A stretch of DNA of 64,000 bases, taken from positions 49,833-113,832 of the forward strand of contig CAZRPY010000002.1 in NCBI GenBank assembly GCA_964602245.1, in the 5' to 3' direction. Below are positions 1 through 64,000 of the stretch, piece after piece. How positions within the stretch are numbered: position 1 is the first letter of the stretch; each line of letters begins with the position of its first letter. Origin of the DNA: an uncultured Methanosarcinales archaeon. Lineage in GTDB: Archaea > Nanobdellota > Nanobdellia > Woesearchaeales > JACPIF01. Below the pieces are notes generated by a model. It was not told the DNA's origin. It ran no database searches and was given only the letters and a program-made list of their open reading frames with translations. The position numbers and the translations under genes were made by a program.

Positions 1-92
1 TTCTCGTATACACCAAAGGTAAGCATACATGTGTAGTATTTGGTTTCTTTAAATCAGTTCGTGAAAGTGAATCTATAGTAAGAGGCGGAAAT

Positions 93-341
93 TTGACTAA
101 TGCACAATGGGTATATTTAGAGGAAGCATGCTACTTAAGAGAGCCATTGACTATTAAAGGTTCAAAAATACCATATGTCTTTATACCTCCCAATACGCTA
201 CAGAGAAATCGAATAAGTATATGGGATAAGTCTCTTGAGGATATGATTGTGGGCCAAGAAAGCATTGTAGACCATTTGAGAAAGAAGGGAGAAGATTGGA
301 AACCTTATGCTGATTGGATTTCTAAAATGCAAATTGATTAA
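93..341 (+). CDS. hypothetical protein
   Basis: 82-aa ORF from six-frame track; no recognisable motif. Confidence 0.3.
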   Translation: MTNAQWVYLEEACYLREPLTIKGSKIPYVFIPPNTLQRNRISIWDKSLEDMIVGQESIVDHLRKKGEDWKPYADWISKMQID

Positions 342-703
342 ATTATGTCTTTATACAATTCTTGCCTCTCTACAGATAGATAAAGGGTTTGGACAACTTC
401 AAACTCTTTAGCGTCTTTTATTGCTTTTGCAATGTTTATAGCTATAAGACAGCATCTTGTAGCATATAAAGAATATCGTTCGTAAACATCAGTCCATTTA
501 TCTAGTTTCCCTGCCTGAGAATCATAATAATCCCTTGCAGAATAAATATGTTCTTTCAGAGCTAATAAGTCTTTTTCTGGATACAATAGTAGCCCATTAC
601 TGTAAAATTCTGCGTGTACTAAGTCTGTTAAAAAGGGAATATCTCTAACATCCTTTTGTAATAAATTACAAATATCTAGGGCCATATTATGAAAAATAGG
701 CAT
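338..703 (-). CDS. hypothetical protein
   Basis: 121-aa ORF, 4-nt overlap with upstream ORF; no recognisable motif. Confidence 0.35.
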   Translation of the reverse strand: MPIFHNMALDICNLLQKDVRDIPFLTDLVHAEFYSNGLLLYPEKDLLALKEHIYSARDYYDSQAGKLDKWTDVYERYSLYATRCCLIAINIAKAIKDAKEFEVVQTLYLSVERQELYKDII

Positions 704-722
704 ATATTATTTAAACATTATG

Positions 723-1217
723 TCATCTAAGAATAATGTATAATAGAACAAGGATAAGTCCAGCTTCTATTATAGAAATATAAAGCCAAATATTCTTTCT
801 TGGCACAATTTCTTGCTTAAGATTTTGGCCAGTTTTTATCTCTGGCTTTATGTCTGGTTTTGATTCTTCTGTTTTTATAGGTATTCTAACAGCTTCTGCT
901 GGTTTTGATACTTGCTCTTGAGAAACTGGGCTAGAAGCTATTGTTGAGGGTGTTGGAGCATGTTGAGCCTGCAAAGCCTTTATTTTCTCTTGTTCAGCTG
1001 GCTTGAGCCATGGAATAGCCTGAGTGAAGGATTCGTTAATCAGCTTAGTATCGTAACCATTTTCTATCAGTTTCTTCTTAATATCCTCTGGACTCTCACC
1101 CTGGCTTATCTTATCAGTTATATACCTAATCATGTTCCAGTCTACCATAATTAGTAGAAAACATAAGAGATTTAAAAAAGTTTTGAAAGAAATTCTTAAT
1201 AAGGGCATCCACTGCAA
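723..1217 (-). CDS. hypothetical membrane-anchored protein
   Basis: 164-aa ORF with hydrophobic N- and C-terminal segments; P/Q/E-rich linker. Confidence 0.35.
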   Translation of the reverse strand: MQWMPLLRISFKTFLNLLCFLLIMVDWNMIRYITDKISQGESPEDIKKKLIENGYDTKLINESFTQAIPWLKPAEQEKIKALQAQHAPTPSTIASSPVSQEQVSKPAEAVRIPIKTEESKPDIKPEIKTGQNLKQEIVPRKNIWLYISIIEAGLILVLLYIILR

Positions 1218-1418
1218 ACAATTTTAGGGCCAAATATACTCCACTCTCTTTGTAATGAAACTTCACTGGATGGTGTTTTAACAGTACGTTTTCCATTACC
1301 ACCAACAATTAAGCTTTTATATAATGGCCACATTAGTTATTCCGAAATAAGAGCATATATTTAAAGTTTTTGCCATTTAAAAGTTATATTTTTATAGGAT
1401 AGTAACTTCTACTATAAT

Positions 1419-1544
1419 ATGAAAACTTACAAATGCCCTGAATGTGGACTATCCTATGCAGGGAAAGAATGGGCTGGGAAATGCCAGAAATGGTGCTCTG
1501 AGCATAATTCATGCAATTTAGAGATTATTAAACACGCTTTATAA
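1419..1544 (+). CDS. small zinc-ribbon protein (41 aa), not in ORF track
   Basis: ATG..TAA ORF encoding MKTYKCPECG...CQKWCSEH with CPxCG and CxxWC cysteine pairs; below the 60-aa track cutoff. Confidence 0.35.
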   Translation: MKTYKCPECGLSYAGKEWAGKCQKWCSEHNSCNLEIIKHAL

Positions 1545-1598
1545 TACACTTTTCTTTTTCAGATAATTATAAATATATAATTTAGTTGTAGTATTGCT

Positions 1599-2060
1599 AT
1601 GGTAAGGATAATGCTTAACACTAATGTATTTTGTAGACCTTTCGACAGTTTAGAAGCAAGCAGGATAATAGAAGAGGCAAAGAGTTCTGAAATCATATTT
1701 TCTTTGGCTTGGCAAGGAAAGTTAGACATAATATCATCTGATGTTTTATATTCAGAAGTAGACTTGATTGATGACAAAACGAAGAATGAATCAGTATATT
1801 ACCTTATTAAAACTGTTGAAAAAGAAAGAATTTTAATGAATGAGGGAGTATTGAGTTTAGCCGACGCTTTAAATTCTATAATTAATGACTATAATGATTG
1901 CTTGCATATAGCTTTTGCAGCAATAGGTAAGTGCCATTGTTTAATTACTTGCGATTATGAGTTAATTAATAAAAGAAGGAAAATAGAAACATTTTTATTG
2001 TCAAAAGGCATTAACTTAAAAATCAAGACTCCAACAGAGTTTATTGGCAACTACAATTAA
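1599..2060 (+). CDS. PIN-domain-like protein
   Basis: N-terminal LNTNVF motif typical of PIN/VapC-like nucleases; 153 aa. Confidence 0.4.
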   Translation: MVRIMLNTNVFCRPFDSLEASRIIEEAKSSEIIFSLAWQGKLDIISSDVLYSEVDLIDDKTKNESVYYLIKTVEKERILMNEGVLSLADALNSIINDYNDCLHIAFAAIGKCHCLITCDYELINKRRKIETFLLSKGINLKIKTPTEFIGNYN

Positions 2061-2349
2061 AATGGCAAGTTTACAAACATCCCTTTTGGAAAAAGGAATT
2101 GCAGCGCTTTACAAAGAACTTGGTCCAAATCAGACTATAAAGTTTCTTCAAAGCTTAGGTATTAATAGAGGTGACTCTGTAAAGGAAATAGAAAGTATTA
2201 CTCAAAAATTCTCCAGAAAGGAAGCTTTAGAAAGGCTAAAAAAAGTTAAGAAGTAGTTTCTGATTTTTAGAAAGATAGTTAGAATCTAGACAAATTAACT
2301 ATACTAAATCCCTAACATTTATATATTATGCTTTTATGTTCTTGACATT

Positions 2350-3075
2350 ATGAAAGTGGCAGTTGTCGGTAGAACTAAAAAAGCTATATTAGGGCCATTA
2401 AAGAAGCATGGATTTACTATTGTAACAAGAAATCCAGAGCTAATTATTTCTTTTGGTGGTGATGGAACTTCTTTATATGCAGAGAGAGTTTATTCAGGGA
2501 TACCTAGGGTATTGATAAGGCATAGTAAAACTTGCAATAAATGCCAAACACATGATTATGAAAAGATTTTTCATTCATTATTAACTAAAAATTATAAAAT
2601 AATTCAAGAATTAAAAATAGAAGGGGTTGTTAACAATAAAGGAAGAAAGATAAAGGCTCTTAATGAGATAGATGTACATAATCAAGTTCCACATGCTGCC
2701 AGGCTGCAGTTAAAGATTAATGGTAAAATTGTTAAAGAGACTGTAATAGGTGATGGCATTTTAGTATCTACACCACATGGAAGTACTGGATATTTTAAGT
2801 CTATTACTAGAAAAGAGTTTAATAAAGGATTGGGCATAGCATTTAATAATTCTGTAACACATGACAAGCCTATAATAGTTGATGAAAATGCTAAAATTGA
2901 GATAAAGGTAATCAGAGGACCTGCACTTCTTGTAGCTGATAATGATCATAGAATGCTAGTGCTTAAAACAAATGATTCTGTAACAATAAGGAAGTCTAGT
3001 GAAACGGCAAAGATTATTAAGCTAAAAGAAAAAGGCATAAAAATAGAGAGAGGTAATTTTGTGAAGCTTGAATAA
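2350..3075 (+). CDS. nadK: NAD(+) kinase
   Basis: GGDGT motif (FGGDGTSL), NE/D..hN and DGILVSTPHGSTGY motifs diagnostic of the NAD kinase family. Confidence 0.85.
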   Translation: MKVAVVGRTKKAILGPLKKHGFTIVTRNPELIISFGGDGTSLYAERVYSGIPRVLIRHSKTCNKCQTHDYEKIFHSLLTKNYKIIQELKIEGVVNNKGRKIKALNEIDVHNQVPHAARLQLKINGKIVKETVIGDGILVSTPHGSTGYFKSITRKEFNKGLGIAFNNSVTHDKPIIVDENAKIEIKVIRGPALLVADNDHRMLVLKTNDSVTIRKSSETAKIIKLKEKGIKIERGNFVKLE

Positions 3076-3303
3076 AAATCATAAAATTTAAATAGAGGTT
3101 ATATTTCCTAATTATTATGATCTTAAAGAGTGGTTATCTTTGGCGTATTTAATGAATTCTTATTTTTGGTAGATAGCAAAATATTTAAAATTGCAAAAGG
3201 CTATTGGTGCTAGAGATTTTTCTATGAATTTTTTGAATAACTTTCGATTAGCGAAAGCTCTATTCTTGATATCAAATAAATTAAAGCAAGGAGGTAAATT
3301 CCA

Positions 3304-3573
3304 ATGAAACTTGAAGAATTCCCAGAAATCAAACACGGAAGTTTTGTAGAGATAGGTCGCAAATATCGTGGTATTGTTGTTCCTGTTGAAGAGCAAGAAC
3401 CTACACTTGAATTGTTTTATGTAGCAAAGATTGTTGCAGATCTTAAAATAGGTTCTGGTGCATCTCTAATAATTTATAGTAGTAGACGGGGAGAGATATT
3501 TTTAGGTCTTGACTTAATCGATATCGAAGATATCGTCTCTTACAAACTTTTAGACTATAAAAACTCTGGATGA
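3304..3573 (+). CDS. hypothetical protein
   Basis: 89-aa ORF with RBS-like GGAGGT upstream; overlaps next ORF by 4 nt (operon-like). Confidence 0.3.
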   Translation: MKLEEFPEIKHGSFVEIGRKYRGIVVPVEEQEPTLELFYVAKIVADLKIGSGASLIIYSSRRGEIFLGLDLIDIEDIVSYKLLDYKNSG

Positions 3574-3905
3574 TATTAAAGATGGAACCAATCAAGAACC
3601 AAAGAAAGCAAGAACTAGAAGCTATCCTAGGCTTTGAAATATGCCCTCACACAATAGAGGTAAAAAGGACTTTAGAAATAAATGTGTCAGCTCAAGTAAG
3701 GGAATTGTTAGGCGAATCTGATGAGGACATATCTATAGATGCTTACGCAAGAGTCACTGTAAATGCCTACAAATGCTTTAAAGGTGGCATAAGCGCTCTT
3801 GGAGGGGCACAGGATGGCAGAATACTAATTTTTGCTGCTCTCTCGCCATGCTCTATAGGCTATGCACAAAATTGTCCTTATTATAATCCTAGATTAAGGA
3901 AGTAA
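3570..3905 (+). CDS. hypothetical protein
   Basis: 111-aa ORF translationally coupled to previous. Confidence 0.3.
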   Translation: MILKMEPIKNQRKQELEAILGFEICPHTIEVKRTLEINVSAQVRELLGESDEDISIDAYARVTVNAYKCFKGGISALGGAQDGRILIFAALSPCSIGYAQNCPYYNPRLRK

Positions 3906-3964
3906 GAAACCTTTACAATAGTAATCTTATTATAGTTAGTAGTATAAGAACTATTTTTAAAAAG

Positions 3965-4210
3965 ATGGCACAAAAGAAAATAATAATGTATACAACACCA
4001 ACTTGTGTGTACTGCAATATGGCTAAACAGTTTTTTAGAGATAAGAACATAAAATGGGAGGAAATTGACTTGTCTAAGCAGACAGATAAAGTTGATGAGT
4101 TGCTGGAGAAAAGTGGGCAGCTTGGTGTTCCTGTGTTTGACATAGAAGGAGAGATTATTATAGGGTTTGATAAAAGGGCTATTAAGATGGTGCTTGGGAT
4201 TGTAGAATAA
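3965..4210 (+). CDS. glutaredoxin-like small redox protein (CxxC)
   Basis: 81 aa, YTTPTCVYCNMAKQFF active-site context, glutaredoxin/NrdH fold signature; paralog at 20292. Confidence 0.75.
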   Translation: MAQKKIIMYTTPTCVYCNMAKQFFRDKNIKWEEIDLSKQTDKVDELLEKSGQLGVPVFDIEGEIIIGFDKRAIKMVLGIVE

Positions 4211-4249
4211 TCTTTTATAGTAGAACTTCTTTTTGCTCTTTTGGTCAAG

Positions 4250-4632
4250 ATGGTAGAAATCGGAAAACCAGCACCGGATTTTGCATTGCCTGACCAGGAT
4301 GGTAGGGAACGAAAGCTGAGCGAGTTCAGAGGCAGGAATGTAATCCTTGCATTCTCTACCCTTTTGACTTCTCGCCGGTCTGCACTGCTGAGTTCAGCTG
4401 TTTCCAGGAGGATTTGATGAAACTGAACAATGCCAGTGCACAGGTACTGGGCATCAGCGTTGACAGCAAGTGGAGTCATAAAGAGTTTGCCCAGAAATTA
4501 GGATTGAACTTTCTGCTCCTCAGCGATTTCAACAGGGAAGTGTGCAAGCTGTATGAGACATTACGCAAAGAGGGCTTCAGTGAGCGTGCTTATTTTGTGA
4601 TTGATAAAGATGGAATACTGAGATTCAAGTAG
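4250..4632 (+). pseudogene. bcp: peroxiredoxin (Bcp-type), interrupted by a -1 frameshift near 4352-4360
   Basis: Frame A encodes MVEIGKPAPDFALPDQDGRERKLSEFRGRNVILAF, then a stop. Frame B continues FYPFDFSPVCTAEF...AYFVIDKDGILRFK, the peroxiredoxin active site. Region has GC content above its surroundings. Confidence 0.6.
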
Positions 4633-4702
4633 GTTATGGCAAATCCCGGAATGAAATTAGAGAATAAGGAATTGCTTGAAGTTCTTTCTCAGATATAACA
4701 CC

Positions 4703-5533
4703 ATGAAAAGACGCACAATAGCAGGAAGAGCAGTATTTCCTATCGATCTGGGAGCCATGGCTCTTGACGAATACAAGCCAGCAGCCTCAGACAAAGATTC
4801 TTTTGATTTATTACGGCATGCTGTAAAGCAAGGTGTTGAACTTATTGACACTGCTGATGTCTATGGTTTAGGAAGGAATGAAGAATTAATCGGTAAAGCA
4901 TTGACTGCGGAGCAGAAGCAATCTGTAATCATAGCAACAAAAGTAGGATGCACGCGTCCTGATGGCATTTCATGGGGAACTGACGGCAGGCCTGAGCACA
5001 TAAAGAAGGCGGTGCATGAAAGCCTGAAGCGTCTGGGAGTAAAGCAGATTGAACTTTACCAGCTCCATGCGCCTGACAGAAGTGTGCCGTTGAAGGATAG
5101 TGTAAGAGCACTTAAAGAACTTCAGAATCAAAAGATGGTGAAGCATATCGGACTGAGTAATGTTACAATTGGAGAGCTCAAAGAAGCGCAGCAAATAGTT
5201 TCTATTGTTTCTGTGCAGAACCGTTATAATCTTTCCTATCATTGGAATGATGACCAGGAACTTCTTCCTTATTTGACAGAACAAAAGATTGCTTATTTGC
5301 CGTATTTTCCTTTAGGTAGTGGAAGACTGCTACAGCATCTTCCCTTAGTAAAGCTTGCAGAGAAACTGAGAATAACAGAAAGCCAGCTTTGTCTCGCATG
5401 GATCTTAAACAAATGGTCGATAGCAATTCCGATTCCGGGTACCAAGAACCCTGCTCATCTTGATGAAAATATGAAGGTTGCTGATGTTGAGCTGCCAGAG
5501 AGCATCATCAAGGAATTAGATGGAATGTTCTGA
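4703..5533 (+). CDS. aldo/keto reductase family oxidoreductase
   Basis: LIDTADVYG, IATKVG and later AKR motifs; start chosen at MKRRTIAG; elevated GC relative to surroundings. Confidence 0.8.
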   Translation: MKRRTIAGRAVFPIDLGAMALDEYKPAASDKDSFDLLRHAVKQGVELIDTADVYGLGRNEELIGKALTAEQKQSVIIATKVGCTRPDGISWGTDGRPEHIKKAVHESLKRLGVKQIELYQLHAPDRSVPLKDSVRALKELQNQKMVKHIGLSNVTIGELKEAQQIVSIVSVQNRYNLSYHWNDDQELLPYLTEQKIAYLPYFPLGSGRLLQHLPLVKLAEKLRITESQLCLAWILNKWSIAIPIPGTKNPAHLDENMKVADVELPESIIKELDGMF

Positions 5534-5602
5534 CTTTCTGTTTTAGAAATAGTTGTAACATTTAAGACAACATTTATAAATAATTGAGGACTTTTAGAAT
5601 AT

Positions 5603-6556
5603 ATGACTTTATATGACGTAATAATAATAGGAGGCGGAGTAGTAGGGTATGGAACTGCTATGTATTGTGGCAGGCTTAATTTGAAGACTCTTGTTATCGA
5701 GGCTAAACCTGGAGGAACAATAATTCTTACAGATGTTGTTGAAAATTATCCTGGCTTTATTAGATTAACAGGGCAAGAGTTGGCTGATGAGCTTAGGAAG
5801 CATGCTCTTGATTATAAAAAATATGTTGAATTTAAAGAAGAAACTGTAACTAAAGTAGAGAGAGTTCAGGATAAGAATGGGCATTATCATTTTGTTGTAC
5901 ATACAGATGAAAACAATAAATTTGAATCTAAAACAATAATATTTGCAACTGGCTCTGAGTGGAGAAAGTTACATGTGCCTGGAGAAGATGAATATTCTAA
6001 TAGAGGAGTTCATTATTGTGCATTATGCGATGGTGCTATTTATAATGGCAAGATTATGGCAATTGTTGGAGGGAGTGATAGTGCAGCAAAGGATGCACTT
6101 GTATTAACGCAGTGGGCTAAAAAAGTGTATATGATTTACAGAGGAGAGAAGATAAGGCCAGAGCCTATTAATTACGAAAGGGTTATGGCTAATAAGAAGA
6201 TAGAGATTATCTATAAGACAAATGTTAAAGAGATTAAGGGAGATGGCAAAAGAGTTACGCATGTAATACTTGATAGAGCTTATAATGGAAGCACTCAGTT
6301 TAAGCTTGATGTAATATTCATTGCTATAGGGCATATCCCTAAATCAGAGCTTGCAAAAGAGCTTGGAGTTGCTTTGAATGCAAAAGGTGAAATAATAATT
6401 GATAAAGAATCAAGAACTAATATTCCTGGAGTGTATGCAGCTGGTGATGTTGCAGATACAGAATTCAAACAGGCTATAACTGGTGTAGGAGAGGGTGTAA
6501 AGGCCTGTTATCAAGCTTATGTGTATGTTAATAGCCATCAGATTGAGCCGACTTAA
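5603..6556 (+). CDS. trxB: thioredoxin-disulfide reductase
   Basis: FAD-binding GGGxxG (IIIGGGVVGYGTA), redox-active CALCDG (CxxC) motif, NADPH-binding GGSDSA, C-terminal GDV FAD motif. Confidence 0.9.
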   Translation: MTLYDVIIIGGGVVGYGTAMYCGRLNLKTLVIEAKPGGTIILTDVVENYPGFIRLTGQELADELRKHALDYKKYVEFKEETVTKVERVQDKNGHYHFVVHTDENNKFESKTIIFATGSEWRKLHVPGEDEYSNRGVHYCALCDGAIYNGKIMAIVGGSDSAAKDALVLTQWAKKVYMIYRGEKIRPEPINYERVMANKKIEIIYKTNVKEIKGDGKRVTHVILDRAYNGSTQFKLDVIFIAIGHIPKSELAKELGVALNAKGEIIIDKESRTNIPGVYAAGDVADTEFKQAITGVGEGVKACYQAYVYVNSHQIEPT

Positions 6557-6585
6557 TCCTCTTGAGTTGTAGTAAAATTTAAATA

Positions 6586-7329
6586 TTGACCTCGCCTTAT
6601 TTTGAGATGATGGCTGAATTAGAAACTAAAATTCCAGAAATATTAAGTGCAATTCCAAAAATAGTAATTGTAGGTTCCCCTATTGAATCCGAGGGATATA
6701 TCCCTCCATGCTATACAATACCAAAACCTACATTTGATGATGTGACATTTGATTTACCTGCTTTAGGACAATGGGTTGAGTATTTAATTCTTGAATATGC
6801 AGCTGCATTCTCTCCTGGATTGAGTAGTAGAGCTCTACTAAACCAATCAATTGAAGAAATTGGAGAAACCCTTGCTTCAGGCACTGTTCGACCTGGAAGA
6901 TTTACATATATACCACAAAAAGAAGGAGATTTAACCGGATTCTTTGTAGGAAAACTTCTCTTTAAAGAAAAAAGAGGACAGGAAACAGTTGCTATAACAA
7001 AAGATAGGCAAGCAATCAAGGTATCAAGAACTCTTACTATCCCAGACGGCCGATATACTGTGGAAGCAAAATGCCATGAACTTATGTTATCTAATGAATG
7101 GCAGAAGTATGTTGGATGGTCTCGCACACCGGATTATGTTCTTGAAAGCCATGTTTTTTTATATCCTAACGTGGAATTTGCAAAAAGGGCTTTAGAAAAT
7201 GCCAAGAGCTGGAAAGCTGCAGGAAGACTGCCTCCTGAACAAACTGGGTTTTTAACTGAAACCATTAGTGCTTACCATTTGGATGACTTAACTGAAAAAC
7301 TTGAAAAAGCTATTGCTAACCAAACGTAA
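6586..7329 (+). CDS. hypothetical protein (GC-richer than surroundings)
   Basis: 247-aa ORF; no recognisable motif; compositionally distinct. Confidence 0.4.
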   Translation: MTSPYFEMMAELETKIPEILSAIPKIVIVGSPIESEGYIPPCYTIPKPTFDDVTFDLPALGQWVEYLILEYAAAFSPGLSSRALLNQSIEEIGETLASGTVRPGRFTYIPQKEGDLTGFFVGKLLFKEKRGQETVAITKDRQAIKVSRTLTIPDGRYTVEAKCHELMLSNEWQKYVGWSRTPDYVLESHVFLYPNVEFAKRALENAKSWKAAGRLPPEQTGFLTETISAYHLDDLTEKLEKAIANQT

Positions 7330-7394
7330 ACGTATAAGCCATTAATCCAAGAGTCAATCATCGTAACTAGGATATAGTGCTCTAAAACAGAACA

Positions 7395-7421
7395 TTTATA
7401 TATTAGTTATACATGTATAAC
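7395..7421 (+). promoter_or_regulatory. TATA-like box followed by perfect palindrome GTTATACATGTATAAC (candidate antitoxin operator)
   Basis: tttatatattagttatacatgtataac lies immediately upstream of the AbrB-PIN pair. The 20-nt string tttatatattagttatacat recurs exactly at 13315-13334 upstream of the paralogous pair. Confidence 0.4.
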
Positions 7422-7425
7422 TATT

Positions 7426-7653
7426 ATGATGGAAGTAAAGACTAAAACAAAGAAATGGGGAAATTCAATAGGTGTAATTATACCAAAGGAGATAATTAAG
7501 CAAGAGAATATAAAGCCAAATCAGGAAGTTACAGTTACAATTAATGTTAGACCTATAACAACTGTGAGAGATATTTTTGGGAAGATGAAATTTAAGAAAT
7601 CTACAGATAAATTAATGAGAGAAATTGATAAAGAATTTAATGTAGGTTTTTAG
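7426..7653 (+). CDS. SpoVT/AbrB (MazE-like) antitoxin
   Basis: KWGNSIGVIIPKEI swapped-hairpin beta-barrel signature; 2-nt gap to downstream PIN gene. Confidence 0.7.
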   Translation: MMEVKTKTKKWGNSIGVIIPKEIIKQENIKPNQEVTVTINVRPITTVRDIFGKMKFKKSTDKLMREIDKEFNVGF

Positions 7654-7654
7654 C

Positions 7655-8014
7655 ATGTACTTCTTCGATACTTACGCCATTATAGAAATAGAGAAGGGCA
7701 ATGAATCCTATGAACAACTTAAGGATTTAAAGATTATAACTAGTGTTTTGAATGTAGGTGAAATGTATCAAATCATTCTTAAGAAGCATGGCAAGGAAGA
7801 AGCAGATAAATGGTATAAAAATTCAAATTTCGATATATTAGAAATTACTTCTCAGGTTATAATAGAAGCAATATATCTTAGGTTTATACATAGAAAAAAG
7901 AATATTTCGTTGGTGGATTCTGTTGGATATGTCTTATCATTAAAGCATAATCTAAAGTTTTTAACTGGTGACCGAGCATTTAAAGACATGGAAAACGTGG
8001 AATTAGTTAGGTAA
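7655..8014 (+). CDS. PIN-domain (VapC-like) toxin
   Basis: N-terminal FDTYA..E, central SLVDSVGY and C-terminal FLTGD acidic residues in PIN spacing; paired with AbrB gene. Confidence 0.6.
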   Translation: MYFFDTYAIIEIEKGNESYEQLKDLKIITSVLNVGEMYQIILKKHGKEEADKWYKNSNFDILEITSQVIIEAIYLRFIHRKKNISLVDSVGYVLSLKHNLKFLTGDRAFKDMENVELVR

Positions 8015-8019
8015 AATAT

Positions 8020-9129
8020 CTAACCAAAAGTAAACGTATAAGCCATTAATCCAGAAGAGTTTGTATTTATTTCTAGAATGTGCGTGCCAGATTCTTCTGT
8101 TGAAATGATATTATACAAATCAAAATCTGATATATTTACTCTTTTGTGCTCTTGTCCATCTAAATAAACTGTTATTTCTATTGGTTGTTTTGAGCCTGCT
8201 ACTAGATTAACTTTTTTGGCTAAATAAACGAGTAATATAGCCCCTTGATTGTTGACAAGCTCCAGGTTATCCTTATTATTAAGCCAATCTCCCACTAGGT
8301 AGAATTTATTAGACTGTAATTTTTGTGGTGTTGTATATTTAACAATCTTATTGGGCTGCCATCCTTCTGGATTGCCTATCTGATTTCTAGAGAAACTATA
8401 GCCAAAATAAATTTCTGGAGTGCCTATCTGACTAGGAGTTTCTGCTTCTGGCTTTGAAATATCTTTGGTAATTTGTTCACTTAACTTTAGCACTTGATTT
8501 CTTTCTTCAAGCAGTTCCTGAATTCTTCTTTCTGTTCCCTCGTAAGCTCCTTCGCCTATGTGATCATAAACTATAAAGCCGTCTATATCTATTAGATATT
8601 TCCTTGGCCAATATCTGTTCTTATAAGCATTCCATGTTTGATATTCATTATCCTGTGCAACTGGATATTTTATGCCAAATTTTTCAATGGCTCTTTTTAC
8701 ATTATTGTAATCTTTCTCAAAATCAAATTCAGGGGTATGAATGCCAATAATTACTAATCCTTTGTCTTTATATTTCTCATACCATGTATTAAGATAGGGA
8801 ATAGTTCTCTGGCAGTTTATACAGCTGTATGTCCAGAAGTCAATTAGTATAATATTCTTACCAATATTTTCAGCAATAGTTATATTGTCTATATTTAGGT
8901 ATCCATTAGGTTCTACTAATTCTTTTGCTCTTAGATATTTAGCAGATTTTTGTTTGACTCTCTCTGAGGAATCTTTTATAGCAAGTTCTGTATAGGTAGT
9001 TTGCACTCTGCTGTCTTTTTGCATATTTTGTATAAAGAAGATAGAAGCTATGATTAAAGCTAGAACTATAACTAAGGCTATATTTTTATATCTGCCAAAT
9101 TCGAATTTTTTATTGATTTTTTTAGCCAT
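8020..9129 (-). CDS. membrane-anchored thioredoxin-like thiol:disulfide oxidoreductase with C-terminal extension
   Basis: N-terminal TM helix, FWTYSCINCQ CxxC thioredoxin-fold motif; adjacent to ccdA. Confidence 0.7.
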   Translation of the reverse strand: MAKKINKKFEFGRYKNIALVIVLALIIASIFFIQNMQKDSRVQTTYTELAIKDSSERVKQKSAKYLRAKELVEPNGYLNIDNITIAENIGKNIILIDFWTYSCINCQRTIPYLNTWYEKYKDKGLVIIGIHTPEFDFEKDYNNVKRAIEKFGIKYPVAQDNEYQTWNAYKNRYWPRKYLIDIDGFIVYDHIGEGAYEGTERRIQELLEERNQVLKLSEQITKDISKPEAETPSQIGTPEIYFGYSFSRNQIGNPEGWQPNKIVKYTTPQKLQSNKFYLVGDWLNNKDNLELVNNQGAILLVYLAKKVNLVAGSKQPIEITVYLDGQEHKRVNISDFDLYNIISTEESGTHILEINTNSSGLMAYTFTFG

Positions 9130-9130
9130 T

Positions 9131-9838
9131 TTATTTCAGAAGAAAATAATTAACAAGGCTTAAGTTAGCAACCTGATTTAATGTCTGTGTGAAAACAAGT
9201 ATGCCAAGTATAATTAATAGTATTCCTATGATTATGTTAAAGTATTTGAGGAAAGGTCCGAGTTTCCTGATTAATTCTAAAGCCTGTGCTGAGAATAGGC
9301 CTACTAAAAGAAAAGGGATGCCCAAGCCAAGAGAGTATGACATCAATAGCAAGAAACTTATTCCAGGCTTTGAGACAGCTAGTGCAAATATTGAGCCTAA
9401 AACTGCTCCTACACAAGGTGTCCAGCCAACTGCAAATGCTGCTCCAAAGATAAAAGAGGTAACGTATGTTATGCTGAATTTCTTTTTAACTTTAAGCTTA
9501 TGCTCTCTTTCTAGGAAGTTTAACTTAATTAAGCCTACAAGATATAAGCCAAATAGTATTATAATAACACCTCCTATCCTTGATAGCCATAGTTGCAATG
9601 AATATGATATATTTTCTAGGACAGTGTTTAGTAAAACACCTAATAATGCAAAAATGATAGAGAAGCCTAGGACAAATGCAACACTATTGAAGAATATCCT
9701 CCATCTTGCTCCAGATGGTTGCTCAAGAGAAGTGCCTGATAAATAGGCTAGAAAGCCTGGGATTAAAGGCAAGACACAAGGGCTAAGAAAAGATACAATC
9801 CCTGCTAAAAAGGCTGCAATAACACTAATTTCTACCAT
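9131..9838 (-). CDS. ccdA: cytochrome c-type biogenesis / disulfide transfer membrane protein CcdA (DsbD family)
   Basis: Multi-TM protein with LSPCVLPLIPGFLAY and second conserved Cys (WTPC) typical of CcdA/DsbD. Confidence 0.8.
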   Translation of the reverse strand: MVEISVIAAFLAGIVSFLSPCVLPLIPGFLAYLSGTSLEQPSGARWRIFFNSVAFVLGFSIIFALLGVLLNTVLENISYSLQLWLSRIGGVIIILFGLYLVGLIKLNFLEREHKLKVKKKFSITYVTSFIFGAAFAVGWTPCVGAVLGSIFALAVSKPGISFLLLMSYSLGLGIPFLLVGLFSAQALELIRKLGPFLKYFNIIIGILLIILGILVFTQTLNQVANLSLVNYFLLK

Positions 9839-9937
9839 TTTGTTATAGTTCTATATTTTATTTTTTATATTCTTAATTTGCCCTTGCACTTACTTTTTAT
9901 TTTAAATTATTTGCATTTAGTATGCATTTTATCTTTT

Positions 9938-10050
9938 TTATTTGCACACGGTTGCGAAAACGCAACATACATGTCCGTTTCATTGCTGTTTTAATCGTGG
10001 ATTAGCGGACTAATCGCACAGCTTGCGTAGCAAGCGTCGTTATGCAAGTT
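9938..10050 (-). repeat. GC-rich TTGCAT..ATGCAAAT-bounded structured element, copy A (reverse orientation)
   Basis: Reverse complement matches the family consensus TTGCATAACGACGC-hairpin-CTGTGCGATTAGTCCGCTAATC...GTTGCGTTTTCGCAACCGTGTGCAAAT. Lies upstream of the minus-strand ccdA. Confidence 0.6.
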
Positions 10051-10114
10051 ATCTTTTTACGAATATTTATTAATTCAATGCGAATTGTTATTTTAATTAT
10101 CCTTTAATTTTATA

Positions 10115-10762
10115 CTATGCATACTTTGATATCTCACTTATATATCTTTCTTTATCCCAGCTATCAGGTGCTTTTAAAACTCTTTCACCATTCTTTATGA
10201 TAACCTTTGTGTGCTGGTAGGTTACTCCATATTGTTTTGCTAACTCTACTCCATCATCTGTTGTATCAGAGTCTTTGAAATTAACTCTAAAGCCAACTAC
10301 ATTAGGAAATTGTAGTTCATTAAATGCAGCAAAGGTAGATATTTGTTCTACTCTGCAGATTGGACACCAGTTCGCGTAAAAGTATAAGACAACTACTTTA
10401 TTCTCTGCCAATGCCTTTTCATAGTCTTCTTTATTATATTCAATGTATGGTGTTGTTGAGCCTGCAAGTATAGTGCCTTTTGCCATGAAAGTGCCTTCTT
10501 TAGCCATTGTATCGCCTTTTTTCTCCATAGCATCTTTCTCAGCCATAGTTTTATCTTCCATAGCTTTCTTTTCCATTGCATCCTCTTCTTTGATCATTGC
10601 GTCCTTTTGCATATCATTTTCTGCCATATTCTTGTCTTCCATAGCATCTTTTCCCATCATTTTCTTGTTTGCCTTATTTGTAGCGGTGCACCCAGCTATT
10701 AAAACAAATAAAGCAATTAAAGCTGCTAAATAAAGAGTTTTCATTTTGGCACCTATTTCCAT
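10115..10762 (-). CDS. thioredoxin-fold lipoprotein with internal AMEDK/AMEKK tandem repeats
   Basis: Signal peptide with lipobox (LIAGCTA), low-complexity (K/E)DAME(D/K)K repeats, C-terminal WCPICR CxxC thioredoxin motif. Confidence 0.65.
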   Translation of the reverse strand: MEIGAKMKTLYLAALIALFVLIAGCTATNKANKKMMGKDAMEDKNMAENDMQKDAMIKEEDAMEKKAMEDKTMAEKDAMEKKGDTMAKEGTFMAKGTILAGSTTPYIEYNKEDYEKALAENKVVVLYFYANWCPICRVEQISTFAAFNELQFPNVVGFRVNFKDSDTTDDGVELAKQYGVTYQHTKVIIKNGERVLKAPDSWDKERYISEISKYA

Positions 10763-11043
10763 GATATTATAGTTAAAATCAAAAATGCAATAGTCTGCAA
10801 TAAAGTCAATATAAAAACATGCAAACTGACCATGTCAACAAAGTAAGGGGTCATAGTTATGTAAAAATAAAAGGATGTTAGATTTTGTGCAAGGAATAAA
10901 AGATTGAAGAGCAGTAAACCAGATGTAAAGCTTGTTTTGAGCTTAAGCCAATTTCTTACATATATATAACCTAAAGCTAATAAGAATACTATATTTAAAG
11001 CTGTCAAAACAGTAGTTGCTTTCATTAAGAATTCCATTACCAT
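10753..11043 (-). CDS. small integral membrane protein
   Basis: 96 aa, three hydrophobic segments. Confidence 0.3.
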   Translation of the reverse strand: MVMEFLMKATTVLTALNIVFLLALGYIYVRNWLKLKTSFTSGLLLFNLLFLAQNLTSFYFYITMTPYFVDMVSLHVFILTLLQTIAFLILTIISWK

Positions 11044-11070
11044 ATTCGTTATCTAGATGCCCTATTTTAA

Positions 11071-11355
11071 TTACTTTTTCCCAAATTTCTTCCAAATCTC
11101 ATGGAATTCTTGCCATAATGCTTTAATATCCTCAGAAAGAAAGTAAACTGCTCCATATTTACCTTTGTTAATTGGAGATAAAAGATTATTATCTGCAAGT
11201 ATTCTTAGATGATGTTGTATTGTTTTATAATCCAATTTAAGTTTGTTTGCTAACTGATTTGCATTCATAGGCATCTTTTTTATAGCTATTATAATCCTTG
11301 TTCTGGTCTCTCCACCACGAGTGCCTAATAAAAGATACCAGATAAGGTTTTTCAT
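11071..11355 (-). CDS. winged-helix transcriptional regulator (ArsR/PadR-like)
   Basis: NANQLANKLKLDYKTIQHHLRILADNNLL HTH-like segment. Confidence 0.5.
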   Translation of the reverse strand: MKNLIWYLLLGTRGGETRTRIIIAIKKMPMNANQLANKLKLDYKTIQHHLRILADNNLLSPINKGKYGAVYFLSEDIKALWQEFHEIWKKFGKK

Positions 11356-11392
11356 AAGGTAAAAGGATAAAAGAAGTTATATAAGAAAGTTG

Positions 11393-11971
11393 CTAGCTTG
11401 GCGTTATATATAGCTCATCTGCATCGTATAATTTGCCTATTCTTTCTAGCATTTTTCCTCTTATTGAGTCAACTACAGGTTTTGGAACAGCTTCTACATC
11501 TGAATGTTTAGTAATTACTATAATTGGATGAGGTGCCCATCTTGGATGATTTTGGTCATATAGAGGATTCATAGCAATTGAAAATAAAGGTTGACTGTTA
11601 TAGCTTAAAAAAGGATTAATATCTGAGCTAGGAGAAAATGCTTTATTTAATTCTCCTTCTAGTTGCGATAAATGTTCTTTGGCTGCTTGTCCATGCTCAG
11701 TAAGAAATAAAGATAAGTAGAGCTTTTTGAATACTTCAATAGCTCTTGAATGTTCTTCTTGATGAGTGCCTTTATCAGATTCAAATACATAAGTAAGAGC
11801 CATTATAGTAGGATCTGCAATAAAATCCAGAACTGGATTTTTGTCTAGGGTTGTATCGTCTGGAACACATACATAACTCACTTGATTTGCATATTTCTTA
11901 GTAAATGGGCATACACTCCGTCCTGACTCAAAGAATTCTTTAACTCTTTGAAGTCTTTCATTATTTATCAT
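11393..11971 (-). CDS. hypothetical protein (start trimmed to internal Met)
   Basis: Track ORF extends to 12301 but its first 110 codons overlap fba antisense; MINNERLQ Met at 11971 gives a non-overlapping gene. Confidence 0.4.
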   Translation of the reverse strand: MINNERLQRVKEFFESGRSVCPFTKKYANQVSYVCVPDDTTLDKNPVLDFIADPTIMALTYVFESDKGTHQEEHSRAIEVFKKLYLSLFLTEHGQAAKEHLSQLEGELNKAFSPSSDINPFLSYNSQPLFSIAMNPLYDQNHPRWAPHPIIVITKHSDVEAVPKPVVDSIRGKMLERIGKLYDADELYITPS

Positions 11972-12050
11972 ATTCTTCAGAATAAAATAACCTTTTAAAA
12001 ACTTTATGACAACCAAAACCCTTATATACCTTAATTTAGAATAAAATCTT

Positions 12051-12965
12051 ATGCTAGTATCATCCAAAGAAGTTCTCACTAAAGCACAGAAAGGAAAGTA
12101 TGCAGTTGGTGCTTTTAATGTTAATGACTTGGAGATAATGGAGGCTATTGTTGCTGGAGCGATTAGGCTAAGAAGTCCTGTTATATTGCAGACTACTGAG
12201 GGAGCAATTGAATATGCTGGATTAAAGTATCTTGCTGGAATGATTAAAACTGCTGCACATGAGAATAAGATCCCTATTGTTTTGCATTTAGACCATGGCA
12301 AAGATATTAAGATTATTAAGCAATGTATTAAAGAGGGCTATACATCTGTTATGATAGATGCCTCACAATACGATTTTGATAAGAATATTAGCATTACTAA
12401 GAAAGTGGTTTCATTGTGCCATAGGAAAGGTATTTCTGTTGAGGCTGAGCTTGGAATTATAGGAGGCGCAGAGGATAAGGTTTCAAAGAGAAGAATAATA
12501 TTAACAGATACTAATTATGCTAAATTATTTGTTGACAAAACTGGAGTTGATTCGTTAGCAGTTGCAATTGGAACATCCCATGGTGCTTATAAGTTTAATG
12601 GTGGAGGAAAGTTAGATATTAAAAGGCTAAAAGAGATAAGAGCTAAGGTAAAGATACCTTTAGTACTACATGGAGCTTCTGGAGTTCCAAGAGATATTGT
12701 CAGAAAGGCTGTTAAGTATGGTGCTAAGCTAGAAGATGTTTCTGGTGTTCCAGATAGCCAGATTAAGCAAGCTATTAAAAATGGGATCTGCAAGATAAAT
12801 ACTGATACAGATTTAAGGCTTTCTTTTACTGCTGCAGAGAGAGAGTTTTTAGCTAAGCATCCAGGAGAGTTTGACCCAAGGAAGATTTTAAAACCTGCTA
12901 AAGAGCTAATACAGAAAACTGTGGAGAGAAGGATTAGGTTGTTTGGGAGTGGAGGGAAAGCGTAG
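12051..12965 (+). CDS. fba: class II fructose-bisphosphate aldolase
   Basis: LHLDHG, GTSHGAYKF and LVLHGASG motifs of class II (metal-dependent) FBA/tagatose-bisphosphate aldolase family. Confidence 0.85.
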   Translation: MLVSSKEVLTKAQKGKYAVGAFNVNDLEIMEAIVAGAIRLRSPVILQTTEGAIEYAGLKYLAGMIKTAAHENKIPIVLHLDHGKDIKIIKQCIKEGYTSVMIDASQYDFDKNISITKKVVSLCHRKGISVEAELGIIGGAEDKVSKRRIILTDTNYAKLFVDKTGVDSLAVAIGTSHGAYKFNGGGKLDIKRLKEIRAKVKIPLVLHGASGVPRDIVRKAVKYGAKLEDVSGVPDSQIKQAIKNGICKINTDTDLRLSFTAAEREFLAKHPGEFDPRKILKPAKELIQKTVERRIRLFGSGGKA

Positions 12966-13006
12966 GTTGCGAAATCTTTTTAAATTATAACTTAGTTTTC
13001 TCTGTT

Positions 13007-13291
13007 ATGGCTAAAAGTCAGGCATATGTCAAACCTTTACGATTTTTAGAGCATGAGATTGTGATTCACTATTGGTTACCATATAAAAATGCCAGAGGGA
13101 ATGGCACATATGGAACTTCATTTGTACCCTATGCAAAAATACTAGCACTGCCTGAGATTCCCTCAAAACTACTTTTAGAGCCTCATAGACAGTTTGAGAT
13201 TCATGTACCTGTTGTAGACAAGACTTTGGTATATATGCTTCAGAAATCTGAATGGTTCGATGATGAACTACATGGTCCTTTCTTGAAATGA
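13007..13291 (+). CDS. hypothetical protein
   Basis: 94-aa ORF; an overlapping antisense ORF of equal length exists, so orientation is uncertain. Confidence 0.25.
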   Translation: MAKSQAYVKPLRFLEHEIVIHYWLPYKNARGNGTYGTSFVPYAKILALPEIPSKLLLEPHRQFEIHVPVVDKTLVYMLQKSEWFDDELHGPFLK

Positions 13292-13381
13292 GTTTAGGCA
13301 TGTTAAGCATAAAGTTTATATATTAGTTATACATTGTAGATAATTAGTTATACATGGGTATAATTTATATAGGCAGTAGTC

Positions 13382-13600
13382 ATGATAACCACAAAAACAA
13401 GAAAATGGGGCAACTCTCTTGGTGTAAGGATACCAGTAGAGATAGTTAAAGAGATGAGATTAAAAGAGAATCAGGAGATTGTGATAGATATTAAGCCGAA
13501 GGAAAATCCTTTGAAGGAATTGTTTGGCTCAGTAAAGTTAAGTAAGCCTACTGAACAATTATTAAAGGAAATTCGAGGAAAAGAGAGTAAATACATTTAA
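13382..13600 (+). CDS. SpoVT/AbrB (MazE-like) antitoxin, paralog 2
   Basis: KWGNSLGVRIPVEI; conserved upstream tttatatattagttatacat motif with two agttatacat repeats. Confidence 0.7.
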   Translation: MITTKTRKWGNSLGVRIPVEIVKEMRLKENQEIVIDIKPKENPLKELFGSVKLSKPTEQLLKEIRGKESKYI

Positions 13601-13601
13601 C

Positions 13602-13961
13602 ATGTTCTGCTTAGATACCTATGCACTGGCTGAAATTGGAGATGGAAATCCCAAATTTATAGACTTTTTAAATAAGGAATTTATTATAACAGATTTGACT
13701 TTGGCAGAATACTATTCTGTTTTATATAGGGAAGGTAAAGAAGATAAAGCAATTTACTGGCACAGCATATTAGCATCTTTTTGCAAGCCAGTTAGCAGAG
13801 AAATTTTAATAAAAGCATTAAAATATAGAATAGACAACAAAAAAGAAGATTTGTCAATTTTTGATTGTGTCGGATATATTTATTCTCTAGAGAATAAATT
13901 ACAATTTGTTACTGGCGATAGGGCTTTCGAAGGTAGAAAAGGAGTTTTATTTATTAAATAA
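13602..13961 (+). CDS. PIN-domain (VapC-like) toxin, paralog 2
   Basis: LDTYALAEI, IFDCVGY, FVTGDRAF; same architecture as 7655..8014. Confidence 0.6.
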   Translation: MFCLDTYALAEIGDGNPKFIDFLNKEFIITDLTLAEYYSVLYREGKEDKAIYWHSILASFCKPVSREILIKALKYRIDNKKEDLSIFDCVGYIYSLENKLQFVTGDRAFEGRKGVLFIK

Positions 13962-14014
13962 TTAATCTTAGTAGACTTTTAAAACATTTTTACTAATTCC
14001 TGCACAGACTTATG

Positions 14015-14488
14015 TTAGCATTTACTTAATGGAGGTACTAAATAAGCTTGGCCTAAACCTAATTCATTGTGTGCAGATTCTATAGTCGATATAGGCGGCT
14101 TATGCCTACCAGTTTCATAACCTTTGTAAGTTTTAGATTTAATTTTAAGTTTTCTAGCAAATTCTTCCTGAGTTAAATTCTGAGATAATCTATGTTTTTT
14201 CCATACTTTACCAATATAATTATTGTCGTAATTTCCAAAAAGGAAACCTCTAATTCCTAAATCCTCTATTACAAGATCTGATTTTCTATAAATTACAATT
14301 GGTATATATTTAATACCATAACCAAGTCTTTCTAGTGTTCTAAGATTTGTGTTTCTATTTTTATTCCCACTGCGAATTAAATATAACTGTTGTCTATGCA
14401 TACCTATAAGATCAGCTAGCTCTCCCAAATTTTTGCCTGTATCATTAGGAAGCTCATTTACTCTATCAATAAGATTTTTTTTCTTCAT
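14015..14488 (-). CDS. tandem helix-turn-helix (XRE-like) DNA-binding protein
   Basis: Two HTH-like segments (GELADLIGMHRQQLYLIRSG and LTQEEFARKLKIKSKTYKGYETG). Confidence 0.45.
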   Translation of the reverse strand: MKKKNLIDRVNELPNDTGKNLGELADLIGMHRQQLYLIRSGNKNRNTNLRTLERLGYGIKYIPIVIYRKSDLVIEDLGIRGFLFGNYDNNYIGKVWKKHRLSQNLTQEEFARKLKIKSKTYKGYETGRHKPPISTIESAHNELGLGQAYLVPPLSKC

Positions 14489-14539
14489 ATTATAGTATAA
14501 TAGAAATGTAATTATAAATATTACTATAACATAAAAGTT

Positions 14540-14959
14540 TTATTTTGGTGTTTTCTTTAATACATGCTTATCATAAAGATTTTCAATTAGATCTTCAACT
14601 TGGATCTTTGCTCTCCTTGGTAATACCATTAGTTTCTGAGCAGGGCTTAAGACTATACCAACTCCATCAAATTTAAAATCAGGATTGTATTTTCTAACAA
14701 GCCTTTTAATCTCTTTTCTTTGCTTCTGATTTGGGTTAAGTAAATTAATATACATCAAAAATATACTTCTTGCTGGTTCCTTACCTTTTATTGCGTATCT
14801 TAATTCATTATAACCTTTTTCAAATGATCCGATATAGTTTATGTGAAGTGAGCTCACTGCTAATCCTGGATGGACTCTATGGATATATCTAGCCAAATCT
14901 AATTGATCTAAATCTGTTGAATCTCTTACTTGTCTTAAGTATGTTGCTAAATCTTCCAT
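14540..14959 (-). CDS. hypothetical protein
   Basis: 139-aa ORF upstream of, and co-oriented with, the HTH gene. Confidence 0.3.
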   Translation of the reverse strand: MEDLATYLRQVRDSTDLDQLDLARYIHRVHPGLAVSSLHINYIGSFEKGYNELRYAIKGKEPARSIFLMYINLLNPNQKQRKEIKRLVRKYNPDFKFDGVGIVLSPAQKLMVLPRRAKIQVEDLIENLYDKHVLKKTPK

Positions 14960-15021
14960 TTGTGAGAGTAACTTTACTAATCAATTATCAATTGGAGTAA
15001 TTTTATAACTCTTTTTAAATA

Positions 15022-16839
15022 TTATGCCTTTTTTAGGAATTCAACTAAACTTTTTACAGTTTTAAACTCCATACATCTCTGCTTATAACAGTCTTGTATA
15101 TTTGTAGACATTATTTGTATGCAATTCAATGGCAAAAGTTGCCAATCTATTAGCTCTGGAGTATGGATTTCATGTAAATTACCATTTTTAAGAAATGCTA
15201 CTAGATTAAAGAAGTCATAATTCAGTGGCTCTTTGTAATGGCTTGGGCTGTATTCTTTTTGTAAAATTAATTGTGCTCTAAATATAGAAAATTCTGATAA
15301 TGAAGTGCTGGATGGAATAGGGTGGTCAATTTTCTGTGCAGAGATTTCTATAAAATCATCAGCTTTGTTTTCAATCCAACCATCACCCTTTTGGAATTCT
15401 TTTATTTTCTTAAGTAATTGTTTAATTATACTCTTATATTCTCTTGTCTCCTCATAAACATATGTTGCAAATAATAGCATGCTAGCATAATCTTCCAGAA
15501 ATTCGTCTTTTTGCAATGAATCATTAATAGAGCTATGAGCTAATTTACCATTTATGTAATGTTTTGCAAGGAGGTTCTTAAATAAAATTATAGCCTTGTC
15601 TTTTGCTTTTTCATTGCCTATGCACCTATATGCCAATAACAATGCAATTCCTGCTAATGCATTCCAGCTAGTTATAATCTTTTTATCAGTAAAAGGCTGA
15701 TCTCTATTTTTCCTTATTTGCAATAGTTTATTTTCTATTTCTGGAAGAAAGGCAAATGTTCTTTTTATTAAGTGATTTTTACCTTCAAAATTACCTTTTT
15801 CATTTATCTCATAGAGTTCTGTGAATTGATTAAATTCCCCTTCAGTTAGAACTTTCTGTAACTCTTCCTCTGACCATAAATATGTTGCACCTTCTTCATG
15901 GTTTGTATCTGCGTTATGTGCACTGTAGAATAAGTTATTATGCTGATAAGTCTCCTCCAAGCAAGTAATAATTTTATTTGCTATAATTTTATACTCCTCT
16001 TTCTTTAACACTTTATATGCTACACTATAAACCAATAATAGCATAGCTTGGTCATACAGCATTTTCTCAAAATGGGGAATAGTCCATTGGTTATCTACAC
16101 AATAACGATAAAAACCACCTTGCAGATGATCTTGTAAGCCTCTAGTAGCCATTATGTCCAGAGTTTTTTCTATTATTTCCCTAACCTCTGAATCTTTAGT
16201 TTCCTCGTAATAACTTATTAGAAATAAGAGTGTATTATGAGGAGGAAATTTAGGAATACCAAAACCTCCATTGTCAAAGTCAGCTCCTGATTTTATTGCT
16301 TCAATCACTTGTTTTTCTTTAATATTTTCTGTTGTTATTGCATATGGTTTGTACATTTCTATCTTTTCTTTATGTTTTTCATAACCTTCTTTTATCATTT
16401 TTAATATATTAAGAAATGGTGGCAATCCATAGCTTGGAGCAACTGGAGCATAAGTTAAGGCGTAAAATGGCTTTCCATCAGGAGTTAGGAACACATTTAA
16501 TGGCCAGCCACCACTGCCCTGAGTTTCTATGATAAAAGACATCATATACTGGTCAATGTCTGGGCGTTGCTCTCTATCTACTTTTATAGAGACAAACTGT
16601 TCATTCAAGTAGTCTGCAATTTCTTTATCAGAAAAGGCTTCTGAAGCCATTACATGGCACCAATGACAGGTTGCATAGCCTATAGAAACAAAAATTAGCT
16701 TATTATTTTTCTTTGCATATTCTAAAACTTCTTTGTTCCATTCCTGCCAATGTATAGGATTATCTTTATGCTGTTGTAAGTATGGTGAGGATGCTTTGTC
16801 AAGGTTATTACGTTCAAAGTTAATCATAGCTTTTGGCAA
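15022..16839 (-). CDS. thioredoxin-domain protein of the DUF255 / YyaL / SPATA20 family
   Basis: N-terminal thioredoxin-like domain with CHWCH motif and DREQRPDID, long alpha/alpha-toroid-like C-terminal region; 605 aa. Confidence 0.85.
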   Translation of the reverse strand: MPKAMINFERNNLDKASSPYLQQHKDNPIHWQEWNKEVLEYAKKNNKLIFVSIGYATCHWCHVMASEAFSDKEIADYLNEQFVSIKVDREQRPDIDQYMMSFIIETQGSGGWPLNVFLTPDGKPFYALTYAPVAPSYGLPPFLNILKMIKEGYEKHKEKIEMYKPYAITTENIKEKQVIEAIKSGADFDNGGFGIPKFPPHNTLLFLISYYEETKDSEVREIIEKTLDIMATRGLQDHLQGGFYRYCVDNQWTIPHFEKMLYDQAMLLLVYSVAYKVLKKEEYKIIANKIITCLEETYQHNNLFYSAHNADTNHEEGATYLWSEEELQKVLTEGEFNQFTELYEINEKGNFEGKNHLIKRTFAFLPEIENKLLQIRKNRDQPFTDKKIITSWNALAGIALLLAYRCIGNEKAKDKAIILFKNLLAKHYINGKLAHSSINDSLQKDEFLEDYASMLLFATYVYEETREYKSIIKQLLKKIKEFQKGDGWIENKADDFIEISAQKIDHPIPSSTSLSEFSIFRAQLILQKEYSPSHYKEPLNYDFFNLVAFLKNGNLHEIHTPELIDWQLLPLNCIQIMSTNIQDCYKQRCMEFKTVKSLVEFLKKA

Positions 16840-16881
16840 ATCTTAGATACTTTTAAATATATCTTAAATTCTTGATTTATT

Positions 16882-17400
16882 ATGAAAGTCGTTGTAGGAG
16901 CAGATCATAACGGTTTTTTTCTGAAGAAAGATATAATTAAGTATTTAAAAAGTAAGAAAATCCAAGTTTCTGATATTGGGCCTTATGAGTTTGACAAGAA
17001 TGATGATTATCCAGTGTATGTAAAAAAGGTTGCAGAAGAGGTAACTAAAAATCCTAAAGATAATAGAGGTATTATAGTATGTGGCTCTGGTACAGGTGTT
17101 GCAATAGCTGCAAATAAGGTTAAAGGTATTATAGCTGCAGAAGTTAATACAGAAGATTCAGTTTATCTTGCAAGAAGCCATAACGATATTAGTGTTCTAT
17201 GCCTGAATGGGCTGGATTTTAAAGGATTTTATAAAAAACTCAGGAAGAAAAGTAGCAATACTCTGCTGATGGATTTAAAGCCAAAGAAGGTAAGCTTAGC
17301 AAAAGTCAAGAAATTAATTGATATATTTCTAAAGACTAAATTTGATGGTGGAAGGCATCTGAGAAGGATGGAGATGATTAGGGAGATGGAGGAAGGGTAA
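16882..17400 (+). CDS. rpiB: ribose-5-phosphate isomerase B
   Basis: GADHNGF, CGSGTGVAIAANK, RSHND, GGRH motifs of the RpiB/LacAB family. Confidence 0.85.
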   Translation: MKVVVGADHNGFFLKKDIIKYLKSKKIQVSDIGPYEFDKNDDYPVYVKKVAEEVTKNPKDNRGIIVCGSGTGVAIAANKVKGIIAAEVNTEDSVYLARSHNDISVLCLNGLDFKGFYKKLRKKSSNTLLMDLKPKKVSLAKVKKLIDIFLKTKFDGGRHLRRMEMIREMEEG

Positions 17401-17403
17401 CCT

Positions 17404-18045
17404 ATGCCAGAAATAATCCCTTCTATAATAGCATTCAGCAAAGAAGACTTTCTATCAAAACTTAAATTAGTTGAGCCTTATGTTAAAAAGGTGCATTTTG
17501 ATGTGATGGATAGCAAGTTTGTGGCTGCTAAAACTATAGATTTTAATGCCTTAAAAGGATTAAAGACTAGGGTGAAGATAGAAGCACACTTGATGGTTGA
17601 TAGTCCTTGGCTATATGTAAAGGATTATGCCATATACTGCGATACAGTTATTTTTCACTATGAAGCATGCAAGGATGAAAAAGAGGTAAAAGACACAATT
17701 ATAAGAGTTAGAGAGAAAAAGAAAGCAGTTGGAATTGCAATCAATCCAGAGACTAATGTTTTATCAATTAAAAAAATAATTCCACTAGTTGACCAGGTTT
17801 TAATAATGACTGTTATACCTGGAAGATATGGCGCAGCTTTAGTTCCTGAAGCTTTAAATAAGATTAAGCAAGTTAGGAAAATTAGCACTAAGGTTAGGAT
17901 AGAAACTGATGGAGCTATGAAAGTTGGAAGTGCAAGAATTGCTGCAAAAGAAGGGGCTGATTTAATTGTAGCTGGCTCTGCAATATTTGCAAGTGATGAT
18001 CCTAGGAAGGCTATTGAAGATTTAAGAAGAGATGTTAGGGTTTAA
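17404..18045 (+). CDS. rpe: ribulose-phosphate 3-epimerase
   Basis: HFDVMDSKFV, HLMV, GA.K...GADLIVAGSAIF motifs; immediately downstream of rpiB. Confidence 0.85.
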   Translation: MPEIIPSIIAFSKEDFLSKLKLVEPYVKKVHFDVMDSKFVAAKTIDFNALKGLKTRVKIEAHLMVDSPWLYVKDYAIYCDTVIFHYEACKDEKEVKDTIIRVREKKKAVGIAINPETNVLSIKKIIPLVDQVLIMTVIPGRYGAALVPEALNKIKQVRKISTKVRIETDGAMKVGSARIAAKEGADLIVAGSAIFASDDPRKAIEDLRRDVRV

Positions 18046-18075
18046 AGAAATCGAAGCATACTTGGATTTCTATTT

Positions 18076-18282
18076 TTAAGAAATTTTAGCTTCTTCTATA
18101 ACCTCTCTTTTTAGGATTTTACTTGCATTCAAAATTTCAACACCTACTAATTTGTTGTTATTGTCAAAGTCAAGAATAATATTCTCATTTAATTCTATTG
18201 TTTTCTTGACTTCGCCATCTTTTATAGGATACTCTAAATAAAGATAGGCTGCGTCTACGCTTTTATCATATTCGAATTTCAT
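18076..18282 (-). CDS. DUF2283-family small protein
   Basis: YD.S.DAAYLYL...NIILDFDNNNKLVGVEIL pattern typical of DUF2283. Confidence 0.55.
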   Translation of the reverse strand: MKFEYDKSVDAAYLYLEYPIKDGEVKKTIELNENIILDFDNNNKLVGVEILNASKILKREVIEEAKIS

Positions 18283-18365
18283 GGATTAGATTACTGTTAT
18301 TATCTTTATATATTTTTCTGTTTAGTTTCTTTGTAATTTCTTCACTATATTTATCTGTATACAAC

Positions 18366-18593
18366 TTAAGCTACCTCTTTCTCAAACTTTTCACGATATA
18401 GATGCTTACCTTTCACAATTTTGAGTATTTTCTTTTTGTACTCAGGCCTTAATTCAGGTGCAAGAAATCCTTATCCATGTTCCTTAGCAATTATGTTGAT
18501 TGCCTCACTCTTATCTTTTAAGCCATACTTAGCCTTTACGATATTAATAATCCTGTTAGCATCCTCATCGATTTTGACAATAGCCTGTACCAT
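18366..18593 (-). pseudogene. small RHH/antitoxin-like gene interrupted by an in-frame TAA (40 aa + 35 aa)
   Basis: Minus-strand reading MVQAIVKIDEDANRIINIVKAKYGLKDKSEAINIIAKEHG-TAA-GFLAPELRPEYKKKILKIVKGKHLYREKFEKEVA in one frame; downstream part has no Met. Confidence 0.3.
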
Positions 18594-19226
18594 AATATCA
18601 CCTTAATACTATATTAGTATGTGTTAATATGTAAAACTTTTGATTGAATCCGCCTATTTTTGGATTTGGCAAGAATTGTAACTACTGCTAAAAGGCAATA
18701 AAAACGAAAGATTTAAATATCTCTTGTGTTTAACATAAACTGTGAAAAGACGCGAATTGTCCGATGATGTTGTAGAGGCTTTAGAAGCTAATCCGAGTGA
18801 AACAGTAGAACTTTTAAAGAGATTTAATGTTGACGAATATTGGGAAAAACCATTTCATGTGCCTAATAATCCGCAAGATACAACAGCAATGATGAGATAT
18901 ATTGGCAGGTTAAAACAAGAAGGGTAGGATATCGGCAAAGGGGATTCTCAATTCGGATATAATATGCCTATTCCTGAAAAAGGAACAAGCACTCGCTATC
19001 TTCAAATTTTTAGAAGAAGATAATTTATGAAATACAATTCTTGCCCTTAATACTTTTATTTGATTGAACTTCGTTCTTAATTTAGGCTGACTCAAAAACT
19101 TTGCTTTCATCAACTCTTTGCACTTTAGTTTCGCTCAGGGGGTATAACGCGCAATCGCATACGTTAAACTTCAATTTTTAAAACCCAAACATTATCTTTA
19201 TATAAATTTATAAACTATATTCTGCT

Positions 19227-19814
19227 ATGTGGAGTTACATGAAGGAAAATGTAAGATATATTATATTAGCAGTTGCAATATTGATGATTATTGGAGTTAT
19301 ACTAATTATACAAAAGCCTTACAAAAAGACAGAAATTGTGCAGGGAGAAGCGCTTGGAGTTAAAAAAGCTCAAGAAACAGGCATTGAGATAGGCAGCTTA
19401 GCTCCAAATTTCATATTAAAGGATATAAATGGCAATTTAGTAAAATTATCAGATTTCAGAGACAAGAAAGCAGTGGTGATTAACTTTTGGGCATCATGGT
19501 GTCCTTTCTGCCTTGAAGAGATGCCTGATTTTGAAGAGGGATCACAGAAGTATAAGGACGAGGTTGTAATATTAGGCATTAACAGAGGAGAAAAACAGGA
19601 TGTTGCAATTAATTATGCAAAGAATCAGTTACCTGTTGAGATTACATATCCAGTATTGTTAGACAGTAATGAAGATGTATCAAATGTCTATATTTTAAGA
19701 GGTATGCCTGTAACATATTTTATTAATAAAAATGGAATAATAATTAACAGGTATTTTGGTAAAATTACTAAAGAGATAATGGAGCAGGAGATTGAGAAAT
19801 TAATTGAAAAATGA
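19227..19814 (+). CDS. TlpA/ResA-like membrane-anchored thiol:disulfide oxidoreductase
   Basis: N-terminal TM helix; VINFWASWCPFCLEEMP thioredoxin-fold CxxC motif. Confidence 0.8.
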   Translation: MWSYMKENVRYIILAVAILMIIGVILIIQKPYKKTEIVQGEALGVKKAQETGIEIGSLAPNFILKDINGNLVKLSDFRDKKAVVINFWASWCPFCLEEMPDFEEGSQKYKDEVVILGINRGEKQDVAINYAKNQLPVEITYPVLLDSNEDVSNVYILRGMPVTYFINKNGIIINRYFGKITKEIMEQEIEKLIEK

Positions 19815-20035
19815 TTAAAAACAAAATAATGCTAGTATTAATATCGATAATAATTAGCAGCTTAATTATAAGTGGATGTGCTGAAACACAAACCTTTAGC
19901 AAAGAAGATAAGATATATAATCCACCTGTAACTAGGGGTGATGAGAAGCAAAGCCCTAGTGCAATTATTAATGATAGCTTTATTGAGAACGAAGATGTAG
20001 GTTGCTCTGAGATTGACGAGCCAAAAAATTTTTAA
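19811..20035 (+). CDS. small lipoprotein
   Basis: Signal peptide ending in lipobox-like IISGCAE; 4-nt overlap with the tlpA-like gene. Confidence 0.4.
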   Translation: MIKNKIMLVLISIIISSLIISGCAETQTFSKEDKIYNPPVTRGDEKQSPSAIINDSFIENEDVGCSEIDEPKNF

Positions 20036-20291
20036 TTATAGATAAGCAAGGGCATGTGGAAAAGAGGTGTGCAAAACCACGTACCCTGCTCTCTTTTAAT
20101 ATGAATAACGTAGTCCATCTACCCAAAAAATAAACCCTTTTACAAAGCCTGTAAAACTTTACCATATATAAAGATTTTGCTTAAGCCATTCATAAGGCTT
20201 TTAAAGGATAACTGAAGAGTTAAACAAAAAGTATATATAGTTAAGAGGATATATAATTCTTAATTGCACTCTGATTTTTGGGGTTATAAAC

Positions 20292-20540
20292 ATGGCAAAA
20301 GTAAAACCAAAGGTAATTATCTATACTACTCCAACATGCCCCTATTGCAAGATGGCTAAGGAGTTTTTCAAGGTTAATAAAATAGAGTATGAGGATATTG
20401 ATGTTTCTACTAATAGGGAGGCTGCTGAGCATATGATAGAGAAATCAGGGCAGATGGGTGTGCCAGTTATAGAAGTGGGAGACCAGATGATAGTAGGGTT
20501 TGATAAGCCTGCTCTAAAGAAAGCTCTGGGGATTGCTTAG
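20292..20540 (+). CDS. glutaredoxin-like small redox protein (CxxC), paralog
   Basis: YTTPTCPYCKMAKEFF and GVPVIEVGDQMIVGFD; about 55% identical to 3965..4210 product. Confidence 0.75.
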   Translation: MAKVKPKVIIYTTPTCPYCKMAKEFFKVNKIEYEDIDVSTNREAAEHMIEKSGQMGVPVIEVGDQMIVGFDKPALKKALGIA

Positions 20541-20585
20541 TATAATTTTGGCAAGACTTCTTGTTAAATGCCCATAGGTTAAGCA

Positions 20586-20653
20586 AAGTTCAGGCGGCTC
20601 GCAAAACTGATGCCAAATCGAAGATTTGAAGAAATAATGAAAAGGCGGGTGTC
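20586..20653. repeat. left arm of nested inverted repeats bracketing gene 20654..21103
   Basis: aagttcaggcggctcgc (20586-20602) and aaaggcgggtgtc (20641-20653) are reverse complements of blocks at 21191-21207 and 21171-21183. Confidence 0.55.
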
Positions 20654-21103
20654 TTACTTTATGTCTAAAACTCTTACAGCTTTTTCAGGATCAACTCTAT
20701 ATGGTGATTGTTTTCCCTCGTAAAAATGATGTTGTCTTATTAAGTGTGCAATTGCTCCTGGAAATCTAAGTTCTTCATTAGTGGTTTGATTCCTCACAAA
20801 TAAATTCAAGGTGCTATTTGGCATCATGAAATCAACATCATTCCAAGGACAGGCTTGTCCACCTCTGTATGCCACTCCTCCTCCGAGATATTTTCCATCA
20901 ACAACTTTTCCATCTATTGTTGGGTAACCTATAGCACGAAGAAAGTATTCTATTCTATCGGCGATTTGCTCATGCGTTAAGCCTAATTTTCTAACGGTTT
21001 CATCATCTGCCCTAAGAACTTCATCTAATCTTTCAACATCTCCTAAAAAGCCACCCATGGATAATCTTCCTGGTTTCATTGATGCTTCTATAGTTTCATT
21101 CAT
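20654..21103 (-). CDS. hypothetical protein inside inverted-repeat cassette
   Basis: 149-aa ORF with no recognisable motif; tightly bracketed by GC-rich inverted repeats. Confidence 0.4.
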   Translation of the reverse strand: MNETIEASMKPGRLSMGGFLGDVERLDEVLRADDETVRKLGLTHEQIADRIEYFLRAIGYPTIDGKVVDGKYLGGGVAYRGGQACPWNDVDFMMPNSTLNLFVRNQTTNEELRFPGAIAHLIRQHHFYEGKQSPYRVDPEKAVRVLDIK

Positions 21104-21170
21104 ATTACCTTTAATATAAATTGGACTTTATAAATCTTTCGGTTATTTACTACTATTTAAAGACAACATA

Positions 21171-21207
21171 GATGCCCGCCTTTACTGCACGCTCGCCGCC
21201 TGAACTT
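21171..21207. repeat. right arm of nested inverted repeats
   Basis: gatgcccgccttt and gctcgccgcctgaactt; embedded in a GC-rich stretch 21165-21260 with cacgctcgc repeated. Confidence 0.55.
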
Positions 21208-21333
21208 TTTCGCTCTGCTCAAACCACGTTGCACGCTCGCTTCGCTCGGGTCGCTTAACAGGCATTCTAAAACAGCAAAATTTAAATATAAGTGTATTCA
21301 TTTGATTTAAAACGATACAGTTAAGGAGCTAAA

Positions 21334-21633
21334 ATGGCTGCAAGTGTCACTACACGCATACCAAAGGAGATGCTAGAGGAAATTGATAAATTTTCAGCTG
21401 AGAAGCATATGGATAGAGCTACAATGCTGCGCAACTTAATAGAGCAAGGACTATTGGATGAAAAAAAGAAGAAAGTATTATTGCAGTATAAAAACAGAAA
21501 AATCAGCTTGCAAAGAGCTGCTGAAATGCTAAATGCTGATCTTACAGAGATGGTTGATCTTATTGGAAAAGAGGAGCTGCATTTGGATTACAGTAAAGAG
21601 GAGTTAAGAGAAGATATAAAAGGATTAAGATGA
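21334..21633 (+). CDS. UPF0175-family putative antitoxin
   Basis: 99 aa; helix-rich, KISLQRAAEMLNADLTEMVDLI segment typical of UPF0175; 4-nt overlap with downstream DUF3368 gene. Confidence 0.5.
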   Translation: MAASVTTRIPKEMLEEIDKFSAEKHMDRATMLRNLIEQGLLDEKKKKVLLQYKNRKISLQRAAEMLNADLTEMVDLIGKEELHLDYSKEELREDIKGLR

Positions 21634-22130
21634 ATATTGTTAGCAATACATCTCCCTTAGTTTTTCTTACTAAAATTGGAAAGCTAAATTTCTTGAATGA
21701 GTATGATCTATTCATTCCTCAACAGGTTTATGATGAAATAATTCTTTGGAAGAATAAGGGCAAAGATGACTATTTAATATTAGAGAACTGGATTAAGAAA
21801 ACTAATGTTAGTGTAGAAAAGGTCTCTATTCTTAAAAATCTGCCACAAAGCTTAGGAGAGGGTGAAAAAGCTGCTATCTCATTAGCCATAGAGAAAAATG
21901 TGAAAATTATACTAATAGATGAGAGAAAGGCCAGAATAACAGCTAATTTATTGGGGCTACAACCTAGAGGGACTATTGCTATTATTCAAGAAAATTTATT
22001 AGAGAATAAAATAACAAGGAAAGAATGCAAAATCTTAATATTAGAATTAATTAAAAAAGGTTACAGAATAAAAGAGGAGTTAATTGCTGAGTTTTTGCAA
22101 GAGTTTGAGGGGAAAAGTGAGGAAACTTAA
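21630..22130 (+). CDS. DUF3368 PIN-like domain protein (putative toxin)
   Basis: TSPLVFLTKIGKLNFL N-terminus and ILIDERKARITANLLGL segment match DUF3368/PIN-like; canonical partner of UPF0175. Confidence 0.55.
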   Translation: MNIVSNTSPLVFLTKIGKLNFLNEYDLFIPQQVYDEIILWKNKGKDDYLILENWIKKTNVSVEKVSILKNLPQSLGEGEKAAISLAIEKNVKIILIDERKARITANLLGLQPRGTIAIIQENLLENKITRKECKILILELIKKGYRIKEELIAEFLQEFEGKSEET

Positions 22131-22444
22131 ATCTAAGTGATGAATAAAATCAATATTAAAACAAGAAAAGTGGTCTGAGGTGAGTGGTGTTTGTTATTGA
22201 ACTTTTCCTTTTTCTATTAACTATTTGTAAACAATCTCTTTATTTAACCTTCCATTTTTGATTTGTATTTTAGCTTCTACAAATTTTTCGCACTTTGGAC
22301 AGATATGATGTATTTCCATCCAGCCCTCATCTATTGTTTAAACCACTGTCAAAATTTAGTTCCCCTCCTATGTACGTAAAGTTTATATATAAGTTATATT
22401 TAATATATTATATCTAGAGGATATAACTAACTACGTTAAACAAA

Positions 22445-22663
22445 ATGGAAGTCAAAGTTAAAGCTAAGAAGATTGGAGGCTCTATAGGAGTAATAATTCC
22501 AAAAGAGATAGTGGAAAGTGAGAGAATTTCTGTAGATGATACTCTAAAAATAGATATTGAAAAAACTGACGATATCAGCTTTCTGTGGGGAAGAGGCAAG
22601 GACATTAAGAAGTCGACTGATCAGATAATGAGAGAGATAGATGAAGGAGAAATAGATGATTAA
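22445..22663 (+). CDS. SpoVT/AbrB (MazE-like) antitoxin, paralog 3
   Basis: KKIGGSIGVIIPKEIV; upstream tttatatataagttata motif related to the other two pairs. Confidence 0.65.
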   Translation: MEVKVKAKKIGGSIGVIIPKEIVESERISVDDTLKIDIEKTDDISFLWGRGKDIKKSTDQIMREIDEGEIDD

Positions 22664-23027
22664 AAGATTATTCTATGATACCTATGCTCTTATAGAAATA
22701 TATAAAGAGAATCCTAATTACGAGAAGTACAAGAAAGGCTTTAAAATTATACTTAATAAATTAAATCTGCTAGAGTTTTCTTATTTTTTATTTAGAGAAG
22801 GAAGAGGAAATGAAGCTAAGGAAATAATTAGTAGATTCTCAAAATTTAATATTGACTATGATAACGAAATATTACTTGAAACTGCAAAAATGAAATTTGA
22901 GCATAAAAAAGAATTTTTAAGTTATATTGACTGCATAGGATATCTTCTAGCCAAAAAGTATAATGTAAAGTTTCTTACAGGAGATGAAAAGTTTAGAGAT
23001 ATGGAGAATGTAGAGTTTGTGAAATAG
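22656..23027 (+). CDS. PIN-domain (VapC-like) toxin, paralog 3
   Basis: FYDTYALIEI, YIDCIGY, FLTGDEKF; 8-nt overlap with antitoxin gene. Confidence 0.6.
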   Translation: MIKRLFYDTYALIEIYKENPNYEKYKKGFKIILNKLNLLEFSYFLFREGRGNEAKEIISRFSKFNIDYDNEILLETAKMKFEHKKEFLSYIDCIGYLLAKKYNVKFLTGDEKFRDMENVEFVK

Positions 23028-23167
23028 CAATTAAGATTCTTAACTCAAGAATAATATCTCTTTTGACTAAGAATACCAATTCTAAAGAAATCTCTAACTA
23101 GCATGATTATAAGCTTCCTCTATTATTAGCATAAAATATATAAATAAAAGTCTATTTCTATAGTAAT

Positions 23168-23785
23168 ATGAGGATTTTAAATAGAAACTATCAGAAAACT
23201 ATGCTAGATATAGTAGATGGTGTTAAAGTTGAAGGGGATAAAGTTCATATTTATGGAAGGATTTTGAGATTTAATGTGTTTGGTGAAGAAAAAGCAAGTT
23301 TGTATCATTATCTGATTCATGATGCACAGACAGGTAACATAATTTCTGAACATTCTTGGAAGAAACTTGAACGTTTAGCTCCCATTGATTGGGTACTCTA
23401 CTCAATATTAGGCATTGTTAGTGCTGGAGCTGGCCTAATACCTATATTAAGAAGAGTAACGCCATCTGGTAGATTAAGAATAAAAAATTCAGAAATTTAT
23501 AATAGGAATGTTGCTGTTTATATGCACAATGATTTGGCTTATTGGAGAGAAAGAGCAGAAAAGATTCCTGTTTACCAAGGTTCTATAGATGAAGTAGCTG
23601 AAGAACTAGGAGTTCAGTTAAAGCGTGTTGATACTAACAACCCTATAAAGTACATTCGAGCAGAAGACCACTTCTTACTGCGGGTAAATGCATTTCTAAT
23701 GGGCGCAGATGCTGTTGTCCATTCTCAGCCAGGATCTTCAATTGGAACACCTGTTAAAATAATCAAACGCAAACGAGCTAAGTGA
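23168..23785 (+). CDS. hypothetical protein with one TM segment
   Basis: 205-aa ORF; hydrophobic stretch WVLYSILGIVSAGAGLIPIL. Confidence 0.3.
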   Translation: MRILNRNYQKTMLDIVDGVKVEGDKVHIYGRILRFNVFGEEKASLYHYLIHDAQTGNIISEHSWKKLERLAPIDWVLYSILGIVSAGAGLIPILRRVTPSGRLRIKNSEIYNRNVAVYMHNDLAYWRERAEKIPVYQGSIDEVAEELGVQLKRVDTNNPIKYIRAEDHFLLRVNAFLMGADAVVHSQPGSSIGTPVKIIKRKRAK

Positions 23786-23844
23786 TTGTTACTCACTTTT
23801 AAGTATCATAACATTTATAAGTAACTAATATATTCTTTTAGTAT

Positions 23845-24483
23845 ATGGATAATGCTCATTTATTGATAGAGCTAGCTAAGTATTCTAAAAATGGCTTTAT
23901 TGAAGCTAATACAACTTCTATATCAAAGCTGTTTGGGCTTTCTCAGCAATCTATTAGCAGGAAATTAATAGAATTGGAAAGGCAAAGACTAATTAAAAGG
24001 GTTGCTAGTAATAGAGGCACTAAAGTTATTATCGATAATGAAGGTAAAAGGCTTCTGGCAGAGAAATATGCTGCACTTAAGAGCTATTTTGAAAGCAGCA
24101 AGGCAGTAATAAAGGGTAAGGTTAAAACAGGCTTGGGTGAGGGCAGGTATTATATGTCTCAAGAAGGATATATTATGCAGTTTGTTGAGAAGCTTGGGTT
24201 TAAGCCTTATCCTGGCACATTAAACATTGATGTGGATGCAATGCAGGCATTGGCTTTCATTAACTCACTGACACAATTTAGGATTAATGGTTTTGATAGC
24301 AAGGAAAGGACATTTGGAGCGCTAACTGCATATAAAGTTAAGGTTAAAGATATAGAATGTGGTGTAGTTATCCCAGATAGAACAACTCATGATAGAAGCA
24401 CTTTAGAGGTTATATCGCCATATTATCTGAGAGATAAATTAGGACTTAAAGATGCAGATGAGATTACTATAATTGGAGAATAG
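23845..24483 (+). CDS. ribK: CTP-dependent riboflavin kinase with N-terminal winged-helix domain (archaeal type)
   Basis: C-terminal GKVKTGLGEGRYYMSQEGYIMQFVEKLGFKPYPGTLNIDVD matches archaeal (MJ0056-type) riboflavin kinase; N-terminal HTH. Confidence 0.8.
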   Translation: MDNAHLLIELAKYSKNGFIEANTTSISKLFGLSQQSISRKLIELERQRLIKRVASNRGTKVIIDNEGKRLLAEKYAALKSYFESSKAVIKGKVKTGLGEGRYYMSQEGYIMQFVEKLGFKPYPGTLNIDVDAMQALAFINSLTQFRINGFDSKERTFGALTAYKVKVKDIECGVVIPDRTTHDRSTLEVISPYYLRDKLGLKDADEITIIGE

Positions 24484-24502
24484 ATAAAATATAGGTAATA
24501 AA

Positions 24503-25000
24503 ATGGCTAAAATAGGTATTGCAGATACAACGTTTGCTAGAGTTGATATGGCAAAGTTTGCTATTGAGACTATTAAGAGTAATAGTAATCATGAAATTGA
24601 GAGATACACTGTGCCTGGATTTAAGGATCTGCCAGTTGCATGTAAAAGGCTTATTGAGGAATATAAGTGTGATATTGTTATAGCTCTAGGTTGGGCTGGA
24701 AGTGCAGTTATTGATGAGATTTGTGCACAAGAGGCTTCAAATGGCTTGATAAATGCACAGCTTATGACTAATAAGCATATTCTTAGTGTTTTTGTTTATG
24801 CAAGAGAAGCAAAGACTGATGATGAGCTTTACCAGATTGCTAAAGACAGGACTATAAAGCATACTTTAAATGCAATTGCTTTGCTAAAAGGAAAGACTGA
24901 ACTAACAAAATATGCAGGAATGGGTATAAGACAGGGTAGTGTTGAGGCTGGTCCTATTAAATTTAATAAGAAGGATAGTAAGTATAGAATTAAAAGATAA
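24503..25000 (+). CDS. ribC: riboflavin synthase, archaeal type
   Basis: MAKIGIADTTFARVDMA N-terminus characteristic of archaeal riboflavin synthase (lumazine-synthase-like fold). Confidence 0.8.
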   Translation: MAKIGIADTTFARVDMAKFAIETIKSNSNHEIERYTVPGFKDLPVACKRLIEEYKCDIVIALGWAGSAVIDEICAQEASNGLINAQLMTNKHILSVFVYAREAKTDDELYQIAKDRTIKHTLNAIALLKGKTELTKYAGMGIRQGSVEAGPIKFNKKDSKYRIKR

Positions 25001-25028
25001 TTATAAAATTTAGTGTTATAAAAAAATA

Positions 25029-25137
25029 ATTTGCATCACGAGCCTCGAATACGAGGCTATACATTAGTCCGCTAATCACCAATTTGACATTCATGATGCG
25101 GACAGATAAGTTGCGTGTTCGCAACCGTATGCAAATT
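25029..25137 (+). repeat. GC-rich TTGCAT..ATGCAAAT-bounded structured element, copy B
   Basis: aatttgcatcacgagcctcgaatacgaggctatacattagtccgctaatc...gcggacagataagttgcgtgttcgcaaccgtatgcaaatt; ends 40 nt before ribH ATG. Confidence 0.6.
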
Positions 25138-25176
25138 AAAAAGATAAGAATTAATAAATAAAAAGATTATAACAAA

Positions 25177-25587
25177 ATGCAAGAGAAAATAGGCATAGTT
25201 GTTTCACAGACTCATAAGCAAATTACTGAGAAAATGCTTGAATTAGCTGAAGATACTGCAAGGAAGTTGGATGTTAAAGTGCAGAAAGTTGTTAGAGTTC
25301 CTGGAAGCTTTGATATTCCTATTGCAGTTAAAATGCTTCTTGAGAAAGAAGATGTTGATGGGGTTGTAACATTAGGTGTGGTTATGCAAGGCGAGACAGA
25401 TCATGATGGTGTTATCGCTTACACTATGGCTGAAAAGATAAGTGAGCTTTCTTTGCTGTACAATAAACCAGTAGTTTTAGGTGTAAATGGCCCTAAGATA
25501 AGCCAAGAGCAGGCAATTGATAGGATTGGAAGAGCAAAACAAGTGACTGAGGCTTGTGTTGATTTGATAAGGACTTTGAAAGCATAA
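25177..25587 (+). CDS. ribH: 6,7-dimethyl-8-ribityllumazine synthase
   Basis: KIGIVVSQ...VRVPGSFDIPIAVK and GVVMQGETDHD motifs of lumazine synthase. Confidence 0.85.
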   Translation: MQEKIGIVVSQTHKQITEKMLELAEDTARKLDVKVQKVVRVPGSFDIPIAVKMLLEKEDVDGVVTLGVVMQGETDHDGVIAYTMAEKISELSLLYNKPVVLGVNGPKISQEQAIDRIGRAKQVTEACVDLIRTLKA

Positions 25588-25629
25588 AGTAGGAAACTTT
25601 TTAAATAAGTTCTTAACAAAACTGTAATA

Positions 25630-26454
25630 ATGGGGAAAGCTGACTTGCATATGCATTCTACTATTAGCGATTGTATTTTAACCCCACAAATGATCATAAC
25701 TCTACATAGAAAGAGAAATAGAGATTATATGGAGCATAATAAAGGTTTAAAATGGAGGGATGTTATTGCTATTACAGATCATGATGAAATAAAAGGTGCA
25801 CAAGAAGCTGCAGAGATTGTATATAAGAGTACAAAATGGAAAAGTATAGATCCTATTGTACTTGTAGGGGAAGAGGTAACAACATTGGAAGGCCATGTAT
25901 TGGCTATAAATATTAAAGAGCGTATTCCTCCTAGAATGAGTGCAGAAGAAACTATAGCAGCTATTCATGAGCAAAATGGCTTTGCTATTGCGGCACACCC
26001 ATATACTATTGCACATTACTTTTTAAAAAGGCAGAAGGGGCTACTTGGTGTAGGAAAGCTAATTTATGAGCTTCCTTTTGATGGTGTGGAAGTAATAAAT
26101 GCAAATATTACTGAAAAAATTCCAAATTTATGGCTGAAATATGTGTTAAATAATAATAATTTTGCTTTACTAGGAAATAGTGATGCACATTTTTCAACAG
26201 CATTTACTGCTAATAGCGATTTTGAAGGGGAAACTGCACAAGATTTATTTAAAGCTATTAGGAATAAGTCTACTACTCCACAAGGCCGTACTTACTCTTG
26301 GTTTGATATGGCTAGAGGTTATAAAGAGCACCAAGAAATTTTAAAAATTTGTGAAAGAGTAGAAGGAGTCACTTTACCAAATGCAGATATATGGCAGAGA
26401 GCTATGAATCCTGTTTTATTTAATTTATTGCAATATACATCAAAACTTTATTAA
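25630..26454 (+). CDS. PHP-domain metal-dependent phosphoesterase
   Basis: DLHMHS N-terminal motif and later histidine motifs (AAHP, DAH) of the PHP superfamily. Confidence 0.7.
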   Translation: MGKADLHMHSTISDCILTPQMIITLHRKRNRDYMEHNKGLKWRDVIAITDHDEIKGAQEAAEIVYKSTKWKSIDPIVLVGEEVTTLEGHVLAINIKERIPPRMSAEETIAAIHEQNGFAIAAHPYTIAHYFLKRQKGLLGVGKLIYELPFDGVEVINANITEKIPNLWLKYVLNNNNFALLGNSDAHFSTAFTANSDFEGETAQDLFKAIRNKSTTPQGRTYSWFDMARGYKEHQEILKICERVEGVTLPNADIWQRAMNPVLFNLLQYTSKLY

Positions 26455-26510
26455 TAATTTAAGCTAAACCTTTAAATATTAATATTACATATAGAAACTA
26501 ACTAATAATA

Positions 26511-27026
26511 ATGCTAACAGAAAGAGTAAATGACTTGGCAGAAAACTATTTAGCACCTGTTTCTTTAGGATTGGCTTCTCCATACGCTGCTCCAACAGCA
26601 AGGAGAGTAAGTAACCAATTATATGCCAGAGCTTTACATAAGGACAGGACAGAAGCTTGCACCCAAGTTAGTGTTTTAATTCCAGTTGCAACTGAAGGAA
26701 GATTAGAAGGGTTTATCAGGAGAATTAAAAAAGATTTCAGTTATCGTCAAGAGTCTACTTTCGAATTTTTTGAAGAAGCAAATGCTAGTAGAACTTGGTT
26801 ATTGTATAGAGCTAGCCAAACTTTGGGTTCTGCACTAACATTTGGATTAATTGGGTATGGGGTTGCTGAAATGCTACAACATCAGAATACAAAAGTATTA
26901 TTAGCAACTTTAGCTGCTATTGTTCTTGGAAATGCTGCTTCTTATGTTTATGAAAGAGTAAAAGGGACTCGTTTTACAATAGGATTGAGAAGAGAAATAC
27001 CTCTTAACCAGGAATCTTCATTATAG
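26511..27026 (+). CDS. hypothetical membrane protein
   Basis: 171-aa ORF with C-terminal hydrophobic segments. Confidence 0.3.
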   Translation: MLTERVNDLAENYLAPVSLGLASPYAAPTARRVSNQLYARALHKDRTEACTQVSVLIPVATEGRLEGFIRRIKKDFSYRQESTFEFFEEANASRTWLLYRASQTLGSALTFGLIGYGVAEMLQHQNTKVLLATLAAIVLGNAASYVYERVKGTRFTIGLRREIPLNQESSL

Positions 27027-27095
27027 ATTATGATTGCCTTTAATTAATAGAAAATGTAATAAAATTTTTAAATAGCGATTGAAAGACTTTTATTT

Positions 27096-27950
27096 ATGAT
27101 TATAACGAGAAGGGAATTTTTATCAATATCTGTTGTAGGAGGATTAGAGTTATCAAAAATAAGGAAATTTAATCCTTTCCAAGCAGTATTACATGCCAGT
27201 GACGCTTATGATCCTAAATTTGATTCCCCTTTTCAAGCAATCCTTAATGCAACTGTTAGGATAAAAAGGTATACATATTATAAAGATGGAAATCCGATTA
27301 TAAGAGTAGGAACTGGGTTTGTATATAAGAAAGATGGATATGCTTATAATATTTTAACAAATTATCATGTTATCCAAAATCTAGAGAGAGAAGGTATTGT
27401 TGAAGAAAGAGCTAATATAATTCTAAGGGATGACTCAATAGCATCTACTATAGTAAAGAAGGTTGATAGAGAAAAGGACTTTGCAGTAATTGGTTCAGCA
27501 CAATCTGAGTTAAGCGAAAAAGTTCTGCCTTCTGATTACCCATATTTACAATGGAATAATCCCACTTTAGAAGTCGGAGATAAACTTTTTATTGTAGGGT
27601 ATCAAGAGGGGATTACACTTGAAACTAGCATTGGCTATGTGACTTCTACAAAAAAAAAAGACATAGATAATGGATATAACCACTATGATGTTTGGTTTTT
27701 GTCTAACAGTAAAATAGGAAATAGTGGCGCATCTGTTCTAAAGGAAGTAAAGCATCAAAAATTTGGTACAGTTTATGAATATGTAGGTATGTTTCATGCA
27801 ACAGAAGAATGGCCAAAAAAGAAGATTAAGATTACTCCTATTGAAAATAGCTTAGCCCAAATATTAAAGATGGAAAAAAAGGTGGATGTAATATATAGGT
27901 CAAAGGCCATCCTTTTTTCAGAGTTTGCACATATGCTCAAAGCTGCTTAA
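27096..27950 (+). CDS. secreted trypsin-like (S1/DegP-type) serine protease
   Basis: Tat-like N-terminus (RREFLSISVVGG), TNYHVI His motif, GNSGASVL Ser motif. Confidence 0.7.
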   Translation: MIITRREFLSISVVGGLELSKIRKFNPFQAVLHASDAYDPKFDSPFQAILNATVRIKRYTYYKDGNPIIRVGTGFVYKKDGYAYNILTNYHVIQNLEREGIVEERANIILRDDSIASTIVKKVDREKDFAVIGSAQSELSEKVLPSDYPYLQWNNPTLEVGDKLFIVGYQEGITLETSIGYVTSTKKKDIDNGYNHYDVWFLSNSKIGNSGASVLKEVKHQKFGTVYEYVGMFHATEEWPKKKIKITPIENSLAQILKMEKKVDVIYRSKAILFSEFAHMLKAA

Positions 27951-27989
27951 TCAATAACATTTTTAAATAAACAAGGTTTACTTCTTCTT

Positions 27990-28643
27990 ATGAAAATAAC
28001 TTGGCTTAATCATGACTGTTTTAGGGTAAATACTATGGGGAAGGTAATTTATACTGACCCATTTGGCATAGATGAGCAGCAGGAAAAGGCTGATTTAGTG
28101 CTTATTTCTCATGGGCATTTTGACCATATGAGTAAAGATGATATAAAGAAAGTCATTAAACAAGAAACTAAGATAGTGACAAGTGAAGAGGGTGCTAAGG
28201 CTTTGAAATGCTTTTCCTTAAAACCTGGAGAAGCTAATGATTTTGATGGCATTAAAGTAGAGGGTGTTTATGCTTATAATATTAATAAGTTCAGAAGCTC
28301 TGGAGTACCTTTTCATCCAAAAAGTGAGGGGAGAGAGTATATTGGTTTTGTAATTACAGCTGAAGGAAAAAGAGTTTATCATGCAGGAGACACAGATGCA
28401 ATACCAGAGCTTAAGAATCTAAAGGCTGATGTTGCATTACTGCCTGTAAGCGGAATATATGTAATGACTGCTGAGGAGGCTTTAGAGGCTGTGAGGATGA
28501 TAAAACCTGAGGTAGCTATACCAATGCACTTTGGAGCTATAGTTGGCAGCCAAGCAGATGCATATGAATTTAAAAGGATGGTTGAAGAACAGACTAAGAC
28601 TAAAGTTGTAATTCTTGCTAAAGGAAAGAGTTATGAGTTTTAG
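27990..28643 (+). CDS. MBL-fold metallo-hydrolase
   Basis: LISHGHFDHM HxHxDH motif. Confidence 0.75.
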   Translation: MKITWLNHDCFRVNTMGKVIYTDPFGIDEQQEKADLVLISHGHFDHMSKDDIKKVIKQETKIVTSEEGAKALKCFSLKPGEANDFDGIKVEGVYAYNINKFRSSGVPFHPKSEGREYIGFVITAEGKRVYHAGDTDAIPELKNLKADVALLPVSGIYVMTAEEALEAVRMIKPEVAIPMHFGAIVGSQADAYEFKRMVEEQTKTKVVILAKGKSYEF

Positions 28644-28972
28644 TGTTTTAATTCTTTCTCTAAACTTGCTCTTTTAAATTGCTCATTAATTATTTTATCA
28701 AAAAGTTCTGCTATACTTTTAACATTAGGATTTTTCATGTTTAATTTGAATAATTTGGCATTTCCTATGTTTCTTGTGTGCACAACTAATTTTAATTTCT
28801 CAATCTCTGGCCATAATCTAAATAAGGTAACTCTGTTAATACCTGCTCCTTCAGCTATATCACCTATAGAATGGTCAAGTTCTCTTCCCTCTAACAAATA
28901 TTCTAAAACTCTGATTTTTGGTGTATCACCTAATAATTCTCTGAATATTGTTGGTTCATCTTGAAATTTCAT
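28640..28972 (-). CDS. winged-helix DNA-binding protein
   Basis: IGDIAEGAGINRVTLFRLWPEIE HTH-like segment; 110 aa. Confidence 0.45.
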   Translation of the reverse strand: MKFQDEPTIFRELLGDTPKIRVLEYLLEGRELDHSIGDIAEGAGINRVTLFRLWPEIEKLKLVVHTRNIGNAKLFKLNMKNPNVKSIAELFDKIINEQFKRASLEKELKH

Positions 28973-29067
28973 ATTAAGCTGATAAGATTAACTAATATAT
29001 AAATGTTTCTATTTTGTAATAATAGGATTGCATATTTGTAATATATCCGATAAGCTTTATATATCTA

Positions 29068-29358
29068 TTGCAGATTTCTAAGCCAATGACAAAATTTAGT
29101 AAAGAGGACCTAATAGCTATACAAAAGAAAATGATAAGGATGCTAAAGAACAAGAAGAAATTTGGTGGAGCACATACTGAGACTATCCATTTAAGGAATT
29201 GTGTGCCAAAACATTTAAGAGGGGAGAAAATTGTTGATGAAGCAATTAAAGATTTATTTAATACAGGAATTTTGATAAATAAACAATCAACTGGTGAAAA
29301 ACACTGTAGTTTAAACACTGCAAAGTTAAGAGAGATAGAAGAAATAGAAAAAAGTTAA
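29068..29358 (+). CDS. hypothetical protein
   Basis: 96-aa ORF. Confidence 0.3.
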   Translation: MQISKPMTKFSKEDLIAIQKKMIRMLKNKKKFGGAHTETIHLRNCVPKHLRGEKIVDEAIKDLFNTGILINKQSTGEKHCSLNTAKLREIEEIEKS

Positions 29359-29366
29359 ATTTTCAA

Positions 29367-29669
29367 ATGATACCACTAAAAGAACAACAGTTAGAGAAGC
29401 TTAGAAGATTGACTTTTCAGGAAATAAAGCTTGTATTTAGCTTTAAGGATAAAGAAAACTTGCAAGAGCCTGAATATATTAAAATATATGCGGATGATAT
29501 ACTAATAGCTGTTGCAAATGGTGATGGATTAAAGAAGAGTGAGAAAGCACTAAACCTTATACCTCTGGAAATAAAACCTAAAGTTGAATTGGATTTAAAG
29601 AAATTAGAGATGATTTACTCAGATGCTGTTTCGTTTGCTACTTATCATCCTGAAGAGCATGAGCATTGA
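29367..29669 (+). CDS. hypothetical protein
   Basis: 100-aa ORF following previous with 8-nt spacer. Confidence 0.3.
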   Translation: MIPLKEQQLEKLRRLTFQEIKLVFSFKDKENLQEPEYIKIYADDILIAVANGDGLKKSEKALNLIPLEIKPKVELDLKKLEMIYSDAVSFATYHPEEHEH

Positions 29670-29681
29670 CACACTATTGAC

Positions 29682-30131
29682 TTAATGCTCAATAAGATGT
29701 TGGCCCGTAATTTTATAAAAAATACTATCCCAACCAGAGTGAATTATTCTATTAGGATAATCTATTATCTGTGAAGTTTTATAAAAATTATAAGCTAAAG
29801 CCAAATTAGATAATCCTGCTAAATAACTCATTGTACCCCTAACATATGTTAGCACATGATGAAAGTTAAATATGTTCTTCTCAATTCCTAGTACACTATC
29901 AATAGTATAAGTAAGTCCTAAAAATAAGGCTGCTTGAGCAGTCCATCGTATAGTATCTCTCACTAAAGCTCTTTCAAGACCACCCTCTTTTATATCCTCT
30001 TTTAGTTGTATATTAGTTTCACGAACGTCTGGTTTTCTTAGAACTAGATAAGTACTTAGAATATCTACTAGATTACCTCCTGTTAGAAATACAAAATCAT
30101 AGCCTATATCATTTGCAATAGTAGATATCAT
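29682..30131 (-). CDS. hypothetical membrane protein
   Basis: 149 aa, multiple hydrophobic segments. Confidence 0.3.
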   Translation of the reverse strand: MISTIANDIGYDFVFLTGGNLVDILSTYLVLRKPDVRETNIQLKEDIKEGGLERALVRDTIRWTAQAALFLGLTYTIDSVLGIEKNIFNFHHVLTYVRGTMSYLAGLSNLALAYNFYKTSQIIDYPNRIIHSGWDSIFYKITGQHLIEH

Positions 30132-30173
30132 TCACATAAAAAATTTAGGGAAGTATAAAAAGATTATGACAAT

Positions 30174-32120
30174 CTACTTTCTCAACTTAATCTCATCCAA
30201 ACATTTCTTCAAAAACTCTTCAGTCTTCATAGTAAAAGTATCTCTAGGATCTTTTTCATCTCTCCATCTAATGGTTAGCATATTGTTGTCAACTTCTTTT
30301 TGACCGATAACTATAACATAATTAACCTTTTCAAGCTCTGCCTCTCTTACTTTATAACTGATAGATTCTGCTCTGTCATCTAATTCTATTCTTACATCTG
30401 CTTGCTCATACTGCTCTTTTATTTTTTGTGCAAACTCCATAAACCTATCTGCAACAGTTAATATTTTAACTTGCACTGGACTTAGCCATAAGGGGAGTTT
30501 TCCTGCATAATGCTCAACTAATATGCCAATAAACCTCTCAATACTCCCTAATAATGCTCTATGAATCATTACAACCCTGTGCTTCTTGCCATCTTGAGCA
30601 ACATAAGTTGCATCAAACCTATCTGGAAGCTGGAAATCTAGCTGTATTGTTGTCAATTGCCAGCTTCTGCCTAATGCATCTTTAATGTGCAAATCTATCT
30701 TTGGACCATAAAATGCACCTTGCCCTGGGCTTATATCATATTTTATTCCTTTACTTTCAAGTGCACTTTTAAGGGCTTCTTCTGCCTTGTTCCATTGTTC
30801 AAGCTTGCCCATGAATTTGTCAGGCCTTGTGCTTAGCTCAATCCTGTACTCAAAATCAAATGTTTCTTTATAGATAAAATTAGTAAAATCTAATACTCTG
30901 AATATTTCTTCTTCTAACTGTTCTGGTGCAACAAAGATATGTGCATCATCCTGAGACATTTTCCTTACTCTGGTTAAGCCTGCTAGGACTCCAGATAGCT
31001 CATTTCTGTGTAAAGAGGCGAAATCTGCAATTCTTAGAGGCAATTCCTTATAGCTCCTTGACTTTGATTTATAGATAAGAATATGAGAAGGACAATTCAT
31101 TGGCTTTAGTGCATAATCTTTACCTTCTACCTTTAAAGTAAACATATTCTCTCTAAAATGCTCCCAATGTCCTGAGGTTATCCATAAGGATTTATCGTAA
31201 AGCAAAGGTGTGATAACTTCTTGATAACCTCTTTTTTTATACTCATTTCTGATGAAATTAACAAGTTCATTATAGATAATTGTGCCTTTTGGATAAAAGA
31301 AAGGTGCTCCTGGAGATTCTTCAAAGAAATTAAACCAGTCAAGCTCTTTTCCAATCTTCCTGTGGTCTCTCTTCTCTGCCTCTTCAAGCATTTTTAGATA
31401 ATTATCTAACATTTCCTGGCTGGGGAATGAAATGCCATAGATTCTTTGCAATTGTTTATTCCTTATGTTTCCGCGCCAGTAAGCTCCAGCTATTTTTGTC
31501 AGCTTGAAAGCCTTGATTAATCCTGTAGAAGGTATATGAGGACCTTTGCATAAGTCAATAAAATTGCCTTGCTGATATGCAGAAATCTCGCCTTCTTTCA
31601 TCTCGTCTATTAGCTCTAGCTTATATTCATTTGTGCCAAACAGTTTCATAGCCTCCTTTTTAGTAAGCTCTAGACGCTCTACTTTGTAATCCTTTAGGAC
31701 TATTTCTCGCATCTTTCTTTCAATATTTTCCAAATCTTCAGGTGTAAAAGGCTTATCAATGTCTATATCGTAATAGAAACCCTCTTCAACCGCAGGTCCA
31801 ATAGTTAGTTTTGCGTCTGGAAATAGTTCCAGGACTGCCTGTGCCAGAAGATGAGATGTGCTGTGCCTGAAGACACTTTCTCCTTCCTTATCTTTAAATG
31901 TCAGGATTCTTAGCTTGCCACCTCTTTTAAGAGGAACAAATAAGTCTATAAGCTTATCATCTAGTTTAGCCACAAGTGCTTTATCTTTGAATTGTTTTAA
32001 ATCTGTGTCTATGATGTATTCTACTGAAATTCCAGCTGGGTATTCTTTTGTAGAGCTGTCTGGGAATTGTATTTTTATCTTATCACTACTTGTATCCTTT
32101 GCTTTTGGTTTCTTTGCCAT
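30174..32120 (-). CDS. thrS: threonyl-tRNA synthetase (bacterial-type with TGS and N2 domains)
   Basis: FRHSTSHLLAQAV...GPAVEEGFYYDID (N2 domain), DHRKIGKELDWF, class II aaRS motifs, C-terminal anticodon-binding domain. Confidence 0.9.
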   Translation of the reverse strand: MAKKPKAKDTSSDKIKIQFPDSSTKEYPAGISVEYIIDTDLKQFKDKALVAKLDDKLIDLFVPLKRGGKLRILTFKDKEGESVFRHSTSHLLAQAVLELFPDAKLTIGPAVEEGFYYDIDIDKPFTPEDLENIERKMREIVLKDYKVERLELTKKEAMKLFGTNEYKLELIDEMKEGEISAYQQGNFIDLCKGPHIPSTGLIKAFKLTKIAGAYWRGNIRNKQLQRIYGISFPSQEMLDNYLKMLEEAEKRDHRKIGKELDWFNFFEESPGAPFFYPKGTIIYNELVNFIRNEYKKRGYQEVITPLLYDKSLWITSGHWEHFRENMFTLKVEGKDYALKPMNCPSHILIYKSKSRSYKELPLRIADFASLHRNELSGVLAGLTRVRKMSQDDAHIFVAPEQLEEEIFRVLDFTNFIYKETFDFEYRIELSTRPDKFMGKLEQWNKAEEALKSALESKGIKYDISPGQGAFYGPKIDLHIKDALGRSWQLTTIQLDFQLPDRFDATYVAQDGKKHRVVMIHRALLGSIERFIGILVEHYAGKLPLWLSPVQVKILTVADRFMEFAQKIKEQYEQADVRIELDDRAESISYKVREAELEKVNYVIVIGQKEVDNNMLTIRWRDEKDPRDTFTMKTEEFLKKCLDEIKLRK

Positions 32121-32180
32121 ATTGAGAGCTTATTTTATAGTTTTCTTATATAATTTGTGGTTTATTGCTTTTCATTAATA

Positions 32181-32468
32181 TCATTCACTGCCTATTAAAT
32201 ATAATTCTTTTATTTCATCATCAAATAAGTATCCTGAACTATATGTATGAACTACTAAATCTCTTTCCACCCTATTTGAATCGGTTCTTTGCACTAACTT
32301 CTCTAACTGGCCACAATGCACTTGATTATCTTTATCCTTAACTATTACTATTTGAGGTTTACCAAAACCTAGTATTCTTTCTATATGAATTTCAAACATT
32401 CGTAAAAGTTCTAAATGGTCTAGATAAACCTTGACTAACTTGAGTTCTGACATTTTAAATACCTCCAT
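32181..32468 (-). CDS. hypothetical protein
   Basis: 95-aa ORF. Confidence 0.3.
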   Translation of the reverse strand: MEVFKMSELKLVKVYLDHLELLRMFEIHIERILGFGKPQIVIVKDKDNQVHCGQLEKLVQRTDSNRVERDLVVHTYSSGYLFDDEIKELYLIGSE

Positions 32469-32918
32469 TAATCTTACATTTAATTTGCAAAGATTTCAAA
32501 AGAATCAAATTTCTTAACAAGACTTTAGAACCAAAACATCCTATAGGTTTACAAGACCCAGAACGAGTTGATGTCTAAAACCTTTTGGGCATTAAGAAAC
32601 AATGGAACAGCTTTTAGGCTGTTACTGTAGTTGTAGAAGTAGTCATATTGAAAATTCCATATACTGCAAAAACTTTATTTTTATTATTCATCCAATATAG
32701 AAAAGATAACTTATATTTAAAATTTGCTATGGGCATGGTTAAAATAGATTTATCTGTCATATAGCAATTTTAACTTTAATTTCATATTTAAGCTCTTATA
32801 GAATTAGTTAATAAAGCTTTTCTTATGAAATGGCTATTATGCTCCAGAACGAAACGAAGTGGAGTGAGAATGCAATGGGGGGTTCGAGCCGAAGGCGAGA
32901 AAGTCCGCCGTAACCCAC

Positions 32919-33623
32919 CTATAATTCAATTTCAGATTGATTTTCATCAAGAATTTTATAAGTTATATCTCCACCACAAAATTTTTGAACTAAATCTTTC
33001 AATTCTTTTGTAGCGTCTTCAATTTCTTGTTTTGTTACAGGAAGAAGTCCCTCTATAACAAGAAAACAATTCTTTGTTTCTTCTGTAAACTTTGTCCTGT
33101 CAGCCTCACGCCAATTCCATCTTCTGCAAATTGCAGAAATATTATCCTTGTAAATAACTTCTCCTGCGTGAGGCGGTCTTGGTTCTTTATCTCCAAGGAG
33201 CAAAACCGCTGGTTCGTTTGGTTCTGCAAAGGTTAAAACAACATCTCCCTGTATTTTATCTACATCTTCGCCACCAACAGGAACCATGTGTTTAAGGGAG
33301 ATGAAATTGTAAATATCAACCAATTTATTGATATGTCTCAAATTTACTCCTTGTAGAACCAATCTATAAAGATTTTCAACAGAGGATTTGTTTTCTTTCG
33401 GTTTTGCTCCGAAAGCAGAATAGGTTTTTCTCCAAACATCTATTTTTGGAGTTTGGGACAAAGTTTCAGTATTATATTTTGCTCTGATATTGTTTTCTTG
33501 TTCTCTGATTTCTTTTTGGACTTCTTCCTGTGTTCCGGAATTGTCCAGATTTTTACAAATTACAACTCCGATTGTTGAACCGGGAAACTTCTCAAAAATT
33601 TTGTGGTCAATTTTAAATTTCAT
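32919..33623 (-). CDS. B3/4 domain protein (PheT-editing-domain-like, tRNA-binding)
   Basis: DVWRKTYSAFGAKPKE...NLYRLVLQG...VDIYNFISLKHMVPVGGEDVDKI pattern typical of B3/4 domain proteins. Confidence 0.6.
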   Translation of the reverse strand: MKFKIDHKIFEKFPGSTIGVVICKNLDNSGTQEEVQKEIREQENNIRAKYNTETLSQTPKIDVWRKTYSAFGAKPKENKSSVENLYRLVLQGVNLRHINKLVDIYNFISLKHMVPVGGEDVDKIQGDVVLTFAEPNEPAVLLLGDKEPRPPHAGEVIYKDNISAICRRWNWREADRTKFTEETKNCFLVIEGLLPVTKQEIEDATKELKDLVQKFCGGDITYKILDENQSEIEL

Positions 33624-33767
33624 GATGTTATATTATTGAGTAAGATTATAAACATTTTGCTCTTGGCGGGCGGAGGCGGATTGCATATAACCCTTGTTAT
33701 ACATACTGAACCATTGATGGTTTGCGGAGTTTTTTCTTCCAGAAAACTTATGAGTTCTGAGCTTTAC

Positions 33768-34121
33768 TTATTTTCTTCTGTAACCTAATTTTTTATTATA
33801 GGTTTTGTGGTCTATTACATCAAGAATAAAAGCAATAATTTCTATTTCAGTTTCTCCGTCTGTCAGCGTATAGAGCATGCGCCAAAATTGCGGAAGTTCA
33901 ACCCTAAAAAGATTTGTAACTCCATATTTTGATTTGTATTCATCTGGAATCAGTTTTTTTGCTATTGGATTTCCATAATGCATGTTCAATTTAATAAGCT
34001 CAATTTTCTTATTAACAGCATTAAGAATCATGCTTTCAGTCTTTGAATGCGGAGATTGCTCATTAAGATATTTGTAAACTTCTTCTGCCTCTTGGGAAAA
34101 AATTACTCTTACTTTTTTCAT
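33768..34121 (-). CDS. RelE/ParE-family toxin-like protein
   Basis: LFRVELPQFWRMLYTL...IEIIAFILDVIDHKTY resembles RelE/ParE/YoeB core; 4-nt overlap with upstream gene. Confidence 0.55.
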   Translation of the reverse strand: MKKVRVIFSQEAEEVYKYLNEQSPHSKTESMILNAVNKKIELIKLNMHYGNPIAKKLIPDEYKSKYGVTNLFRVELPQFWRMLYTLTDGETEIEIIAFILDVIDHKTYNKKLGYRRK

Positions 34122-34396
34122 AATTCGAGACCTTTTCTTATTGCTCGTCTCAAATTCGGATTTGTATTATGAATCCATGTAATTCCTTTGAGGCTTACTG
34201 CAATTTTATTACTTCTTTCCAAATATTCAAGAATTACCTTGAGAACATTATGGTTAACCTGTTTAGGCAATCTTCGCTTAAGATCGGCAACAGTTATTAT
34301 GCTTCCCTCCATAGTTTTTAGGACATCTTCTACCATTAACACAGTGTTCAAAGTAGGTGAATGCTCTGGCTTTTGTTCTTGTATTATTTGTGACAT
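34118..34396 (-). CDS. putative cognate antitoxin / small DNA-binding protein
   Basis: 92-aa ORF translationally coupled upstream of RelE-like gene. Confidence 0.4.
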   Translation of the reverse strand: MSQIIQEQKPEHSPTLNTVLMVEDVLKTMEGSIITVADLKRRLPKQVNHNVLKVILEYLERSNKIAVSLKGITWIHNTNPNLRRAIRKGLEL

Positions 34397-34588
34397 TTTA
34401 ATAACTAATAATTATTAGTTAATAACTAATAGATACTAACTTATATATAAATGTTTCTATAGAAAATAAGTAAAGCACATATAATCTATAGAAATTATGC
34501 GTAAGAACTAAGGCTAAGTTTTAGGTTTAAAGTTTTAAAGAAAGGTTGGCTTAATAATCACAACAGATGCTAATGTGAAAATAAAAAA

Positions 34589-35083
34589 TTATTTTTCCAT
34601 TAATTCTCTTAAAGTACGCAATTTACCTTGACCAGGAATAGATATCCTAACTTGAACTCGATGGGCTGGTGTTTTACCAGAACTTTCTACTAAATTTAAA
34701 TACGCTTGAAGAGGATAATTATTGACTTCTACATCACCACCATATCTTCTTACGACTCGTTGGACTGCTTGTACTACTTTAACCCATCTTTGATAACATG
34801 CTTTATCATATGCTTTGGACCTTTCAGGATCGGCTAGTAATGCCTGAAATTCTGCTTGATTACTTGGGCGCGGACTTCCCTTTGGAGCGAAACGGTAAAA
34901 ATAAATTTCAGCAGTATCCCCTCCAAATCCATTTCTGCCTAGAATGGCTTCAGCATAATCTCCTGAGCCTGCTTTTTTCAAGTCTAGAACTTCTCTAGCC
35001 GCTGCATATATAGTATTTTCTAGACCTATTATCATAGATGCAGTTCCCTGTTTTATTTGAGCTAATTCTCTATCCATATTCAA
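34589..35083 (-). CDS. hypothetical protein (GC-richer than surroundings)
   Basis: 164-aa ORF, no recognisable motif; compositionally distinct. Confidence 0.35.
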   Translation of the reverse strand: MNMDRELAQIKQGTASMIIGLENTIYAAAREVLDLKKAGSGDYAEAILGRNGFGGDTAEIYFYRFAPKGSPRPSNQAEFQALLADPERSKAYDKACYQRWVKVVQAVQRVVRRYGGDVEVNNYPLQAYLNLVESSGKTPAHRVQVRISIPGQGKLRTLRELMEK

Positions 35084-35369
35084 ATCTAGAATATAATAGA
35101 GTATTTAAATCTTTGTATTTTTACTACTTGTAAAGCATAACATTATAACTTAAACGCCAAACCCTTCTTACTTTAAACCCTTCAGTTTCTCGAAGATAAC
35201 TTTCAGCAAAAATTCCAACAACTTGGCAAGATGGGGGTTGTCCCTTGTTGAATGCAATATGATAGAAACCTTTATATACCTAAATATTAAAAGTAATAGA
35301 ATTAATAATAGAAGTATTAATAATAGAACTAATAGAATTAGTAATATAGAAATATAATGACATAAAATA

Positions 35370-35579
35370 ATGGCAGAAAAGGAAGTGCCTAAGTTTGTAG
35401 GGAAGGCTAAGCTTACAAAGCAGGGCCAAGTTACTTTGCCTCTTGAAGGCAGGAAAGAGTTAGATATAGCTCCTGAATCTGAGGTTTATTGGTATAGGTT
35501 AAATAATTGCCTAGTTGTTGTTAAAGATATTATAAATCCAAAGGAGTTGGTTAATTATCTGTTTAAAAAGAAGAAATAG
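35370..35579 (+). CDS. SpoVT/AbrB-type DNA-binding protein
   Basis: KLTKQGQVTLPLEGRKELDI swapped-hairpin signature; preceded by aatagaaNtaat tandem repeats. Confidence 0.55.
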   Translation: MAEKEVPKFVGKAKLTKQGQVTLPLEGRKELDIAPESEVYWYRLNNCLVVVKDIINPKELVNYLFKKKK

Positions 35580-35637
35580 GATATGATTAATAATAAAATA
35601 AGAATTAACGTTAAGCAAGTTAAAAATACTGATAAAA

Positions 35638-35750
35638 TAATTAGCATCAACGACGCCATCTACGATGGCTGTGCGAGTAGTCCACCTATCAGGGCTGTAA
35701 CAACTCATGTTGCGGACAGATATAGCAAGGTGCGAAGAAAGTGCAAAGTA
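35638..35750 (+). repeat. degenerate copy C of the TTGCAT..GCAAAT element
   Basis: ttagcatcaacgacgccatctacgatggctgtgcgagtagtccacc...gttgcggacagatatagcaaggtgcgaagaaagtgcaaag; overlaps a probably spurious 61-aa ORF. Confidence 0.5.
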
Positions 35751-35804
35751 AGAAAAATTAAAAAGTAAGATAAAAGGTGCAAATTAAGTCAATAAAAAGA
35801 AAAT

Positions 35805-35867
35805 AAACAAAAGTGAGAGTAATAAAAAAGATAAATAAAACCAAAGATATAATTTGAACTAAATAAT
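35805..35867 (+). repeat. 63-nt direct repeat (copy 1) upstream of VWA gene
   Basis: aacaaaagtgagagtaataaaaaagataaataaaaccaaagatataatttgaactaaataata; 62/63 identical to 41809..41871. Confidence 0.7.
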
Positions 35868-35901
35868 AACTAAAAAATAATCATGCTATAAAAGAGGTAA
35901 A

Positions 35902-37686
35902 ATGGCTTTATTATATGGGATATTGAATAATCTTGGATTGTATGCCTTTTTAGCATTAGTTCCTTTTATAATTATCTACCTAAGAAAGCCAAGGCCTGTT
36001 GAAAAGGTGTTTCCTTCTCTGCTCTTTTTAATGGAAGAGCTTAAAAGTCAAAGAAATTATTTTTTACTAGAGAAACTTATCAGGAATTTACTGTTTTTTA
36101 TGCAACTCATCACTATACTACTCTTATCTTTGGTATCTGCTGAACCTTATCTTGTATTGCCAAGAGAAGACACAAATGCAAATACAGTCTTAGTAATAGA
36201 TGGCTCTGCAAGTATGAAAACTAAAGTTCCTGGAACAACCTCCACTAGATTTGACTTGGCTCTTGATGAGGCAAAAAATCATTTAGAAGGAAGAATTACA
36301 ATAATATTAGCTGCTAATATTCCATCAATTGAGCTTGATAAAGGCAATAAAGGAGAGGCTCTAAATGTATTAAAGGCTCTTAAAGCTAAGGATACACCTT
36401 CTAACATTGAAGGAGGCATGAGCCTTGCACAGGCAGTGCTTGGCAATGAAAAGGCTAACATATATGTCATAAGTGATTTTATAACCACAGATGAAGAAGA
36501 TCAGCCTTTGCAGACTAAGAGGATATTAAGTGCTAATGGCAATAGCATCAGATTTATACAATTAGGTGGAAAGGCAAAGAACATAGGTATAATAGATTTG
36601 CAGATAAATAAATTGACTGCTAAGGTTTCTGTAAAGAACTACAATAAAGAAAAGGAAGATGTAATTGTATCTCTTGTGCAGAGCAAAAAGGCTGTTGCTC
36701 AGAAGCAAATAAGCATACTGCCAAATTCAATTGAAATAGCTGAATTCCAGATAGTGCCAGGCATAAGCACTATAGAGTTATCTGGCAAAGATGATTTTGA
36801 GCTTGACAATAGGGTATATATCAGCTCTCCTGAAAGATTAAAGGTTAAGGTCCTACTGATTACAAATGCAAAGAACAGCCCAATAGAGAGCGCACTAGCT
36901 GCTTCTGACGAGATTGAGCTTGAGGTTAGAGAGCCGCCAATAGTTAACCCTGACAGGGTTGATCATGATGTTATTGTAGTAAGCAATATAGATAAATCAC
37001 TTTATGTGCCAGCAGATTTCATTACAATTGCGAGTTATGTGGCAAAGGGGCATTCTATTGTTATTGCTGCCCAGGAGAACTTAAAAGATTTAAAACTAGG
37101 CAATTTGTTGCCAGTACAGCTTGAGGAACTTAAAGGCTCTTCTAGTATACAGCTTAAGATAGTTAATTCTTATACAAAGGATGTTGAGCTAGGAAGAGTA
37201 AATAAGTATTGGAAAGCCTCTGCAAGCAATACAACATTAGCAATTGCTGTGGCACAGGATAGTAGTCCTCTTGTTTTATATTCAATTAAAGAAAAGGGGA
37301 AGGTACTTTATTATGGAATTATAGACTCACAGAGTGATTTTCCCACATCTGTATCATACCCAATATTCTGGAATAACTTGATTAAAGATCTTGTTGAAAG
37401 AGAGGATATAAATGACTACAATAAGAAGACTATTGATAATGAGTATGTGAAATATGGTGAAATTGGAGTTTATGACATTCTAAATAAGAAAGTTGCTTTA
37501 AACCTTATTAATGACGCTGAATCAAACATTGCTAACGAGGAGAAATTAAAGGAGATAGAGGATAAGCTTGTGGTTGAGAAAGGCAGTAAAGAGGGGAATG
37601 TGACTATTACTAATTACTTGCTGATGGCTGCCTTACTAATAATGTTCCTTGAAATATTTTATATCAAAAAGAGAGGAGACATATGA
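35902..37686 (+). CDS. BatA-like membrane protein with von Willebrand factor A domain
   Basis: N-terminal two TM helices (aerotolerance-regulator N-terminal style), VLVIDGSASM MIDAS motif, C-terminal TM helix. Confidence 0.7.
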   Translation: MALLYGILNNLGLYAFLALVPFIIIYLRKPRPVEKVFPSLLFLMEELKSQRNYFLLEKLIRNLLFFMQLITILLLSLVSAEPYLVLPREDTNANTVLVIDGSASMKTKVPGTTSTRFDLALDEAKNHLEGRITIILAANIPSIELDKGNKGEALNVLKALKAKDTPSNIEGGMSLAQAVLGNEKANIYVISDFITTDEEDQPLQTKRILSANGNSIRFIQLGGKAKNIGIIDLQINKLTAKVSVKNYNKEKEDVIVSLVQSKKAVAQKQISILPNSIEIAEFQIVPGISTIELSGKDDFELDNRVYISSPERLKVKVLLITNAKNSPIESALAASDEIELEVREPPIVNPDRVDHDVIVVSNIDKSLYVPADFITIASYVAKGHSIVIAAQENLKDLKLGNLLPVQLEELKGSSSIQLKIVNSYTKDVELGRVNKYWKASASNTTLAIAVAQDSSPLVLYSIKEKGKVLYYGIIDSQSDFPTSVSYPIFWNNLIKDLVEREDINDYNKKTIDNEYVKYGEIGVYDILNKKVALNLINDAESNIANEEKLKEIEDKLVVEKGSKEGNVTITNYLLMAALLIMFLEIFYIKKRGDI

Positions 37687-40088
37687 CAACATATTATTTC
37701 CAGTATCCAATAGTATTTATTATTTATTTAGGCATAGTAGCATTATTTCTATTATTAGTTGCACACGATTTTGTAAAATTCAAGACAAAAGAAGAGCAAA
37801 AATCTTATAGGCAATCAAAGAAGAAATTAAAGGTTTACATAACTGTATCAAGAATTATGATATTCTTGCTGGTTGCTGGAGCAATTGCAAGCCCTTACAC
37901 ATTTAACAGGATAACTATTCCTGGAAATCCATCACTTACTATACTTGAGGATAAATCACATTCATTTGATATCTTTGAGCAAGGAGTTGGGGAAAAACTG
38001 CAGCTAGAGCTTGAAAAGAAATTTCCAGTTACAAGAAGAACTCTTGTTGAAGGCAATAGCTCAGACATAGGCAATGCAATACTTAACAATATGCAAGGGA
38101 ATGATAACCTTCTTTTGATCACTGATGGAAATAGTAATGAAGGCAAGGATTTGAGTGATATGATGTATTTTGCAGTTTCTATAAACACAACTATAAGTGT
38201 TCTGGACTTGCAGCCTGTAAAAAATGATCTTGTAGTATCAGTCTCTGGGCCAAATGAAGCTATTGTAGGAACTGAAAGTACATTTTATATTGATGTAAAG
38301 TATGCTGGACAGTCATTAGCTTATAATCTGATTGTAAAGCTTGATGGAGCTTTAGAGATTGAAACTTTTGGAAGGGGAGAATATAGCCATACTATCAAGA
38401 AGAGGTTGTCTGAAGGCTATCATAGGATTGAGGCAGAAATAAAGGCTGATGATTATTTTAAGCAGAATAATGAGTTCTATAAAACTATAAGGGTTATGCC
38501 AAAGCCGAAATTATTATTGGTTTCAAGTGAGGAGTCAAAGTTTGAGTCTGCTATTAATAATATATATGATGTGAACAAGGTAAGCTCACTGCCAGGGGAT
38601 TTATTTCAGTATCATGCAGTAATCATTGACAATGTAGCTGCGGATGAGTTAAATGTGCATACTGACAGGTTTATAGATTATGTTAGCGAGGGAAATGGGC
38701 TTCTGTTGCTTGGTGGCGAGTCTTCTTTTGACAAAGGTGGCTATAAGAATTCTGTAATAGAAACTTTACTGCCTGTGCAGGTTGGTAAGCCAGAAACACA
38801 AAAAGCAACAAGTAATGTCAATATAGTACTAGTAGTGGATATATCTGGCAGTACAACATTTAATGTCAGCTCAGGTAGTAGCCTGACTAGAGGTGATGTG
38901 CAAAAACAGTTTGCTGTTGAGGTGCTTAAAAGCCTTAGAATTGATGATAATGTTGCAGTAGTTGCATTTGGAGCTCCAGGAGGTAAGCCTTATCTTGTTT
39001 CTAGGCTAAGTCCTTTGAGAGATAAGCCTGAGCTTCCTTTCAAGATTAGAAGCCTTCAAGGGGGAGGTAACTCTTATATGGATGTTGGCTTATGGGGAGC
39101 AGATCAAGTATTGAGTAATGTTTCTGGGGTTAGGCATATAATTTTTATATCTGATGGAGAAGGCTCAGGAGGCAGGACGCATGACGAGAATGCTTTTAAG
39201 TTAGCTGAGTCAATGGCAAAGAAAGGGGTATTTATACATACAATAGCAGTTGGCAAAAGCCCGATTGGACTGCCTTTCTTAAGGAAAATTGCACTTATTG
39301 GAAATGGACAGCCAATGACACCAGACACTTTCCAGACATTAGTTCTTGTATTTAACAGACCTGAAAAACCACCAAGTGGAATAAGTCAATTAATAATGAG
39401 TGATAAGGAGCATTTCATTACCAAGCCAATTAATATAGATGCAAGGGTAACTGGCTTTAATGAGGTTTATCCAAAGCCAACAGCAAGGATGCTTGTTTCT
39501 ACAGAGCATGGCTATCCTATATTGACAGTTTGGAGGTATGGATTAGGCAGGGTTACTGTAATTTCAACAGATAATGGAGCTAAATGGGCTAGTGAACTGG
39601 AGTCAACAGATAATTATCCACTTATAACTAGGGCTGTTAACTGGGCAATAGGAGATCCTAATAGGAATAAGGATTTTGATGTTAAAGTAAAAGATGTTAA
39701 TCTTGGAAAACAGGCAGAGGTTATAGTAGTTTCAAAGAAGCCTTTCTCATCTGATAAGCTGTCTTTCTATAAGATAGGAGAGAATGTGTACAAGGCAACT
39801 TTTACTCCTAGCTCGACAGGCTTCCAGGAGTTCTTTGGGGCTGTTATGGCTGTGAATTATAATAAGGAATACAGCAAGATGGGCATGAATAAAGAGCTGT
39901 CTTTCCTTTCCACTATTACAGGAGGCAGAGTGTTTAAGCAGACTGACACTAATAAGATTGCTGAGTTTGTCAAAGAGGCTTCAAGAAGGGAGAAAAATGA
40001 AGTGCAATACTTCAGATGGCCTTTACTGGTAGCTGCTTTATTCCTGCTATTGGTTGAAATAGGAGTGAGGAGAGTGTTTGAGAAATGA
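37683..40088 (+). CDS. large membrane-anchored VWA-domain protein (BatB/BatD-like)
   Basis: N-terminal TM, central IVLVVDISGSTTF MIDAS motif, C-terminal TM helix (PLLVAALFLLLV); 4-nt overlap with upstream gene. Confidence 0.7.
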   Translation: MTTYYFQYPIVFIIYLGIVALFLLLVAHDFVKFKTKEEQKSYRQSKKKLKVYITVSRIMIFLLVAGAIASPYTFNRITIPGNPSLTILEDKSHSFDIFEQGVGEKLQLELEKKFPVTRRTLVEGNSSDIGNAILNNMQGNDNLLLITDGNSNEGKDLSDMMYFAVSINTTISVLDLQPVKNDLVVSVSGPNEAIVGTESTFYIDVKYAGQSLAYNLIVKLDGALEIETFGRGEYSHTIKKRLSEGYHRIEAEIKADDYFKQNNEFYKTIRVMPKPKLLLVSSEESKFESAINNIYDVNKVSSLPGDLFQYHAVIIDNVAADELNVHTDRFIDYVSEGNGLLLLGGESSFDKGGYKNSVIETLLPVQVGKPETQKATSNVNIVLVVDISGSTTFNVSSGSSLTRGDVQKQFAVEVLKSLRIDDNVAVVAFGAPGGKPYLVSRLSPLRDKPELPFKIRSLQGGGNSYMDVGLWGADQVLSNVSGVRHIIFISDGEGSGGRTHDENAFKLAESMAKKGVFIHTIAVGKSPIGLPFLRKIALIGNGQPMTPDTFQTLVLVFNRPEKPPSGISQLIMSDKEHFITKPINIDARVTGFNEVYPKPTARMLVSTEHGYPILTVWRYGLGRVTVISTDNGAKWASELESTDNYPLITRAVNWAIGDPNRNKDFDVKVKDVNLGKQAEVIVVSKKPFSSDKLSFYKIGENVYKATFTPSSTGFQEFFGAVMAVNYNKEYSKMGMNKELSFLSTITGGRVFKQTDTNKIAEFVKEASRREKNEVQYFRWPLLVAALFLLLVEIGVRRVFEK

Positions 40089-40147
40089 GCAGAAGAAAGA
40101 TAGAAATCTATATAAGTATAAACCCCTATAAAAGAGGTAGATAGAAA

Positions 40148-40666
40148 ATGGCATTCATGAAAAAGAACGTGAATTTTGGACTGATGCTTATAATAATAGC
40201 CATTTTGGTAGGCTTTACAGGCTTTAGCATATATTACCAGAATAATTATCTAAAATTGTCCAAGGATTACAAAGGAAAGGTGGGAGAATTAAATCAGATT
40301 AGCAATACGCTGCAGACTGAAAGAACTAAGCTTAATCAGACAAGCCTGCAATTGGAAATAAAAGAAGAAAGAGAGCAAGATATTAGCTCAAAATATAATA
40401 CGCTTAGGAGTCTGAAAGAGCAGCTTGAGGTTGAAAAATCTAATCTCAAAGCAGATGTTGCACAGAAAAATCAGAAAATACTTGAGCTGAGTGCAGAGAT
40501 TGATAAGATTAATGTTGAATTAGTAAATATACGTAATCAGTTAGATGTTGCAAGAAGTGATATTCGAGACTTAGAAGCATCTGTCAACAGCTGGAGAAAT
40601 AAGGCAAATTGCTGGCAAACAAAAGCTGGTAAGGCAGATGCAGAAGAGGCAAGTGTTAGCTGCTAA
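40148..40666 (+). CDS. membrane-anchored coiled-coil protein
   Basis: N-terminal TM helix followed by heptad-rich Q/E/K/L sequence. Confidence 0.45.
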   Translation: MAFMKKNVNFGLMLIIIAILVGFTGFSIYYQNNYLKLSKDYKGKVGELNQISNTLQTERTKLNQTSLQLEIKEEREQDISSKYNTLRSLKEQLEVEKSNLKADVAQKNQKILELSAEIDKINVELVNIRNQLDVARSDIRDLEASVNSWRNKANCWQTKAGKADAEEASVSC

Positions 40667-40707
40667 ATAGAAAGGTGATAGAATAGAAAAAGTATAAAAA
40701 TCAAAAT

Positions 40708-40870
40708 AATTTGCATTAACGACGCCTCCACAAAAAATCCCTTGGATTTTTGTGTCCCAAAAATGCTTTGCATTTTTTAGGATTTCAGAGGCTGTGCGAG
40801 TAGTCCGCTTTCGGTGATGGAACTTTTCATGTTGCGGACAGATATAGCAATTGTGAAGAAAGGTGCAAAT
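40708..40870 (+). repeat. copy D of TTGCAT..GCAAAT element with expanded hairpin insert
   Basis: aataatttgcattaacgacgcc + insert with ccacaaaaaatcc/ggatttttgtg hairpin + gctgtgcgagtagtccgctttcggtgatggaacttttcatgttgcggacagatatagcaattgtgaagaaaggtgcaaat. Confidence 0.6.
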
Positions 40871-40928
40871 AAAATAAATAATAAGGAAAATAAAGGTTGA
40901 GAAATTAAGAAAGGATTAAGAAAATACT

Positions 40929-41735
40929 ATGAAATATTTTATTAGAGTTATACAGGAAATAAGAAGTGTGTTGAATGCTCTTGTCATATTTGAGACTGTG
41001 CTGAATACTTTGCTGATATTCCTGCTGTTTTTCGCGCTATTTACCTTGTTAGGGATAAATGTGCTTTATGCTATCGTACCTAGTATACTTTATCTGATAA
41101 TTGTAATTCACCGTAAGCTAAAAGTTAATAAACTGCTTGTTGTAGAGCATAAGTATCCATTGCTTAAGGAAAAGCTTAGGACTGCAGCAGACAACCTAGG
41201 CATAGAGAATCCTGTTGTTAATGAGCTTCATGATGAGATTGTTTCAGAGCTGAAGAACGTTGAAGCAACATCTTTTGTCAACATGTTTTATGTTTCATAT
41301 AAAATATTGCTGGCTCTTTTATTAGGATCTGGCATTGTAGTAGCTGCTCAATACCAAGTTTCATTAGACTACCAGAAGCTCATATTTGAAAATCCTTTAG
41401 TGAACTATATTAAAACTACTCAAGAGGCTAACAGGGCAGTTCAAGGCGGATTTAAGATTGAGGGGTTTGGCAGAGAAGAGGAGCTATTTGGAGATATTAC
41501 TCCTATAATAAAGAAAGGTGACAGCACATTGGAAGTTATTATTGATGCATCTGAATATCCACTTGATCTTAAAGATATTAAGGAAAGAGAAGAGGATATT
41601 GATACTTTTCCCAGTGAGATATGCTACCAGACACAGGCAGGATGCGAGGCAGCAGAATCCTTTAATGAAAACATACCAAAAGAGAATACTGATCTGATTA
41701 AGAAATATTTTAAGAATCTTGCGCAGAGTAAATGA
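40929..41735 (+). CDS. hypothetical membrane protein
   Basis: 268 aa; three N-terminal TM helices then soluble domain. Confidence 0.4.
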   Translation: MKYFIRVIQEIRSVLNALVIFETVLNTLLIFLLFFALFTLLGINVLYAIVPSILYLIIVIHRKLKVNKLLVVEHKYPLLKEKLRTAADNLGIENPVVNELHDEIVSELKNVEATSFVNMFYVSYKILLALLLGSGIVVAAQYQVSLDYQKLIFENPLVNYIKTTQEANRAVQGGFKIEGFGREEELFGDITPIIKKGDSTLEVIIDASEYPLDLKDIKEREEDIDTFPSEICYQTQAGCEAAESFNENIPKENTDLIKKYFKNLAQSK

Positions 41736-41808
41736 CAAATATAGAAGAAAGAATGATGAGAGAATAATTGGCATTTAATTCAGAATATCCATAAAACAAT
41801 AATATATA

Positions 41809-41871
41809 AACAAAAATGAGAGTAATAAAAAAGATAAATAAAACCAAAGATATAATTTGAACTAAATAATA
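41809..41871 (+). repeat. 63-nt direct repeat (copy 2) upstream of MoxR gene
   Basis: aacaaaaatgagagtaataaaaaagataaataaaaccaaagatataatttgaactaaataata followed by GGAGGTG RBS. Confidence 0.7.
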
Positions 41872-41884
41872 GGAGGTGTAGTTT

Positions 41885-42820
41885 ATGAAAAATTATAAGC
41901 CGACTTTTGATGCGATAATGAAGGACGTGAGTAAGGTTGTTGTAGGACAGAATGATGTTATTGAGCAGCTGCTTATTGCTATATTATGCAATGGGAATGC
42001 ACTGCTTGAGGGCTATCCTGGACTTGCAAAGACTTTGTCTGTTAAAACAATAGCTGAATTGCTAGACTTGAAGTTCAGCAGGATACAGAACACACCTGAT
42101 TTAATGCCTTCTGATATTATTGGAACTTATATTCTTGAAGAATCTGGAGGCAAAAGGCAGTTTAAGTTCCAGCAGGGGCCAGTATTTGCCAATATAGTGC
42201 TTGCAGACGAAATTAACAGGGCAACACCTAAGACACAGTCTGCATTATTGGAGGCGATGCAAGAAAAGCAAGTTACAGTTGGGAATCAGACTTTTAAGCT
42301 GGATCTGCCATTTTTTGTGTTAGCAACACAGAATCCTATAGAGCAGGAAGGGACATATCCATTGCCAGAGGCACAGGCTGACAGGTTTTTGCTAAAGATT
42401 AAAGTTGTCTATCCTAGTGTGGAAGAAGAAAAAGAAATTGTTGAGAAATATGCTGTTGAGCAGAAAGAGGTCAGGCTTAAGCCTGTGTTGGGCAAGAATC
42501 ATGTATTGTCAATGCAAGAGATTACTAGAGAAGTGCCAATTGCTAATGATATCAAGCAAAGGGCTTTAAAGATTGTAACAAGCACAAGGGCTAATAAAGA
42601 GCTAATACAGTATGGAGCTTCTCCAAGAGCTTCTATAGGAATAATTTTAGCTGCAAAGGCTAGAGCTTTAATTAAAGGCAGGAATCATGTCAGTATGGAA
42701 GACATAGAAGCAATGGCGTATCCTGTATTAAGGCATAGAATAATATTAACTTTTGAAGCTGAAAGAAAAGGGATAACAGCTGATGATGCAATAAAAGAGA
42801 TATTGACTAAAGCAAAGTAG
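41885..42820 (+). CDS. MoxR-family AAA+ ATPase
   Basis: VVVGQNDVIEQLLIAILCNGNALLEGYPGLAKT Walker A context, DEINRA Walker B, MoxR-specific C-terminal region. Confidence 0.9.
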   Translation: MKNYKPTFDAIMKDVSKVVVGQNDVIEQLLIAILCNGNALLEGYPGLAKTLSVKTIAELLDLKFSRIQNTPDLMPSDIIGTYILEESGGKRQFKFQQGPVFANIVLADEINRATPKTQSALLEAMQEKQVTVGNQTFKLDLPFFVLATQNPIEQEGTYPLPEAQADRFLLKIKVVYPSVEEEKEIVEKYAVEQKEVRLKPVLGKNHVLSMQEITREVPIANDIKQRALKIVTSTRANKELIQYGASPRASIGIILAAKARALIKGRNHVSMEDIEAMAYPVLRHRIILTFEAERKGITADDAIKEILTKAK

Positions 42821-42844
42821 AGTGAAGATTTTATCAATTATTAC

Positions 42845-43101
42845 TTGCATTAACGACGCTCATTTCGAAAATCAAAGATTTTCGAGACTAGGAAATTCTC
42901 AATTTCCTATGCTACGTGAGCTGTGCGAGTAGTCCGCTTTCGATGATGGAACTTTTCATGTTGCGGACAGGTTGAAGAACTATGTTCCGAGACCTTAGGA
43001 AGCAGGGCTTCCTACAGGTTTGACAAAGTGTGAAGATACCCAAGAAAATCTTTGATTTTCTGGGCACAAAAAATCTAAAAGATTTTTTAGTGAGTGCAAA
43101 T
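42845..43101 (+). repeat. copy E of TTGCAT..GCAAAT element, strongly expanded (about 257 nt) with several extra hairpins
   Basis: cttgcattaacgacgc...gctgtgcgagtagtccgctttcgatgatggaacttttcatgttgcggacag...gtgcaaatt; inserts contain tcgaaaatc/gattttcga, aggaaatt/aatttcct, aggaagc/gcttcct, gaaaatc/gattttc stem-loops. Confidence 0.6.
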
Positions 43102-43145
43102 TAGCTAAATAAAAAGATGAAAAATAATATATAAAATTTTACAAG

Positions 43146-44000
43146 ATGGCTATTGAAACTGAATTTCTGGACCAATTGAATAAATTTAGCTTAGTAGTGA
43201 GGAAAAGGGTAACTTCTACACTTTCAGGGGCTAAGAAGTCTATTCGCATGGGAAGAGGATTGGCTTTTGCAGACCATAGGATTTATGCACCAGGTGATGA
43301 TATAAGGACAATTGACTGGAAGGTTTATGCCAAGACAGATGATCTTTATGTAAAACAATTTGAGGAAGAAAAGAATCTTACTGTGCATGTTATAATAGAT
43401 GCCTCGCATAGCATGAATTTTGGTGACAAGGTAAAGAAGTTCGAATATGCATCAATGCTTGGATTAGGTTTTGCATACCTTGCCTTAAAGGAAAATGAGA
43501 AGTTCCAGTATGCCATATTCTCTGATAAGATTGAGATTTTCCAGCCAAGAAGAGGCATGTCGCAATTAGTAGGAATGCTTCACGAGCTTAATAACACAAA
43601 GACTAAAGGGTTTTCTAACCTAAAAGAGGCTGTTTTTCAGTATAAGAAAGTGATAGGCAGTAAGGCATTAATAGTAATAATATCTGATTTCTTGTTTAAG
43701 ATTGAAGATATTATTGAAACATTGTTTTATCTTGGCAATCATGAGATTAAAGTAGTGCAAGTGCTTGATCCTGTTGAAAAAGAGCTTAAGATGGAAGGAG
43801 ACTATACTTTGAAAGATAGCGAAACTAATGACAGCTTAAGGACTTTTGTAAGCCAAAGGCTAAGATTAGATTATATGAAAAGACTTGATGAGCACTGCTC
43901 AAGAATCCATGAAGTCTGCAATAAGCTGGACATTGAGTATTATCTTGTAACTACTGACACTCCTATTTTTGATGCGTTCTATGGGATGCTGGAGAAGTGA
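43146..44000 (+). CDS. DUF58-family protein (VWA-like, MoxR partner)
   Basis: DIRTIDWKVYAKTDDLYVKQFEEE...VIIDASHSM pattern diagnostic of DUF58. Confidence 0.8.
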   Translation: MAIETEFLDQLNKFSLVVRKRVTSTLSGAKKSIRMGRGLAFADHRIYAPGDDIRTIDWKVYAKTDDLYVKQFEEEKNLTVHVIIDASHSMNFGDKVKKFEYASMLGLGFAYLALKENEKFQYAIFSDKIEIFQPRRGMSQLVGMLHELNNTKTKGFSNLKEAVFQYKKVIGSKALIVIISDFLFKIEDIIETLFYLGNHEIKVVQVLDPVEKELKMEGDYTLKDSETNDSLRTFVSQRLRLDYMKRLDEHCSRIHEVCNKLDIEYYLVTTDTPIFDAFYGMLEK

Positions 44001-44054
44001 GTGTAATATCTATTTGTAAATAAATTTATATACTACTACATAAGAACAAAATTT

Positions 44055-44669
44055 ATGAGTTATTTAGAAAGAAATCAACAGACACTTGCAGAAATAGGCC
44101 AAAATTTAAGACTTAGGAGAGGAAGTGTTATTGGAAGAAGTCCAAATACAACATTTACTTCTATTGGAAACTACAAATCAACTATTTTAGAGAAGGATTT
44201 ATACATAGGATTGAAAGAAAATCGTCATAAAGAAGGTGACTTTTTACGAGGATGGGTAGCAAGAGAATTAGTTTTAATAAATATGATTGAACAAAGATTT
44301 CCTCAATTATTACCAGAATTTCCAGTTTTTCATGGTATTCTTGAACATCCTACTGGAGAGACCTTAGGAGTATTAACCGAAGATTTTTCGTATGGTGGAA
44401 GATACCCTGTAAAAGGCTTTCCTCGCTCTTTGTTTGTAGATATTCCTGATAAAGACGTTCCGAAAGAACTCGAAGAAATAGCAGGAAAAGAAATAGATAA
44501 TTACGACTTAGCTACTATGTGTTTTTTAGTAAATGGGCAAAGAAGAATAGGAGATTTTGGTGAAATGTACTCAGGTATGATTACAACAGAATTAAGTGAG
44601 AGATACCCAATTGATGATTTAATGGCTACAATAGTAAAATATACATTACGTATTGACTATCCCTTATAA
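44055..44669 (+). CDS. hypothetical protein
   Basis: 204-aa ORF. Confidence 0.35.
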   Translation: MSYLERNQQTLAEIGQNLRLRRGSVIGRSPNTTFTSIGNYKSTILEKDLYIGLKENRHKEGDFLRGWVARELVLINMIEQRFPQLLPEFPVFHGILEHPTGETLGVLTEDFSYGGRYPVKGFPRSLFVDIPDKDVPKELEEIAGKEIDNYDLATMCFLVNGQRRIGDFGEMYSGMITTELSERYPIDDLMATIVKYTLRIDYPL

Positions 44670-44691
44670 TAACTAAATAATATTTTTACTC

Positions 44692-45576
44692 TTACTTCTT
44701 TTTATCAAAGAACTTATACCCAATAATCTTGTAGGCCAGCTTTGCTACTAGGAAATCTGGAGCATGGAAGCCTTCTCTGGGGGCTAGTTCTACTATATCA
44801 AAGCCTATAACATCTCTTTTCTGGCAGACTTTTCTTAATAATTTAAGTATTTGATACCATTTCATGCCACCTGGCTCAGGTGTTCCTGTTGTGGGCATTA
44901 TACTTGGATCTAGGCAATCAATATCTATTGAGATGTAAACATTCTTTGTGAGCTTTGAAATTGCTTCATCCATCCAGTTGTCATTAGTTGTCATAATGTC
45001 TTTTGCAAAGTAAATGTTCTTTATCATTTTAGTTTTCTTTATCAATTCAGCTTCTTCATCACTCATGCTTCTGACACCAACCTCAACAAAATTCTGGCAA
45101 ACATCCAAGACTCTTTTTAATGAGCAGGCATGATTATACTTGTTATCATCGTAAATATCCCTTAAATCTCCATGCGCATCTAGGTAAAGTACACTTAAAT
45201 CAGGATATTTTTCATTACAAGCCTTAACAGCACCCCATGTAATAGAATGCTCACCGCCAAATATAACTGGAAATTTATTGCTAGAAAGAACTTTTTTTGT
45301 ATCTTGGTATAGATTTTCAGCAGTTTTTTTAGAATCTTTATCAACTTTTGTAGGAGCTAATGTTGCTATTCCTATAACTGAAAAGTTTTTGTCAAGCTCT
45401 TCATCATATAGTTCCAAATTCCTAGAAGCTTCAATTATTGCCTGAGGGGCCTTAGAGGTTCCTTTGCCATAAGTTACAGTACCCTCGTATGGAACTTGAA
45501 GCACTGCAACCTTAGACTTTTGATAGTTAGAAAATTCTTCTTCTAAGCCTAAATAAGTGTTTGGGTAGACTATCAT
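44692..45576 (-). CDS. speB: agmatinase (ureohydrolase/arginase family)
   Basis: GGEHSITWG, DAHGDL, SIDIDCLDPS Mn-binding motifs. Confidence 0.8.
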   Translation of the reverse strand: MIVYPNTYLGLEEEFSNYQKSKVAVLQVPYEGTVTYGKGTSKAPQAIIEASRNLELYDEELDKNFSVIGIATLAPTKVDKDSKKTAENLYQDTKKVLSSNKFPVIFGGEHSITWGAVKACNEKYPDLSVLYLDAHGDLRDIYDDNKYNHACSLKRVLDVCQNFVEVGVRSMSDEEAELIKKTKMIKNIYFAKDIMTTNDNWMDEAISKLTKNVYISIDIDCLDPSIMPTTGTPEPGGMKWYQILKLLRKVCQKRDVIGFDIVELAPREGFHAPDFLVAKLAYKIIGYKFFDKKK

Positions 45577-45637
45577 AACAATACCTATATCTCTGATTAA
45601 CTTGCATTTTTAGAAAATAGAAGTTGTATTTAAGCTT

Positions 45638-46087
45638 TTATTCCTTAATCTGCAAAGTTTTGGGAAGCCTTAACTGCCTGACTATCTTATGAGTAATTCT
45701 TTCTCTCTCGCTTCTTGGGAAATCCAGGCCTCGCCTCATCATTTGCTTAACAGCCTTTTTTGCACCAAACGCACTAATAAGATATTTAGCTGCCTTTTCA
45801 GTGTCAAAATCTCTGCAAGAGAAAACATCAATGAAAACATAATCTTTCTGAGGAAATGTATGAATACTAATATGGCTCTCAGCAATCATTATAAAACCAG
45901 ATAGGCCCCAGTCTTCAGGAATTCTTCCTTCTGTGTATTTAACAACATAAGGTGGCATAATCTTTGTCATGCCTATTATATCTGGCAAATTATTAAGAAT
46001 GTCCCACACATGTTCTACGCTTGTTAGCCTTCCCTTAATGCAATTTTTAAGGTCTAATGTCAAATGCGGCCCAAATGGTTCGTTCAT
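45638..46087 (-). CDS. speH: S-adenosylmethionine decarboxylase proenzyme (class 1B, pyruvoyl-dependent)
   Basis: HLTLDL and IAESHISIHTFPQ (ES cleavage site) motifs. Confidence 0.8.
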   Translation of the reverse strand: MNEPFGPHLTLDLKNCIKGRLTSVEHVWDILNNLPDIIGMTKIMPPYVVKYTEGRIPEDWGLSGFIMIAESHISIHTFPQKDYVFIDVFSCRDFDTEKAAKYLISAFGAKKAVKQMMRRGLDFPRSERERITHKIVRQLRLPKTLQIKE

Positions 46088-46595
46088 TTTGATTTTTCCT
46101 TTTAAATTAATTTTTATTTAAGTATTTAAATCTTTTTATTTTTTCAGAACTTTTTTTATTTTTAATATTAAATTGATTAGAAATTCTTTTATTGCTTCCC
46201 TTTTGCACTTGTTTTGATAATAATTTTATATTGAGTGAAAATAAATTTTTTGTATTATCTACCATCTTTTTGAGATTATTGTTATGATTGAGTATTAAAT
46301 TTATGTGATAACTAGTATTTAAATGTTTTTATTTCGGGATTTATTCTGAAATTAGAAATACTTTGTATTTCTTTATTTTTTAAAATTTTTTCCCTTAATA
46401 GTTAAAATTAATTGACGAGAAATTTTTCTTTTCAATTTTCATAAATTTGTTGAATTTTTCCTATTTTTTCTTTTTTAAGTTAGTTGTAAAATTATTTTTA
46501 GGATAAAGAATCGAGATGACTCTTATTATCACTTTATAATAATAAGTAATAAAAGACAAAATATTTAAATAAATCCAGGTTGTCAGCACAAAGAG

Positions 46596-47216
46596 ATGGA
46601 TATATTGAGTCAATTCATTAGGAAATGGCGCTATGATGGCAGTGAACCTAAGGAAATAGTGGTTGAGCTCGCTAATAATCTTCAAAAACCATCTTTAGTT
46701 CTTGATATTGGATGTGGAAGAGGCAGGCACCTATCTTACTTAAGGGAGCATGGATGTTTATTAGTTGCTACTGATATTTCTAGTGATGCGATTAATTACT
46801 GCAAATATAAATCAAGGAAGGATAAAAAGAAAATTTACTTTGTGTGGAATAACATGGCTAATTTATGCTTTAAAGATAAGATTTTTGATGCTGTAATTGC
46901 CACAAATTCTTTGCATCACAGTAATATAATTGGTATTAAAAAAACAATTAATGAGATTTACAGAGTATTAAAACCCTATTCTTGGTTTGCTGCAAGTGTG
47001 GCATCAACATCAATTGCCTTTAGGAATGGCATTGAGATAGAAAAAAATACTTTCATCAGAGAATCTCAAGGCAAAGCAGTAATGCAACATTTTTTTACAG
47101 AGAAAGAGATTAAGGAGTTATTTAGAAGATTCAAGATTATAAAGTTATATGAAACTAGGGAAAGCAAGGAAGAATCAGCTGGGCATTGGCATATACTGGC
47201 TCAGAAAAGGATTTAG
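46596..47216 (+). CDS. class I SAM-dependent methyltransferase
   Basis: VLDIGCGRGRH motif I and downstream motifs. Confidence 0.7.
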   Translation: MDILSQFIRKWRYDGSEPKEIVVELANNLQKPSLVLDIGCGRGRHLSYLREHGCLLVATDISSDAINYCKYKSRKDKKKIYFVWNNMANLCFKDKIFDAVIATNSLHHSNIIGIKKTINEIYRVLKPYSWFAASVASTSIAFRNGIEIEKNTFIRESQGKAVMQHFFTEKEIKELFRRFKIIKLYETRESKEESAGHWHILAQKRI

Positions 47217-47254
47217 GCAACATTTTTATATTCTTATAGAAAAATTATAGTTAT

Positions 47255-47602
47255 ATGGTTGAATATAAGCAGGTAATTCTTGTAAGAGAGGATTTAAAGC
47301 TACCTAAGGGGAAATTGGCTGCACAAGCGAGCCATGCAAGTGTCTCTGCACTATTAAAAAGCCATAAAGACACTATTTCTAAATGGAAAGCTCAGGGAAT
47401 GAAAAAAGTTGTTTTGAAAGTGAAAGATGAGAAAGAGCTTATGAAATATAAGCAAATGGCTGAGGATAAAGGATTGGTTACTGCGCTTGTTACAGATGCA
47501 GGAAGAACAGTTTTAGAACCAGGAACTATTACTTGCCTAGGAATTGGTCCTGAGGATGAAGAGATTATAGATAAAGTTAGTGGGAATTTGAAGATGGTTT
47601 AG
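47255..47602 (+). CDS. pth2: peptidyl-tRNA hydrolase, archaeal type
   Basis: MVEYKQVILVREDLKLPKGKLAAQASHASV matches the PTH2 family throughout. Confidence 0.85.
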   Translation: MVEYKQVILVREDLKLPKGKLAAQASHASVSALLKSHKDTISKWKAQGMKKVVLKVKDEKELMKYKQMAEDKGLVTALVTDAGRTVLEPGTITCLGIGPEDEEIIDKVSGNLKMV

Positions 47603-47642
47603 GATTAGTTTTAAATATACTTAACTTTTCCTTTCTTTTATT

Positions 47643-47755
47643 GGGCTCATAGCTCAGCCTGGTAGAGCACTTGACTCTTACTGAACCAAGTTCAGGCCTT
47701 TTGAACTGGTTCAAAAGTAATCAAGGGGTCCTGGGTTCGAATCCCAGTGAGCCCG
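47643..47755 (+). tRNA. tRNA-Lys(CUU) with 39-nt intron at canonical 37/38 position
   Basis: Manually folded cloverleaf. Acceptor GGGCTCA/TGAGCCC, D-arm GCTC-AGCCTGGTA-GAGC, anticodon stem CTTGA/TCAAG, loop C-T-CTT-A. Intron spans 47681-47719 and contains two hairpins. Variable loop GGGTC, T-arm CTGGG-TTCGAAT-CCCAG, discriminator G. CCA is not encoded. Confidence 0.7.
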
Positions 47756-48458
47756 TTTTATATTCTTGAAGTTTTAGGATGTTTTTAGGATTAGAAAATC
47801 CAATTAATTGGGTATATTGCTCTATTTTTTCGTGTCCGCTTAAGTATAAATAGTTAGTAATGTACGGACGTTTAGTAATAGAGTGTATCATTGCACAATC
47901 TGTCTTAATACTAACCTTTAATCCAAGCAAATTAAAAGCCTTTTGACAATCTTGAATAAGTTTCTTACTGGCAAAGTTAAGTTTAACGACTGGGTAATTG
48001 CGCATCTTGATTTGGAAAGAACCGTCAGAATCAATTAATCCTCTTAAACACGCTCGAATAAATTTCGTATCACTCCAAATAACGATTGGCAGTCCGATAT
48101 TATCTTTTCTGCCTCTTGGCAATCCAATAATAGTAGTATAGAATTCAAATAAACCTTTTGAGTCTCTTATCAAAGCACATGTATTTTTCTTTTTAATTAG
48201 AAAGGAGAAATTAAGATTATAAAGTTCCTTTTTTAAGTTTTTTACGTAAATTTCATAATAAGTTCTATCAGAAGTAGCATTACCATAGCATTGTATCTCA
48301 TTGGATGTTGACGTTTTCCTTATAGTTTGATGTAGGCAACCATCACCAACCATAATTCCAATATCTTCAGCGAGAGCTTCATTCATCTCTGAAGGAAGTG
48401 TGAGACCTCTCAATAAGTCTTTTCTACTGAAATTTAATCTTGATAAATCGAATTTCAT
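47721..48458 (-). CDS. free-standing double-motif LAGLIDADG homing endonuclease
   Basis: Two LAGLIDADG motifs (IGIMVGDGCLH and LRGLIDSDGSF) in 245 aa; 3' end overlaps the tRNA-Lys 3' exon antisense by about 35 nt. Confidence 0.75.
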   Translation of the reverse strand: MKFDLSRLNFSRKDLLRGLTLPSEMNEALAEDIGIMVGDGCLHQTIRKTSTSNEIQCYGNATSDRTYYEIYVKNLKKELYNLNFSFLIKKKNTCALIRDSKGLFEFYTTIIGLPRGRKDNIGLPIVIWSDTKFIRACLRGLIDSDGSFQIKMRNYPVVKLNFASKKLIQDCQKAFNLLGLKVSIKTDCAMIHSITKRPYITNYLYLSGHEKIEQYTQLIGFSNPKNILKLQEYKTGSLGFEPRTP

Positions 48459-48762
48459 TAAATCACCGAAATTTATTCATTTGAAACTATGTAAATGATT
48501 TTGCTTATATAGCTCACGTCGGGAGATGTCCAGTGACCAGTGCACAAAGCTCTGTAAAATGCAAGAATTTAGTCTTATTAGGGCTTATAAACCAGAGGAC
48601 ATCCACTGGACCCAAAATCATAATTTTATAGTTGAAATCCCGTATATGGTGATTTATGAAAGAGTTTCAACTAAATTGAGACAACCTAGCGAAAGTCCCT
48701 ATGGGCCTGCTTTCTATTAGATTTATATTGGTATTAACTAGTGTGATAATTATAATAAAAAT

Positions 48763-48872
48763 AACTTGCATCACGAGGCTCTCTAAGAGCCTATACAAAG
48801 GTCCGCTAATCACAATAGTAATGTGCTCTAGCGGACAGACTGGCATGTTGCATAGTGCAACCGTTTGCAATG
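48763..48872 (+). repeat. copy F of TTGCAT..element
   Basis: aacttgcatcacgaggctctctaagagcctatacaaaggtccgctaatcac...gcggacagactggcatgttgcatagtgcaaccgtttgcaatg; hairpin GTTGCA/TGCAAC covaries with GTTGCG/CGCAAC of copies A/B/G; lies upstream of lysK. Confidence 0.6.
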
Positions 48873-48946
48873 AATAGTAATATTAATACTGTTCCTGTAT
48901 TCTAAAAGAATAACTTTTATATATAGTCATAAACCCTATAAAATGT

Positions 48947-50611
48947 ATGGAGAATCCTGAAGAATCCGAATCTTTGCACTGGGCTGATCAGATAGCAAAA
49001 GAAGTGAGAGATAGGGTGGAAAGAGAACTTGTACTTGCAGGTATTGTTAAAGAAAAAGGATATATTGTATATGATGAGAAAACTCCATCTGGAAAGATTC
49101 ATATTGGCTCTGGAAGAGGCTGGGTTATACATGATACTATTGCTAGGGCGTTAAGAGACTTAGGTTTGAAAGGAAGATTTATTCTCAGCTCTGATGACAT
49201 TGACCCTTTTGACAAAATGAATGCAGACCTGCCAAAGGGATATGAGAAGTATCTAGGATTGCCTTTTAGAAACATTCCAAGCCCGGTAAAAGGGTATAAA
49301 AGTTTTGCCGAATATTATTTTAACACATGTGTTGAGAAATTTGAAGAGTTTGGGATTAATGCTGAGATTGAAAGTACAGGAGAGAGGTATATTAAAGGTG
49401 ATTTTAATAGGACAATAAAAATTGCATTGGATAATGCTGATAAAATTAATGATATTTATCTTAGATATTATGGAAAATCTCCTGAGAAATTGCCTTTTAA
49501 CCCTATCTGTAAGAAATGCGGTAAGATTGGAACAACTCAGGCTTATGAATGGGATTCTGAGAGAGAGATTGTTAGATACAAATGCTCTGAAACTCTTGTA
49601 AAATGGGCAAAAGGTTGCGGCTATGATGGAGAAACCTCGCCTTATAATGGAAATGGAAAATTGCCATGGAAGGTTGAGTGGGCTGCTAAATGGCCTACTG
49701 TAGGAGTAGTTTGCGAGCTTGCAGGGAAAGATCATTTTACAGTTGGAGGGTCTAGGACTATTGCAGTAGCTATATCCAATGAAATATTTGATTTTTCACC
49801 ACCATACCCTTCGACTAGGACTGGGATAGGAGATGGCTATGAGTTTTTTACCATTAGTGGAAGAAAAATGTCAACAAGTAAGGGAGAAGGTATTGGATTT
49901 GTTGATGCAACTGATTTTGCTCCTGGACATATCTTAAGATATTTACTTGTTGCAACGAGGCCAAGAGCTGTTATTGATTTTGACCCTGTAAACAGAAATG
50001 ATTTAATCCTGCTATATGAAAGATATGATAAAACAGAGAGGATTTATTTTGGCGCTGAAAAAGAAGAAAATCCTCATGATGCTCAGAAACATAGGAGAGT
50101 TTATGAGTTAAGTCATATAGGAAAAATTCCGAGCAAAATGCTCCCACAGATTTCCTTTACGCATGCAGCATTAGTGTTACAAGCTTCTAATTTAGATGAG
50201 CAGAAGGCTATAAATTTATTGCAGGAGCATAATAAAATACCAAAAAAGCTTGATAAAGAGGATTTGAATTATTTGCATGATAGATTTATATTTGCAAGAA
50301 AATGGTTGGAAAGCTTTGCACCTGAGCAGTATAAGTTTCAATTACAGGATAAAGTGCATATTAAGCTTACTGAGAATGAAAAAGAGATGTTTAAAGAGCT
50401 TAATAAGATTTTACAGCATGGAAGTTTTACAGAAGAAGAATTGCACAGTGAATTTTACAATTTATGTCAAGAATTTGATTATGACTCAAAAGAGTTCTTC
50501 AAAAAGGCTTATTTGATACTGATAAATAAGGAGAAAGGGCCTAAACTGGCTAGTTTTATACTTGCAATAGGAAAGGAAAGGGTGGTTAGGCTACTTAATA
50601 AAATTGATTAA
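48947..50611 (+). CDS. lysK: class I lysyl-tRNA synthetase
   Basis: HWADQIAKEV N-terminus, HIGS (HIGH-like) and KMSTSKG (KMSKS) motifs, C-terminal GPKLASFILAIGKERVVRLL; matches archaeal LysRS-I. Confidence 0.85.
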   Translation: MENPEESESLHWADQIAKEVRDRVERELVLAGIVKEKGYIVYDEKTPSGKIHIGSGRGWVIHDTIARALRDLGLKGRFILSSDDIDPFDKMNADLPKGYEKYLGLPFRNIPSPVKGYKSFAEYYFNTCVEKFEEFGINAEIESTGERYIKGDFNRTIKIALDNADKINDIYLRYYGKSPEKLPFNPICKKCGKIGTTQAYEWDSEREIVRYKCSETLVKWAKGCGYDGETSPYNGNGKLPWKVEWAAKWPTVGVVCELAGKDHFTVGGSRTIAVAISNEIFDFSPPYPSTRTGIGDGYEFFTISGRKMSTSKGEGIGFVDATDFAPGHILRYLLVATRPRAVIDFDPVNRNDLILLYERYDKTERIYFGAEKEENPHDAQKHRRVYELSHIGKIPSKMLPQISFTHAALVLQASNLDEQKAINLLQEHNKIPKKLDKEDLNYLHDRFIFARKWLESFAPEQYKFQLQDKVHIKLTENEKEMFKELNKILQHGSFTEEELHSEFYNLCQEFDYDSKEFFKKAYLILINKEKGPKLASFILAIGKERVVRLLNKID

Positions 50612-50693
50612 TATTTTCTAGATTTTGTCACTGAGATGGTATGATTGAAGAAGAGAAAAATATATAAGAAAGATATTTTTAAGGCTGAATTAG

Positions 50694-52271
50694 ATGGATG
50701 AAGTAACTGGACAACAATATAGTGAGATAATAAAAGAAAATCTAACTAATGTAGTACATTCTACCTTTATTCCAGAGTTTGGCTTTCCTTTTAATGGGAA
50801 GGTTAGAGATATCTATGATAGAGGAAATGATTTATTGATGGTAACTAGTGATAGAATTTCTGCATTTGACATTGTTCATTCTAGAAGAATCCCTTTTAAA
50901 GGTGCTGTTCTTAATGGACTTTCTTTATTTGGTTTTAAATTGAGTGAGGATATTATAGCTAATGCATTGATTTCGGCACCAGATCCTTATGTTCAAATAC
51001 AGGAAAGATTAGATAATTTAGGATTTGAATTTGTTGTGAGAGGATATATATGGGGTTCAATTGCTGAAGCTTACGAATCTAATGTAAGAGAAATATATGG
51101 CATTAAATTACCTGAAGGGCTATTAAGGTATCAAAAATTAGATGAACCACTATTTACGCCTACTACTAAAGCTCCAAGACCATATCATGATGAACCAGTC
51201 ACTTTAGAGCAGATGGTTAATGGATTTCAAGCTAAATATGGGTGGGTTGATGGATTAGCTGATAAATATGGCCATGATAAAGCAACAGAAATAGTACAGT
51301 ATGTAAAAGATGTATCTATAAGATTATATAGAAGAGCCCATGAGCATGCATTGTCAAGAGGGTTGATTTTTGTAGATACAAAATACGAATTTGGTATAGA
51401 TAAAGATGGTAAAATAAAGTTAATTGATGAAGCTAATACTCCTGATTCTTCCAGATTAGTGGATTTGACTGAGCACAGAGAAAAATGGTCTATTATTGCT
51501 AGTTTCATGCAGGAATTTTCTAGCAAATTCAGTAATGTTTCTAAATTATTACAAGAGCAACCTTTTTTAAAAATAACTGAGCTTTCTAAGGAATATGTAA
51601 GAGATAGATTAAGGGAACTTGGATATAAGAAGGGAGATACTATACTTCCTATGTTGAGTGATGATGATGTCACAGAAACAAGCTTAAGATACATAGAGAC
51701 TTATGAACGATTTACTGGCCAGAAATTTGATTTTGTAAGAAGTGAACTAGCTACTGGAGCAAGACTGATGAATAATCTTGTAAAAGCAGGTATTGCCAAA
51801 GGATATTGTGCTATTATTGGAGCTGGTTCTGATAGTGATAAAGAACATATTGGAAAGATTGTTAAATCTCTTGAAGAATACGGGATACCCTATCAAGTGA
51901 GAATTAAATCTGCGCATAAGCAAAAGGATGTTATTCCAATAGTAGAGTTCTATAACGAGAGTCTTGAACCATTAGTATGGATTGCTGTTGCAAGTCGTAC
52001 TGATGCTTTATCAGGCACAGTGTCATATCATTCAGTGCATCCTGTAATAAGCTGTTCTCCAGATGGGATAAATATGAGCTGTCTTAATAATCCGCCAGGA
52101 AGCCCGAACGCTACTATCGTTGATCCAAAAAATATTGGGAAATATGTTGCACAAACTTTCAGTTGGATAGATCCTAAGTTAAAAAAAAAGATTATAGAAT
52201 TAAATGAACAAAAGAATAAATCTTTAGAGGAAGCAGATAAAAAAGCGATTGCAGGAGAACTATTGAACTGA
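50694..52271 (+). CDS. fused SAICAR synthetase (PurC, N-terminal) and N5-CAIR mutase/AIR carboxylase (PurE, C-terminal)
   Basis: N-terminal GKVRDIYDRGNDLLMVTSDRISAFD (PurC). C-terminal CAIIGAGSDSD...IKSAHK...IAVASRTDALSG (PurE) in one 525-aa ORF. Confidence 0.8.
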   Translation: MDEVTGQQYSEIIKENLTNVVHSTFIPEFGFPFNGKVRDIYDRGNDLLMVTSDRISAFDIVHSRRIPFKGAVLNGLSLFGFKLSEDIIANALISAPDPYVQIQERLDNLGFEFVVRGYIWGSIAEAYESNVREIYGIKLPEGLLRYQKLDEPLFTPTTKAPRPYHDEPVTLEQMVNGFQAKYGWVDGLADKYGHDKATEIVQYVKDVSIRLYRRAHEHALSRGLIFVDTKYEFGIDKDGKIKLIDEANTPDSSRLVDLTEHREKWSIIASFMQEFSSKFSNVSKLLQEQPFLKITELSKEYVRDRLRELGYKKGDTILPMLSDDDVTETSLRYIETYERFTGQKFDFVRSELATGARLMNNLVKAGIAKGYCAIIGAGSDSDKEHIGKIVKSLEEYGIPYQVRIKSAHKQKDVIPIVEFYNESLEPLVWIAVASRTDALSGTVSYHSVHPVISCSPDGINMSCLNNPPGSPNATIVDPKNIGKYVAQTFSWIDPKLKKKIIELNEQKNKSLEEADKKAIAGELLN

Positions 52272-52738
52272 TTAGGTCAAATATAATCAAAAATGCCATA
52301 ATCTCAGTTTCCGATAAAAGAAATCTAGCTCTTCATCACCTAGAGAGGCTATTATAGCAGCAATTAAGAGTAAAAATATTAGACTTGGATTGGGTATAGA
52401 ATAGGGTAAAGAAAATAAATAAAGACTACTAACTTTAATTTTTGCTTGTATTAGTTTGTATTATATACTTTACTATAGTTAACTTTTTAAACTTAGTAAT
52501 AATACAATCATAATCTGAGCCTATTGGAAATCCAATATTAATGGAGGTGGGGATATTTTTTATATATTTTATATAAAAGCGATAAATTTAAAAAGAGATT
52601 TGACTTATTGATGCTTATAGAGTGTAATAATATTGATTTAAGTAGATTGTAGTAGAGTAAAACTTCAAATAAGCTTTACTAAATAATGAGGAAAAGAGGT
52701 TGATATAGAAGTGATTAATAATATAAAAGGAATTTACC

Positions 52739-53581
52739 ATGGCAAGATCTAAGGGAGATGATTTGGGTAATAAATTTGCGAGATATTTAGTAGAAGCGAG
52801 TGGTTTTGGTGCTATAGTACGGCAAATAGCCAAAGAGGTAAGAGACCCTGTTGAAGATACAGGTAAACATAATATTCGTAATTCTGAAGAAGAAAGATTT
52901 GCTGAATTCTTGAGTGATGCAGCATTGCCAAGGAATGCTCATAGTTATACAGCACCTATGAGTCAAGATAAATCTGACATTGTAAGGGATAGAGATGAGC
53001 CAATACTATTAAATCCGCAAATTGATCACTTGACTAACATCATTCTAGGTACGAGAGAACGTAAAGATGGTATTACTGAATATGTTGAGAACTTAGATAG
53101 ATTTTGGGCAGCACAATATGCAGCCACTATACAAGCTTTTACATTGTTAACAGATTATCATAGACATAATAACAGACCTAATTATATTCCAGGTTATGAG
53201 GAGTATCTTGCTGGAAGATTTCTTATGTATAGGAGGTTAGTTGATGCTATAAAAATAGTTATGCCTGATTTAAAGGGAAGAAAAGCTATAGAGGTTGGCG
53301 GAGGAAGTGGCATAAGTCTTGCTATGTTAGCGCAAAATGGTGCTGAAGTAACTAATCTTGATATTTCAGAAATTGCATTAAAGTATTTTGAGTGTCTTGC
53401 TGGGCATTATAATGTTAAAAATAAAATCAATACAGAAAGAGCAGATTTCTTTAAAGGTGACCCTGAACTAAGTAATAGATTTGACTTGACTTATAATGTT
53501 GGTGTATTTGAACATTTAACAAGAGATGAACAATCTCATCTATTAGAAGAAATGGTGAGAATCACTGCTCCTAGTGGTTGA
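52739..53581 (+). CDS. SAM-dependent methyltransferase with long N-terminal domain; ends at TGA that is in frame with next ORF
   Basis: EVGGGSGISLAMLAQNGAEVTNLD motif I, ...RITAPSG then TGA at 53579-53581. Confidence 0.55.
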   Translation: MARSKGDDLGNKFARYLVEASGFGAIVRQIAKEVRDPVEDTGKHNIRNSEEERFAEFLSDAALPRNAHSYTAPMSQDKSDIVRDRDEPILLNPQIDHLTNIILGTRERKDGITEYVENLDRFWAAQYAATIQAFTLLTDYHRHNNRPNYIPGYEEYLAGRFLMYRRLVDAIKIVMPDLKGRKAIEVGGGSGISLAMLAQNGAEVTNLDISEIALKYFECLAGHYNVKNKINTERADFFKGDPELSNRFDLTYNVGVFEHLTRDEQSHLLEEMVRITAPSG

Positions 53582-53584
53582 GTT

Positions 53585-53986
53585 ATGGGATCAGTTCCAA
53601 ATCCTAAGAGTCCTTATTATAAACTGATTCAAGAAAGAGAAGAAAAAGTTCCAAAAGATAAAAGACTCCCAATGCCTTTTGTGGAATATGTCGATCCTGT
53701 CATATTATTAAAAGGCGCTGGATTAGAGCCAGCAAAAGACGGAAAATATGCACAGGGTTACACTCAGATTGCACCGCCTACTAGAATTAAACCAGGTTTA
53801 ATAAGTCTAGAAGATTCTGGATTTTTTAGAGACTACTTGTCTTTTGATCCTGGAAAAACAACAATGAAAACATTGTTAGGAGTTTGGTATCTTTTAGAAG
53901 ATAATGCCCAAAAAAATGCCCAGAGTATGTATATATTAGAAAAATATGGCATGTTTACTCATGCATTTGGTAGAAAACCTGGATAA
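53585..53986 (+). CDS. probable C-terminal continuation of the preceding methyltransferase
   Basis: Same frame as 52739..53581, separated by a single TGA + GTT; would read ITAPSG-x-VMGSVPN, resembling the LKPGG-type post-II motif. Confidence 0.45.
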   Translation: MGSVPNPKSPYYKLIQEREEKVPKDKRLPMPFVEYVDPVILLKGAGLEPAKDGKYAQGYTQIAPPTRIKPGLISLEDSGFFRDYLSFDPGKTTMKTLLGVWYLLEDNAQKNAQSMYILEKYGMFTHAFGRKPG

Positions 53987-54075
53987 GATTAAGAGATAGC
54001 ACTCTAATAGTATAATCTACTTTCTAGTAATTAAAGTGAAAAGATTTATAAAATCATTTCTCTTCCTAAATTAAT

Positions 54076-54645
54076 ATGCTAGAACTCTATTTAATAAGGC
54101 ATCCAAAAACTGTTTATAATGAAGAAAGAAAAATACAAGGACAGTTAGATGTAGAATTAATACCAGGATGGGAGGAAAGTGTAGATTCTCTTACAGAGAA
54201 ATTAGCTCTGCAGGGGGAATTTAGTGCCTTTTTAACTTCTGACTTAATGCGAGCAAATAAAGTCGCATATAGAGTTGTTGAGCGTTTAATAAGGAAACAT
54301 GGTAAGCCATTAGTTCTACGCTCTACTCCAGATCTAAGAGAAAGGCATTGGGGTGTATTACAAGGAAAAAGTTATGACGAAGTTGATACACAAGGCAAAG
54401 ATATCCATCATTATCTATTGGAACTAGACCAGGTTGAAGGAGGAGAAAGCTTTGCTGCTATTGAGGCAAGGGTGAAAAGAGTTGATGCTTATCTTAGAGG
54501 TATTCAAGGAGATAGAGTTTGTATTATTGGACACCAATTTACAAATACTTATTTATCTAATTTTGAATTAGAGGGGAATATACTTGCTAGACCTTATGAA
54601 GATTGGCCTCATCTACTAATAAAACAGATATCATTTCCTATATAA
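54076..54645 (+). CDS. histidine phosphatase family protein (phosphoglycerate-mutase-like)
   Basis: LYLIRHPKT (RHG-type catalytic motif) N-terminus and internal His motif (IGHQF). Confidence 0.7.
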   Translation: MLELYLIRHPKTVYNEERKIQGQLDVELIPGWEESVDSLTEKLALQGEFSAFLTSDLMRANKVAYRVVERLIRKHGKPLVLRSTPDLRERHWGVLQGKSYDEVDTQGKDIHHYLLELDQVEGGESFAAIEARVKRVDAYLRGIQGDRVCIIGHQFTNTYLSNFELEGNILARPYEDWPHLLIKQISFPI

Positions 54646-54662
54646 ATGACATTGTTGAAAGA

Positions 54663-55604
54663 TTAGTACTCCAAAGCCATTCTTGTTACTTTCAAGGTAT
54701 AAAGAATTTCAACTATTCGTTTCATGTTCATTAAAAGCATAATTTCATCTTTACTTAATTTTTTAGATACGAGTTTTATATTCTTTAAAATTTGATATCT
54801 GTCCCAGCTTATTTTTTCTATCATTTTAAAATCGAATTTATAAAAAAGAGCATGATAATCTTCAAGCGAGGTATTAATTTGATTTAATATACTTTCGCAG
54901 GCTTTTGAAATTATAATATTAGAGCTAATTATATCTCTAGCGCTTTCCTTTAGTGTGTCATTTATATTATCTAATGACTCAATTGTGTGATACAGTAAAG
55001 CAGTTTTTTTGTAATCTGGGTAAATACCTTTATTCAGCAATCTCAGTGCATTTGCCATGAATTTAGTAATAGTATTATGTTTTTCTTCTAAACTTTCTAC
55101 TAGATACTTATCTCTTTTTACAGCTCCTCGTATCAAATCACTACTTGCATCTGTAATAAGTAGGAATATTCTTCGTAATATTAAATCAAAATCCTTTATA
55201 GAACTTTCTGAGAGCACTTTAAGTATACAAAAATTTTCCTTCTGCTGGATTATTTCAATACCAGTAAGTCTATTAACCTCTGTATGTATATCAGATAGAA
55301 CTTTGACTTTTTTACCTAACCTATGATGATCTGCAAGAGGGTTATTAAAGTTTAGTTTGATATCATTGTAACCTCTTATATATAATACTCTAATTAAAAA
55401 CATAAAAGAGTCTCTGTCTAGACCGCTTATATCAACCTCTATACTCCCAGGATCTTGGGTTTTTTCAGTTTCAATTAATAGTCTATTACCCTGCTCTTCA
55501 ACCTCAACCTCATCCCCTTTTTTAAGATTATATTTTAATGTCCACTTTCTTGGAAGTGAGACTAACTGAGTAGAATCTGCTATCTGTATAACTTTACGTT
55601 TCAT
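54663..55604 (-). CDS. AbrB/SpoVT N-terminal domain fused to helical (PhoU-like?) domain protein
   Basis: KVIQIADSTQLVSLPRKWTLKYNLKKGDEVEV swapped-hairpin N-terminus followed by about 230 aa of predicted helical sequence. Confidence 0.4.
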   Translation of the reverse strand: MKRKVIQIADSTQLVSLPRKWTLKYNLKKGDEVEVEEQGNRLLIETEKTQDPGSIEVDISGLDRDSFMFLIRVLYIRGYNDIKLNFNNPLADHHRLGKKVKVLSDIHTEVNRLTGIEIIQQKENFCILKVLSESSIKDFDLILRRIFLLITDASSDLIRGAVKRDKYLVESLEEKHNTITKFMANALRLLNKGIYPDYKKTALLYHTIESLDNINDTLKESARDIISSNIIISKACESILNQINTSLEDYHALFYKFDFKMIEKISWDRYQILKNIKLVSKKLSKDEIMLLMNMKRIVEILYTLKVTRMALEY

Positions 55605-55961
55605 TATAACCCCCTTTTATATAGCCTTTAAAGAGACCTTATAATAGCTTTTTAGACTGTTAAGCAACTTTATAATTATATAAAAATGAGTTTATATTTA
55701 AACTTTTCTATATTCTAGTATAGAACTTTATAAAAACACTATAATTATAAGAATATTATAGGACTCTATATACTCGGATTTGAAGATTTTAAGCTATTTA
55801 AAGGCTAAATAATAATCTTATTCTGTATATAAAGGATTAAATTTCTTAATATTAGTTTAATCTTTAAATAAAATATAAATTATAAGCGCAGATTATATAA
55901 GTCACTATTCCTTCTATTGCTTTTGTTCTCATAAAGAGGGTGCCAATACTTAAAGGAGGGG

Positions 55962-56153
55962 GTGAATATGGAACTAGAAGTTGTAGATGATGAGTTCGAA
56001 GAATCTGAAGAAGATGACCTGAACATCTACAATAAAAAGATAAGAGAAGAGGCACTCGAAGATGATGAGATAGCTGATTGGGAAGAAGGGATAATGGTAG
56101 GCTATGATTTGGAAGATGCATTGATGGAAGGTTATGAAGATGCTGTGTTATAA
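55962..56153 (+). CDS. small, extremely acidic protein (63 aa, about 45% D/E)
   Basis: Strong RBS aaaggagggggtgaatATG; sequence MNMELEVVDDEFEESEEDDLNIYN...EGYEDAVL. Confidence 0.45.
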   Translation: MNMELEVVDDEFEESEEDDLNIYNKKIREEALEDDEIADWEEGIMVGYDLEDALMEGYEDAVL

Positions 56154-56452
56154 GGGCTTAGAGCTAAAGATTCCCCTTTATTTCTATAAAGGCTTTATAA
56201 TAGTCTTATAAGGCTTATAAAGGCATTCTACAAAGCGAAAAGTATATATACTTTAGAGACTATTTTATTCTCGGTGGAGATCCTCTTTTTGGGAGATTTT
56301 TCATCAAAATTTTACTAAAGATTTAATGCTAAAAAATTAAAGATTTAGTCAAAACTATAGTAAGAAGATTTTGATAAAATAAATTTAATATTAAGAGTAA
56401 TAATTTGCATTTGATTTATAGGATAATAGTTATAATAAAAGATGTAACAACA

Positions 56453-56566
56453 ATTTGCATTAACGACGCCAACTTCGTTGGCTGTGCCAGTGGTCGGCTA
56501 ATCAATGAATATAACTTAGAAGAAGCCGACAGATAAGTTGCGTGTTCGCAACCGTTATGCAAATTA
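56453..56566 (+). repeat. copy G of TTGCAT..ATGCAAAT element
   Basis: caatttgcattaacgacgccaacttcgttggctgtgccagtggtcggctaatc...gccgacagataagttgcgtgttcgcaaccgttatgcaaatt; ends 43 nt before gyrB ATG; a solo aatttgcat lies at 56402. Confidence 0.6.
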
Positions 56567-56578
56567 ATTGAGTAATAA

Positions 56579-58540
<1,962 letters not shown>

Positions 58541-58597
58541 GTAAAGTCAGAAACCTTTATATACACCTATCTTTTCCTTAATAATTTCTAATAAGTT

Positions 58598-59305
58598 ATG
58601 AAAATGGTAAAACAGAAAACAGTTGGAGCTGTGGTAAGGAAGAAGAGATGGTATCCCATAATGGCTCCAAGGCTATTTAATCATCCAATTGGAGAGACTC
58701 CAGCATATGATAACAAATCTTTAGTTGGAAGAGCTATGAATATTAATCTAATGGGCCTCACTAATGATCCAAAGAAACAGAATGTTAACATAAGATTCTT
58801 AATAACATCTGCAAGCGATAGCTCAGCAAATGCTGAGCCAATAGGGTATTATATGATACCTTCCACTTTGAAGAGGCTCATGAGAAGACGCTCTGACAGG
58901 ATTGATGATTCTGTGCTTTGTGAAACAGCTGATAACATAAAGATAAGGGTAAAGACTTTTGCATTGGCAAGAAGCTTAGTAAAGGCTTCAGTCAGAACTC
59001 ATATAAGAAAGGTTGCGAGAGATTCTATAGTGAAATACGCAAAAAAGAATATTCTAATTGATTTGCTGAGTGACATTGTTTCCTATAAAATGCAGAATGA
59101 GCTGAAAGATAGTCTTAAAAAGATATATCCATTAAGAACTTTAGAGGTAAAGGCTTTAGAGATTGCAAAAGACCCGAATGATGAGAGAACAATTGTGGAG
59201 ATTGTGCAGAATATGGAAAAGACAGAAGAGCCTGAAGCTGAAATAGCAGAAGAACAAAAAGAATCAAAAAAGAAAGAAGCAAAAAAAGAAGAGGAAAGTA
59301 CTTAA
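58598..59305 (+). CDS. rps3ae: 30S ribosomal protein S3Ae (eS1)
   Basis: KKKRWYPIMAPRLFNHPIGETPAYD N-terminal signature of S3Ae; lysine/glutamate-rich C-terminal tail. Confidence 0.8.
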   Translation: MKMVKQKTVGAVVRKKRWYPIMAPRLFNHPIGETPAYDNKSLVGRAMNINLMGLTNDPKKQNVNIRFLITSASDSSANAEPIGYYMIPSTLKRLMRRRSDRIDDSVLCETADNIKIRVKTFALARSLVKASVRTHIRKVARDSIVKYAKKNILIDLLSDIVSYKMQNELKDSLKKIYPLRTLEVKALEIAKDPNDERTIVEIVQNMEKTEEPEAEIAEEQKESKKKEAKKEEEST

Positions 59306-59308
59306 AAT

Positions 59309-59551
59309 TTAAGATATTTTAATATATTTAGAAGGATTGTTTAGCGCTTGAATATGAATTCTATTATCACTGAATCTATCAGTTAACTCTGTTCTTCTTG
59401 ATACATTTTTAGCTATAGAAAGTATTGTGGCATAAAAAACAGATTTTCCTGCATCCATGTATTTACCTGTGGCTGTACTATAACCAGCACAAAAAATAGC
59501 TACATATATGATTGGAGGTATAATATAGTTTTCAATAAATTTTGGGTTCAT
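59309..59551 (-). CDS. hypothetical small membrane protein
   Basis: 80-aa ORF with one hydrophobic segment. Confidence 0.25.
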   Translation of the reverse strand: MNPKFIENYIIPPIIYVAIFCAGYSTATGKYMDAGKSVFYATILSIAKNVSRRTELTDRFSDNRIHIQALNNPSKYIKIS

Positions 59552-59654
59552 TAACTTAATAAACCTTCTTAAGATTTATAAAGTTTTCTAAAAGATTAAC
59601 TTCCAAGTTCAAAGAAGTAAAACTTATAAGATAAGTACTATTTCTTTCTCATAT

Positions 59655-59775
59655 AGCCCCGTAGTCTAGTGGTCAAGGATAGGGCCCTCTGGCATACTTG
59701 GTATGTAGAAAGGCTCTGACGGCAGTTCGAACACAGTCTAGAAAGAATAAGCTGGCGAAAGTCTGCCCGGGGCTA
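59655..59775 (+). tRNA. tRNA with two introns, tentatively Gln(CUG); 18-nt intron after position 37 and 30-nt intron between T-loop position 60 and T-stem
   Basis: Manual fold. Acceptor AGCCCCG/CGGGGCT, D-arm GTCT-AGTGGTCAA-GGAT with two G-U pairs, anticodon stem GGGCC/GGCTC. Loop CTCTGG[intron 59693-59710]A, variable loop TGAC. T-arm GGCAG-TTCGAAC-[intron 59733-59762]-CTGCC, discriminator A. Spliced length is 73 nt and an oligo-T tract follows. Confidence 0.55.
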
Positions 59776-60084
59776 TTTTTAAGACGCCTGTGGCTACTAA
59801 GCATTTAGATTTTAATTGGGGTACCTATAGTATGTGATAGAATATTAATTAAGAATTTATTTTCTATTTTATTATATATTTGCAAATATAATTTTTAAAA
59901 TAGTTTAAATTGAATCGTATATTTCATTTTGCAACATATGTTTTATTCTAATGTATAACTAATTATTTATTGCTGTATCTGGCGATACTACTAGAACTAT
60001 TCTTGCATGCGATTAGTCTGCGACGCCTATTAAACAAAACATTTATAAAGAATATTAGCCTACTAGGAAGAATAAAAATACTAT

Positions 60085-60882
60085 TTGGGGGTGGTATTAA
60101 TGCCTGCTACTGTAACTGTTGATAAAAATGTTGTTCAGGAAAAGGTTAAGGATATGTATACAAAGGTTGCTCTTAGCCCAGGAAAGTTAGAGAATATACA
60201 TTTTGAGATGGGAAGGATTTTGGCTGAGAAACTTGGCTATCCAGAACATGATTTAGATAAAATTCCTAAAGAGGCTGTTGATTCCTTTGCTGGTGTTGGC
60301 TATCATCTTGGCTTTGCTAACTTAAAGGAAGGAGATGCAGTCCTAGATTTAGGCAGTGGATCTGGCACAGACTTGTTTATAGCAGCTTTAAAGGTTGGAA
60401 AAAGTGGCAAAGCAATTGGCTTGGACATGACAGATGCACAATTGGAAAAGGCTAGAAAGCTAATGCTGAAATATGGCTATAAAAATGTTGAATTAAAGGA
60501 AGCTTATATTGAAGATATGCCATTTGATGATGAATCTTTTGACGTAGTTATAAGCAATGGTGTTATTAATCTGTCCACAGAGAAAGAGAAAGTGTTCAAA
60601 GAAATTTGTAGAATTCTAAAGAAAAATGGGAGGATGGCTATTTCTGATATAATTAGCGAGAGACAGCTCAGTGATAGAGTTGTTGGAGATCCAACATTAT
60701 GGGCAGAATGCATTGGAGGAGCAATGCAGCAGGATGAATATAGAACTTCAATTGAGGATAGTGGACTCGTATTGAAAGAAGTAAGAGATAACCCACAGTA
60801 TAAATTCCTTAATCCAGACACCCAGAAAGGTGCAGATAAGTACGGAGTAAAGAGTGTATCTATTCTAGCTGTGAAACCTTAG
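60085..60882 (+). CDS. SAM-dependent methyltransferase, ArsM-like
   Basis: VLDLGSGSGTD motif I, ISDIIS and C-terminal cysteine-containing WAECIGGAM segment reminiscent of arsenite methyltransferases. Confidence 0.6.
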   Translation: MGVVLMPATVTVDKNVVQEKVKDMYTKVALSPGKLENIHFEMGRILAEKLGYPEHDLDKIPKEAVDSFAGVGYHLGFANLKEGDAVLDLGSGSGTDLFIAALKVGKSGKAIGLDMTDAQLEKARKLMLKYGYKNVELKEAYIEDMPFDDESFDVVISNGVINLSTEKEKVFKEICRILKKNGRMAISDIISERQLSDRVVGDPTLWAECIGGAMQQDEYRTSIEDSGLVLKEVRDNPQYKFLNPDTQKGADKYGVKSVSILAVKP

Positions 60883-61925
60883 AGATGGACTTTTGCTTTA
60901 GGATAGTTGTCTAAAAATCCTGTGTATAAAGTTCCTTGATATCTAACGTTAAGTAACTGGGCTCGAGGATGTACCTCAATGAATGCGTTAGATAGTTCAA
61001 CAGAGGTATCATAATCTTTCTTAATTCCATCAGATCTTGTTAAATTTAAATTTCCTGTTATTCTAGCAAATTCTGCAAATAAATGTAAATGATGAGAGAT
61101 AGGATTACCATCTGGATCTAAAAATACTGATTTCTTTTTAATACGCATCTTCATTTGTCCAATTCCAGTAATATGTGCTTTTCTTAAATCATAGTATGGT
61201 TGATCATCTATCATAATCTTTTGTCCTCTAAATAGCGATAAAAGTCTTTTATCAAAGTGTACATTTGTATCTATTTTTCCCTCTAAATTTGTTTCATAGT
61301 CTCTAGGAAATTCAAAATATTTTTGTCTAGAATATTTGAAATCCATTTCTAAAGGACTATCAAATTTGGTTAAAAATACGAAATCTTCTGATTTATAATA
61401 ATACCATAAGTCATGAGCGTGTTTTATTAATTTTCTTAATTTTTTATCTTCATTATACCATTTGGATATGAGAATATTATCCCCATCTTCATCTTGTAAT
61501 GTGATACGAATAGTGCCTACATTTGGTCTCTCCCAATTATGATATATTTTAACAAGTCCTTCCCAACTTTTGTAATTGTACCAGGGCCAAGCAAGTCCTT
61601 TAACATTTAATTTGATATTTTTTCTAAAATAATCCCTAAGCCTTTCGCTTGTGAGCACATAGAACTTGCCATTTTGCATGTAATCTTGTGATTGTATTCC
61701 TGGAAGTGAACTTAGTTTACCCTTCTTTAAATTAAGATAAATATTTTTCCCATCAACTTTTATTTGAGACCACTTTTGAGTTTCAAGCTCTACTGTAAAG
61801 TCTCCTTCTAATATCAATTCAAGAGGGGAAATAATACTAAAACCTTGTGGGATAACTAATTTAGGTTTATTTAAAGTTAAAATTTCAACTAGGCCTGAAC
61901 CATTTACAGAAACATTTGGTATCAT
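60879..61925 (-). CDS. hypothetical protein
   Basis: 348-aa ORF, no recognisable motif; 4-nt overlap with the methyltransferase gene end; downstream of 61937..62482 in the same orientation. Confidence 0.35.
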   Translation of the reverse strand: MIPNVSVNGSGLVEILTLNKPKLVIPQGFSIISPLELILEGDFTVELETQKWSQIKVDGKNIYLNLKKGKLSSLPGIQSQDYMQNGKFYVLTSERLRDYFRKNIKLNVKGLAWPWYNYKSWEGLVKIYHNWERPNVGTIRITLQDEDGDNILISKWYNEDKKLRKLIKHAHDLWYYYKSEDFVFLTKFDSPLEMDFKYSRQKYFEFPRDYETNLEGKIDTNVHFDKRLLSLFRGQKIMIDDQPYYDLRKAHITGIGQMKMRIKKKSVFLDPDGNPISHHLHLFAEFARITGNLNLTRSDGIKKDYDTSVELSNAFIEVHPRAQLLNVRYQGTLYTGFLDNYPKAKVHL

Positions 61926-61936
61926 TATGGTGATCT

Positions 61937-62482
61937 CTATTTGGGTGGGGTATTTAAAACATATGGCATATCAAAACTAAAACGCATTCCACTGCCATTG
62001 TTCAATCTAATCTCCACATTATCTATATCTAAATATACTTCTTTTTTATCACCACTTCTTACAACGACAAGTTTAGGAGATATAAGAGATAATAAATATT
62101 CCCTATTAAGAACACCTAACTCAGAAATAGCCCTTCCTCCAGTTAGATTCATTTCAAGCAAATCTTCAAGTGGTGTAACTTGAATAGCTCTAACAGGAAT
62201 TGATTTAGGATTATGGGGTGCAGCTGGGTCAATTTCGTATTCTACAATAGCACGTCCTTTTAAATCCAGCCACATTGGCAAATCGTGAGCAATATACAAG
62301 CTAGTAGGCTGTTTTACAAGATTGTCAACTTGTACATCTGTTGGTTTATCAAAATAAACCGATAGAGCCTGAGGAAGATCTATTCTTTGATGAGGTCCAA
62401 TTATAGAACTTAATACTTCTGGAGAGGCTCTTTTTTGGGGTATCAAAAATCTATTTTCTGGTTCAGCAGTTATTAAGACCAT
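61937..62482 (-). CDS. hypothetical protein
   Basis: 181-aa ORF, first gene of a two-gene minus-strand unit. Confidence 0.35.
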   Translation of the reverse strand: MVLITAEPENRFLIPQKRASPEVLSSIIGPHQRIDLPQALSVYFDKPTDVQVDNLVKQPTSLYIAHDLPMWLDLKGRAIVEYEIDPAAPHNPKSIPVRAIQVTPLEDLLEMNLTGGRAISELGVLNREYLLSLISPKLVVVRSGDKKEVYLDIDNVEIRLNNGSGMRFSFDMPYVLNTPPK

Positions 62483-62505
62483 ATTAGTCTACATTATTAG
62501 TTGAG

Positions 62506-63858
62506 CTATATAAATTTTTCTTTTTTCAGTTTTGATTTTTTATTAGTTGTTTTAGTGCCTTTGCCAGGATTAAACACAAAATAAGCCACAAGTCCTGCTA
62601 GAGCAAGCACAATACCATAAACAAATAGCCTGAACTCAAAGAAATAAAGCATTACTAAATTAGTTGTTATGCCAAGAAATGCAAGTACAGGGAATTTGCC
62701 AATGTTAAATGGAGCTTTAAATAGTCTTTTTGCCTTAGGTGCTCTATACCTCAAGAAGATTACAGAAAGATTAACAAACAGATAAACTGTAAATATTCCT
62801 AAATCTACTAGTGTTGCTACTTTCTTAATATTGCCTATCAGTAAGCCTAAGATTGCAAATACACCAATAGTTGCTACTGATATAAAAGGGGTTCCTCTCT
62901 TGCCTATTGTTGAGAAAAATGCAGGCAATAATTTATTGGAAGATAGGCCATACAATAAGCGTGATGATACAATTAACAATATTAGCACAGTATTAGAGGT
63001 TGCAAATAATGCTATTAAAGATAAGATAAATGAACTTTTAGGAACTACTTTTTCTGCAACCTCTGCTAATGGAGCTTTTGAGCTTGCAAGAGCTTCTGAG
63101 CCTAGGATACCTATTGCTGATATTGAAACTAGAATATAGATAAAAGCTGACACTGCTAATGAAAATAATAATGCCTTTGGTATAACTTTTCTTGGGTTTT
63201 TAGTCTCTTCTGAGATATTAACTAAATTTTCAAAGCCTATGAATGCAAAGAATATTACTGTAGTGGCTGTAAGAATTCCTGTAAAGCCAGTAGGAGTTTC
63301 CAGAAAATTAATTGATTGCAAGATATTATTTCTTGTTATATAATATATGCCTAATACTATTATTGCTATTAATCCAGATGTTTCTATTATAGTGGAGATG
63401 TCATTGTATTTTGCAGATTCTTTAATGCCTATATAGTTTATTATTGAAAGAGCAGATATAAGTATAAAGGCTATTACTAGAATATCTCCTCCAAACATGA
63501 AATGCCAGTAGCCTGCAAAACCTAATGCAACAGTTGTTGCAGATACAATACCTGTAAAGAGCATTATCCATTGCACAATGAAAGCTAATAATTTTTTCCT
63601 AAAAGCATGTTCTGTGTAAACATATTCAGCTGCCTCTTTTGGATACATTGAAGAAAGCTCTGCATAACTAAAGCCTGTAAATGCTGCAATTATTGCTCCT
63701 ATAAGAAATGAAATCCAGAGTGCATTGCCTGCAATACCTGCTCCAACACCAATTAATGCATAAATGCCTGCGCCTAGAATTATGCCTATGCCATATAAAG
63801 TAGCTTCAAATAAACCTACACCTCTTTTTAGCCTGTATTTCACTAATTTACCCTTCAC
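62506..63858 (-). CDS. APC-family amino acid permease
   Basis: 450 aa with about 12 hydrophobic helices; GxG-rich helix 1 (GLFEATLYGIGIILGAGIYALIG) typical of APC transporters. Confidence 0.8.
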   Translation of the reverse strand: MKGKLVKYRLKRGVGLFEATLYGIGIILGAGIYALIGVGAGIAGNALWISFLIGAIIAAFTGFSYAELSSMYPKEAAEYVYTEHAFRKKLLAFIVQWIMLFTGIVSATTVALGFAGYWHFMFGGDILVIAFILISALSIINYIGIKESAKYNDISTIIETSGLIAIIVLGIYYITRNNILQSINFLETPTGFTGILTATTVIFFAFIGFENLVNISEETKNPRKVIPKALLFSLAVSAFIYILVSISAIGILGSEALASSKAPLAEVAEKVVPKSSFILSLIALFATSNTVLILLIVSSRLLYGLSSNKLLPAFFSTIGKRGTPFISVATIGVFAILGLLIGNIKKVATLVDLGIFTVYLFVNLSVIFLRYRAPKAKRLFKAPFNIGKFPVLAFLGITTNLVMLYFFEFRLFVYGIVLALAGLVAYFVFNPGKGTKTTNKKSKLKKEKFI

Positions 63859-64000
63859 AAGTTAAGAATTATTAAGATGGGATTATAAAAAGGTTGCTAT
63901 ATTCTTTATGCAAACTTTGTAGCATCTAATTTTAGAACTGTAGCAACTAAAATGTCACTCACCATTTTTAGTGAGTCTTCATTCAGGTATTCACTTTTGT

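Follow-up and report, generated by a model that had tools for sequence, protein, structure and literature searches.

How accessory genes are gained and shuffled in the tiny, fast-changing genomes of DPANN archaea is poorly understood. The locus described here poses the question for a single gene: a reading frame for a protein of 149 amino acids (aa) stands between nested inverted repeats, which a first-pass annotation likened to the marks of a mobile cassette. Did these repeats serve to move the gene, do they act in its RNA, or are they the traces of an old rearrangement? The window, by which we mean the whole 64-kb stretch of DNA that was analysed, has 33.4% GC overall, its genes have named homologues mostly in Woesearchaeota, and its single tRNA has an intron; the last two features mark it as DNA of a DPANN archaeon of the Woesearchaeota type. 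With somewhat less than even confidence, we favor the reading that a non-autonomous, self-contained and relocatable single-gene module of about 0.7 kb lies here, with the nested repeats as its terminal and sub-terminal repeats. Its main rival is a neutral by-product of rearrangement; an RNA panhandle is the weaker one.

Layout of the locus

The reading frame has as neighbors a glutaredoxin gene (20292-20540) and, beyond its other end, a UPF0175/DUF3368 toxin-antitoxin pair (21334-22130), both on the plus strand. The limits of the module around it follow from a block found at 88-92% nucleotide identity on two other contigs (L118 and L119), with fainter similarity reaching out to about 20562 and 21275. 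The features are as follows.

20544-22377, no strand: accessory segment, comprising the module of the 149-aa gene, the UPF0175/DUF3368 pair and 247 nt of noncoding DNA; missing from close relatives
20563-21275, minus strand: whole module of about 0.71 kb (promoter, 149-aa gene and both repeat-bearing flanks); left end (36 nt) CTTGTTAAATGCCCATAGGTTAAGCAAAGTTCAGGCGGC, right end GCCGCCTGAACTTT...GCTTAACAGGCATTCTAAAAC
20566-20584, no strand: outermost left arm, AATGCC-CATAG-GTTAAGC, from the chained alignment; it pairs in the predicted folds of both strands
20585-20598, no strand: outer left arm, AAAGTTCAGGCGGC, half of a perfect 14-nt inverted repeat
20608-20646, plus strand: relic of the 3' end of a ThiI-like gene, the former convergent neighbor, closed by an upstream stop codon
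20641-20653, no strand: inner left arm, AAAGGCGGGTGTC, directly next to the stop codon, which reads TTA on the plus strand (20654-20656)
20654-21103, minus strand: 149-aa reading frame, a conserved hypothetical protein
21104-21155, minus strand: promoter, with TATA box TTTATAAA at 21134-21127, a BRE-like CGAAAG and the upstream motif TAGTAGTAAA at 21155-21146
21171-21183, no strand: inner right arm, GATGCCCGCCTTT, weakly conserved
21186-21196 and 21230-21240, no strand: two copies of the direct repeat TGCACGCTCGC, inside a cluster of CGCTC motifs
21195-21208, no strand: outer right arm, GCCGCCTGAACTTT, 100% complementary to 20585-20598 over 14 nt
21249-21266 (or to 21263), no strand: outermost right arm, GCTTAAC-A-GGCATT(C), the right limit of the block common with L118, where L118 homology begins at 21266

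Inverted repeats and chance expectation

The repeat strings quoted in the first-pass annotation all lie where it placed them, and its description of them stands with one correction. The outer pair, given as 17 nt, has a perfect 14-nt core; its full length was overstated, being complementary at 15 of 17 positions, and the 'gctcgc' tails are a direct repeat on the same strand. The inner pair (20641-20653 with 21171-21183) does bracket the reading frame, with 11 of 13 positions complementary, nine contiguous pairs and two mismatches, both transitions, and its left arm ends, as described, exactly at the stop codon. Beyond these two a third, outermost pair was newly found at about 20566-20584 and 21249-21266. 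The right arm indeed sits in GC-rich DNA with a direct repeat: the right flank (21166-21259) is the GC-richest stretch (100 nt) of the window, at 62%, TGCACGCTCGC recurs there, and four of the 12 CGCTC motifs on the plus strand of the window fall at 21190-21243. The gaps between the helices form loops of 42/11 and 0-1/40-47 nt.

Could such an arrangement arise by chance? Perfect inverted repeats of at least 14 nt within 2 kb number six in the window against a mean of about 1.2 per shuffled window, so that the 14-mer by itself is weak evidence; one such repeat per 64 kb is what shuffling leads one to expect, and one of 200 shuffles of the 250-nt flanks attains the single 14-mer. The chain of three colinear blocks fares differently. 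None of 2000 composition-preserving shuffles of both actual intergenic flanks attains its score, and in a window-wide scan weighted by base rarity it ranks second with 36.4 bits, which the top chain of one in 60 shuffled windows attains. An unweighted count of chained 9-mers across the window does not single the module out; the signal comes from the GC-richness of the arms within a 33% GC genome. The repeats, then, are real: the chained and GC-weighted tests rule out a chance origin. Together with an invertible switch and convergent terminators, both weighed below, chance belongs to a set of explanations that we regard as very unlikely.

The encoded protein and its promoter

The cargo belongs to a widespread family. 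The 35 homologues of the 149-aa protein come mostly from unlabelled metagenome contigs and, where named, from Woesearchaeota and Nanoarchaeota, and many bacterial relatives share 27-41% identity with it. A search for exact matches to the copy of the protein encoded in the window returned no contig. Invariant residues of the family form the motifs Q83-x-C85-P-W87 and H120-L-I-x-x-H125-x-F-Y-E-G. Searches of Pfam, NCBIfam, PADLOC and PHROG returned no match, and the AF2 model, a confidently predicted fold (pLDDT 95), has no neighbor in the PDB.

The promoter elements are kept ahead of the homologues in L025, L027/L113, L028, L032, L118 and L119. The TATA box ends 23 nt before the ATG, which points to a leaderless or near-leaderless mRNA, and T-tracts follow immediately after the stop codon. 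The arms lie upstream of this conserved TATA box on one side and downstream of the stop codon on the other; they therefore bracket a complete expression unit, and stand outside the transcription unit that the conserved promoter sets. A second, AT-rich TATA-like sequence occurs at 21292-21281, about 25 nt upstream of the outermost arm. No frame of a small reading frame in the GC-rich flank is conserved between the window and L025.

A hypervariable slot in related genomes

The first-pass annotation had proposed a comparison with relatives for presence or absence of the cassette, and the outcome agrees with its expectation. In the related loci L107-L111 the glutaredoxin is 94-95% identical at the aa level and the flanking DNA 72-82% identical at the nucleotide level; they align to window positions 20035-20543 and then 22378-23023, with 123 unrelated nt between. 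In these close relatives (about 80% nucleotide identity) the glutaredoxin gene is directly followed by an AbrB/PIN pair, and 20544-22377 is wholly absent. The surplus DNA of the window amounts to 1.83 kb, namely the module, the toxin-antitoxin pair and the 247 nt of noncoding DNA. In L112 the same slot is occupied by a Fic/HEAT gene and an insertion sequence (IS), which has no significant similarity to the window flank and no homologue in the window, and a second indel, a 205-aa reading frame at 23168-23785, lies two genes beyond the slot. These comparisons show that the slot downstream of the glutaredoxin gene is hypervariable and empty in close relatives. On the right, the indel relative to L107 takes in the toxin-antitoxin pair as well, so that a clean empty site of the module by itself is not available from the window. 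A 17-nt direct repeat around that pair (21277 and 22378) was considered and set aside as essentially common TATA promoter sequence.

Copies beside other genes and a putative native locus

Three contigs from the same 90% protein cluster as the 149-aa protein (L118, L119 and L120; sources, as listed, SRR22387885, ERZ4903072 and ERZ28563625) carry the gene with about 165 nt of upstream and about 90 nt of downstream DNA at 88-92% nucleotide identity, beside different neighbors. Positions 1197-1883 of L118 correspond to window 21266-20585 at 87.9% identity and sit between a 70-aa ORF/RibA and a DUF131 gene, while positions 64-641 of L119 correspond to window 21154-20578 at 91.5% and are followed by a different convergent reading frame. 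L120 has the same downstream end as the window, next to what is probably the same type of glutaredoxin, and its upstream part is replaced from codon 9. These contigs show that the same module and flanks adjoin different genes in at least two other genomes, and that the expression unit, about 0.71 kb long, has at least three different left neighbors and two different right ones, the same ends being reused.

Where do these ends fall? The right limit of the common block coincides with the outermost arm in the window and L118, and the left limit lies at GCTTAAC or about 20 nt past it in all copies. The block common to the copies thus ends at or near the outermost arms, which agree with the block ends within about 10 nt in L118, L119 and L120, the repeats being imperfect and, in L118, degenerate. 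The extreme ends are the least conserved part of the module. Of the mobile cassette proposed at first, then, the empty or otherwise filled slot in relatives, the same gene and flanks beside different genes, and the end of homology at the repeats all stand; the mechanisms named for it, discussed below, are not supported. The changed neighbors could also reflect other genes inserting beside a static module.

More distant relatives point to a possible source. In L113/L027 (70% identity) the gene appears to occupy its native place: an Lrp/AsnC regulator lies on one side and an intact, convergent ThiI-like gene on the other, with glutamine synthetase adjacent. Homology between L113 and the window takes in the promoter and about 90 nt ahead of it (score 73 against 24±4 shuffled). 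In L025 (ERZ27254767 k141_503913, with downstream sequence to +56 nt; 85% aa identity) the entire 170-nt upstream region, GC-rich part included, is common with the window (88 against 24±4). Downstream, the relic in the window is homologous to L025 (34 against 18.8±3.3; 1 of 500 shuffles), and the L025 sequence in turn to the 3' end of the intact ThiI-like gene in L113 (2 of 500 shuffles); compared directly with L113, the window relic is not significant (177 of 500). This relic occurs in all module copies, and by traveling with the module it indicates movement as DNA from an L113-like locus.

L025 has no inner pair and no start of the outer downstream arm within its contig, and holds a diverged homologue, AAAAATCCAGGTGGC, of the outer right arm, which argues that the repeats are specific to the clade found in several contexts. 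Among distant homologues (50-70% identity) the neighbors vary, and no flanking repeats beyond chance were found in L002-L004, L027 and L030-L038. The upstream arms sit in ancestral regulatory DNA (shared with L025 and, for the proximal 90 nt, also with L113) and are therefore not imported ends. Delivery by a MITE, which the first-pass annotation had suggested, is contradicted by this noncoding DNA ancestral to the gene.

An invertible switch, or inverton, deserves mention here, since inverted repeats of 13-14 nt around some 600 bp fall in the inverton size class. The gene is convergent with its downstream neighbor in all four copies, no flipped form was seen, and no recombinase domain appeared among the 59 window proteins scanned; moreover, flipping a complete unit of promoter and gene would switch nothing obvious.

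Decay of the arms and a possible neutral origin

The main rival to the relocatable module holds that the blocks are a by-product without present function, created by rearrangement or template switching (quasi-palindrome correction) as the gene left its native locus and subject to neutral decay thereafter, while ordinary illegitimate recombination and the turnover of genes keep changing the neighbors in a hypervariable region. We consider it somewhat unlikely, though the condition of the arms lends it weight. GTTAAGC of the outermost left arm is kept in L119 and L120 and degenerate in L118, and the outer left arm AAAGTTCAGGCGGC is found in all three with one or two C>T changes. Its right partner GCCGCCTGAACTTT is identical in L118 and missing from L119 and L120, and the inner left arm reads GACGCCCGCCTTT (gene orientation) in the other three copies. 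By pair, complementarity in L118 is 12/14 for the outer arms (two C>T, downstream arm), 9/13 for the inner and about 4/7 for the outermost. L119 has lost the upstream outer arm and retains 10-11/13 in the inner pair against its own downstream arm, and L120 has lost the upstream arms of both the outer and inner pairs. In these last two copies the gene stays while upstream arms are gone, and the breakpoints responsible, at about -75 and +24, fall elsewhere within the unit.

The differences within arms are all single transitions without a consistent strand, and no compensatory pairs occur among the four sequences. In the downstream flank the arms vary at 1/13 and 2/14 positions against 10/42 in the loop, and are only slightly better kept. 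Both arms of each pair also have partial ancestral counterparts in L025 and L113, from which small changes or templated correction could suffice. Against a neutral origin, one event would hardly give three separate colinear blocks, and template switching over some 600 nt is unusual. The same left boundary in three contexts, and the same right boundary in two, would likewise be unexpected under random breakage.

Other repeat-bearing genes in the window

Two further structures deserve notice. A toxin-antitoxin pair at 33768-34396 lies between the arms of a 19-nt repeat, the upstream arm being placed ahead of the TATA box; as a second repeat-bracketed module in the window, it was counted in favor of the relocatable-module reading. 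In a B3/4-domain gene (32919-33623, minus strand), the coding sequence has six complementary blocks of 11-16 nt, nested, colinear and almost perfect, that link its 5' and 3' halves. The predicted fold of its mRNA has -196.9 kcal/mol against -149.9±7.5 for shuffles (z -6.25), and the blocks are nearly unchanged in L115 and L116 despite about 79% identity at third codon positions. Contigs labelled Woesearchaeota, Patescibacteria and Kerfeldbacteria encode the protein at 86-94% identity, each time among different neighbors, and the gene has the appearance of a further single-gene module that spreads horizontally and pairs end to end. This nested-repeat structure at 32.9-33.6 kb is more striking than that of the 149-aa module.

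Possible pairing in RNA

A weaker rival places the function of the repeats in RNA: a long transcript across both flanks, either sense from the TATA-like sequence at 21292-21281 or antisense by read-through from the glutaredoxin gene, would be closed by the three helices as a panhandle, serving to stabilise, insulate or process the RNA. The 716-nt unit does fold better than shuffles (z -2.9 sense, -2.6 antisense), with all three helices in the minimum free energy folds of both strands. Short perfect blocks with unrelated, unequal loops are the pattern expected from selection for pairing, sense transcription could begin at the outermost arm, given the TATA-like box ahead of it, and the B3/4 gene shows that such structures exist and appear selected in this organism.

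Several observations nevertheless lead us to regard the panhandle as unlikely. The conserved proximal promoter predicts a near-leaderless mRNA that would lack the upstream arms, T-tracts come right after the stop codon, and L119 and L120 keep the gene without those arms. Compensatory changes are missing, and the changes that wobble pairing would tolerate disagree on strand: the two inner-arm changes of the window give G.U only on the plus strand and the two outer-arm changes of L118 only on the gene-sense strand, so that neither RNA strand is favored. Rfam 15 at its gathering threshold found nothing at 20500-21340, where matches were at chance level (E above 1.7), and the geometry is not that of a bulge-helix-bulge.

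Specific RNA classes were examined and rejected. Halves of a split or permuted tRNA were suggested by GTTAAGC/GCTTAAC, whose 7 bp equal the length of an acceptor stem; no D or T arm exists on either strand, and ARAGORN found no tRNA match at the module. The loops of 42/11 and 0-1/40-47 nt are unsuited to an intron with a bulge-helix-bulge. The GC-rich right flank was also considered as a C/D-box or other small RNA, an idea dismissed because the flank has no box pattern and its RNA fold is no better than shuffles.

Local folding likewise disposes of the convergent terminators that the first-pass annotation had named as its own counter-explanation. Some 600 nt separate the arms of each pair, and the flanks show no local fold, each doing no better than shuffles or even worse (as DNA, the right flank falls behind all 200), and a terminator scan found no GC-rich hairpin with a T-run at either flank.

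Tests against known mobile elements

If the repeats were the ends of a familiar element, further copies, a target duplication or an enzyme might be expected. No further copy of any arm was found in the 64-kb window, a part of a 140.7-kb contig (up to two mismatches), and in 405 kb of related loci the arms occur only within the module copies themselves; within that DNA, the copy search proposed in the first-pass annotation has a negative outcome. No direct repeat stands directly outside the ends in the window, L118 or L119, the ends being known to a few nucleotides and a 2-nt duplication thus possible. A domain scan of 59 window proteins, covering 54 of the 63 reading frames of at least 110 aa, returned no transposase, integrase or recombinase domain, Phage_integrase included, and IMG/VR held no match for the right arm or the 149-aa protein. 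With attC sites also lacking in the window, the specific mobile mechanisms first named find no support.

Three apparent leads were rejected. Other GC-rich islands of the window do not form one repeat family with the module flank, being unrelated to it, and a 15-nt match at 57949-57964, which falls within gyrB, is a coincidence. The idea of the module flank as an IS end arose from similarity between the L025 flank and the region upstream of the L112 transposase (37 against 22.4±3.3), which the window flank does not share.

An integron-type gene cassette bounded by attC sites was taken up in view of the integrons known in DPANN archaea (Ghaly et al. 2022, PMC9668308). The outermost arms do fit the core-site consensus (GTTAAGC to GTTRRRY, GCTTAAC to RYYYAAC), and toxin-antitoxin pairs such as those nearby are typical cassette cargo. 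We scanned both strands of the whole window by pattern and pairing for attC sites, defined as imperfect hairpins of 50-150 nt downstream of a gene with R''(RYYYAAC)/L'' and L'/R'(GTTRRRY) boxes, and accepted both box pairs within 45-150 nt; the scan gave 0 sites and no cluster, and so refutes a canonical attC cassette. A single R''..R' candidate exists, at 21249-21327; it lacks L boxes, and its fold is not more stable than that of shuffles (z +0.4). The module has its own promoter, and neither IntI nor another tyrosine recombinase was found among the 59 proteins scanned. We hold this explanation to be extremely improbable.

A possible history of the module

Returning to the relocatable module, we propose the following history in outline. 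The unit would have originated at an L113-like native locus, in the order Lrp/AsnC regulator, gene and convergent ThiI-like gene, and would have carried with it some 170 nt from upstream together with the 3' tip of its neighbor. In its present form it has a GC-rich region upstream, a TATA promoter of its own, the 149-aa gene and what little is left of the former downstream gene. Complementary blocks may then have arisen at both ends in the lineage that became mobile, where they might bring together or mark these ends so that a recombination activity provided in trans can act on them. The piece could have been cut out and reinserted, or swapped, as a whole among intergenic slots that also gather toxin-antitoxin pairs. 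Present-day copies may be inactive. We keep this reading tentative because of the missing target duplication, other copies and enzyme, and because of the decaying repeats.

A broader and still more doubtful conjecture, to which we give slightly less credence than to the RNA panhandle, is that DPANN archaea, and perhaps CPR bacteria, carry undescribed promoter-bearing single-gene modules. Their ends would be joined by nested long-range complementary blocks, as a panhandle of single-stranded DNA or RNA, and they would be excised and reinserted in trans by a route distinct from integrons and IS elements; the 149-aa module and the B3/4 gene would be two members.

The case is of interest because a complete expression unit can be traced from its native locus (L113) to several new places, with the scar of its old neighbor, and the inverted repeats that bound it fit no known mobile-element family. 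If the repeats are handles of the move, they would represent a new and simple way to make a resident gene portable; if they are scars only, they still mark a recombination hot spot beside toxin-antitoxin modules.

Comparison with known systems

Long-range pairing of RNA ends is familiar in archaea from rRNA processing stems with bulge-helix-bulge motifs and from the interplay of 5' and 3' UTRs in haloarchaeal mRNAs. The module is alike in that nested helices formed by segments several hundred nucleotides apart enclose a whole gene. It differs in having no bulge-helix-bulge, arms upstream of the promoter, no covariation and a distribution limited to a narrow clade.

Template-switch or quasi-palindrome mutations usually span tens of bases. 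From partly complementary sequence they can make short inverted repeats that are perfect, and L025 and L113, when compared with the window, suggest that this happened here; the module, however, spans 500-700 bases and its three blocks would require several events.

Non-autonomous IS derivatives, both MITE-like elements and 'transporters', resemble the module in their short, imperfect terminal inverted repeats, small size and want of a transposase of their own, as well as in the passenger gene, the varied contexts and the absence from the matching site in relatives. The module departs from them in showing no target-site duplication, one copy in 64 kb and no visible cognate autonomous element. 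Its repeats are three unequally spaced blocks, the upstream ones in ancestral regulatory DNA, and its termini are its least conserved part.

Integron cassettes are usually promoterless and are expressed from Pc. The module recalls them as a single small movable gene in a slot that also holds toxin-antitoxin pairs, and its 7-nt end motifs fit GTTRRRY and RYYYAAC. In contrast to them it has its own promoter, no self-folding attC, no array of sites and no integrase, and its complementary partners flank the gene, where an attC forms one downstream hairpin. Set beside these systems, the module has the look of a relocated gene cassette that belongs to no known type.

A promoter block shared by homologues of the 149-aa gene

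The promoter of the 149-aa gene contains a conserved block, TAGTAGTAAA-N(8-10)-(C)GAAAGATTTATAAAG (window 21127-21155, minus strand), that is also located upstream of the gene's homologues on contigs L025, L027/L113, L028, L032, L118 and L119, the last two of which carry other copies of the module. The block occurs once more on contig L004 (4141-4180), ahead of another position, as a 42-nt match of 86% identity. It may represent an operator and TATA box common to a small regulon. On L113, the homologue is adjoined by glnA and an Lrp/AsnC regulator.

Accessory genes near the module

Adjoining the module is a UPF0175/DUF3368 (PIN-like) gene pair (21334-22130, plus strand), for which PADLOC gives a match to its candidate defence system PDC-S70, the 166-aa protein scoring an E value of 5e-29. 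The close relatives L107-L111 are without both the pair and the module. A second lineage-specific insertion, in place of which L107 has 250 nt, lies two genes away at 23024-23799, and its 205-aa ORF gave no family match.

23168-23785, plus strand: ORF of 205 aa

Thiol-redox genes are unusually dense across window 1599-24500, comprising AhpC/TSA, DsbD, thioredoxin-like, DsbH-like, glutaredoxin and thioredoxin reductase-like genes, and among them are small PIN or toxin-antitoxin modules at 1599, 7655, 13602, 21630 and 22656.

Nested complementary blocks in a B3/4-domain gene

The window's strongest long-range inverted-repeat signal, at 75 bits against no more than 37 bits in shuffles, belongs to a B3/4-domain gene whose coding sequence holds six complementary blocks of 11-16 nt each, nested and colinear.

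32919-33623, minus strand: B3/4-domain gene (PF03483), flanks 32834-33691
32973-32988/33592-33607: complementary block
33037-33050/33518-33531: complementary block
33057-33070/33489-33502: complementary block
33087-33097/33456-33466: complementary block
33197-33208/33399-33410: complementary block
Near the centre: sixth complementary block

The mRNA fold has a z of -6.25, and an Rfam search of the gene returned no match. On L115 and L116, which carry relatives of the gene, the blocks are nearly invariant, whereas third positions diverge by about 21%. The encoded protein retains 86-94% identity on contigs that bear the labels Patescibacteria, Kerfeldbacteria and Woesearchaeota, where the gene has different neighbours. 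The gene's GC-rich 3' flank, ACTTTCTCGCCTTCGGCTCGAACCCCCCATTGCA (32853-32886, minus strand), resembles about 34 nt of the module's GC-rich flank, ACTTTTTCGCTCTGCTCAAACCACGTTGCA (21203-21236, plus strand), with a score reached by 6 of 300 shuffles; the likeness may reflect a motif common to both flanks, or chance.

Other repeats and an intron-containing tRNA in the window

Two copies of a self-complementary 17-mer, GAAAATCAAAGATTTTC (42867-42883 and 43044-43060), stand 160 nt apart in a spacer of 325 nt that separates a 311-aa ORF (41885-42820) from the next, 284-aa ORF (43146-44000). Further along, an intron-containing tRNA missed by ARAGORN is overlapped at its 3' end by a homing-endonuclease ORF on the opposite strand.

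47643-47755, plus strand: tRNA with intron, 113 nt (Rfam, 59 bits)
47721-48458, minus strand: LAGLIDADG homing-endonuclease ORF, 245 aa

A 19-nt inverted repeat of 95% complementarity (33758-33776/34461-34479) brackets a gene pair that is toxin-antitoxin-like by layout, the 117-aa protein of which has no Pfam match.

33768..34396, minus strand: two-gene module, 92 aa and 117 aa

The downstream repeat arm overlaps the stop codon and the upstream arm is located upstream of the TATA box, the same layout as that of the 149-aa-gene module.

Follow-up and report, generated by a model that had tools for sequence, protein, structure and literature searches.

Genomic context of the repeat copies

The window, that is, the whole 64-kb stretch of DNA which was analyzed, belongs to a Woesearchaeota (DPANN) MAG and carries seven GC-rich copies (A to G) of a structured repeat. 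Copy A (9937..10052, minus strand; 122 bits against the covariance model described below) separates a thioredoxin-like gene (10115-10762, minus) from ccdA/DsbD_TM (9131-9838, minus), both assigned by Pfam, and ends 98 nt before the ccdA ATG; sequence and motif positions place repeated TGCAAAT modules after it, at 9909-9919 on the minus strand. The other copies are on the plus strand. Copy B (25026..25139; 104.8 bits) is flanked by two DMRL-synthase-fold genes (Pfam; 24503-25000 and ribH, 25177-25587), with the ribH ATG 37 nt downstream. Copy C (35637..35751; 93.5 bits) begins 57 nt past a small AbrB-like ORF (35370-35579) and ends 150 nt ahead of batA (35902); an extra 3'-end module (GGTGCAAATTAAG; sequence and motif positions) follows it at 35772..35787 on the same strand. 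Copy D (40706..40873; 60.9 bits) is located between a gene for a 172-aa product and DUF7502, 55 nt from the ATG, and copy E (42840..43104; 265 nt, a covariance model match) between MoxR and DUF58, where the ATG is 41 nt away. Copy F (48761..48875; 79 bits), the most diverged, occupies the divergent spacer of a LAGLIDADG ORF and the class I lysyl-tRNA synthetase gene, with the ATG 71 nt downstream. Copy G (56450..56567; 126 bits), used here as the exemplar, is part of the long leader of gyrB, whose ATG follows 41 nt later. The distances from the 3' end of the element to the next ATG are thus 37, 41, 41, 55, 71, 98 and 150 nt, a wider range than the 40-65 nt given for all copies by the initial annotation.

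Copies A, B, D and E each split a functionally linked gene pair. The genes downstream of family copies (ccdA, ribH, batA, DUF7502, DUF58, lysS, gyrB, an iscS-like gene and others) have unrelated functions.

Partial elements were also found. A solo 5' end (ATAATTTGCATT; sequence and motif scan) is present at 56400..56411 on the plus strand, 39 nt upstream of copy G, and similar solo ends precede full copies in L007, L028 and L073; tandem 3' modules recur in L106 and L159. A degraded remnant, previously suggested at 60001-60035, is plausible from the sequence at 60003..60030 on the plus strand (TTGCATGCGATTAGTCTGCGACGCC), where the stretch GTCTGCGACGCC matches the L163 variant family and resembles a variant in the relative JAHFTA01.

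The core CTGTGCGAKTAGTCCGC gave five matches with at most three mismatches in the window against 0.02 expected. A covariance model trained on five copies and scanned across the 64 kb recovered all seven copies that had been listed before, exactly those, with nothing further above noise. The family core is approximately 110 nt, and the copies measure about 95 to 265 nt, add-on hairpins included. They share no conserved ORF; like MITEs, they are short, non-coding and bounded by terminal inverted repeats. At the gathering threshold the sole Rfam match in the whole window was a tRNA, and a search up to E = 10 with copy G and the diverged L165 copies gave nothing relevant, self-cleaving ribozymes, riboswitches and C/D sRNAs included. 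No matches for the repeat were obtained in a comparison with phage, plasmid and viral-contig sequences. The family is uncatalogued, and it is restricted to one small clade of Woesearchaeales.

Architecture and covariation

Most copies are bounded by a terminal inverted repeat of about 11 bp (ATAAYTTGCAT/ATGCAAATTAT), which had been recognized earlier but described as too short. The element can be folded as a four-way junction made up of a terminal helix P1, a hairpin P2, a long-loop stem P3 (GTCCGC/GCGGAC) and a hairpin P4. In the fold predicted for copy G, P1 pairs 56450-56460 with 56557-56567, P2 spans 56468-56482, P3 pairs 56493-56498 with 56525-56530, and P4 spans 56537-56552. The joining strand of the junction (CTGTGCGATTAG) is conserved and the P2 hairpin is variable; the 3' part consists of either P4 or alternative 3' modules. 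The second hairpin, reported for the family as a whole, holds for A, B, F and G, but copies C and D differ in the 3' part (P4 is absent from that of C) and copy E has a long hairpin array. For B, F and G the four-way fold is the MFE or centroid structure; their z-scores run from -3.4 to -6.2, the lowest belonging to copy B.

As had been noted, the inserts in D and E are built of perfect A/T-rich stem-loops. In copy D, P2 is expanded by two of them (40733-40751 and 40759-40777); copy E has hairpin arrays within both P2 and the 3' part, with six perfect hairpins. Together these two copies contain 8 of the 16 perfect hairpins (stem of at least 8 bp) in the window. Each add-on stem forms a perfect palindrome around a 3-nt loop.

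Alignment of the copies bore out a genuine repeat family with conserved pairing. Strong covariation was seen in P2 and P3, and covariation between lineages in P1. Paired cells amounted to 86% versus 77% in shuffled alignments, and cells changed on both sides to 66 versus 21; the observed values were reached by none of 500 shuffles in either case. P3 was 98.5% paired in a MAFFT alignment which included the diverged JACPIF01 copies; one of its positions shows three pair types and another shows two. G-U pairs were no commoner than A-C mismatches (26 versus 31), i.e. by this comparison the conservation of pairing is strand-symmetric. The variant stems are old subfamilies common to non-orthologous sites rather than compensatory changes made in place, so the covariation does not support the functional RNA which the initial annotation had read from it.

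Folding is slightly more favourable for the sense than for the antisense strand (mean difference -1.56 kcal/mol; 21 copies versus 9; p = 0.02), a point which, like the strong sense bias described below, counts against the mobile-repeat reading preferred at the end of this analysis.

Orientation and transcription

Twenty-six of 29 copies, counted in the window and in other genomes, are co-oriented with the downstream ORF, so the orientation bias initially noticed in the window is real and extends beyond it. Within the window the six copies in co-directional spacers are all co-oriented; copy F is uninformative as to orientation since its spacer is divergent. The "1 in 64" chance odds calculated earlier therefore happen to be about right. 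In co-directional spacers the bias towards the sense orientation is about 12 to 1. The flanking ATAA motif has a strand asymmetry of 1.6-2.5 to 1 only; the excess of the orientation bias over this value hints at a constraint at the RNA level.

Promoters were predicted with a matrix derived from this genome, which is largely leaderless and has its BRE/TATA 36 nt before the ATG. By this prediction six of the seven window copies lie in the sense orientation inside transcription units, in operon spacers or the gyrB leader, in agreement with the transcribed leader considered among the first interpretations. Spacers A, B, D and E have no sense-strand promoter site scoring 7.5 or more. Copies C and G are downstream of promoters at 35265 and 56237, respectively. 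The first (GAAACCTTTATATA; 35265..35278, plus strand; score 15.6) is a strong canonical promoter of the unit made up of the AbrB-like ORF, copy C and batA, with no later sense-strand promoter before batA. The second, the gyrB promoter (GAAAAGTATATATA; 56237..56250, plus strand; score 8.8), is conserved in L001, L003 and L005 and would transcribe through copy G. In these six copies no promoter separates the element from the downstream start codon, and the start codons, 37-150 nt away, have no canonical promoter and mostly no Shine-Dalgarno sequence.

Copies more than 70 nt from an ATG may be followed by a separate canonical promoter. In the window this is seen for copy F, which is upstream of the canonical lysyl-tRNA synthetase promoter (48910-48923; score 13.1); L149, L073, L007b and the L163/L165 copies before PTH2 are likewise upstream of a canonical promoter. 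These copies are consequently outside the downstream mRNA.

Two explanations in which the element is itself a transcription unit or promoter were weighed against these data. If the copies were paralogous small RNA genes, each would specify a discrete transcript of about 110 nt, in keeping with their appearance as stably folded GC-rich islands with conserved pairing in an AT-rich genome. An independent archaeal sRNA gene would be expected to have its own BRE/TATA at a constant distance and to end in an oligo-T terminator; neither was found, and the sense-strand flanks after the elements are A-rich. Many copies are truncated or rearranged, G-U pairs are not preferred, and Rfam gave no match. Discrete sRNA genes, as first proposed, are therefore the least probable of the explanations considered.

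The element could instead be a mobile promoter, with a BRE/TATA upstream of TTGCAT, or the GCAAAT 3' end and its A/T-rich flank, driving the downstream gene. Good BRE/TATA sequences do occur 15-16 nt before L122b (8.2) and L126 (9.2) and 26 nt before L007b (10.4); GCAAAT followed by TATAAAAA resembles the genome's BRE/TATA in about half of the copies, and inverted 3' halves face divergent genes. Nevertheless, matrix scores upstream of the elements are weak, with the best matches scattered from -2 to -58, which leaves no consistent promoter of the element's own and no basis for taking the conserved upstream AT box as its TATA box. As to outward promoters, the matrix mean is 0.1 at 3' ends and 1.5 at reversed 5' ends, compared to 9-15 for real promoters. 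With no sense-strand promoter site in spacers A, B, D and E and the separate promoters after the more distant copies, a promoter-carrying MITE, also among the early suggestions, is very improbable.

Related copies and turnover of sites

Thirty-one distinct related sequences were found in at least four sister lineages; two further relatives have more diverged versions of the same architecture. The upstream site of gyrB carries an orthologous copy in L005 (90% GyrB identity) and none in L001 and L003 (84-85%). L165 has no element at sites C, D and F, and its spacer is 53 nt at site C and 31 nt at site D; at the latter, L159 has 3' fragments only and L163 a related copy. Conversely, L165 has copies at three sites which are empty in the window. 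Different subfamilies occupy site E even between genomes with 96% identical MoxR. Insertions in P2 or L3 recur identically at non-orthologous loci, and P2 of copy G matches the non-orthologous copy L071a, unlike its ortholog L060. Spread by copy-and-paste, or else gene conversion, is indicated by the truncated and tandem partial copies and by the shared insertions. The terminal repeat, subfamilies, fragments and presence or absence at orthologous sites are MITE-like features, in keeping with the MITE among the first interpretations; many dispersed copies falling into subfamilies are likewise typical of MITEs.

All five of the closest lineages (the window and four relatives with 89-96% MoxR identity) have an element in the MoxR-DUF58 spacer. 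This observation counts against the mobile-repeat reading; the presence of the repeat at this one site could be favoured.

A riboswitch or gene-specific cis-regulatory leader was ruled against, as the downstream genes form no single functional class and close relatives differ by gains and losses of sites.

A more general cis-acting RNA module is possible but doubtful. Here the inserted junction would work in the mRNA and copies would be maintained for that work, as an inter-cistron processing or stability determinant, or as an insulator keeping the A-rich, Shine-Dalgarno-less start region unstructured. The sense orientation, the placement inside transcription units ahead of start codons, the filled MoxR-DUF58 spacer, the pairing kept across diverged types and the slightly greater stability of the sense strand are all in its favour. 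It is opposed by the unrelated downstream genes, the gain and loss of sites, the copies outside the downstream mRNA and the fact that G-U is not favoured over A-C. Moreover, a relative with 81% MoxR identity has no copies at all and possesses the same long A-rich spacers without Shine-Dalgarno sequences, which indicates that translation of those genes does without the element. Selection on the RNA locus by locus is disfavoured as well, because G-U pairs are not commoner, variants cross non-orthologous sites, and orthologous sites differ or are empty.

Probable mode of spread

No transposase, reverse transcriptase, integrase or Y1/HUH domain was found in the ORFs of the window, and no end pairs 0.7-3 kb apart, as expected for a cognate autonomous IS, in approximately 300 kb of clade sequence. 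Target-site duplications were not apparent, the best 8-mer flank match being 6.88 for the same copy and 6.76 for different copies, a comparison in which AT-rich flanks would hide a 2-4 bp duplication. That target-site duplication, transposase and a longer element with the same ends were all unseen is a further observation against the mobile-repeat reading.

An ATAAY sequence is conserved on the 5' flank of nearly all copies, and the hairpins lie about 12 nt inside each end. Both would suit the remnant of an ssDNA-dependent, orientation-specific transposon of the IS200/IS605 or REP/RAYT type, with P2 and P4 recognized as folded DNA; insertion 3' of the asymmetric ATAAY, common only on the A-rich sense strand, would alone set the orientation. 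The undetected target duplication, the strand-symmetric conservation of pairing and the palindromic add-on stems fit this scheme, as do the flanks: read in the direction of the element they are A-rich, and this is true of the anti-oriented copies L143 and L064a too. It is improbable all the same. The IS200/IS605 and REP/RAYT families have no terminal inverted repeat such as the 11-bp one present here. P2 varies in sequence among the copies and P4 is often replaced, a poor fit to one sequence-specific HUH enzyme. No Y1/HUH domain was found in the window, and the target motif is only 1.6-2.5 times commoner on one strand than on the other.

The family is, on balance, probably a non-autonomous structured repeat of the MITE/REP/BOX kind, co-transcribed with genes and spreading within one Woesearchaeales clade. 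It would multiply, and be homogenized within genomes, through copy-and-paste and/or gene conversion, and would insert into long A-rich spacers inside transcription units, nearly always in the sense orientation. Such insertion would result in carriage in mRNA leaders, intercistronic spacers and occasionally 3' UTRs. We infer that the hairpins may be kept because intact structure is needed for propagation, with selection acting on master copies and no task at each locus. The junction RNA would then have generic effects only, for example by shielding parts of a transcript or setting them apart from each other, a role suggested for bacterial REP/BIME, ERIC, BOX and Correia repeats. In its behaviour the family is more like a co-transcribed mobile element than a dedicated regulatory RNA.

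Unlikely, on the other hand, is a portable cis-acting RNA module of a new class, spread like a mobile element and kept in the sense orientation by a role in the transcript, or else an undescribed mechanism which recognizes folded nucleic acid and allows a single orientation of insertion. Were this so, the module may be an inter-cistron processing or stability mark or a protein-binding platform in an otherwise leaderless DPANN archaeon.

Comparison with known repeats

The pneumococcal BOX (boxA-(boxB)n-boxC) and RUP repeats are short, non-coding, intergenic sequences present at about 100 per genome, with complementary ends, a modular build with a variable number of internal hairpin units, and predicted stable RNA structures co-transcribed with their neighbours. 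The present family shares the size, density, location, modularity, complementary ends, predicted folds and co-transcription, but its sequence is unrelated, its host is archaeal, and it has a four-way-junction core, a conserved joining strand and a strong sense bias. Correia elements (CREE/NEMIS) of Neisseria are MITE-like, 100-160 bp long, situated near gene starts and co-transcribed, their terminal inverted repeats forming a helix in the mRNA. The present family shares these traits. Correia elements differ in that their inverted repeats measure 26 bp, against 11 bp here, and in having a TA duplication and documented outward promoters, compared with no detectable duplication and poor promoter scores here.

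REP/BIME, REPIN-RAYT, ERIC and MIRU are, like this family, structured extragenic repeats carried in transcripts, and their populations evolve with the hairpins kept intact. REP units are 20-40 nt palindromes tied to a RAYT gene, which was not seen here. Mycobacterial MIRU, which occupy operon spacers and run the same way as the genes, carry small coupled ORFs; no conserved small ORF exists in the present family, the ATG of the L3 loop being missing from about a third of copies.

Archaeal MITEs (Sulfolobus SM1-4 and others) are similarly non-autonomous with terminal inverted repeats. Classical MITEs derive from an identifiable IS and have target duplications, neither of which was found here. 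A bulk census with MITE-Tracker, which gave no description of structure, orientation or families, recorded one Woesearchaeal genome at 105 MITEs per Mb (10.1101/2024.01.18.576219). The density in the window, seven copies per 64 kb or 109 per Mb, matches this value.

Repeat copies in the window

The conserved core of the TTGCAT repeat, CTGTGCGAKTAGTCCGC, was matched five times in the window at three or fewer mismatches, where 0.02 matches are expected. A scan of the window with a covariance model built on five copies gave exactly seven matches, scoring 38-126 bits, the rest lying at noise level. All seven copies claimed in the initial annotation were thus confirmed, each also by reading the sequence, and the repeat is a real family. 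The copies are A (9937-10052, minus strand), B (25026-25139), C (35637-35751), D (40706-40873), E (42840-43104), F (48761-48875) and G (56450-56567), in a window with a GC content of about 33%.

The fold comprises a terminal helix (P1), a hairpin (P2), a stem closing a long loop, L3 (P3), and a second hairpin (P4). The terminal inverted repeat is present as annotated, though longer, at approximately 11 bp (ATAAYTTGCAT/ATGCAAATTAT). The second hairpin, attributed to the whole family, was found in copies A, B, F and G and not in C, D and E; the 3' part of C and D is another module, and that of E is an array of hairpins. Half of the perfect hairpins in the window (8 of 16; stem of at least 8 bp, loop of 3-5 nt) lie inside D and E. 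Copies B, F and G each adopt the four-way junction when folded alone (z-scores -3.4 to -6.2).

The consensus features of known RNA motifs were compared with the conserved strands by eye. Hammerhead-like, K-turn, C/D-box, loop E and BHB-intron readings were rejected, as their defining nucleotides are missing or not conserved among copies. The same holds for a tRNA-like reading, for which ARAGORN also finds nothing. A small ORF starting in loop L3 lacks its ATG in about a third of copies, and a pseudoknot between GCUGU of the joining strand and ACAGC of L3 is not kept in B, F, G and the JACPIF01 copies.

Host and distribution

The host is a Woesearchaeota/Nanoarchaeota (DPANN) MAG, as judged from homologues of GyrB and MoxR. 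An exact-pattern scan of 185,579 species genomes revealed genuine copies only in GCA_964491335.1, which is wrongly labelled Methanosarcinales and whose GyrB is 84% identical to that of the window; the remaining 47 matches were chance occurrences in GC-rich bacteria. Among JGI metagenomes, copies were found in Ga0213870 (the nearest relative, GyrB identity 90%), Ga0137796, Ga0114945 and Ga0209399. The exact-pattern scans together gave 38 matches, 31 of them distinct. Searches of viral contigs, phages and plasmids gave no match. Rfam returned nothing relevant for the whole window at gathering threshold, nor at E values up to 10 for copy G, the diverged JACPIF01 copies and other GC islands. The family is not in Rfam and is previously undescribed beyond a bulk count of MITEs.

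More diverged versions of the same architecture occur at syntenic loci of JAHFTA01 (L163; 2140-2290 and 4290-4420) and JACPIF01 (L165; 8192-8313, 9795-9925, 10990-11125 and 15455-15563). These are of more GC-rich sequence types, each genome having its own, and were located by MoxR-fetched synteny and by eye. Covariance model R1 is too narrow for them: it detected two, at 22-24 bits, and missed the other copies of both genomes even with filters off. Their P3 is changed to GTCCCCGA/TCGGGGAC, the joining strand CTGTGCGAGTAG is still recognisable, and P1 is altered on both strands (TTGCA/TGCAA to TTACA/TGTAA or TTGGA/TCCAA). Copies within either genome, JAHFTA01 or JACPIF01, are closer to one another than to those occupying the corresponding site elsewhere, a sign of concerted evolution or turnover. 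In a relative whose MoxR is 81% identical, the same long A-rich spacers are present but hold no element.

Base pairing and covariation

In the model-guided alignment, 86% of cells were paired, against 77% in shuffles, and changes on both sides were seen in 66 cells, against 21; none of 500 shuffles reached the observed values, and slid controls were only 27-39% paired. A plain MAFFT alignment that included the JACPIF01 copies gave 98.5% pairing in P3, with CG, GC and AU at one position and GC and CG at another, and four to five pair types at each position of P2. On the strength of both alignments, P2 and P3 are truly constrained to pair.

The initial annotation had taken such covariation as the mark of a functional RNA, a conclusion that does not survive two further observations. 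In RNA under selection, G-U is tolerated far better than A-C; in the helices of the repeat, G-U pairs (26) were no commoner than A-C mismatches (31), which argues against the usual functional-RNA reading of pairing. Furthermore, the variant stems are old subfamilies and did not arise by change in place, which argues against it as well. P2 of copy G, in the gyrB leader, is that of a non-orthologous copy of a sister lineage (L071a), while the gyrB-upstream ortholog of G (L060) differs from it in both P2 and P3; genomes that share 96% MoxR identity carry differing subfamilies in the MoxR-DUF58 spacer. A third argument against that reading is that the add-on stems, perfect palindromes closed by loops of 3 nt, have more the look of a DNA-level signature. 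On the RNA side there is a weak signal to the contrary: the sense strand folds better than the antisense by 1.56 kcal/mol on average (21 copies against 9, p = 0.02). A cis-acting RNA function exerted at individual loci is the reading that would give the family importance, and DPANN archaea would then have their first widespread intercistronic RNA module; we consider it possible but rather unlikely. The family is a clean natural system for telling covariation produced by element-level selection and subfamily turnover from that of functional RNA, and is a practical caution for the discovery of RNA motifs through GC islands in AT-rich archaea.

Indications of propagation and turnover

A P2 expansion of 36 nt is identical at three unrelated loci of relatives (L007, L028 and L064), and an insertion of 41 nt in loop L3 is identical at four (L070, L072, L110 and L158). 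Common derivatives are truncated copies, solo 5' ends located 5' of full copies, repeated 3' modules after them, and inverted 3' halves; partial copies in the window (56400-56411, 35772-35787 and 60003-60030) are examples of a solo end, module or remnant. The gyrB leader is occupied in the window and in L005, and vacant in L001 and L003. Sites C, D and F are vacant in JACPIF01, which carries copies in the VWA-172aa, DUF7502-MoxR and MT-PTH2 spacers, all vacant in the window. Only 3' fragments are left at site D in the L159 lineage.

No target-site duplication was detectable at the flanks. An autonomous partner was considered and dropped, since no longer element with the same ends and no distant end pairs were found, and a transposase, integrase or reverse-transcriptase domain turned up in none of the ORFs of the window. 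At 109 per Mb, the repeat density in the window is the same as that reported for MITEs in one Woesearchaeal genome of a bulk MITE census, 105 per Mb (10.1101/2024.01.18.576219). This one structured repeat takes up roughly 1-2% of the clade's DNA.

An exact A-rich repeat of 54 nt (GAGAGTAATAAAAAAGATAAATAAAACC...) was observed at 35815-35868 and 41818-41871, 5' of batA and of moxR in one operon, and copies A and B have flank motifs in common, TAAAAAGATAA on either side and TATAACAAAATG at the start codon. These sequences suggest duplication or homogenisation of the A-rich spacers themselves.

Promoters, transcription units and orientation

A 14-nt BRE/TATA matrix (rAAAnnTTTAWATA) was learned from 39 genes of the window, in most of which the motif starts 35-39 nt before the ATG; the mRNAs are therefore largely leaderless. 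Operon-internal genes without the element mostly have GGAGG-like Shine-Dalgarno sequences. The matrix found no sense-strand promoter in the spacers of A, B, D and E, each of which divides a functionally linked gene pair (thioredoxin-like/ccdA, two DMRL-synthase-fold genes, 172-aa gene/DUF7502 and MoxR/DUF58, respectively). Copy C follows a small AbrB-like ORF in a unit with a strong promoter at 35265, and G lies inside the gyrB leader of 336 nt, behind a promoter that is conserved throughout the relatives. F alone has a canonical promoter (score 13.1) before the next ATG. From these promoter positions, six of the seven copies are predicted to be carried in sense within mRNAs.

The gyrB promoter AAAGCGAAAAGTATATATA and the leader segment GATTTAGTCARAACTA that follows it are conserved in all relatives, element-less ones included (window 56232-56360; L001 9870-10000; L003 5200-5330; L005 1030-1170). 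Such a conserved leader is unusual for an otherwise leaderless genome.

The initial annotation had also offered a family of small RNAs and a promoter-carrying element. Matrix scores of the element ends are near background, so that a promoter at the 3' end or the reversed 5' end was dropped, and the best upstream matches are scattered in position; both a promoter borne by the element and independent sRNA genes are consequently unlikely. At several further loci a canonical promoter follows the element, or the element precedes a T-run at the 3' end of a gene; there is therefore no strict link between the element and 5' leaders as such.

The orientation of the downstream ORF is shared by 26 of the 29 copies across all loci. 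In co-directional spacers co-oriented copies outnumber anti-oriented ones 12 to 1, and the six informative copies of the window are all co-oriented, F being uninformative in its divergent spacer. The flanks are A-rich in the orientation of the element, including those of the three anti-oriented copies, and ATAAY, the conserved 5' flank, has a frequency in spacers that is 1.6-2.5 times higher on the sense strand. This asymmetry is sufficient for part of the orientation bias, though probably not for the whole of it. A need to avoid T-run terminators in the reversed core was rejected as a cause, stretches of five or more T being absent from both strands of the core.

Classification of the repeat

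The repeat, which resides within transcription units of a Woesearchaeal clade, is best classed with MITE/REP/BOX-like structured repeats, and the caution in the initial annotation that it might be a plain MITE was well placed. The most likely mechanism, to which we give about an even chance, is that copies would spread by copying or gene conversion, that selection would act on fold integrity in the propagating copies, and that mRNAs would carry the repeat passively or with a generic benefit only. Although DPANN genomes are compact and streamlined, the clade spends DNA on this repeat inside operons and leaders. The family offers a clean natural system for how repeats enter transcribed spacers in compact archaeal genomes, and could be used as a lineage marker and recombination detector in Woesearchaeal MAGs.

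Other features of the window

Rfam identified, at 59 bits, an intron-containing tRNA at 47643-47755 (plus strand) that ARAGORN missed; at its 3' end this tRNA overlaps the terminus of an opposite-strand LAGLIDADG homing-endonuclease ORF (47721-48458, minus strand). The GC-rich stretch 59655-59775, which has a tRNA-like start (GCCCCGTAGTCTAGTGGTCAAGGAT...) and ends in ...GTCTGCCCGGGGCT, is matched by neither ARAGORN nor Rfam and may be an atypical tRNA, for instance one interrupted by more than one intron. An ORF of 149 aa without Pfam match (20654-21103, minus strand) lies between GC-rich, imperfect inverted repeats that are at least about 80 nt long (20575-20654 and 21165-21290; GTTAAGC...AAAGTTCAGGCGGC...AAAGGCGGG), and may with them form a further small mobile unit with no relation to the TTGCAT family. 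The ORF at 34589-35083 (minus strand) has a TTG start, no Pfam match, a GC-rich stretch and a strong canonical promoter (12.0) directly before it; it may be a non-coding RNA instead of a protein gene, and Rfam finds nothing there. Toxin-antitoxin-type genes are numerous (1599-2060, 7655-8014, 13602-13961, 22656-23027, 21334-22130 and 54663-55604), comprising four PIN-domain ORFs, a UPF0175/DUF3368 pair and a long MazE/AbrB-domain protein. A cluster of thioredoxin-fold genes is located at 8020-9129, 10115-10762, 15022-16839 and 19227-19814.

Follow-up and report, generated by a model that had tools for sequence, protein, structure and literature searches.

The window, i.e., the whole 64-kb stretch of DNA analyzed here, carries at positions 35902 to 44000 an ordinary, widely conserved archaeal MoxR-DUF58-VWA operon, in a Woesearchaeota (DPANN) genome. 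The co-directional cluster of six genes recognized in the preliminary description is supported by the Pfam assignments, and all six open reading frames were found where that description had placed them, on the forward strand. A membrane protein with a BatA N-terminus and VWA_2, DUF7407 and DUF7408 domains (35902..37686) is followed, with a 4-nt overlap, by a VWA and GATase1-like protein (37683..40088). Downstream lie a 172-aa protein that combines a hydrophobic N-terminal segment with a coiled coil (40148..40666), a DUF7502 membrane protein (40929..41735), the MoxR AAA+ ATPase (AAA_3 and AAA_lid_2; 41885..42820) and a DUF58 protein (43146..44000). Of the third and fourth products, for which a homology search had been suggested, only the fourth received a family (DUF7502); the 172-aa protein has no Pfam family above the cut-off and gave coiled-coil noise only in the PDB search. 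Its position is kept in relatives.

The same gene order was found among Woesearchaeota and MAGs labelled Methanosarcinales, as well as in Haloferax and Haloarcula. The AAA_3 ATPase, the DUF58 protein and the two VWA proteins, one with a BatA N-terminus, are shared with the Bat/MoxR-VWA-DUF58 operons, to which the archaeal version adds DUF7407/DUF7408, the coiled-coil membrane protein and DUF7502. TPR proteins of the BatB/C/D type, in contrast, were not seen in the archaeal version. Among MoxR-VWA-DUF58 operons, only those of the narrow clade containing this genome were seen to be interrupted by structured repeats.

Seven full copies of the repeated element are present in the window, together with one truncated copy and a few 5'-end motifs standing alone. 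Element A (9940..10048) lies on the reverse strand, upstream of a DsbD_TM gene (9838..9131), and was located by covariance models. The six other full copies and the truncated one are on the forward strand. Element B (25030..25136), with perfect 10-nt terminal inverted repeats, separates two lumazine-synthase (RibH) paralogues. Elements C (35641..35784), D (40709..40870) and E (42844..43101) precede the BatA-VWA, DUF7502 and DUF58 genes, respectively. Element F (48765..48871) is located upstream of the conserved TATA box of a leaderless LysRS gene, and Element G (56454..56564) is inserted in the gyrB 5' leader. The truncated copy (60000..60027) consists of the 5' end fused to the junction and the 5' strand of helix P3, without P2 and without the P3 3' strand.

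The copies before the first VWA, membrane-protein and DUF58 genes, proposed from inspection alone, are real: covariance models built from other copies (R1 and R2) match C at 39.3 bits (R1) and 78.8 bits (R2), D at 55.0 bits (R2) and E at 53.1 bits (R2), with R2 E-values from 1e-16 to 2e-10 for the three, each of which was also folded. Element E is indeed the longest copy and the richest in hairpins (262 nt folded, -86 kcal/mol, z = -5.4). The cluster is a hotspot: three of its six junctions are occupied, whereas only 4 are among the about 55 others in the window (Fisher p = 0.017).

The copies are 110-260 nt long and have A-rich flanks. Their termini are 10-nt inverted repeats (TAATTTGCAY...RTGCAAATTA), and the paired ends form helix P1 (UUUGCAU..ACG with CGU..AUGCAAA), in whose outer part an invariant A faces T, A or C without compensating change. 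Inside P1, a conserved junction, CUGUGCGAKUAG, is flanked by a covarying P2 hairpin and a P3 hairpin with an invariant GUC/GAC base and a loop of 26-30 nt. The 3' module varies, with either one P4 hairpin or several hairpins. In Element C, these parts are the 5' TTAGCAT, the P2 hairpin GCCAUC/GAUGGC, the junction CUGUGCGAGUAG, P3 GUCCAC/GCGGAC and the 3' end GGUGCAAAU. Element D adds to the core two A-run/U-run hairpins within P2 (motif AAAATC..GATTTT), and Element E has two P2-inserted hairpins and a 3' extension of four hairpins, of which GAAC-UAU-GUUC and UAGGAAGC..GCUUCCUA are also present in the L086/L089 copy. The cores of D and E are identical at 50 of 51 positions, and their flanks are unlike.

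Covariation was computed on an 11-copy set and on 21 distinct copies. In the latter, all six P2 pairs have changed on both sides while 90.6% remain paired; P3 is 97.6% paired, its fourth pair being C-G, G-C or A-U. The observed level was reached by none of 500 shuffles, and slid controls scored far lower. Single copies also fold better than their shuffles (z from -2.3 to -6.5). Within one genome, the copies are almost wholly different in P2 and P4 with pairing retained. The junction and P3 base are near-identical between genomes in which the orthologous DUF7502 proteins share only 67% identity. The L095-type copies have GUCCCCG/CGGGGAC as P3 instead, and their junction is not strictly kept. 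The stems contain 6 G.U against 8 A.C, counts that favor neither strand, and P2 is closed by triloops rather than UNCG tetraloops; the structure may thus be formed at the level of single-stranded DNA. The L126 copy orthologous to G differs from it by paired changes in P2 and P3, but such apparently compensatory changes between orthologous copies could stem from gene conversion and not from selection at the site. None of the 4227 Rfam 15 models matched, relaxed filters included, and thus no known riboswitch or ribozyme; a literature search found no description of the element, and the family is apparently undescribed. No copies were found in IMG/VR.

A second kind of repetition occurs within the cluster. 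The near-exact duplication reported as 63 nt is in fact 66 nt long, with 65 of 66 positions identical, and it does stand before the first VWA gene (35803..35868) and before MoxR (41806..41871), both on the forward strand. The copy before MoxR ends at the Shine-Dalgarno GGAGGTG and shares with L100, L095 and L099, in alignment, the context GGAGGTGT and an ATAWKATT box. The block is MoxR's own upstream region, secondarily copied before the first VWA gene.

The preliminary description saw in this arrangement a modular regulatory system imposed on a MoxR-VWA machine. The punctuation itself stands, and the element is enriched in the cluster of the window and in that of the syntenic L095 genome, where three of the four copies seen in 40 kb fall within it. 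A scheme with one transcription unit per element or 66-nt block, delimited and driven by it, would also fit the TATA-like box in the duplicated block and the MoxR|DUF58 junction, the only one occupied in all four loci covering it (window, L095, L099 and L100). However, the predicted transcript start of that box falls downstream of MoxR's conserved Shine-Dalgarno, and four of the seven window copies precede unrelated genes. In relatives, the element also precedes PRPP synthetase and PTH2 genes. Since unrelated housekeeping genes carry it too, the element is a genome-wide structured spacer and not a MoxR-specific switch. Junction occupancy is not fixed either, as described below, and MoxR-specific modules are therefore very unlikely.

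The orientation of the copies is strongly biased. All seven in the window are in sense with the gene 3' of them (binomial p = 0.008), and with relatives added the proportion is 22 of 24 by our own tally (binomial p = 1.8e-5). The L090 copy is antisense to both neighbors, and the L087 copy lies within a convergent spacer. As the copy of the minus-strand block is also in sense, the bias points to the direction of transcription rather than that of replication. Copies occupy the spacer from the stop codon to the start signals of the next gene and end 36-115 nt ahead of the start codon.

Their position relative to promoters is less uniform. Element G and its L126 orthologue separate the gyrB ATG from the conserved gyrB promoter and leader (GCGAAAAGTATATATA ... 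GATTTAGTCARRACTA); the gyrB ATG of L124 directly follows the conserved leader, with no element. Elements C, D and E stand between genes of one direction, in an operon that other genomes keep compact. Both settings suggest that these copies are transcribed. In contrast, F and the PTH2 copies of L095 and L099 precede a conserved TATA box located about 25 nt ahead of the ATG, which would place them outside the leaderless mRNA, and relatives without the element have the same TATA box.

The intergenic regions of Elements F and G are divergent, and these copies, like the antisense L090 copy, would need their own promoter if expressed. This raises the possibility that the copies are independent small-RNA genes placed upstream of protein genes by chance. 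AT-rich TATA-like boxes do occur ahead of most copies, and a strong T-run follows the PTH2 copy of L095. However, the distance from box to element start ranges from about 13 to 26 nt, which predicts no fixed start site; in the GC-richer L095, copies inside the operon leave no space for a promoter that would include P2; and most copies have no oligo-T terminator behind them. We regard this explanation as distinctly unlikely.

A global cis-regulatory RNA, whether riboswitch-like, a protein-binding leader or a self-processing ribozyme, would have the junction and P3 core bring many units under one signal. Conserved unpaired nucleotides beside covarying stems, sense copies close to start codons with at least one in a 5' UTR, the high density (7 copies per 64 kb) and a core retained while the periphery is altered in orthologous copies would all suit such a function. 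It is nevertheless unlikely. The downstream genes (DsbD, RibH, VWA, DUF7502, DUF58, LysRS, GyrB, PRPP synthetase and PTH2) have no common function, several copies precede the TATA box of the gene itself, and no expression platform pairing with the Shine-Dalgarno or AUG was seen. The looser L095-type junction, the failure of all known riboswitch and ribozyme models to match and the frequent absence of the element from orthologous genes of close relatives also argue against it.

Related copies come from 10 JGI contigs as well as from syntenic Woesearchaeota loci. The close relatives L095, L099 and L100 carry copies inside the cluster, so the arrangement cannot be dismissed on the ground that relatives lack them; apart from MoxR|DUF58, however, the occupied gene junctions differ. 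At the DUF7502-MoxR junction, L095 has a full copy and L100 an internally deleted one, and the window retains a probable 5'-end remnant (aataattggcatttaattcag, 41763..41783, forward strand). The operon is compact in more distant loci with the same gene order (L004, L005, L009 and L013), where neither R1 nor R2 detects a copy. Element-free orthologous genes also occur among close relatives (LysRS in L095, gyrB in L124 and L125, PTH2 in the window). Occupancy that differs among relatives, together with compact copy-free operons, indicates that the element behaves as an insertion that is gained and lost, not as a fixed regulatory architecture. The family is lineage-specific, structured and non-coding, and has colonized the MoxR operon.

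Such gain and loss, with decayed, truncated, internally deleted and solo-end copies, is also expected of selfish non-autonomous mobile DNA (MITE, REP or REPIN-like), in which an enzyme acting in trans would recognize the junction and P3, the inverted repeats would be the ends and effects on genes would be incidental. The 10-nt terminal inverted repeats, the REP-like GTAG tag immediately 5' of the P3 stem, the inconsistent placement relative to promoters and the pseudo-symmetric architecture, owing to which the reverse strand also scores in covariance searches, are consistent with this. However, no target-site duplications were detected (same-copy flanks match over a mean of 6.4 nt, cross-copy flanks over 6.6 nt), and no transposase or Y1 (HUH) gene was found among the 38 window ORFs scanned. 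The divergence of same-genome copies in P2 and P4 is unlike a recent burst, the P3 loop is unlike those of REP palindromes, and the sense bias points to transcription. Mobile DNA of this kind is possible but rather unlikely.

We tentatively prefer, at a little short of even confidence, a sense-transcribed structured spacer that acts in cis on mRNA and has spread by duplication or gene conversion. The elements would be transcribed within 5' leaders or intercistronic RNA, where each would form an independently folding domain and might influence, e.g., the stability, processing or read-through of mRNA segments, allowing the VWA, DUF7502, MoxR and DUF58 segments to be expressed discoordinately. 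Local duplication or gene conversion, not classical transposition, would give rise to new copies, and this would explain both the hotspot in the cluster and the differing junctions occupied in relatives. The 66-nt block may have been copied ahead of the first VWA gene by a similar event. If this is true, the element would correspond, in an archaeon, to the REP/BIME, BOX or Correia elements.

Like the REP/BIME/REPIN sequences of Proteobacteria, the element is abundant, intergenic and often intercistronic, with a stable structure kept by paired changes and a GTAG-like tag 5' of a stem. REP elements are transcribed with their flanking genes, stabilize upstream mRNA segments and give discoordinate operon expression. 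They are, however, 20-40-nt near-perfect palindromes with small loops, mobilized by RAYTs, whereas the element described here is a multi-helix domain in a DPANN archaeon, sense-oriented and with no RAYT seen. Riboswitches, leader RNAs and small self-cleaving ribozymes in Rfam likewise have conserved junction nucleotides between covarying helices, in sense 5' of genes; the element differs by its lack of an Rfam 15 match and of a coherent regulon, and by its variable presence before orthologous genes. MITE families have been reported in Sulfolobus, haloarchaea and methanogens. These are also short, non-coding, intergenic repeats with inverted termini, but they derive from identifiable IS elements, have target-site duplications and are near-identical within a genome, none of which is true of the element here. 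The BOX elements of Streptococcus pneumoniae and the Correia elements (CREE) of Neisseria are likewise structured and modular: repeats of 100-250 nt whose ends are conserved and whose internal hairpin modules vary in number, located just upstream of or between genes. They fold in mRNA and can alter expression or processing. They have no sequence relation to the element; Correia elements carry 26-bp terminal inverted repeats and TA target duplications, the latter not found here, and BOX or Correia copies of one genome are far more alike than the copies of the element.

The window (G+C ~33%) is archaeal, as shown by its genes for a class I LysRS, ribosomal protein S3Ae and a tRNA interrupted by a 41-nt intron. 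Among named relatives, those closest to its DUF7502 and GyrB proteins carry the annotation 'Candidatus Woesearchaeota archaeon'. All six open reading frames (ORFs) claimed for a MoxR cluster are present, on the forward strand. According to Pfam, the first product (35902..37686) contains BatA (3e-9), VWA_2, DUF7407 and DUF7408, and the second (37683..40088) VWA and a GATase1-like domain. The third (40148..40666) is a 172-aa protein with a hydrophobic N-terminal segment and a coiled coil; it matches no Pfam family, and comparison with the PDB gave nothing beyond coiled-coil noise. The remaining genes encode DUF7502 (40929..41735), MoxR (41885..42820; AAA_3, 1e-62) and DUF58 (43146..44000; 4e-43). 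A MoxR-class AAA+ protein thus adjoins DUF58 and VWA proteins with a BatA-type N-terminus, as in Bat/MoxR-VWA-DUF58 operons, and the synteny is kept across archaea. The six-gene set occurs in unchanged order in several archaeal MAGs and in a rearranged version in Methanosarcina, Methanoperedens, Haloferax and Haloarcula.

A 20.8-kb locus of assembly GCA_016188215.1 (L095) is syntenic with the window over ThrRS, the whole cluster, agmatinase, a methyltransferase, PTH2, LysRS and PurC-PurE. The last is a fusion of SAICAR synthetase and AIR carboxylase (50694-52271 in the window), also kept in the related locus L125; purine-synthesis genes may be unexpected for a DPANN genome. The intron-containing tRNA gene (47643-47755) was detected by Rfam and missed by ARAGORN. 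On the opposite strand, a LAGLIDADG homing-endonuclease-like ORF (47721-48458) overlaps with its end the 3' end of this tRNA gene.

Searching the window by pattern and with a covariance model (R1) made from two copies located seven full copies of the structured element, A to G; a second model, R2, representing the core, recovers all seven at 53-83 bits. Copy A (10048..9940) lies on the reverse strand, before the gene of a DsbD-like membrane protein. The other copies are on the forward strand and precede the genes for lumazine synthase (B, 25030-25136), BatA-VWA (C, 35641-35784), DUF7502 (D, 40709-40870), DUF58 (E, 42844-43101), LysRS (F, 48765-48871) and GyrB (G, 56454-56564). Each runs in the same direction as the gene that lies 3' of it, with 36-115 nt between its end and the start codon. 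The density is ~1 copy per 9 kb; a truncated copy (60000-60027) and solo 5'-end motifs (45598, 56401 and about 41763) were also found.

Of the six junctions in the cluster, three hold a full copy; in the rest of the window the figure is four of about 55 (p = 0.017). In L095, 40 kb of sequence contain four copies, of which three fall in the cluster. The cluster is therefore a hotspot, due either to local copying or to the usefulness of segmented expression there. The preliminary description had seen in this arrangement a modular regulatory system imposed on the MoxR-VWA machine. This has partial support: the enrichment agrees with it, but the four copies elsewhere and a junction occupancy that differs between relatives speak against a system specific to MoxR.

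Two lumazine-synthase (DMRL_synthase) paralogues stand in tandem at 24503-25000 and 25177-25587, with copy B between them. Some mechanically called ORFs (61-74 aa) overlap with elements, both in the window (35583-35768) and in two metagenomic contigs (L084, 4717-4929; L090, 1734-1958). These are almost certainly spurious and probably give rise to false gene calls in such MAGs, which makes the element relevant to annotation.

The short copies (A, B, F and G) adopt a four-helix junction fold. Helix P1 closes the element by pairing both ends (UUUGCAU.ACG with CGU.AUGCAAA) and encloses hairpin P2, a junction of roughly 10 nt (CUGUGCGAKUAG), hairpin P3 (GUCCGC ... GCGGAC) and hairpin P4. Among 21 distinct copies aligned to R2, P2 is 90.6% paired and both sides change in all six pairs. 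P3 is 97.6% paired with two of six pairs changing on both sides; pairs 1-3 (GUC/GAC) are invariant and pair 4 is C-G, G-C or A-U. The covariation score of 0.272 compares with 0.085 for shuffles, none of 500 reaching the observed value, and with no more than 0.063 for slid controls; the 21-copy alignment used for covariation had been fitted to R2, and a separate 11-copy MAFFT alignment was also scored. Compensatory substitutions beyond the controls, as expected of a structured RNA, are found for P2 and P3. The inner extension of P3 (P3b, 54.8% paired) is without support, as is the outer part of P1, in which an invariant A is opposed by T, A or C. Wobble asymmetry is uninformative as a signal of the transcribed strand, with 6 G.U and 8 A.C in the stems, so that the fold may instead be one of single-stranded DNA.

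Around this core, the copies vary in architecture. D and E have two additional hairpins inserted into P2, and E carries a 3' extension of four hairpins, part of which is found again in a copy from another metagenome (L086/L089). In L095-type copies, P3 reads GUCCCCG/CGGGGAC instead. Perfect small hairpins of the type AAAATC-N-GATTTT, with an A-run and a T-run arm, occur only inside D and E (40734-40778, 42868-42909 and 43045-43086); they look like a second, nested insertion layer or terminator-type hairpins.

The element, whose fold is backed by covariation, is absent from Rfam 15 and from the literature searched, where no description of it was found. A gathering search of the whole window against Rfam 15 returned tRNA only. 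Searches by E-value, covering the whole window, the region from D to E, G alone and the L095 spacers, with relaxed filters on short stretches, gave only noise from unrelated families (E of at least 0.28). Several known motifs were rejected by eye: a K-turn or K-loop in P3 (no tandem G.A), H/ACA (no pocket, no upper stem), the RNase P CR-I/P4 (AGUCC pairs locally in the element), a bulge-helix-bulge splice motif (the P1 bulge is just 1-2 nt), a tRNA-like cloverleaf (P1 and P4 are not kept across subfamilies) and loop E (AGUA is not conserved). Also by eye, the cores of hammerhead, hairpin and other ribozymes differ in junction sequence, and Rfam gave no match to them. The P2 loops are C(UNC)G triloops rather than UNCG tetraloops (UUCG/UACG), and so provide no argument for RNA.

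The main rival explanation is a purely selfish DNA element. Its termini form a 10-nt inverted repeat, with TAATTTGCAY at the 5' end and the reverse complement at the 3' end in B, C, E and G, as in MITEs of DDE transposases, and a tag of the type GTAG/TTAG/GTGG directly 5' of P3 points the same way. Against this stands the lack of target-site duplications: over 16 copies, the longest common substring of the flanks averages 6.4 nt within the same copy and 6.6 nt across copies. No transposase domain or RAYT (Y1 HUH) was found among the 38 ORFs scanned in the 64-kb window either. Moreover, MITEs are near-identical, whereas these copies are highly divergent outside the core, with pairing kept. A REP/REPIN palindrome (20-40 nt, small loop, tagged by GTAG or CGTC) was rejected, as the 6-7-bp stem of P3 has a loop of 26-30 nt and belongs to a larger multi-helix unit. 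An integron attC (RYYYAAC ... GTTRRRY at the 3' ends of cassettes) was also rejected by eye, since the termini are TTTGCAT/ATGCAAA and the flanks are syntenic housekeeping genes, not cassettes.

In JGI metagenomes, a strict pattern of the B/G type gave no match, and a looser one gave 12 loci, 10 of them genuine contigs (31-36% G+C) and two chance matches (L091, L094). None of the 22 pattern matches in IMG/VR was confirmed by the covariance model, leaving no viral copy there. In our own tally over the window, the JGI contigs and the syntenic loci, 22 of 24 copies are in sense orientation relative to the gene on their 3' side (p = 1.8e-5). The exceptions are a copy antisense to both neighbours (L090) and one in a convergent spacer (L087). 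That orientation follows transcription further argues against purely selfish DNA. In contig L092 (the same as L088), three paralogous ORFs start within a divergent variant with P3 GUCAGC/GCUGAC (950-1062, 2044-2116 and 3742-3814); either these starts are miscalled, or element sequence has been recruited into coding 5' ends.

Comparison with relatives was expected to show whether the elements and a duplicated 63-nt block are conserved in position, and the answer is mixed. In four loci of more distant relatives with the gene order of the window and MoxR 63-75% identical (L004, L005, L009 and L013), the operon is compact, its spacers measuring 3-111 nt, and neither R1 nor R2 detected a copy. In L003, MoxR and DUF58 are each preceded by a 345-nt spacer rich in hairpins, matched by neither model. 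A different 16-nt motif, TGCGAGCCGATGGCAG, within a long-range stem, is common to hairpin-rich spacers of the same operon in L003 (~2985-3005) and L099 (~1520-1540), which suggests a second structured spacer family. The closer relatives L095, L099 and L100/L101 (DUF7502 66-68% identical) do carry the element inside the cluster, but at other junctions. Before the first VWA gene, the window has C and L095 has none, L099 and L100 not extending over this junction. The junction before the coiled-coil gene, empty in the window, holds a copy in L095 and a different structured spacer in L099; L100 does not cover it. Before DUF7502, D of the window is matched by a copy in L099, AT-rich remnants in L100 and nothing in L095. 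The MoxR junction holds a remnant in the window, a full copy in L095, an internally deleted copy in L100 and none in L099. Only the DUF58 junction (in L099, that of the gene following MoxR) is occupied in all four, in L100 together with partial copies. E and the L100 copy are probably orthologous, because they have the same P2 base, GCUCA/UGAGC.

Outside the cluster, PTH2 is preceded by a copy in L095 and L099 and by none in the window, and LysRS by F in the window and by none in L095. The gyrB copy G is also present in L126 (GyrB 90% identical) with a different 3' module. Its stems differ from those of the window on both sides, P2 being GCCUGC/GCAGGC versus GCCAAC/GUUGGC and P3 GUCCGC/GCGGAC versus GUCGGC/GCCGAC; apparent compensation of this kind between orthologues may stem from conversion by other copies. 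The gyrB copy is absent from L124, L125 and L127 (GyrB 85%, 84% and 73% identical); the lack of P3-like hairpins there was confirmed with a pattern/stem scan that elsewhere missed copies and gave false positives. Halves of the element, 5' or 3', stand in tandem beside full copies in L087 (1610-1850) and L100 (2940-3270), indicating local duplication and deletion.

From these sequence comparisons, the differences at the junctions and the presence or absence at PTH2, LysRS and gyrB, the element is seen to be gained, lost, truncated and remodelled over a short evolutionary scale, with a core that stays conserved. Turnover between relatives is in favour of selfish DNA. It also bears on a riboswitch- or ribozyme-type global regulator, which we disfavour: the downstream genes are unrelated, positional conservation is lacking, and among relatives the element comes and goes before orthologous LysRS, gyrB and PTH2 genes, contrary to what a riboswitch or leader regulon would show.

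A position in the 5' UTR, as expected of a riboswitch, fits gyrB by comparison. A strong BRE/TATA (GCGAAAAGTATATATA) with a leader up to GATTTAGTCARRACTA is common to the window, L126, L125 and L124. The ATG of L124 follows 10 nt after the leader, whereas about 250 nt including the element intervene in the window and L126, which would place G within the gyrB 5' UTR. LysRS and PTH2 are contrary cases, having a conserved TATA box ~25 nt before the ATG with or without the element, and the copies lie upstream of this box. C, D and E lie between cistrons. Most copies have a TATA-like box upstream at variable distance; a fixed promoter before the element was rejected, as the boxes lie 13-26 nt from its 5' end without constant spacing.

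The gyrB leader itself (56236-56352) has two T5 runs and ends in GATTTAGTCAAAACTA, also in L126, L125 and L124, and may itself be a conserved leader or attenuator. A promoter of the same type (AAAAAGTATATATAG, with CTCTGATTTTTGGGG after it) occurs at 20224-20540 before an 82-aa glutaredoxin-like ORF (20292-20540), and this stretch resembles the start of the gyrB leader. An unannotated, highly acidic 61-aa ORF with a strong SD (GGAGGGGGTG) lies at 55968-56153, in the 1-kb gap upstream of gyrB; L125 and L126 have ORFs of 59 and 68 aa there, alike in size and position.

The duplicated block of the preliminary description is real and near-exact, although it is 66 nt long rather than 63 (35803-35868 and 41806-41871, one mismatch). 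The regions upstream of MoxR in L100, L095 and L099 have in the same place the SD context ATAG-GAGGTGT and an ATAWKATT box, so the copy at 41806-41871 is the native one; that at 35803-35868, between C and the first VWA gene, is a recent duplicate. A promoter function of the block is doubtful, since transcription set by its TATA-like box would begin ~5 nt ahead of the MoxR ATG and so on the 3' side of the conserved SD. D and E also have a 51-nt stretch in common with one mismatch (cores 50/51 identical). Together, the two repeats indicate that gene conversion or duplication has recently taken place between spacers of the MoxR operon.

Based on 64 kb of one genome and a few partial relatives, the element is best read, with a confidence somewhat short of even, as a lineage-specific structured spacer, presumably transcribed in sense, whose action would be on mRNA segments in cis and whose spread would be by duplication or conversion. 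A bolder reading, which we consider unlikely, is a new functional class of archaeal RNA, with a junction-plus-hairpin core that binds a ligand or protein or processes itself. Placed in leaders and intercistronic spacers about once per 9 kb, it would punctuate and globally tune the transcriptome of a DPANN lineage, with the MoxR operon as the most punctuated. DPANN archaea are uncultured with reduced genomes, and to our knowledge almost nothing is known of their gene regulation. Even as mere selfish DNA, the element would be an unusual mobile repeat, with a conserved structure and neither target duplications nor a visible transposase. Should it act on RNA, it would rank among the first candidate modules for post-transcriptional control or processing in DPANN, and would explain how a conserved MoxR-VWA operon can be split into separately tuned segments. 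The proposed analogues of such a spacer are the REP/BIME, BOX and Correia elements, of which it would be the archaeal counterpart.
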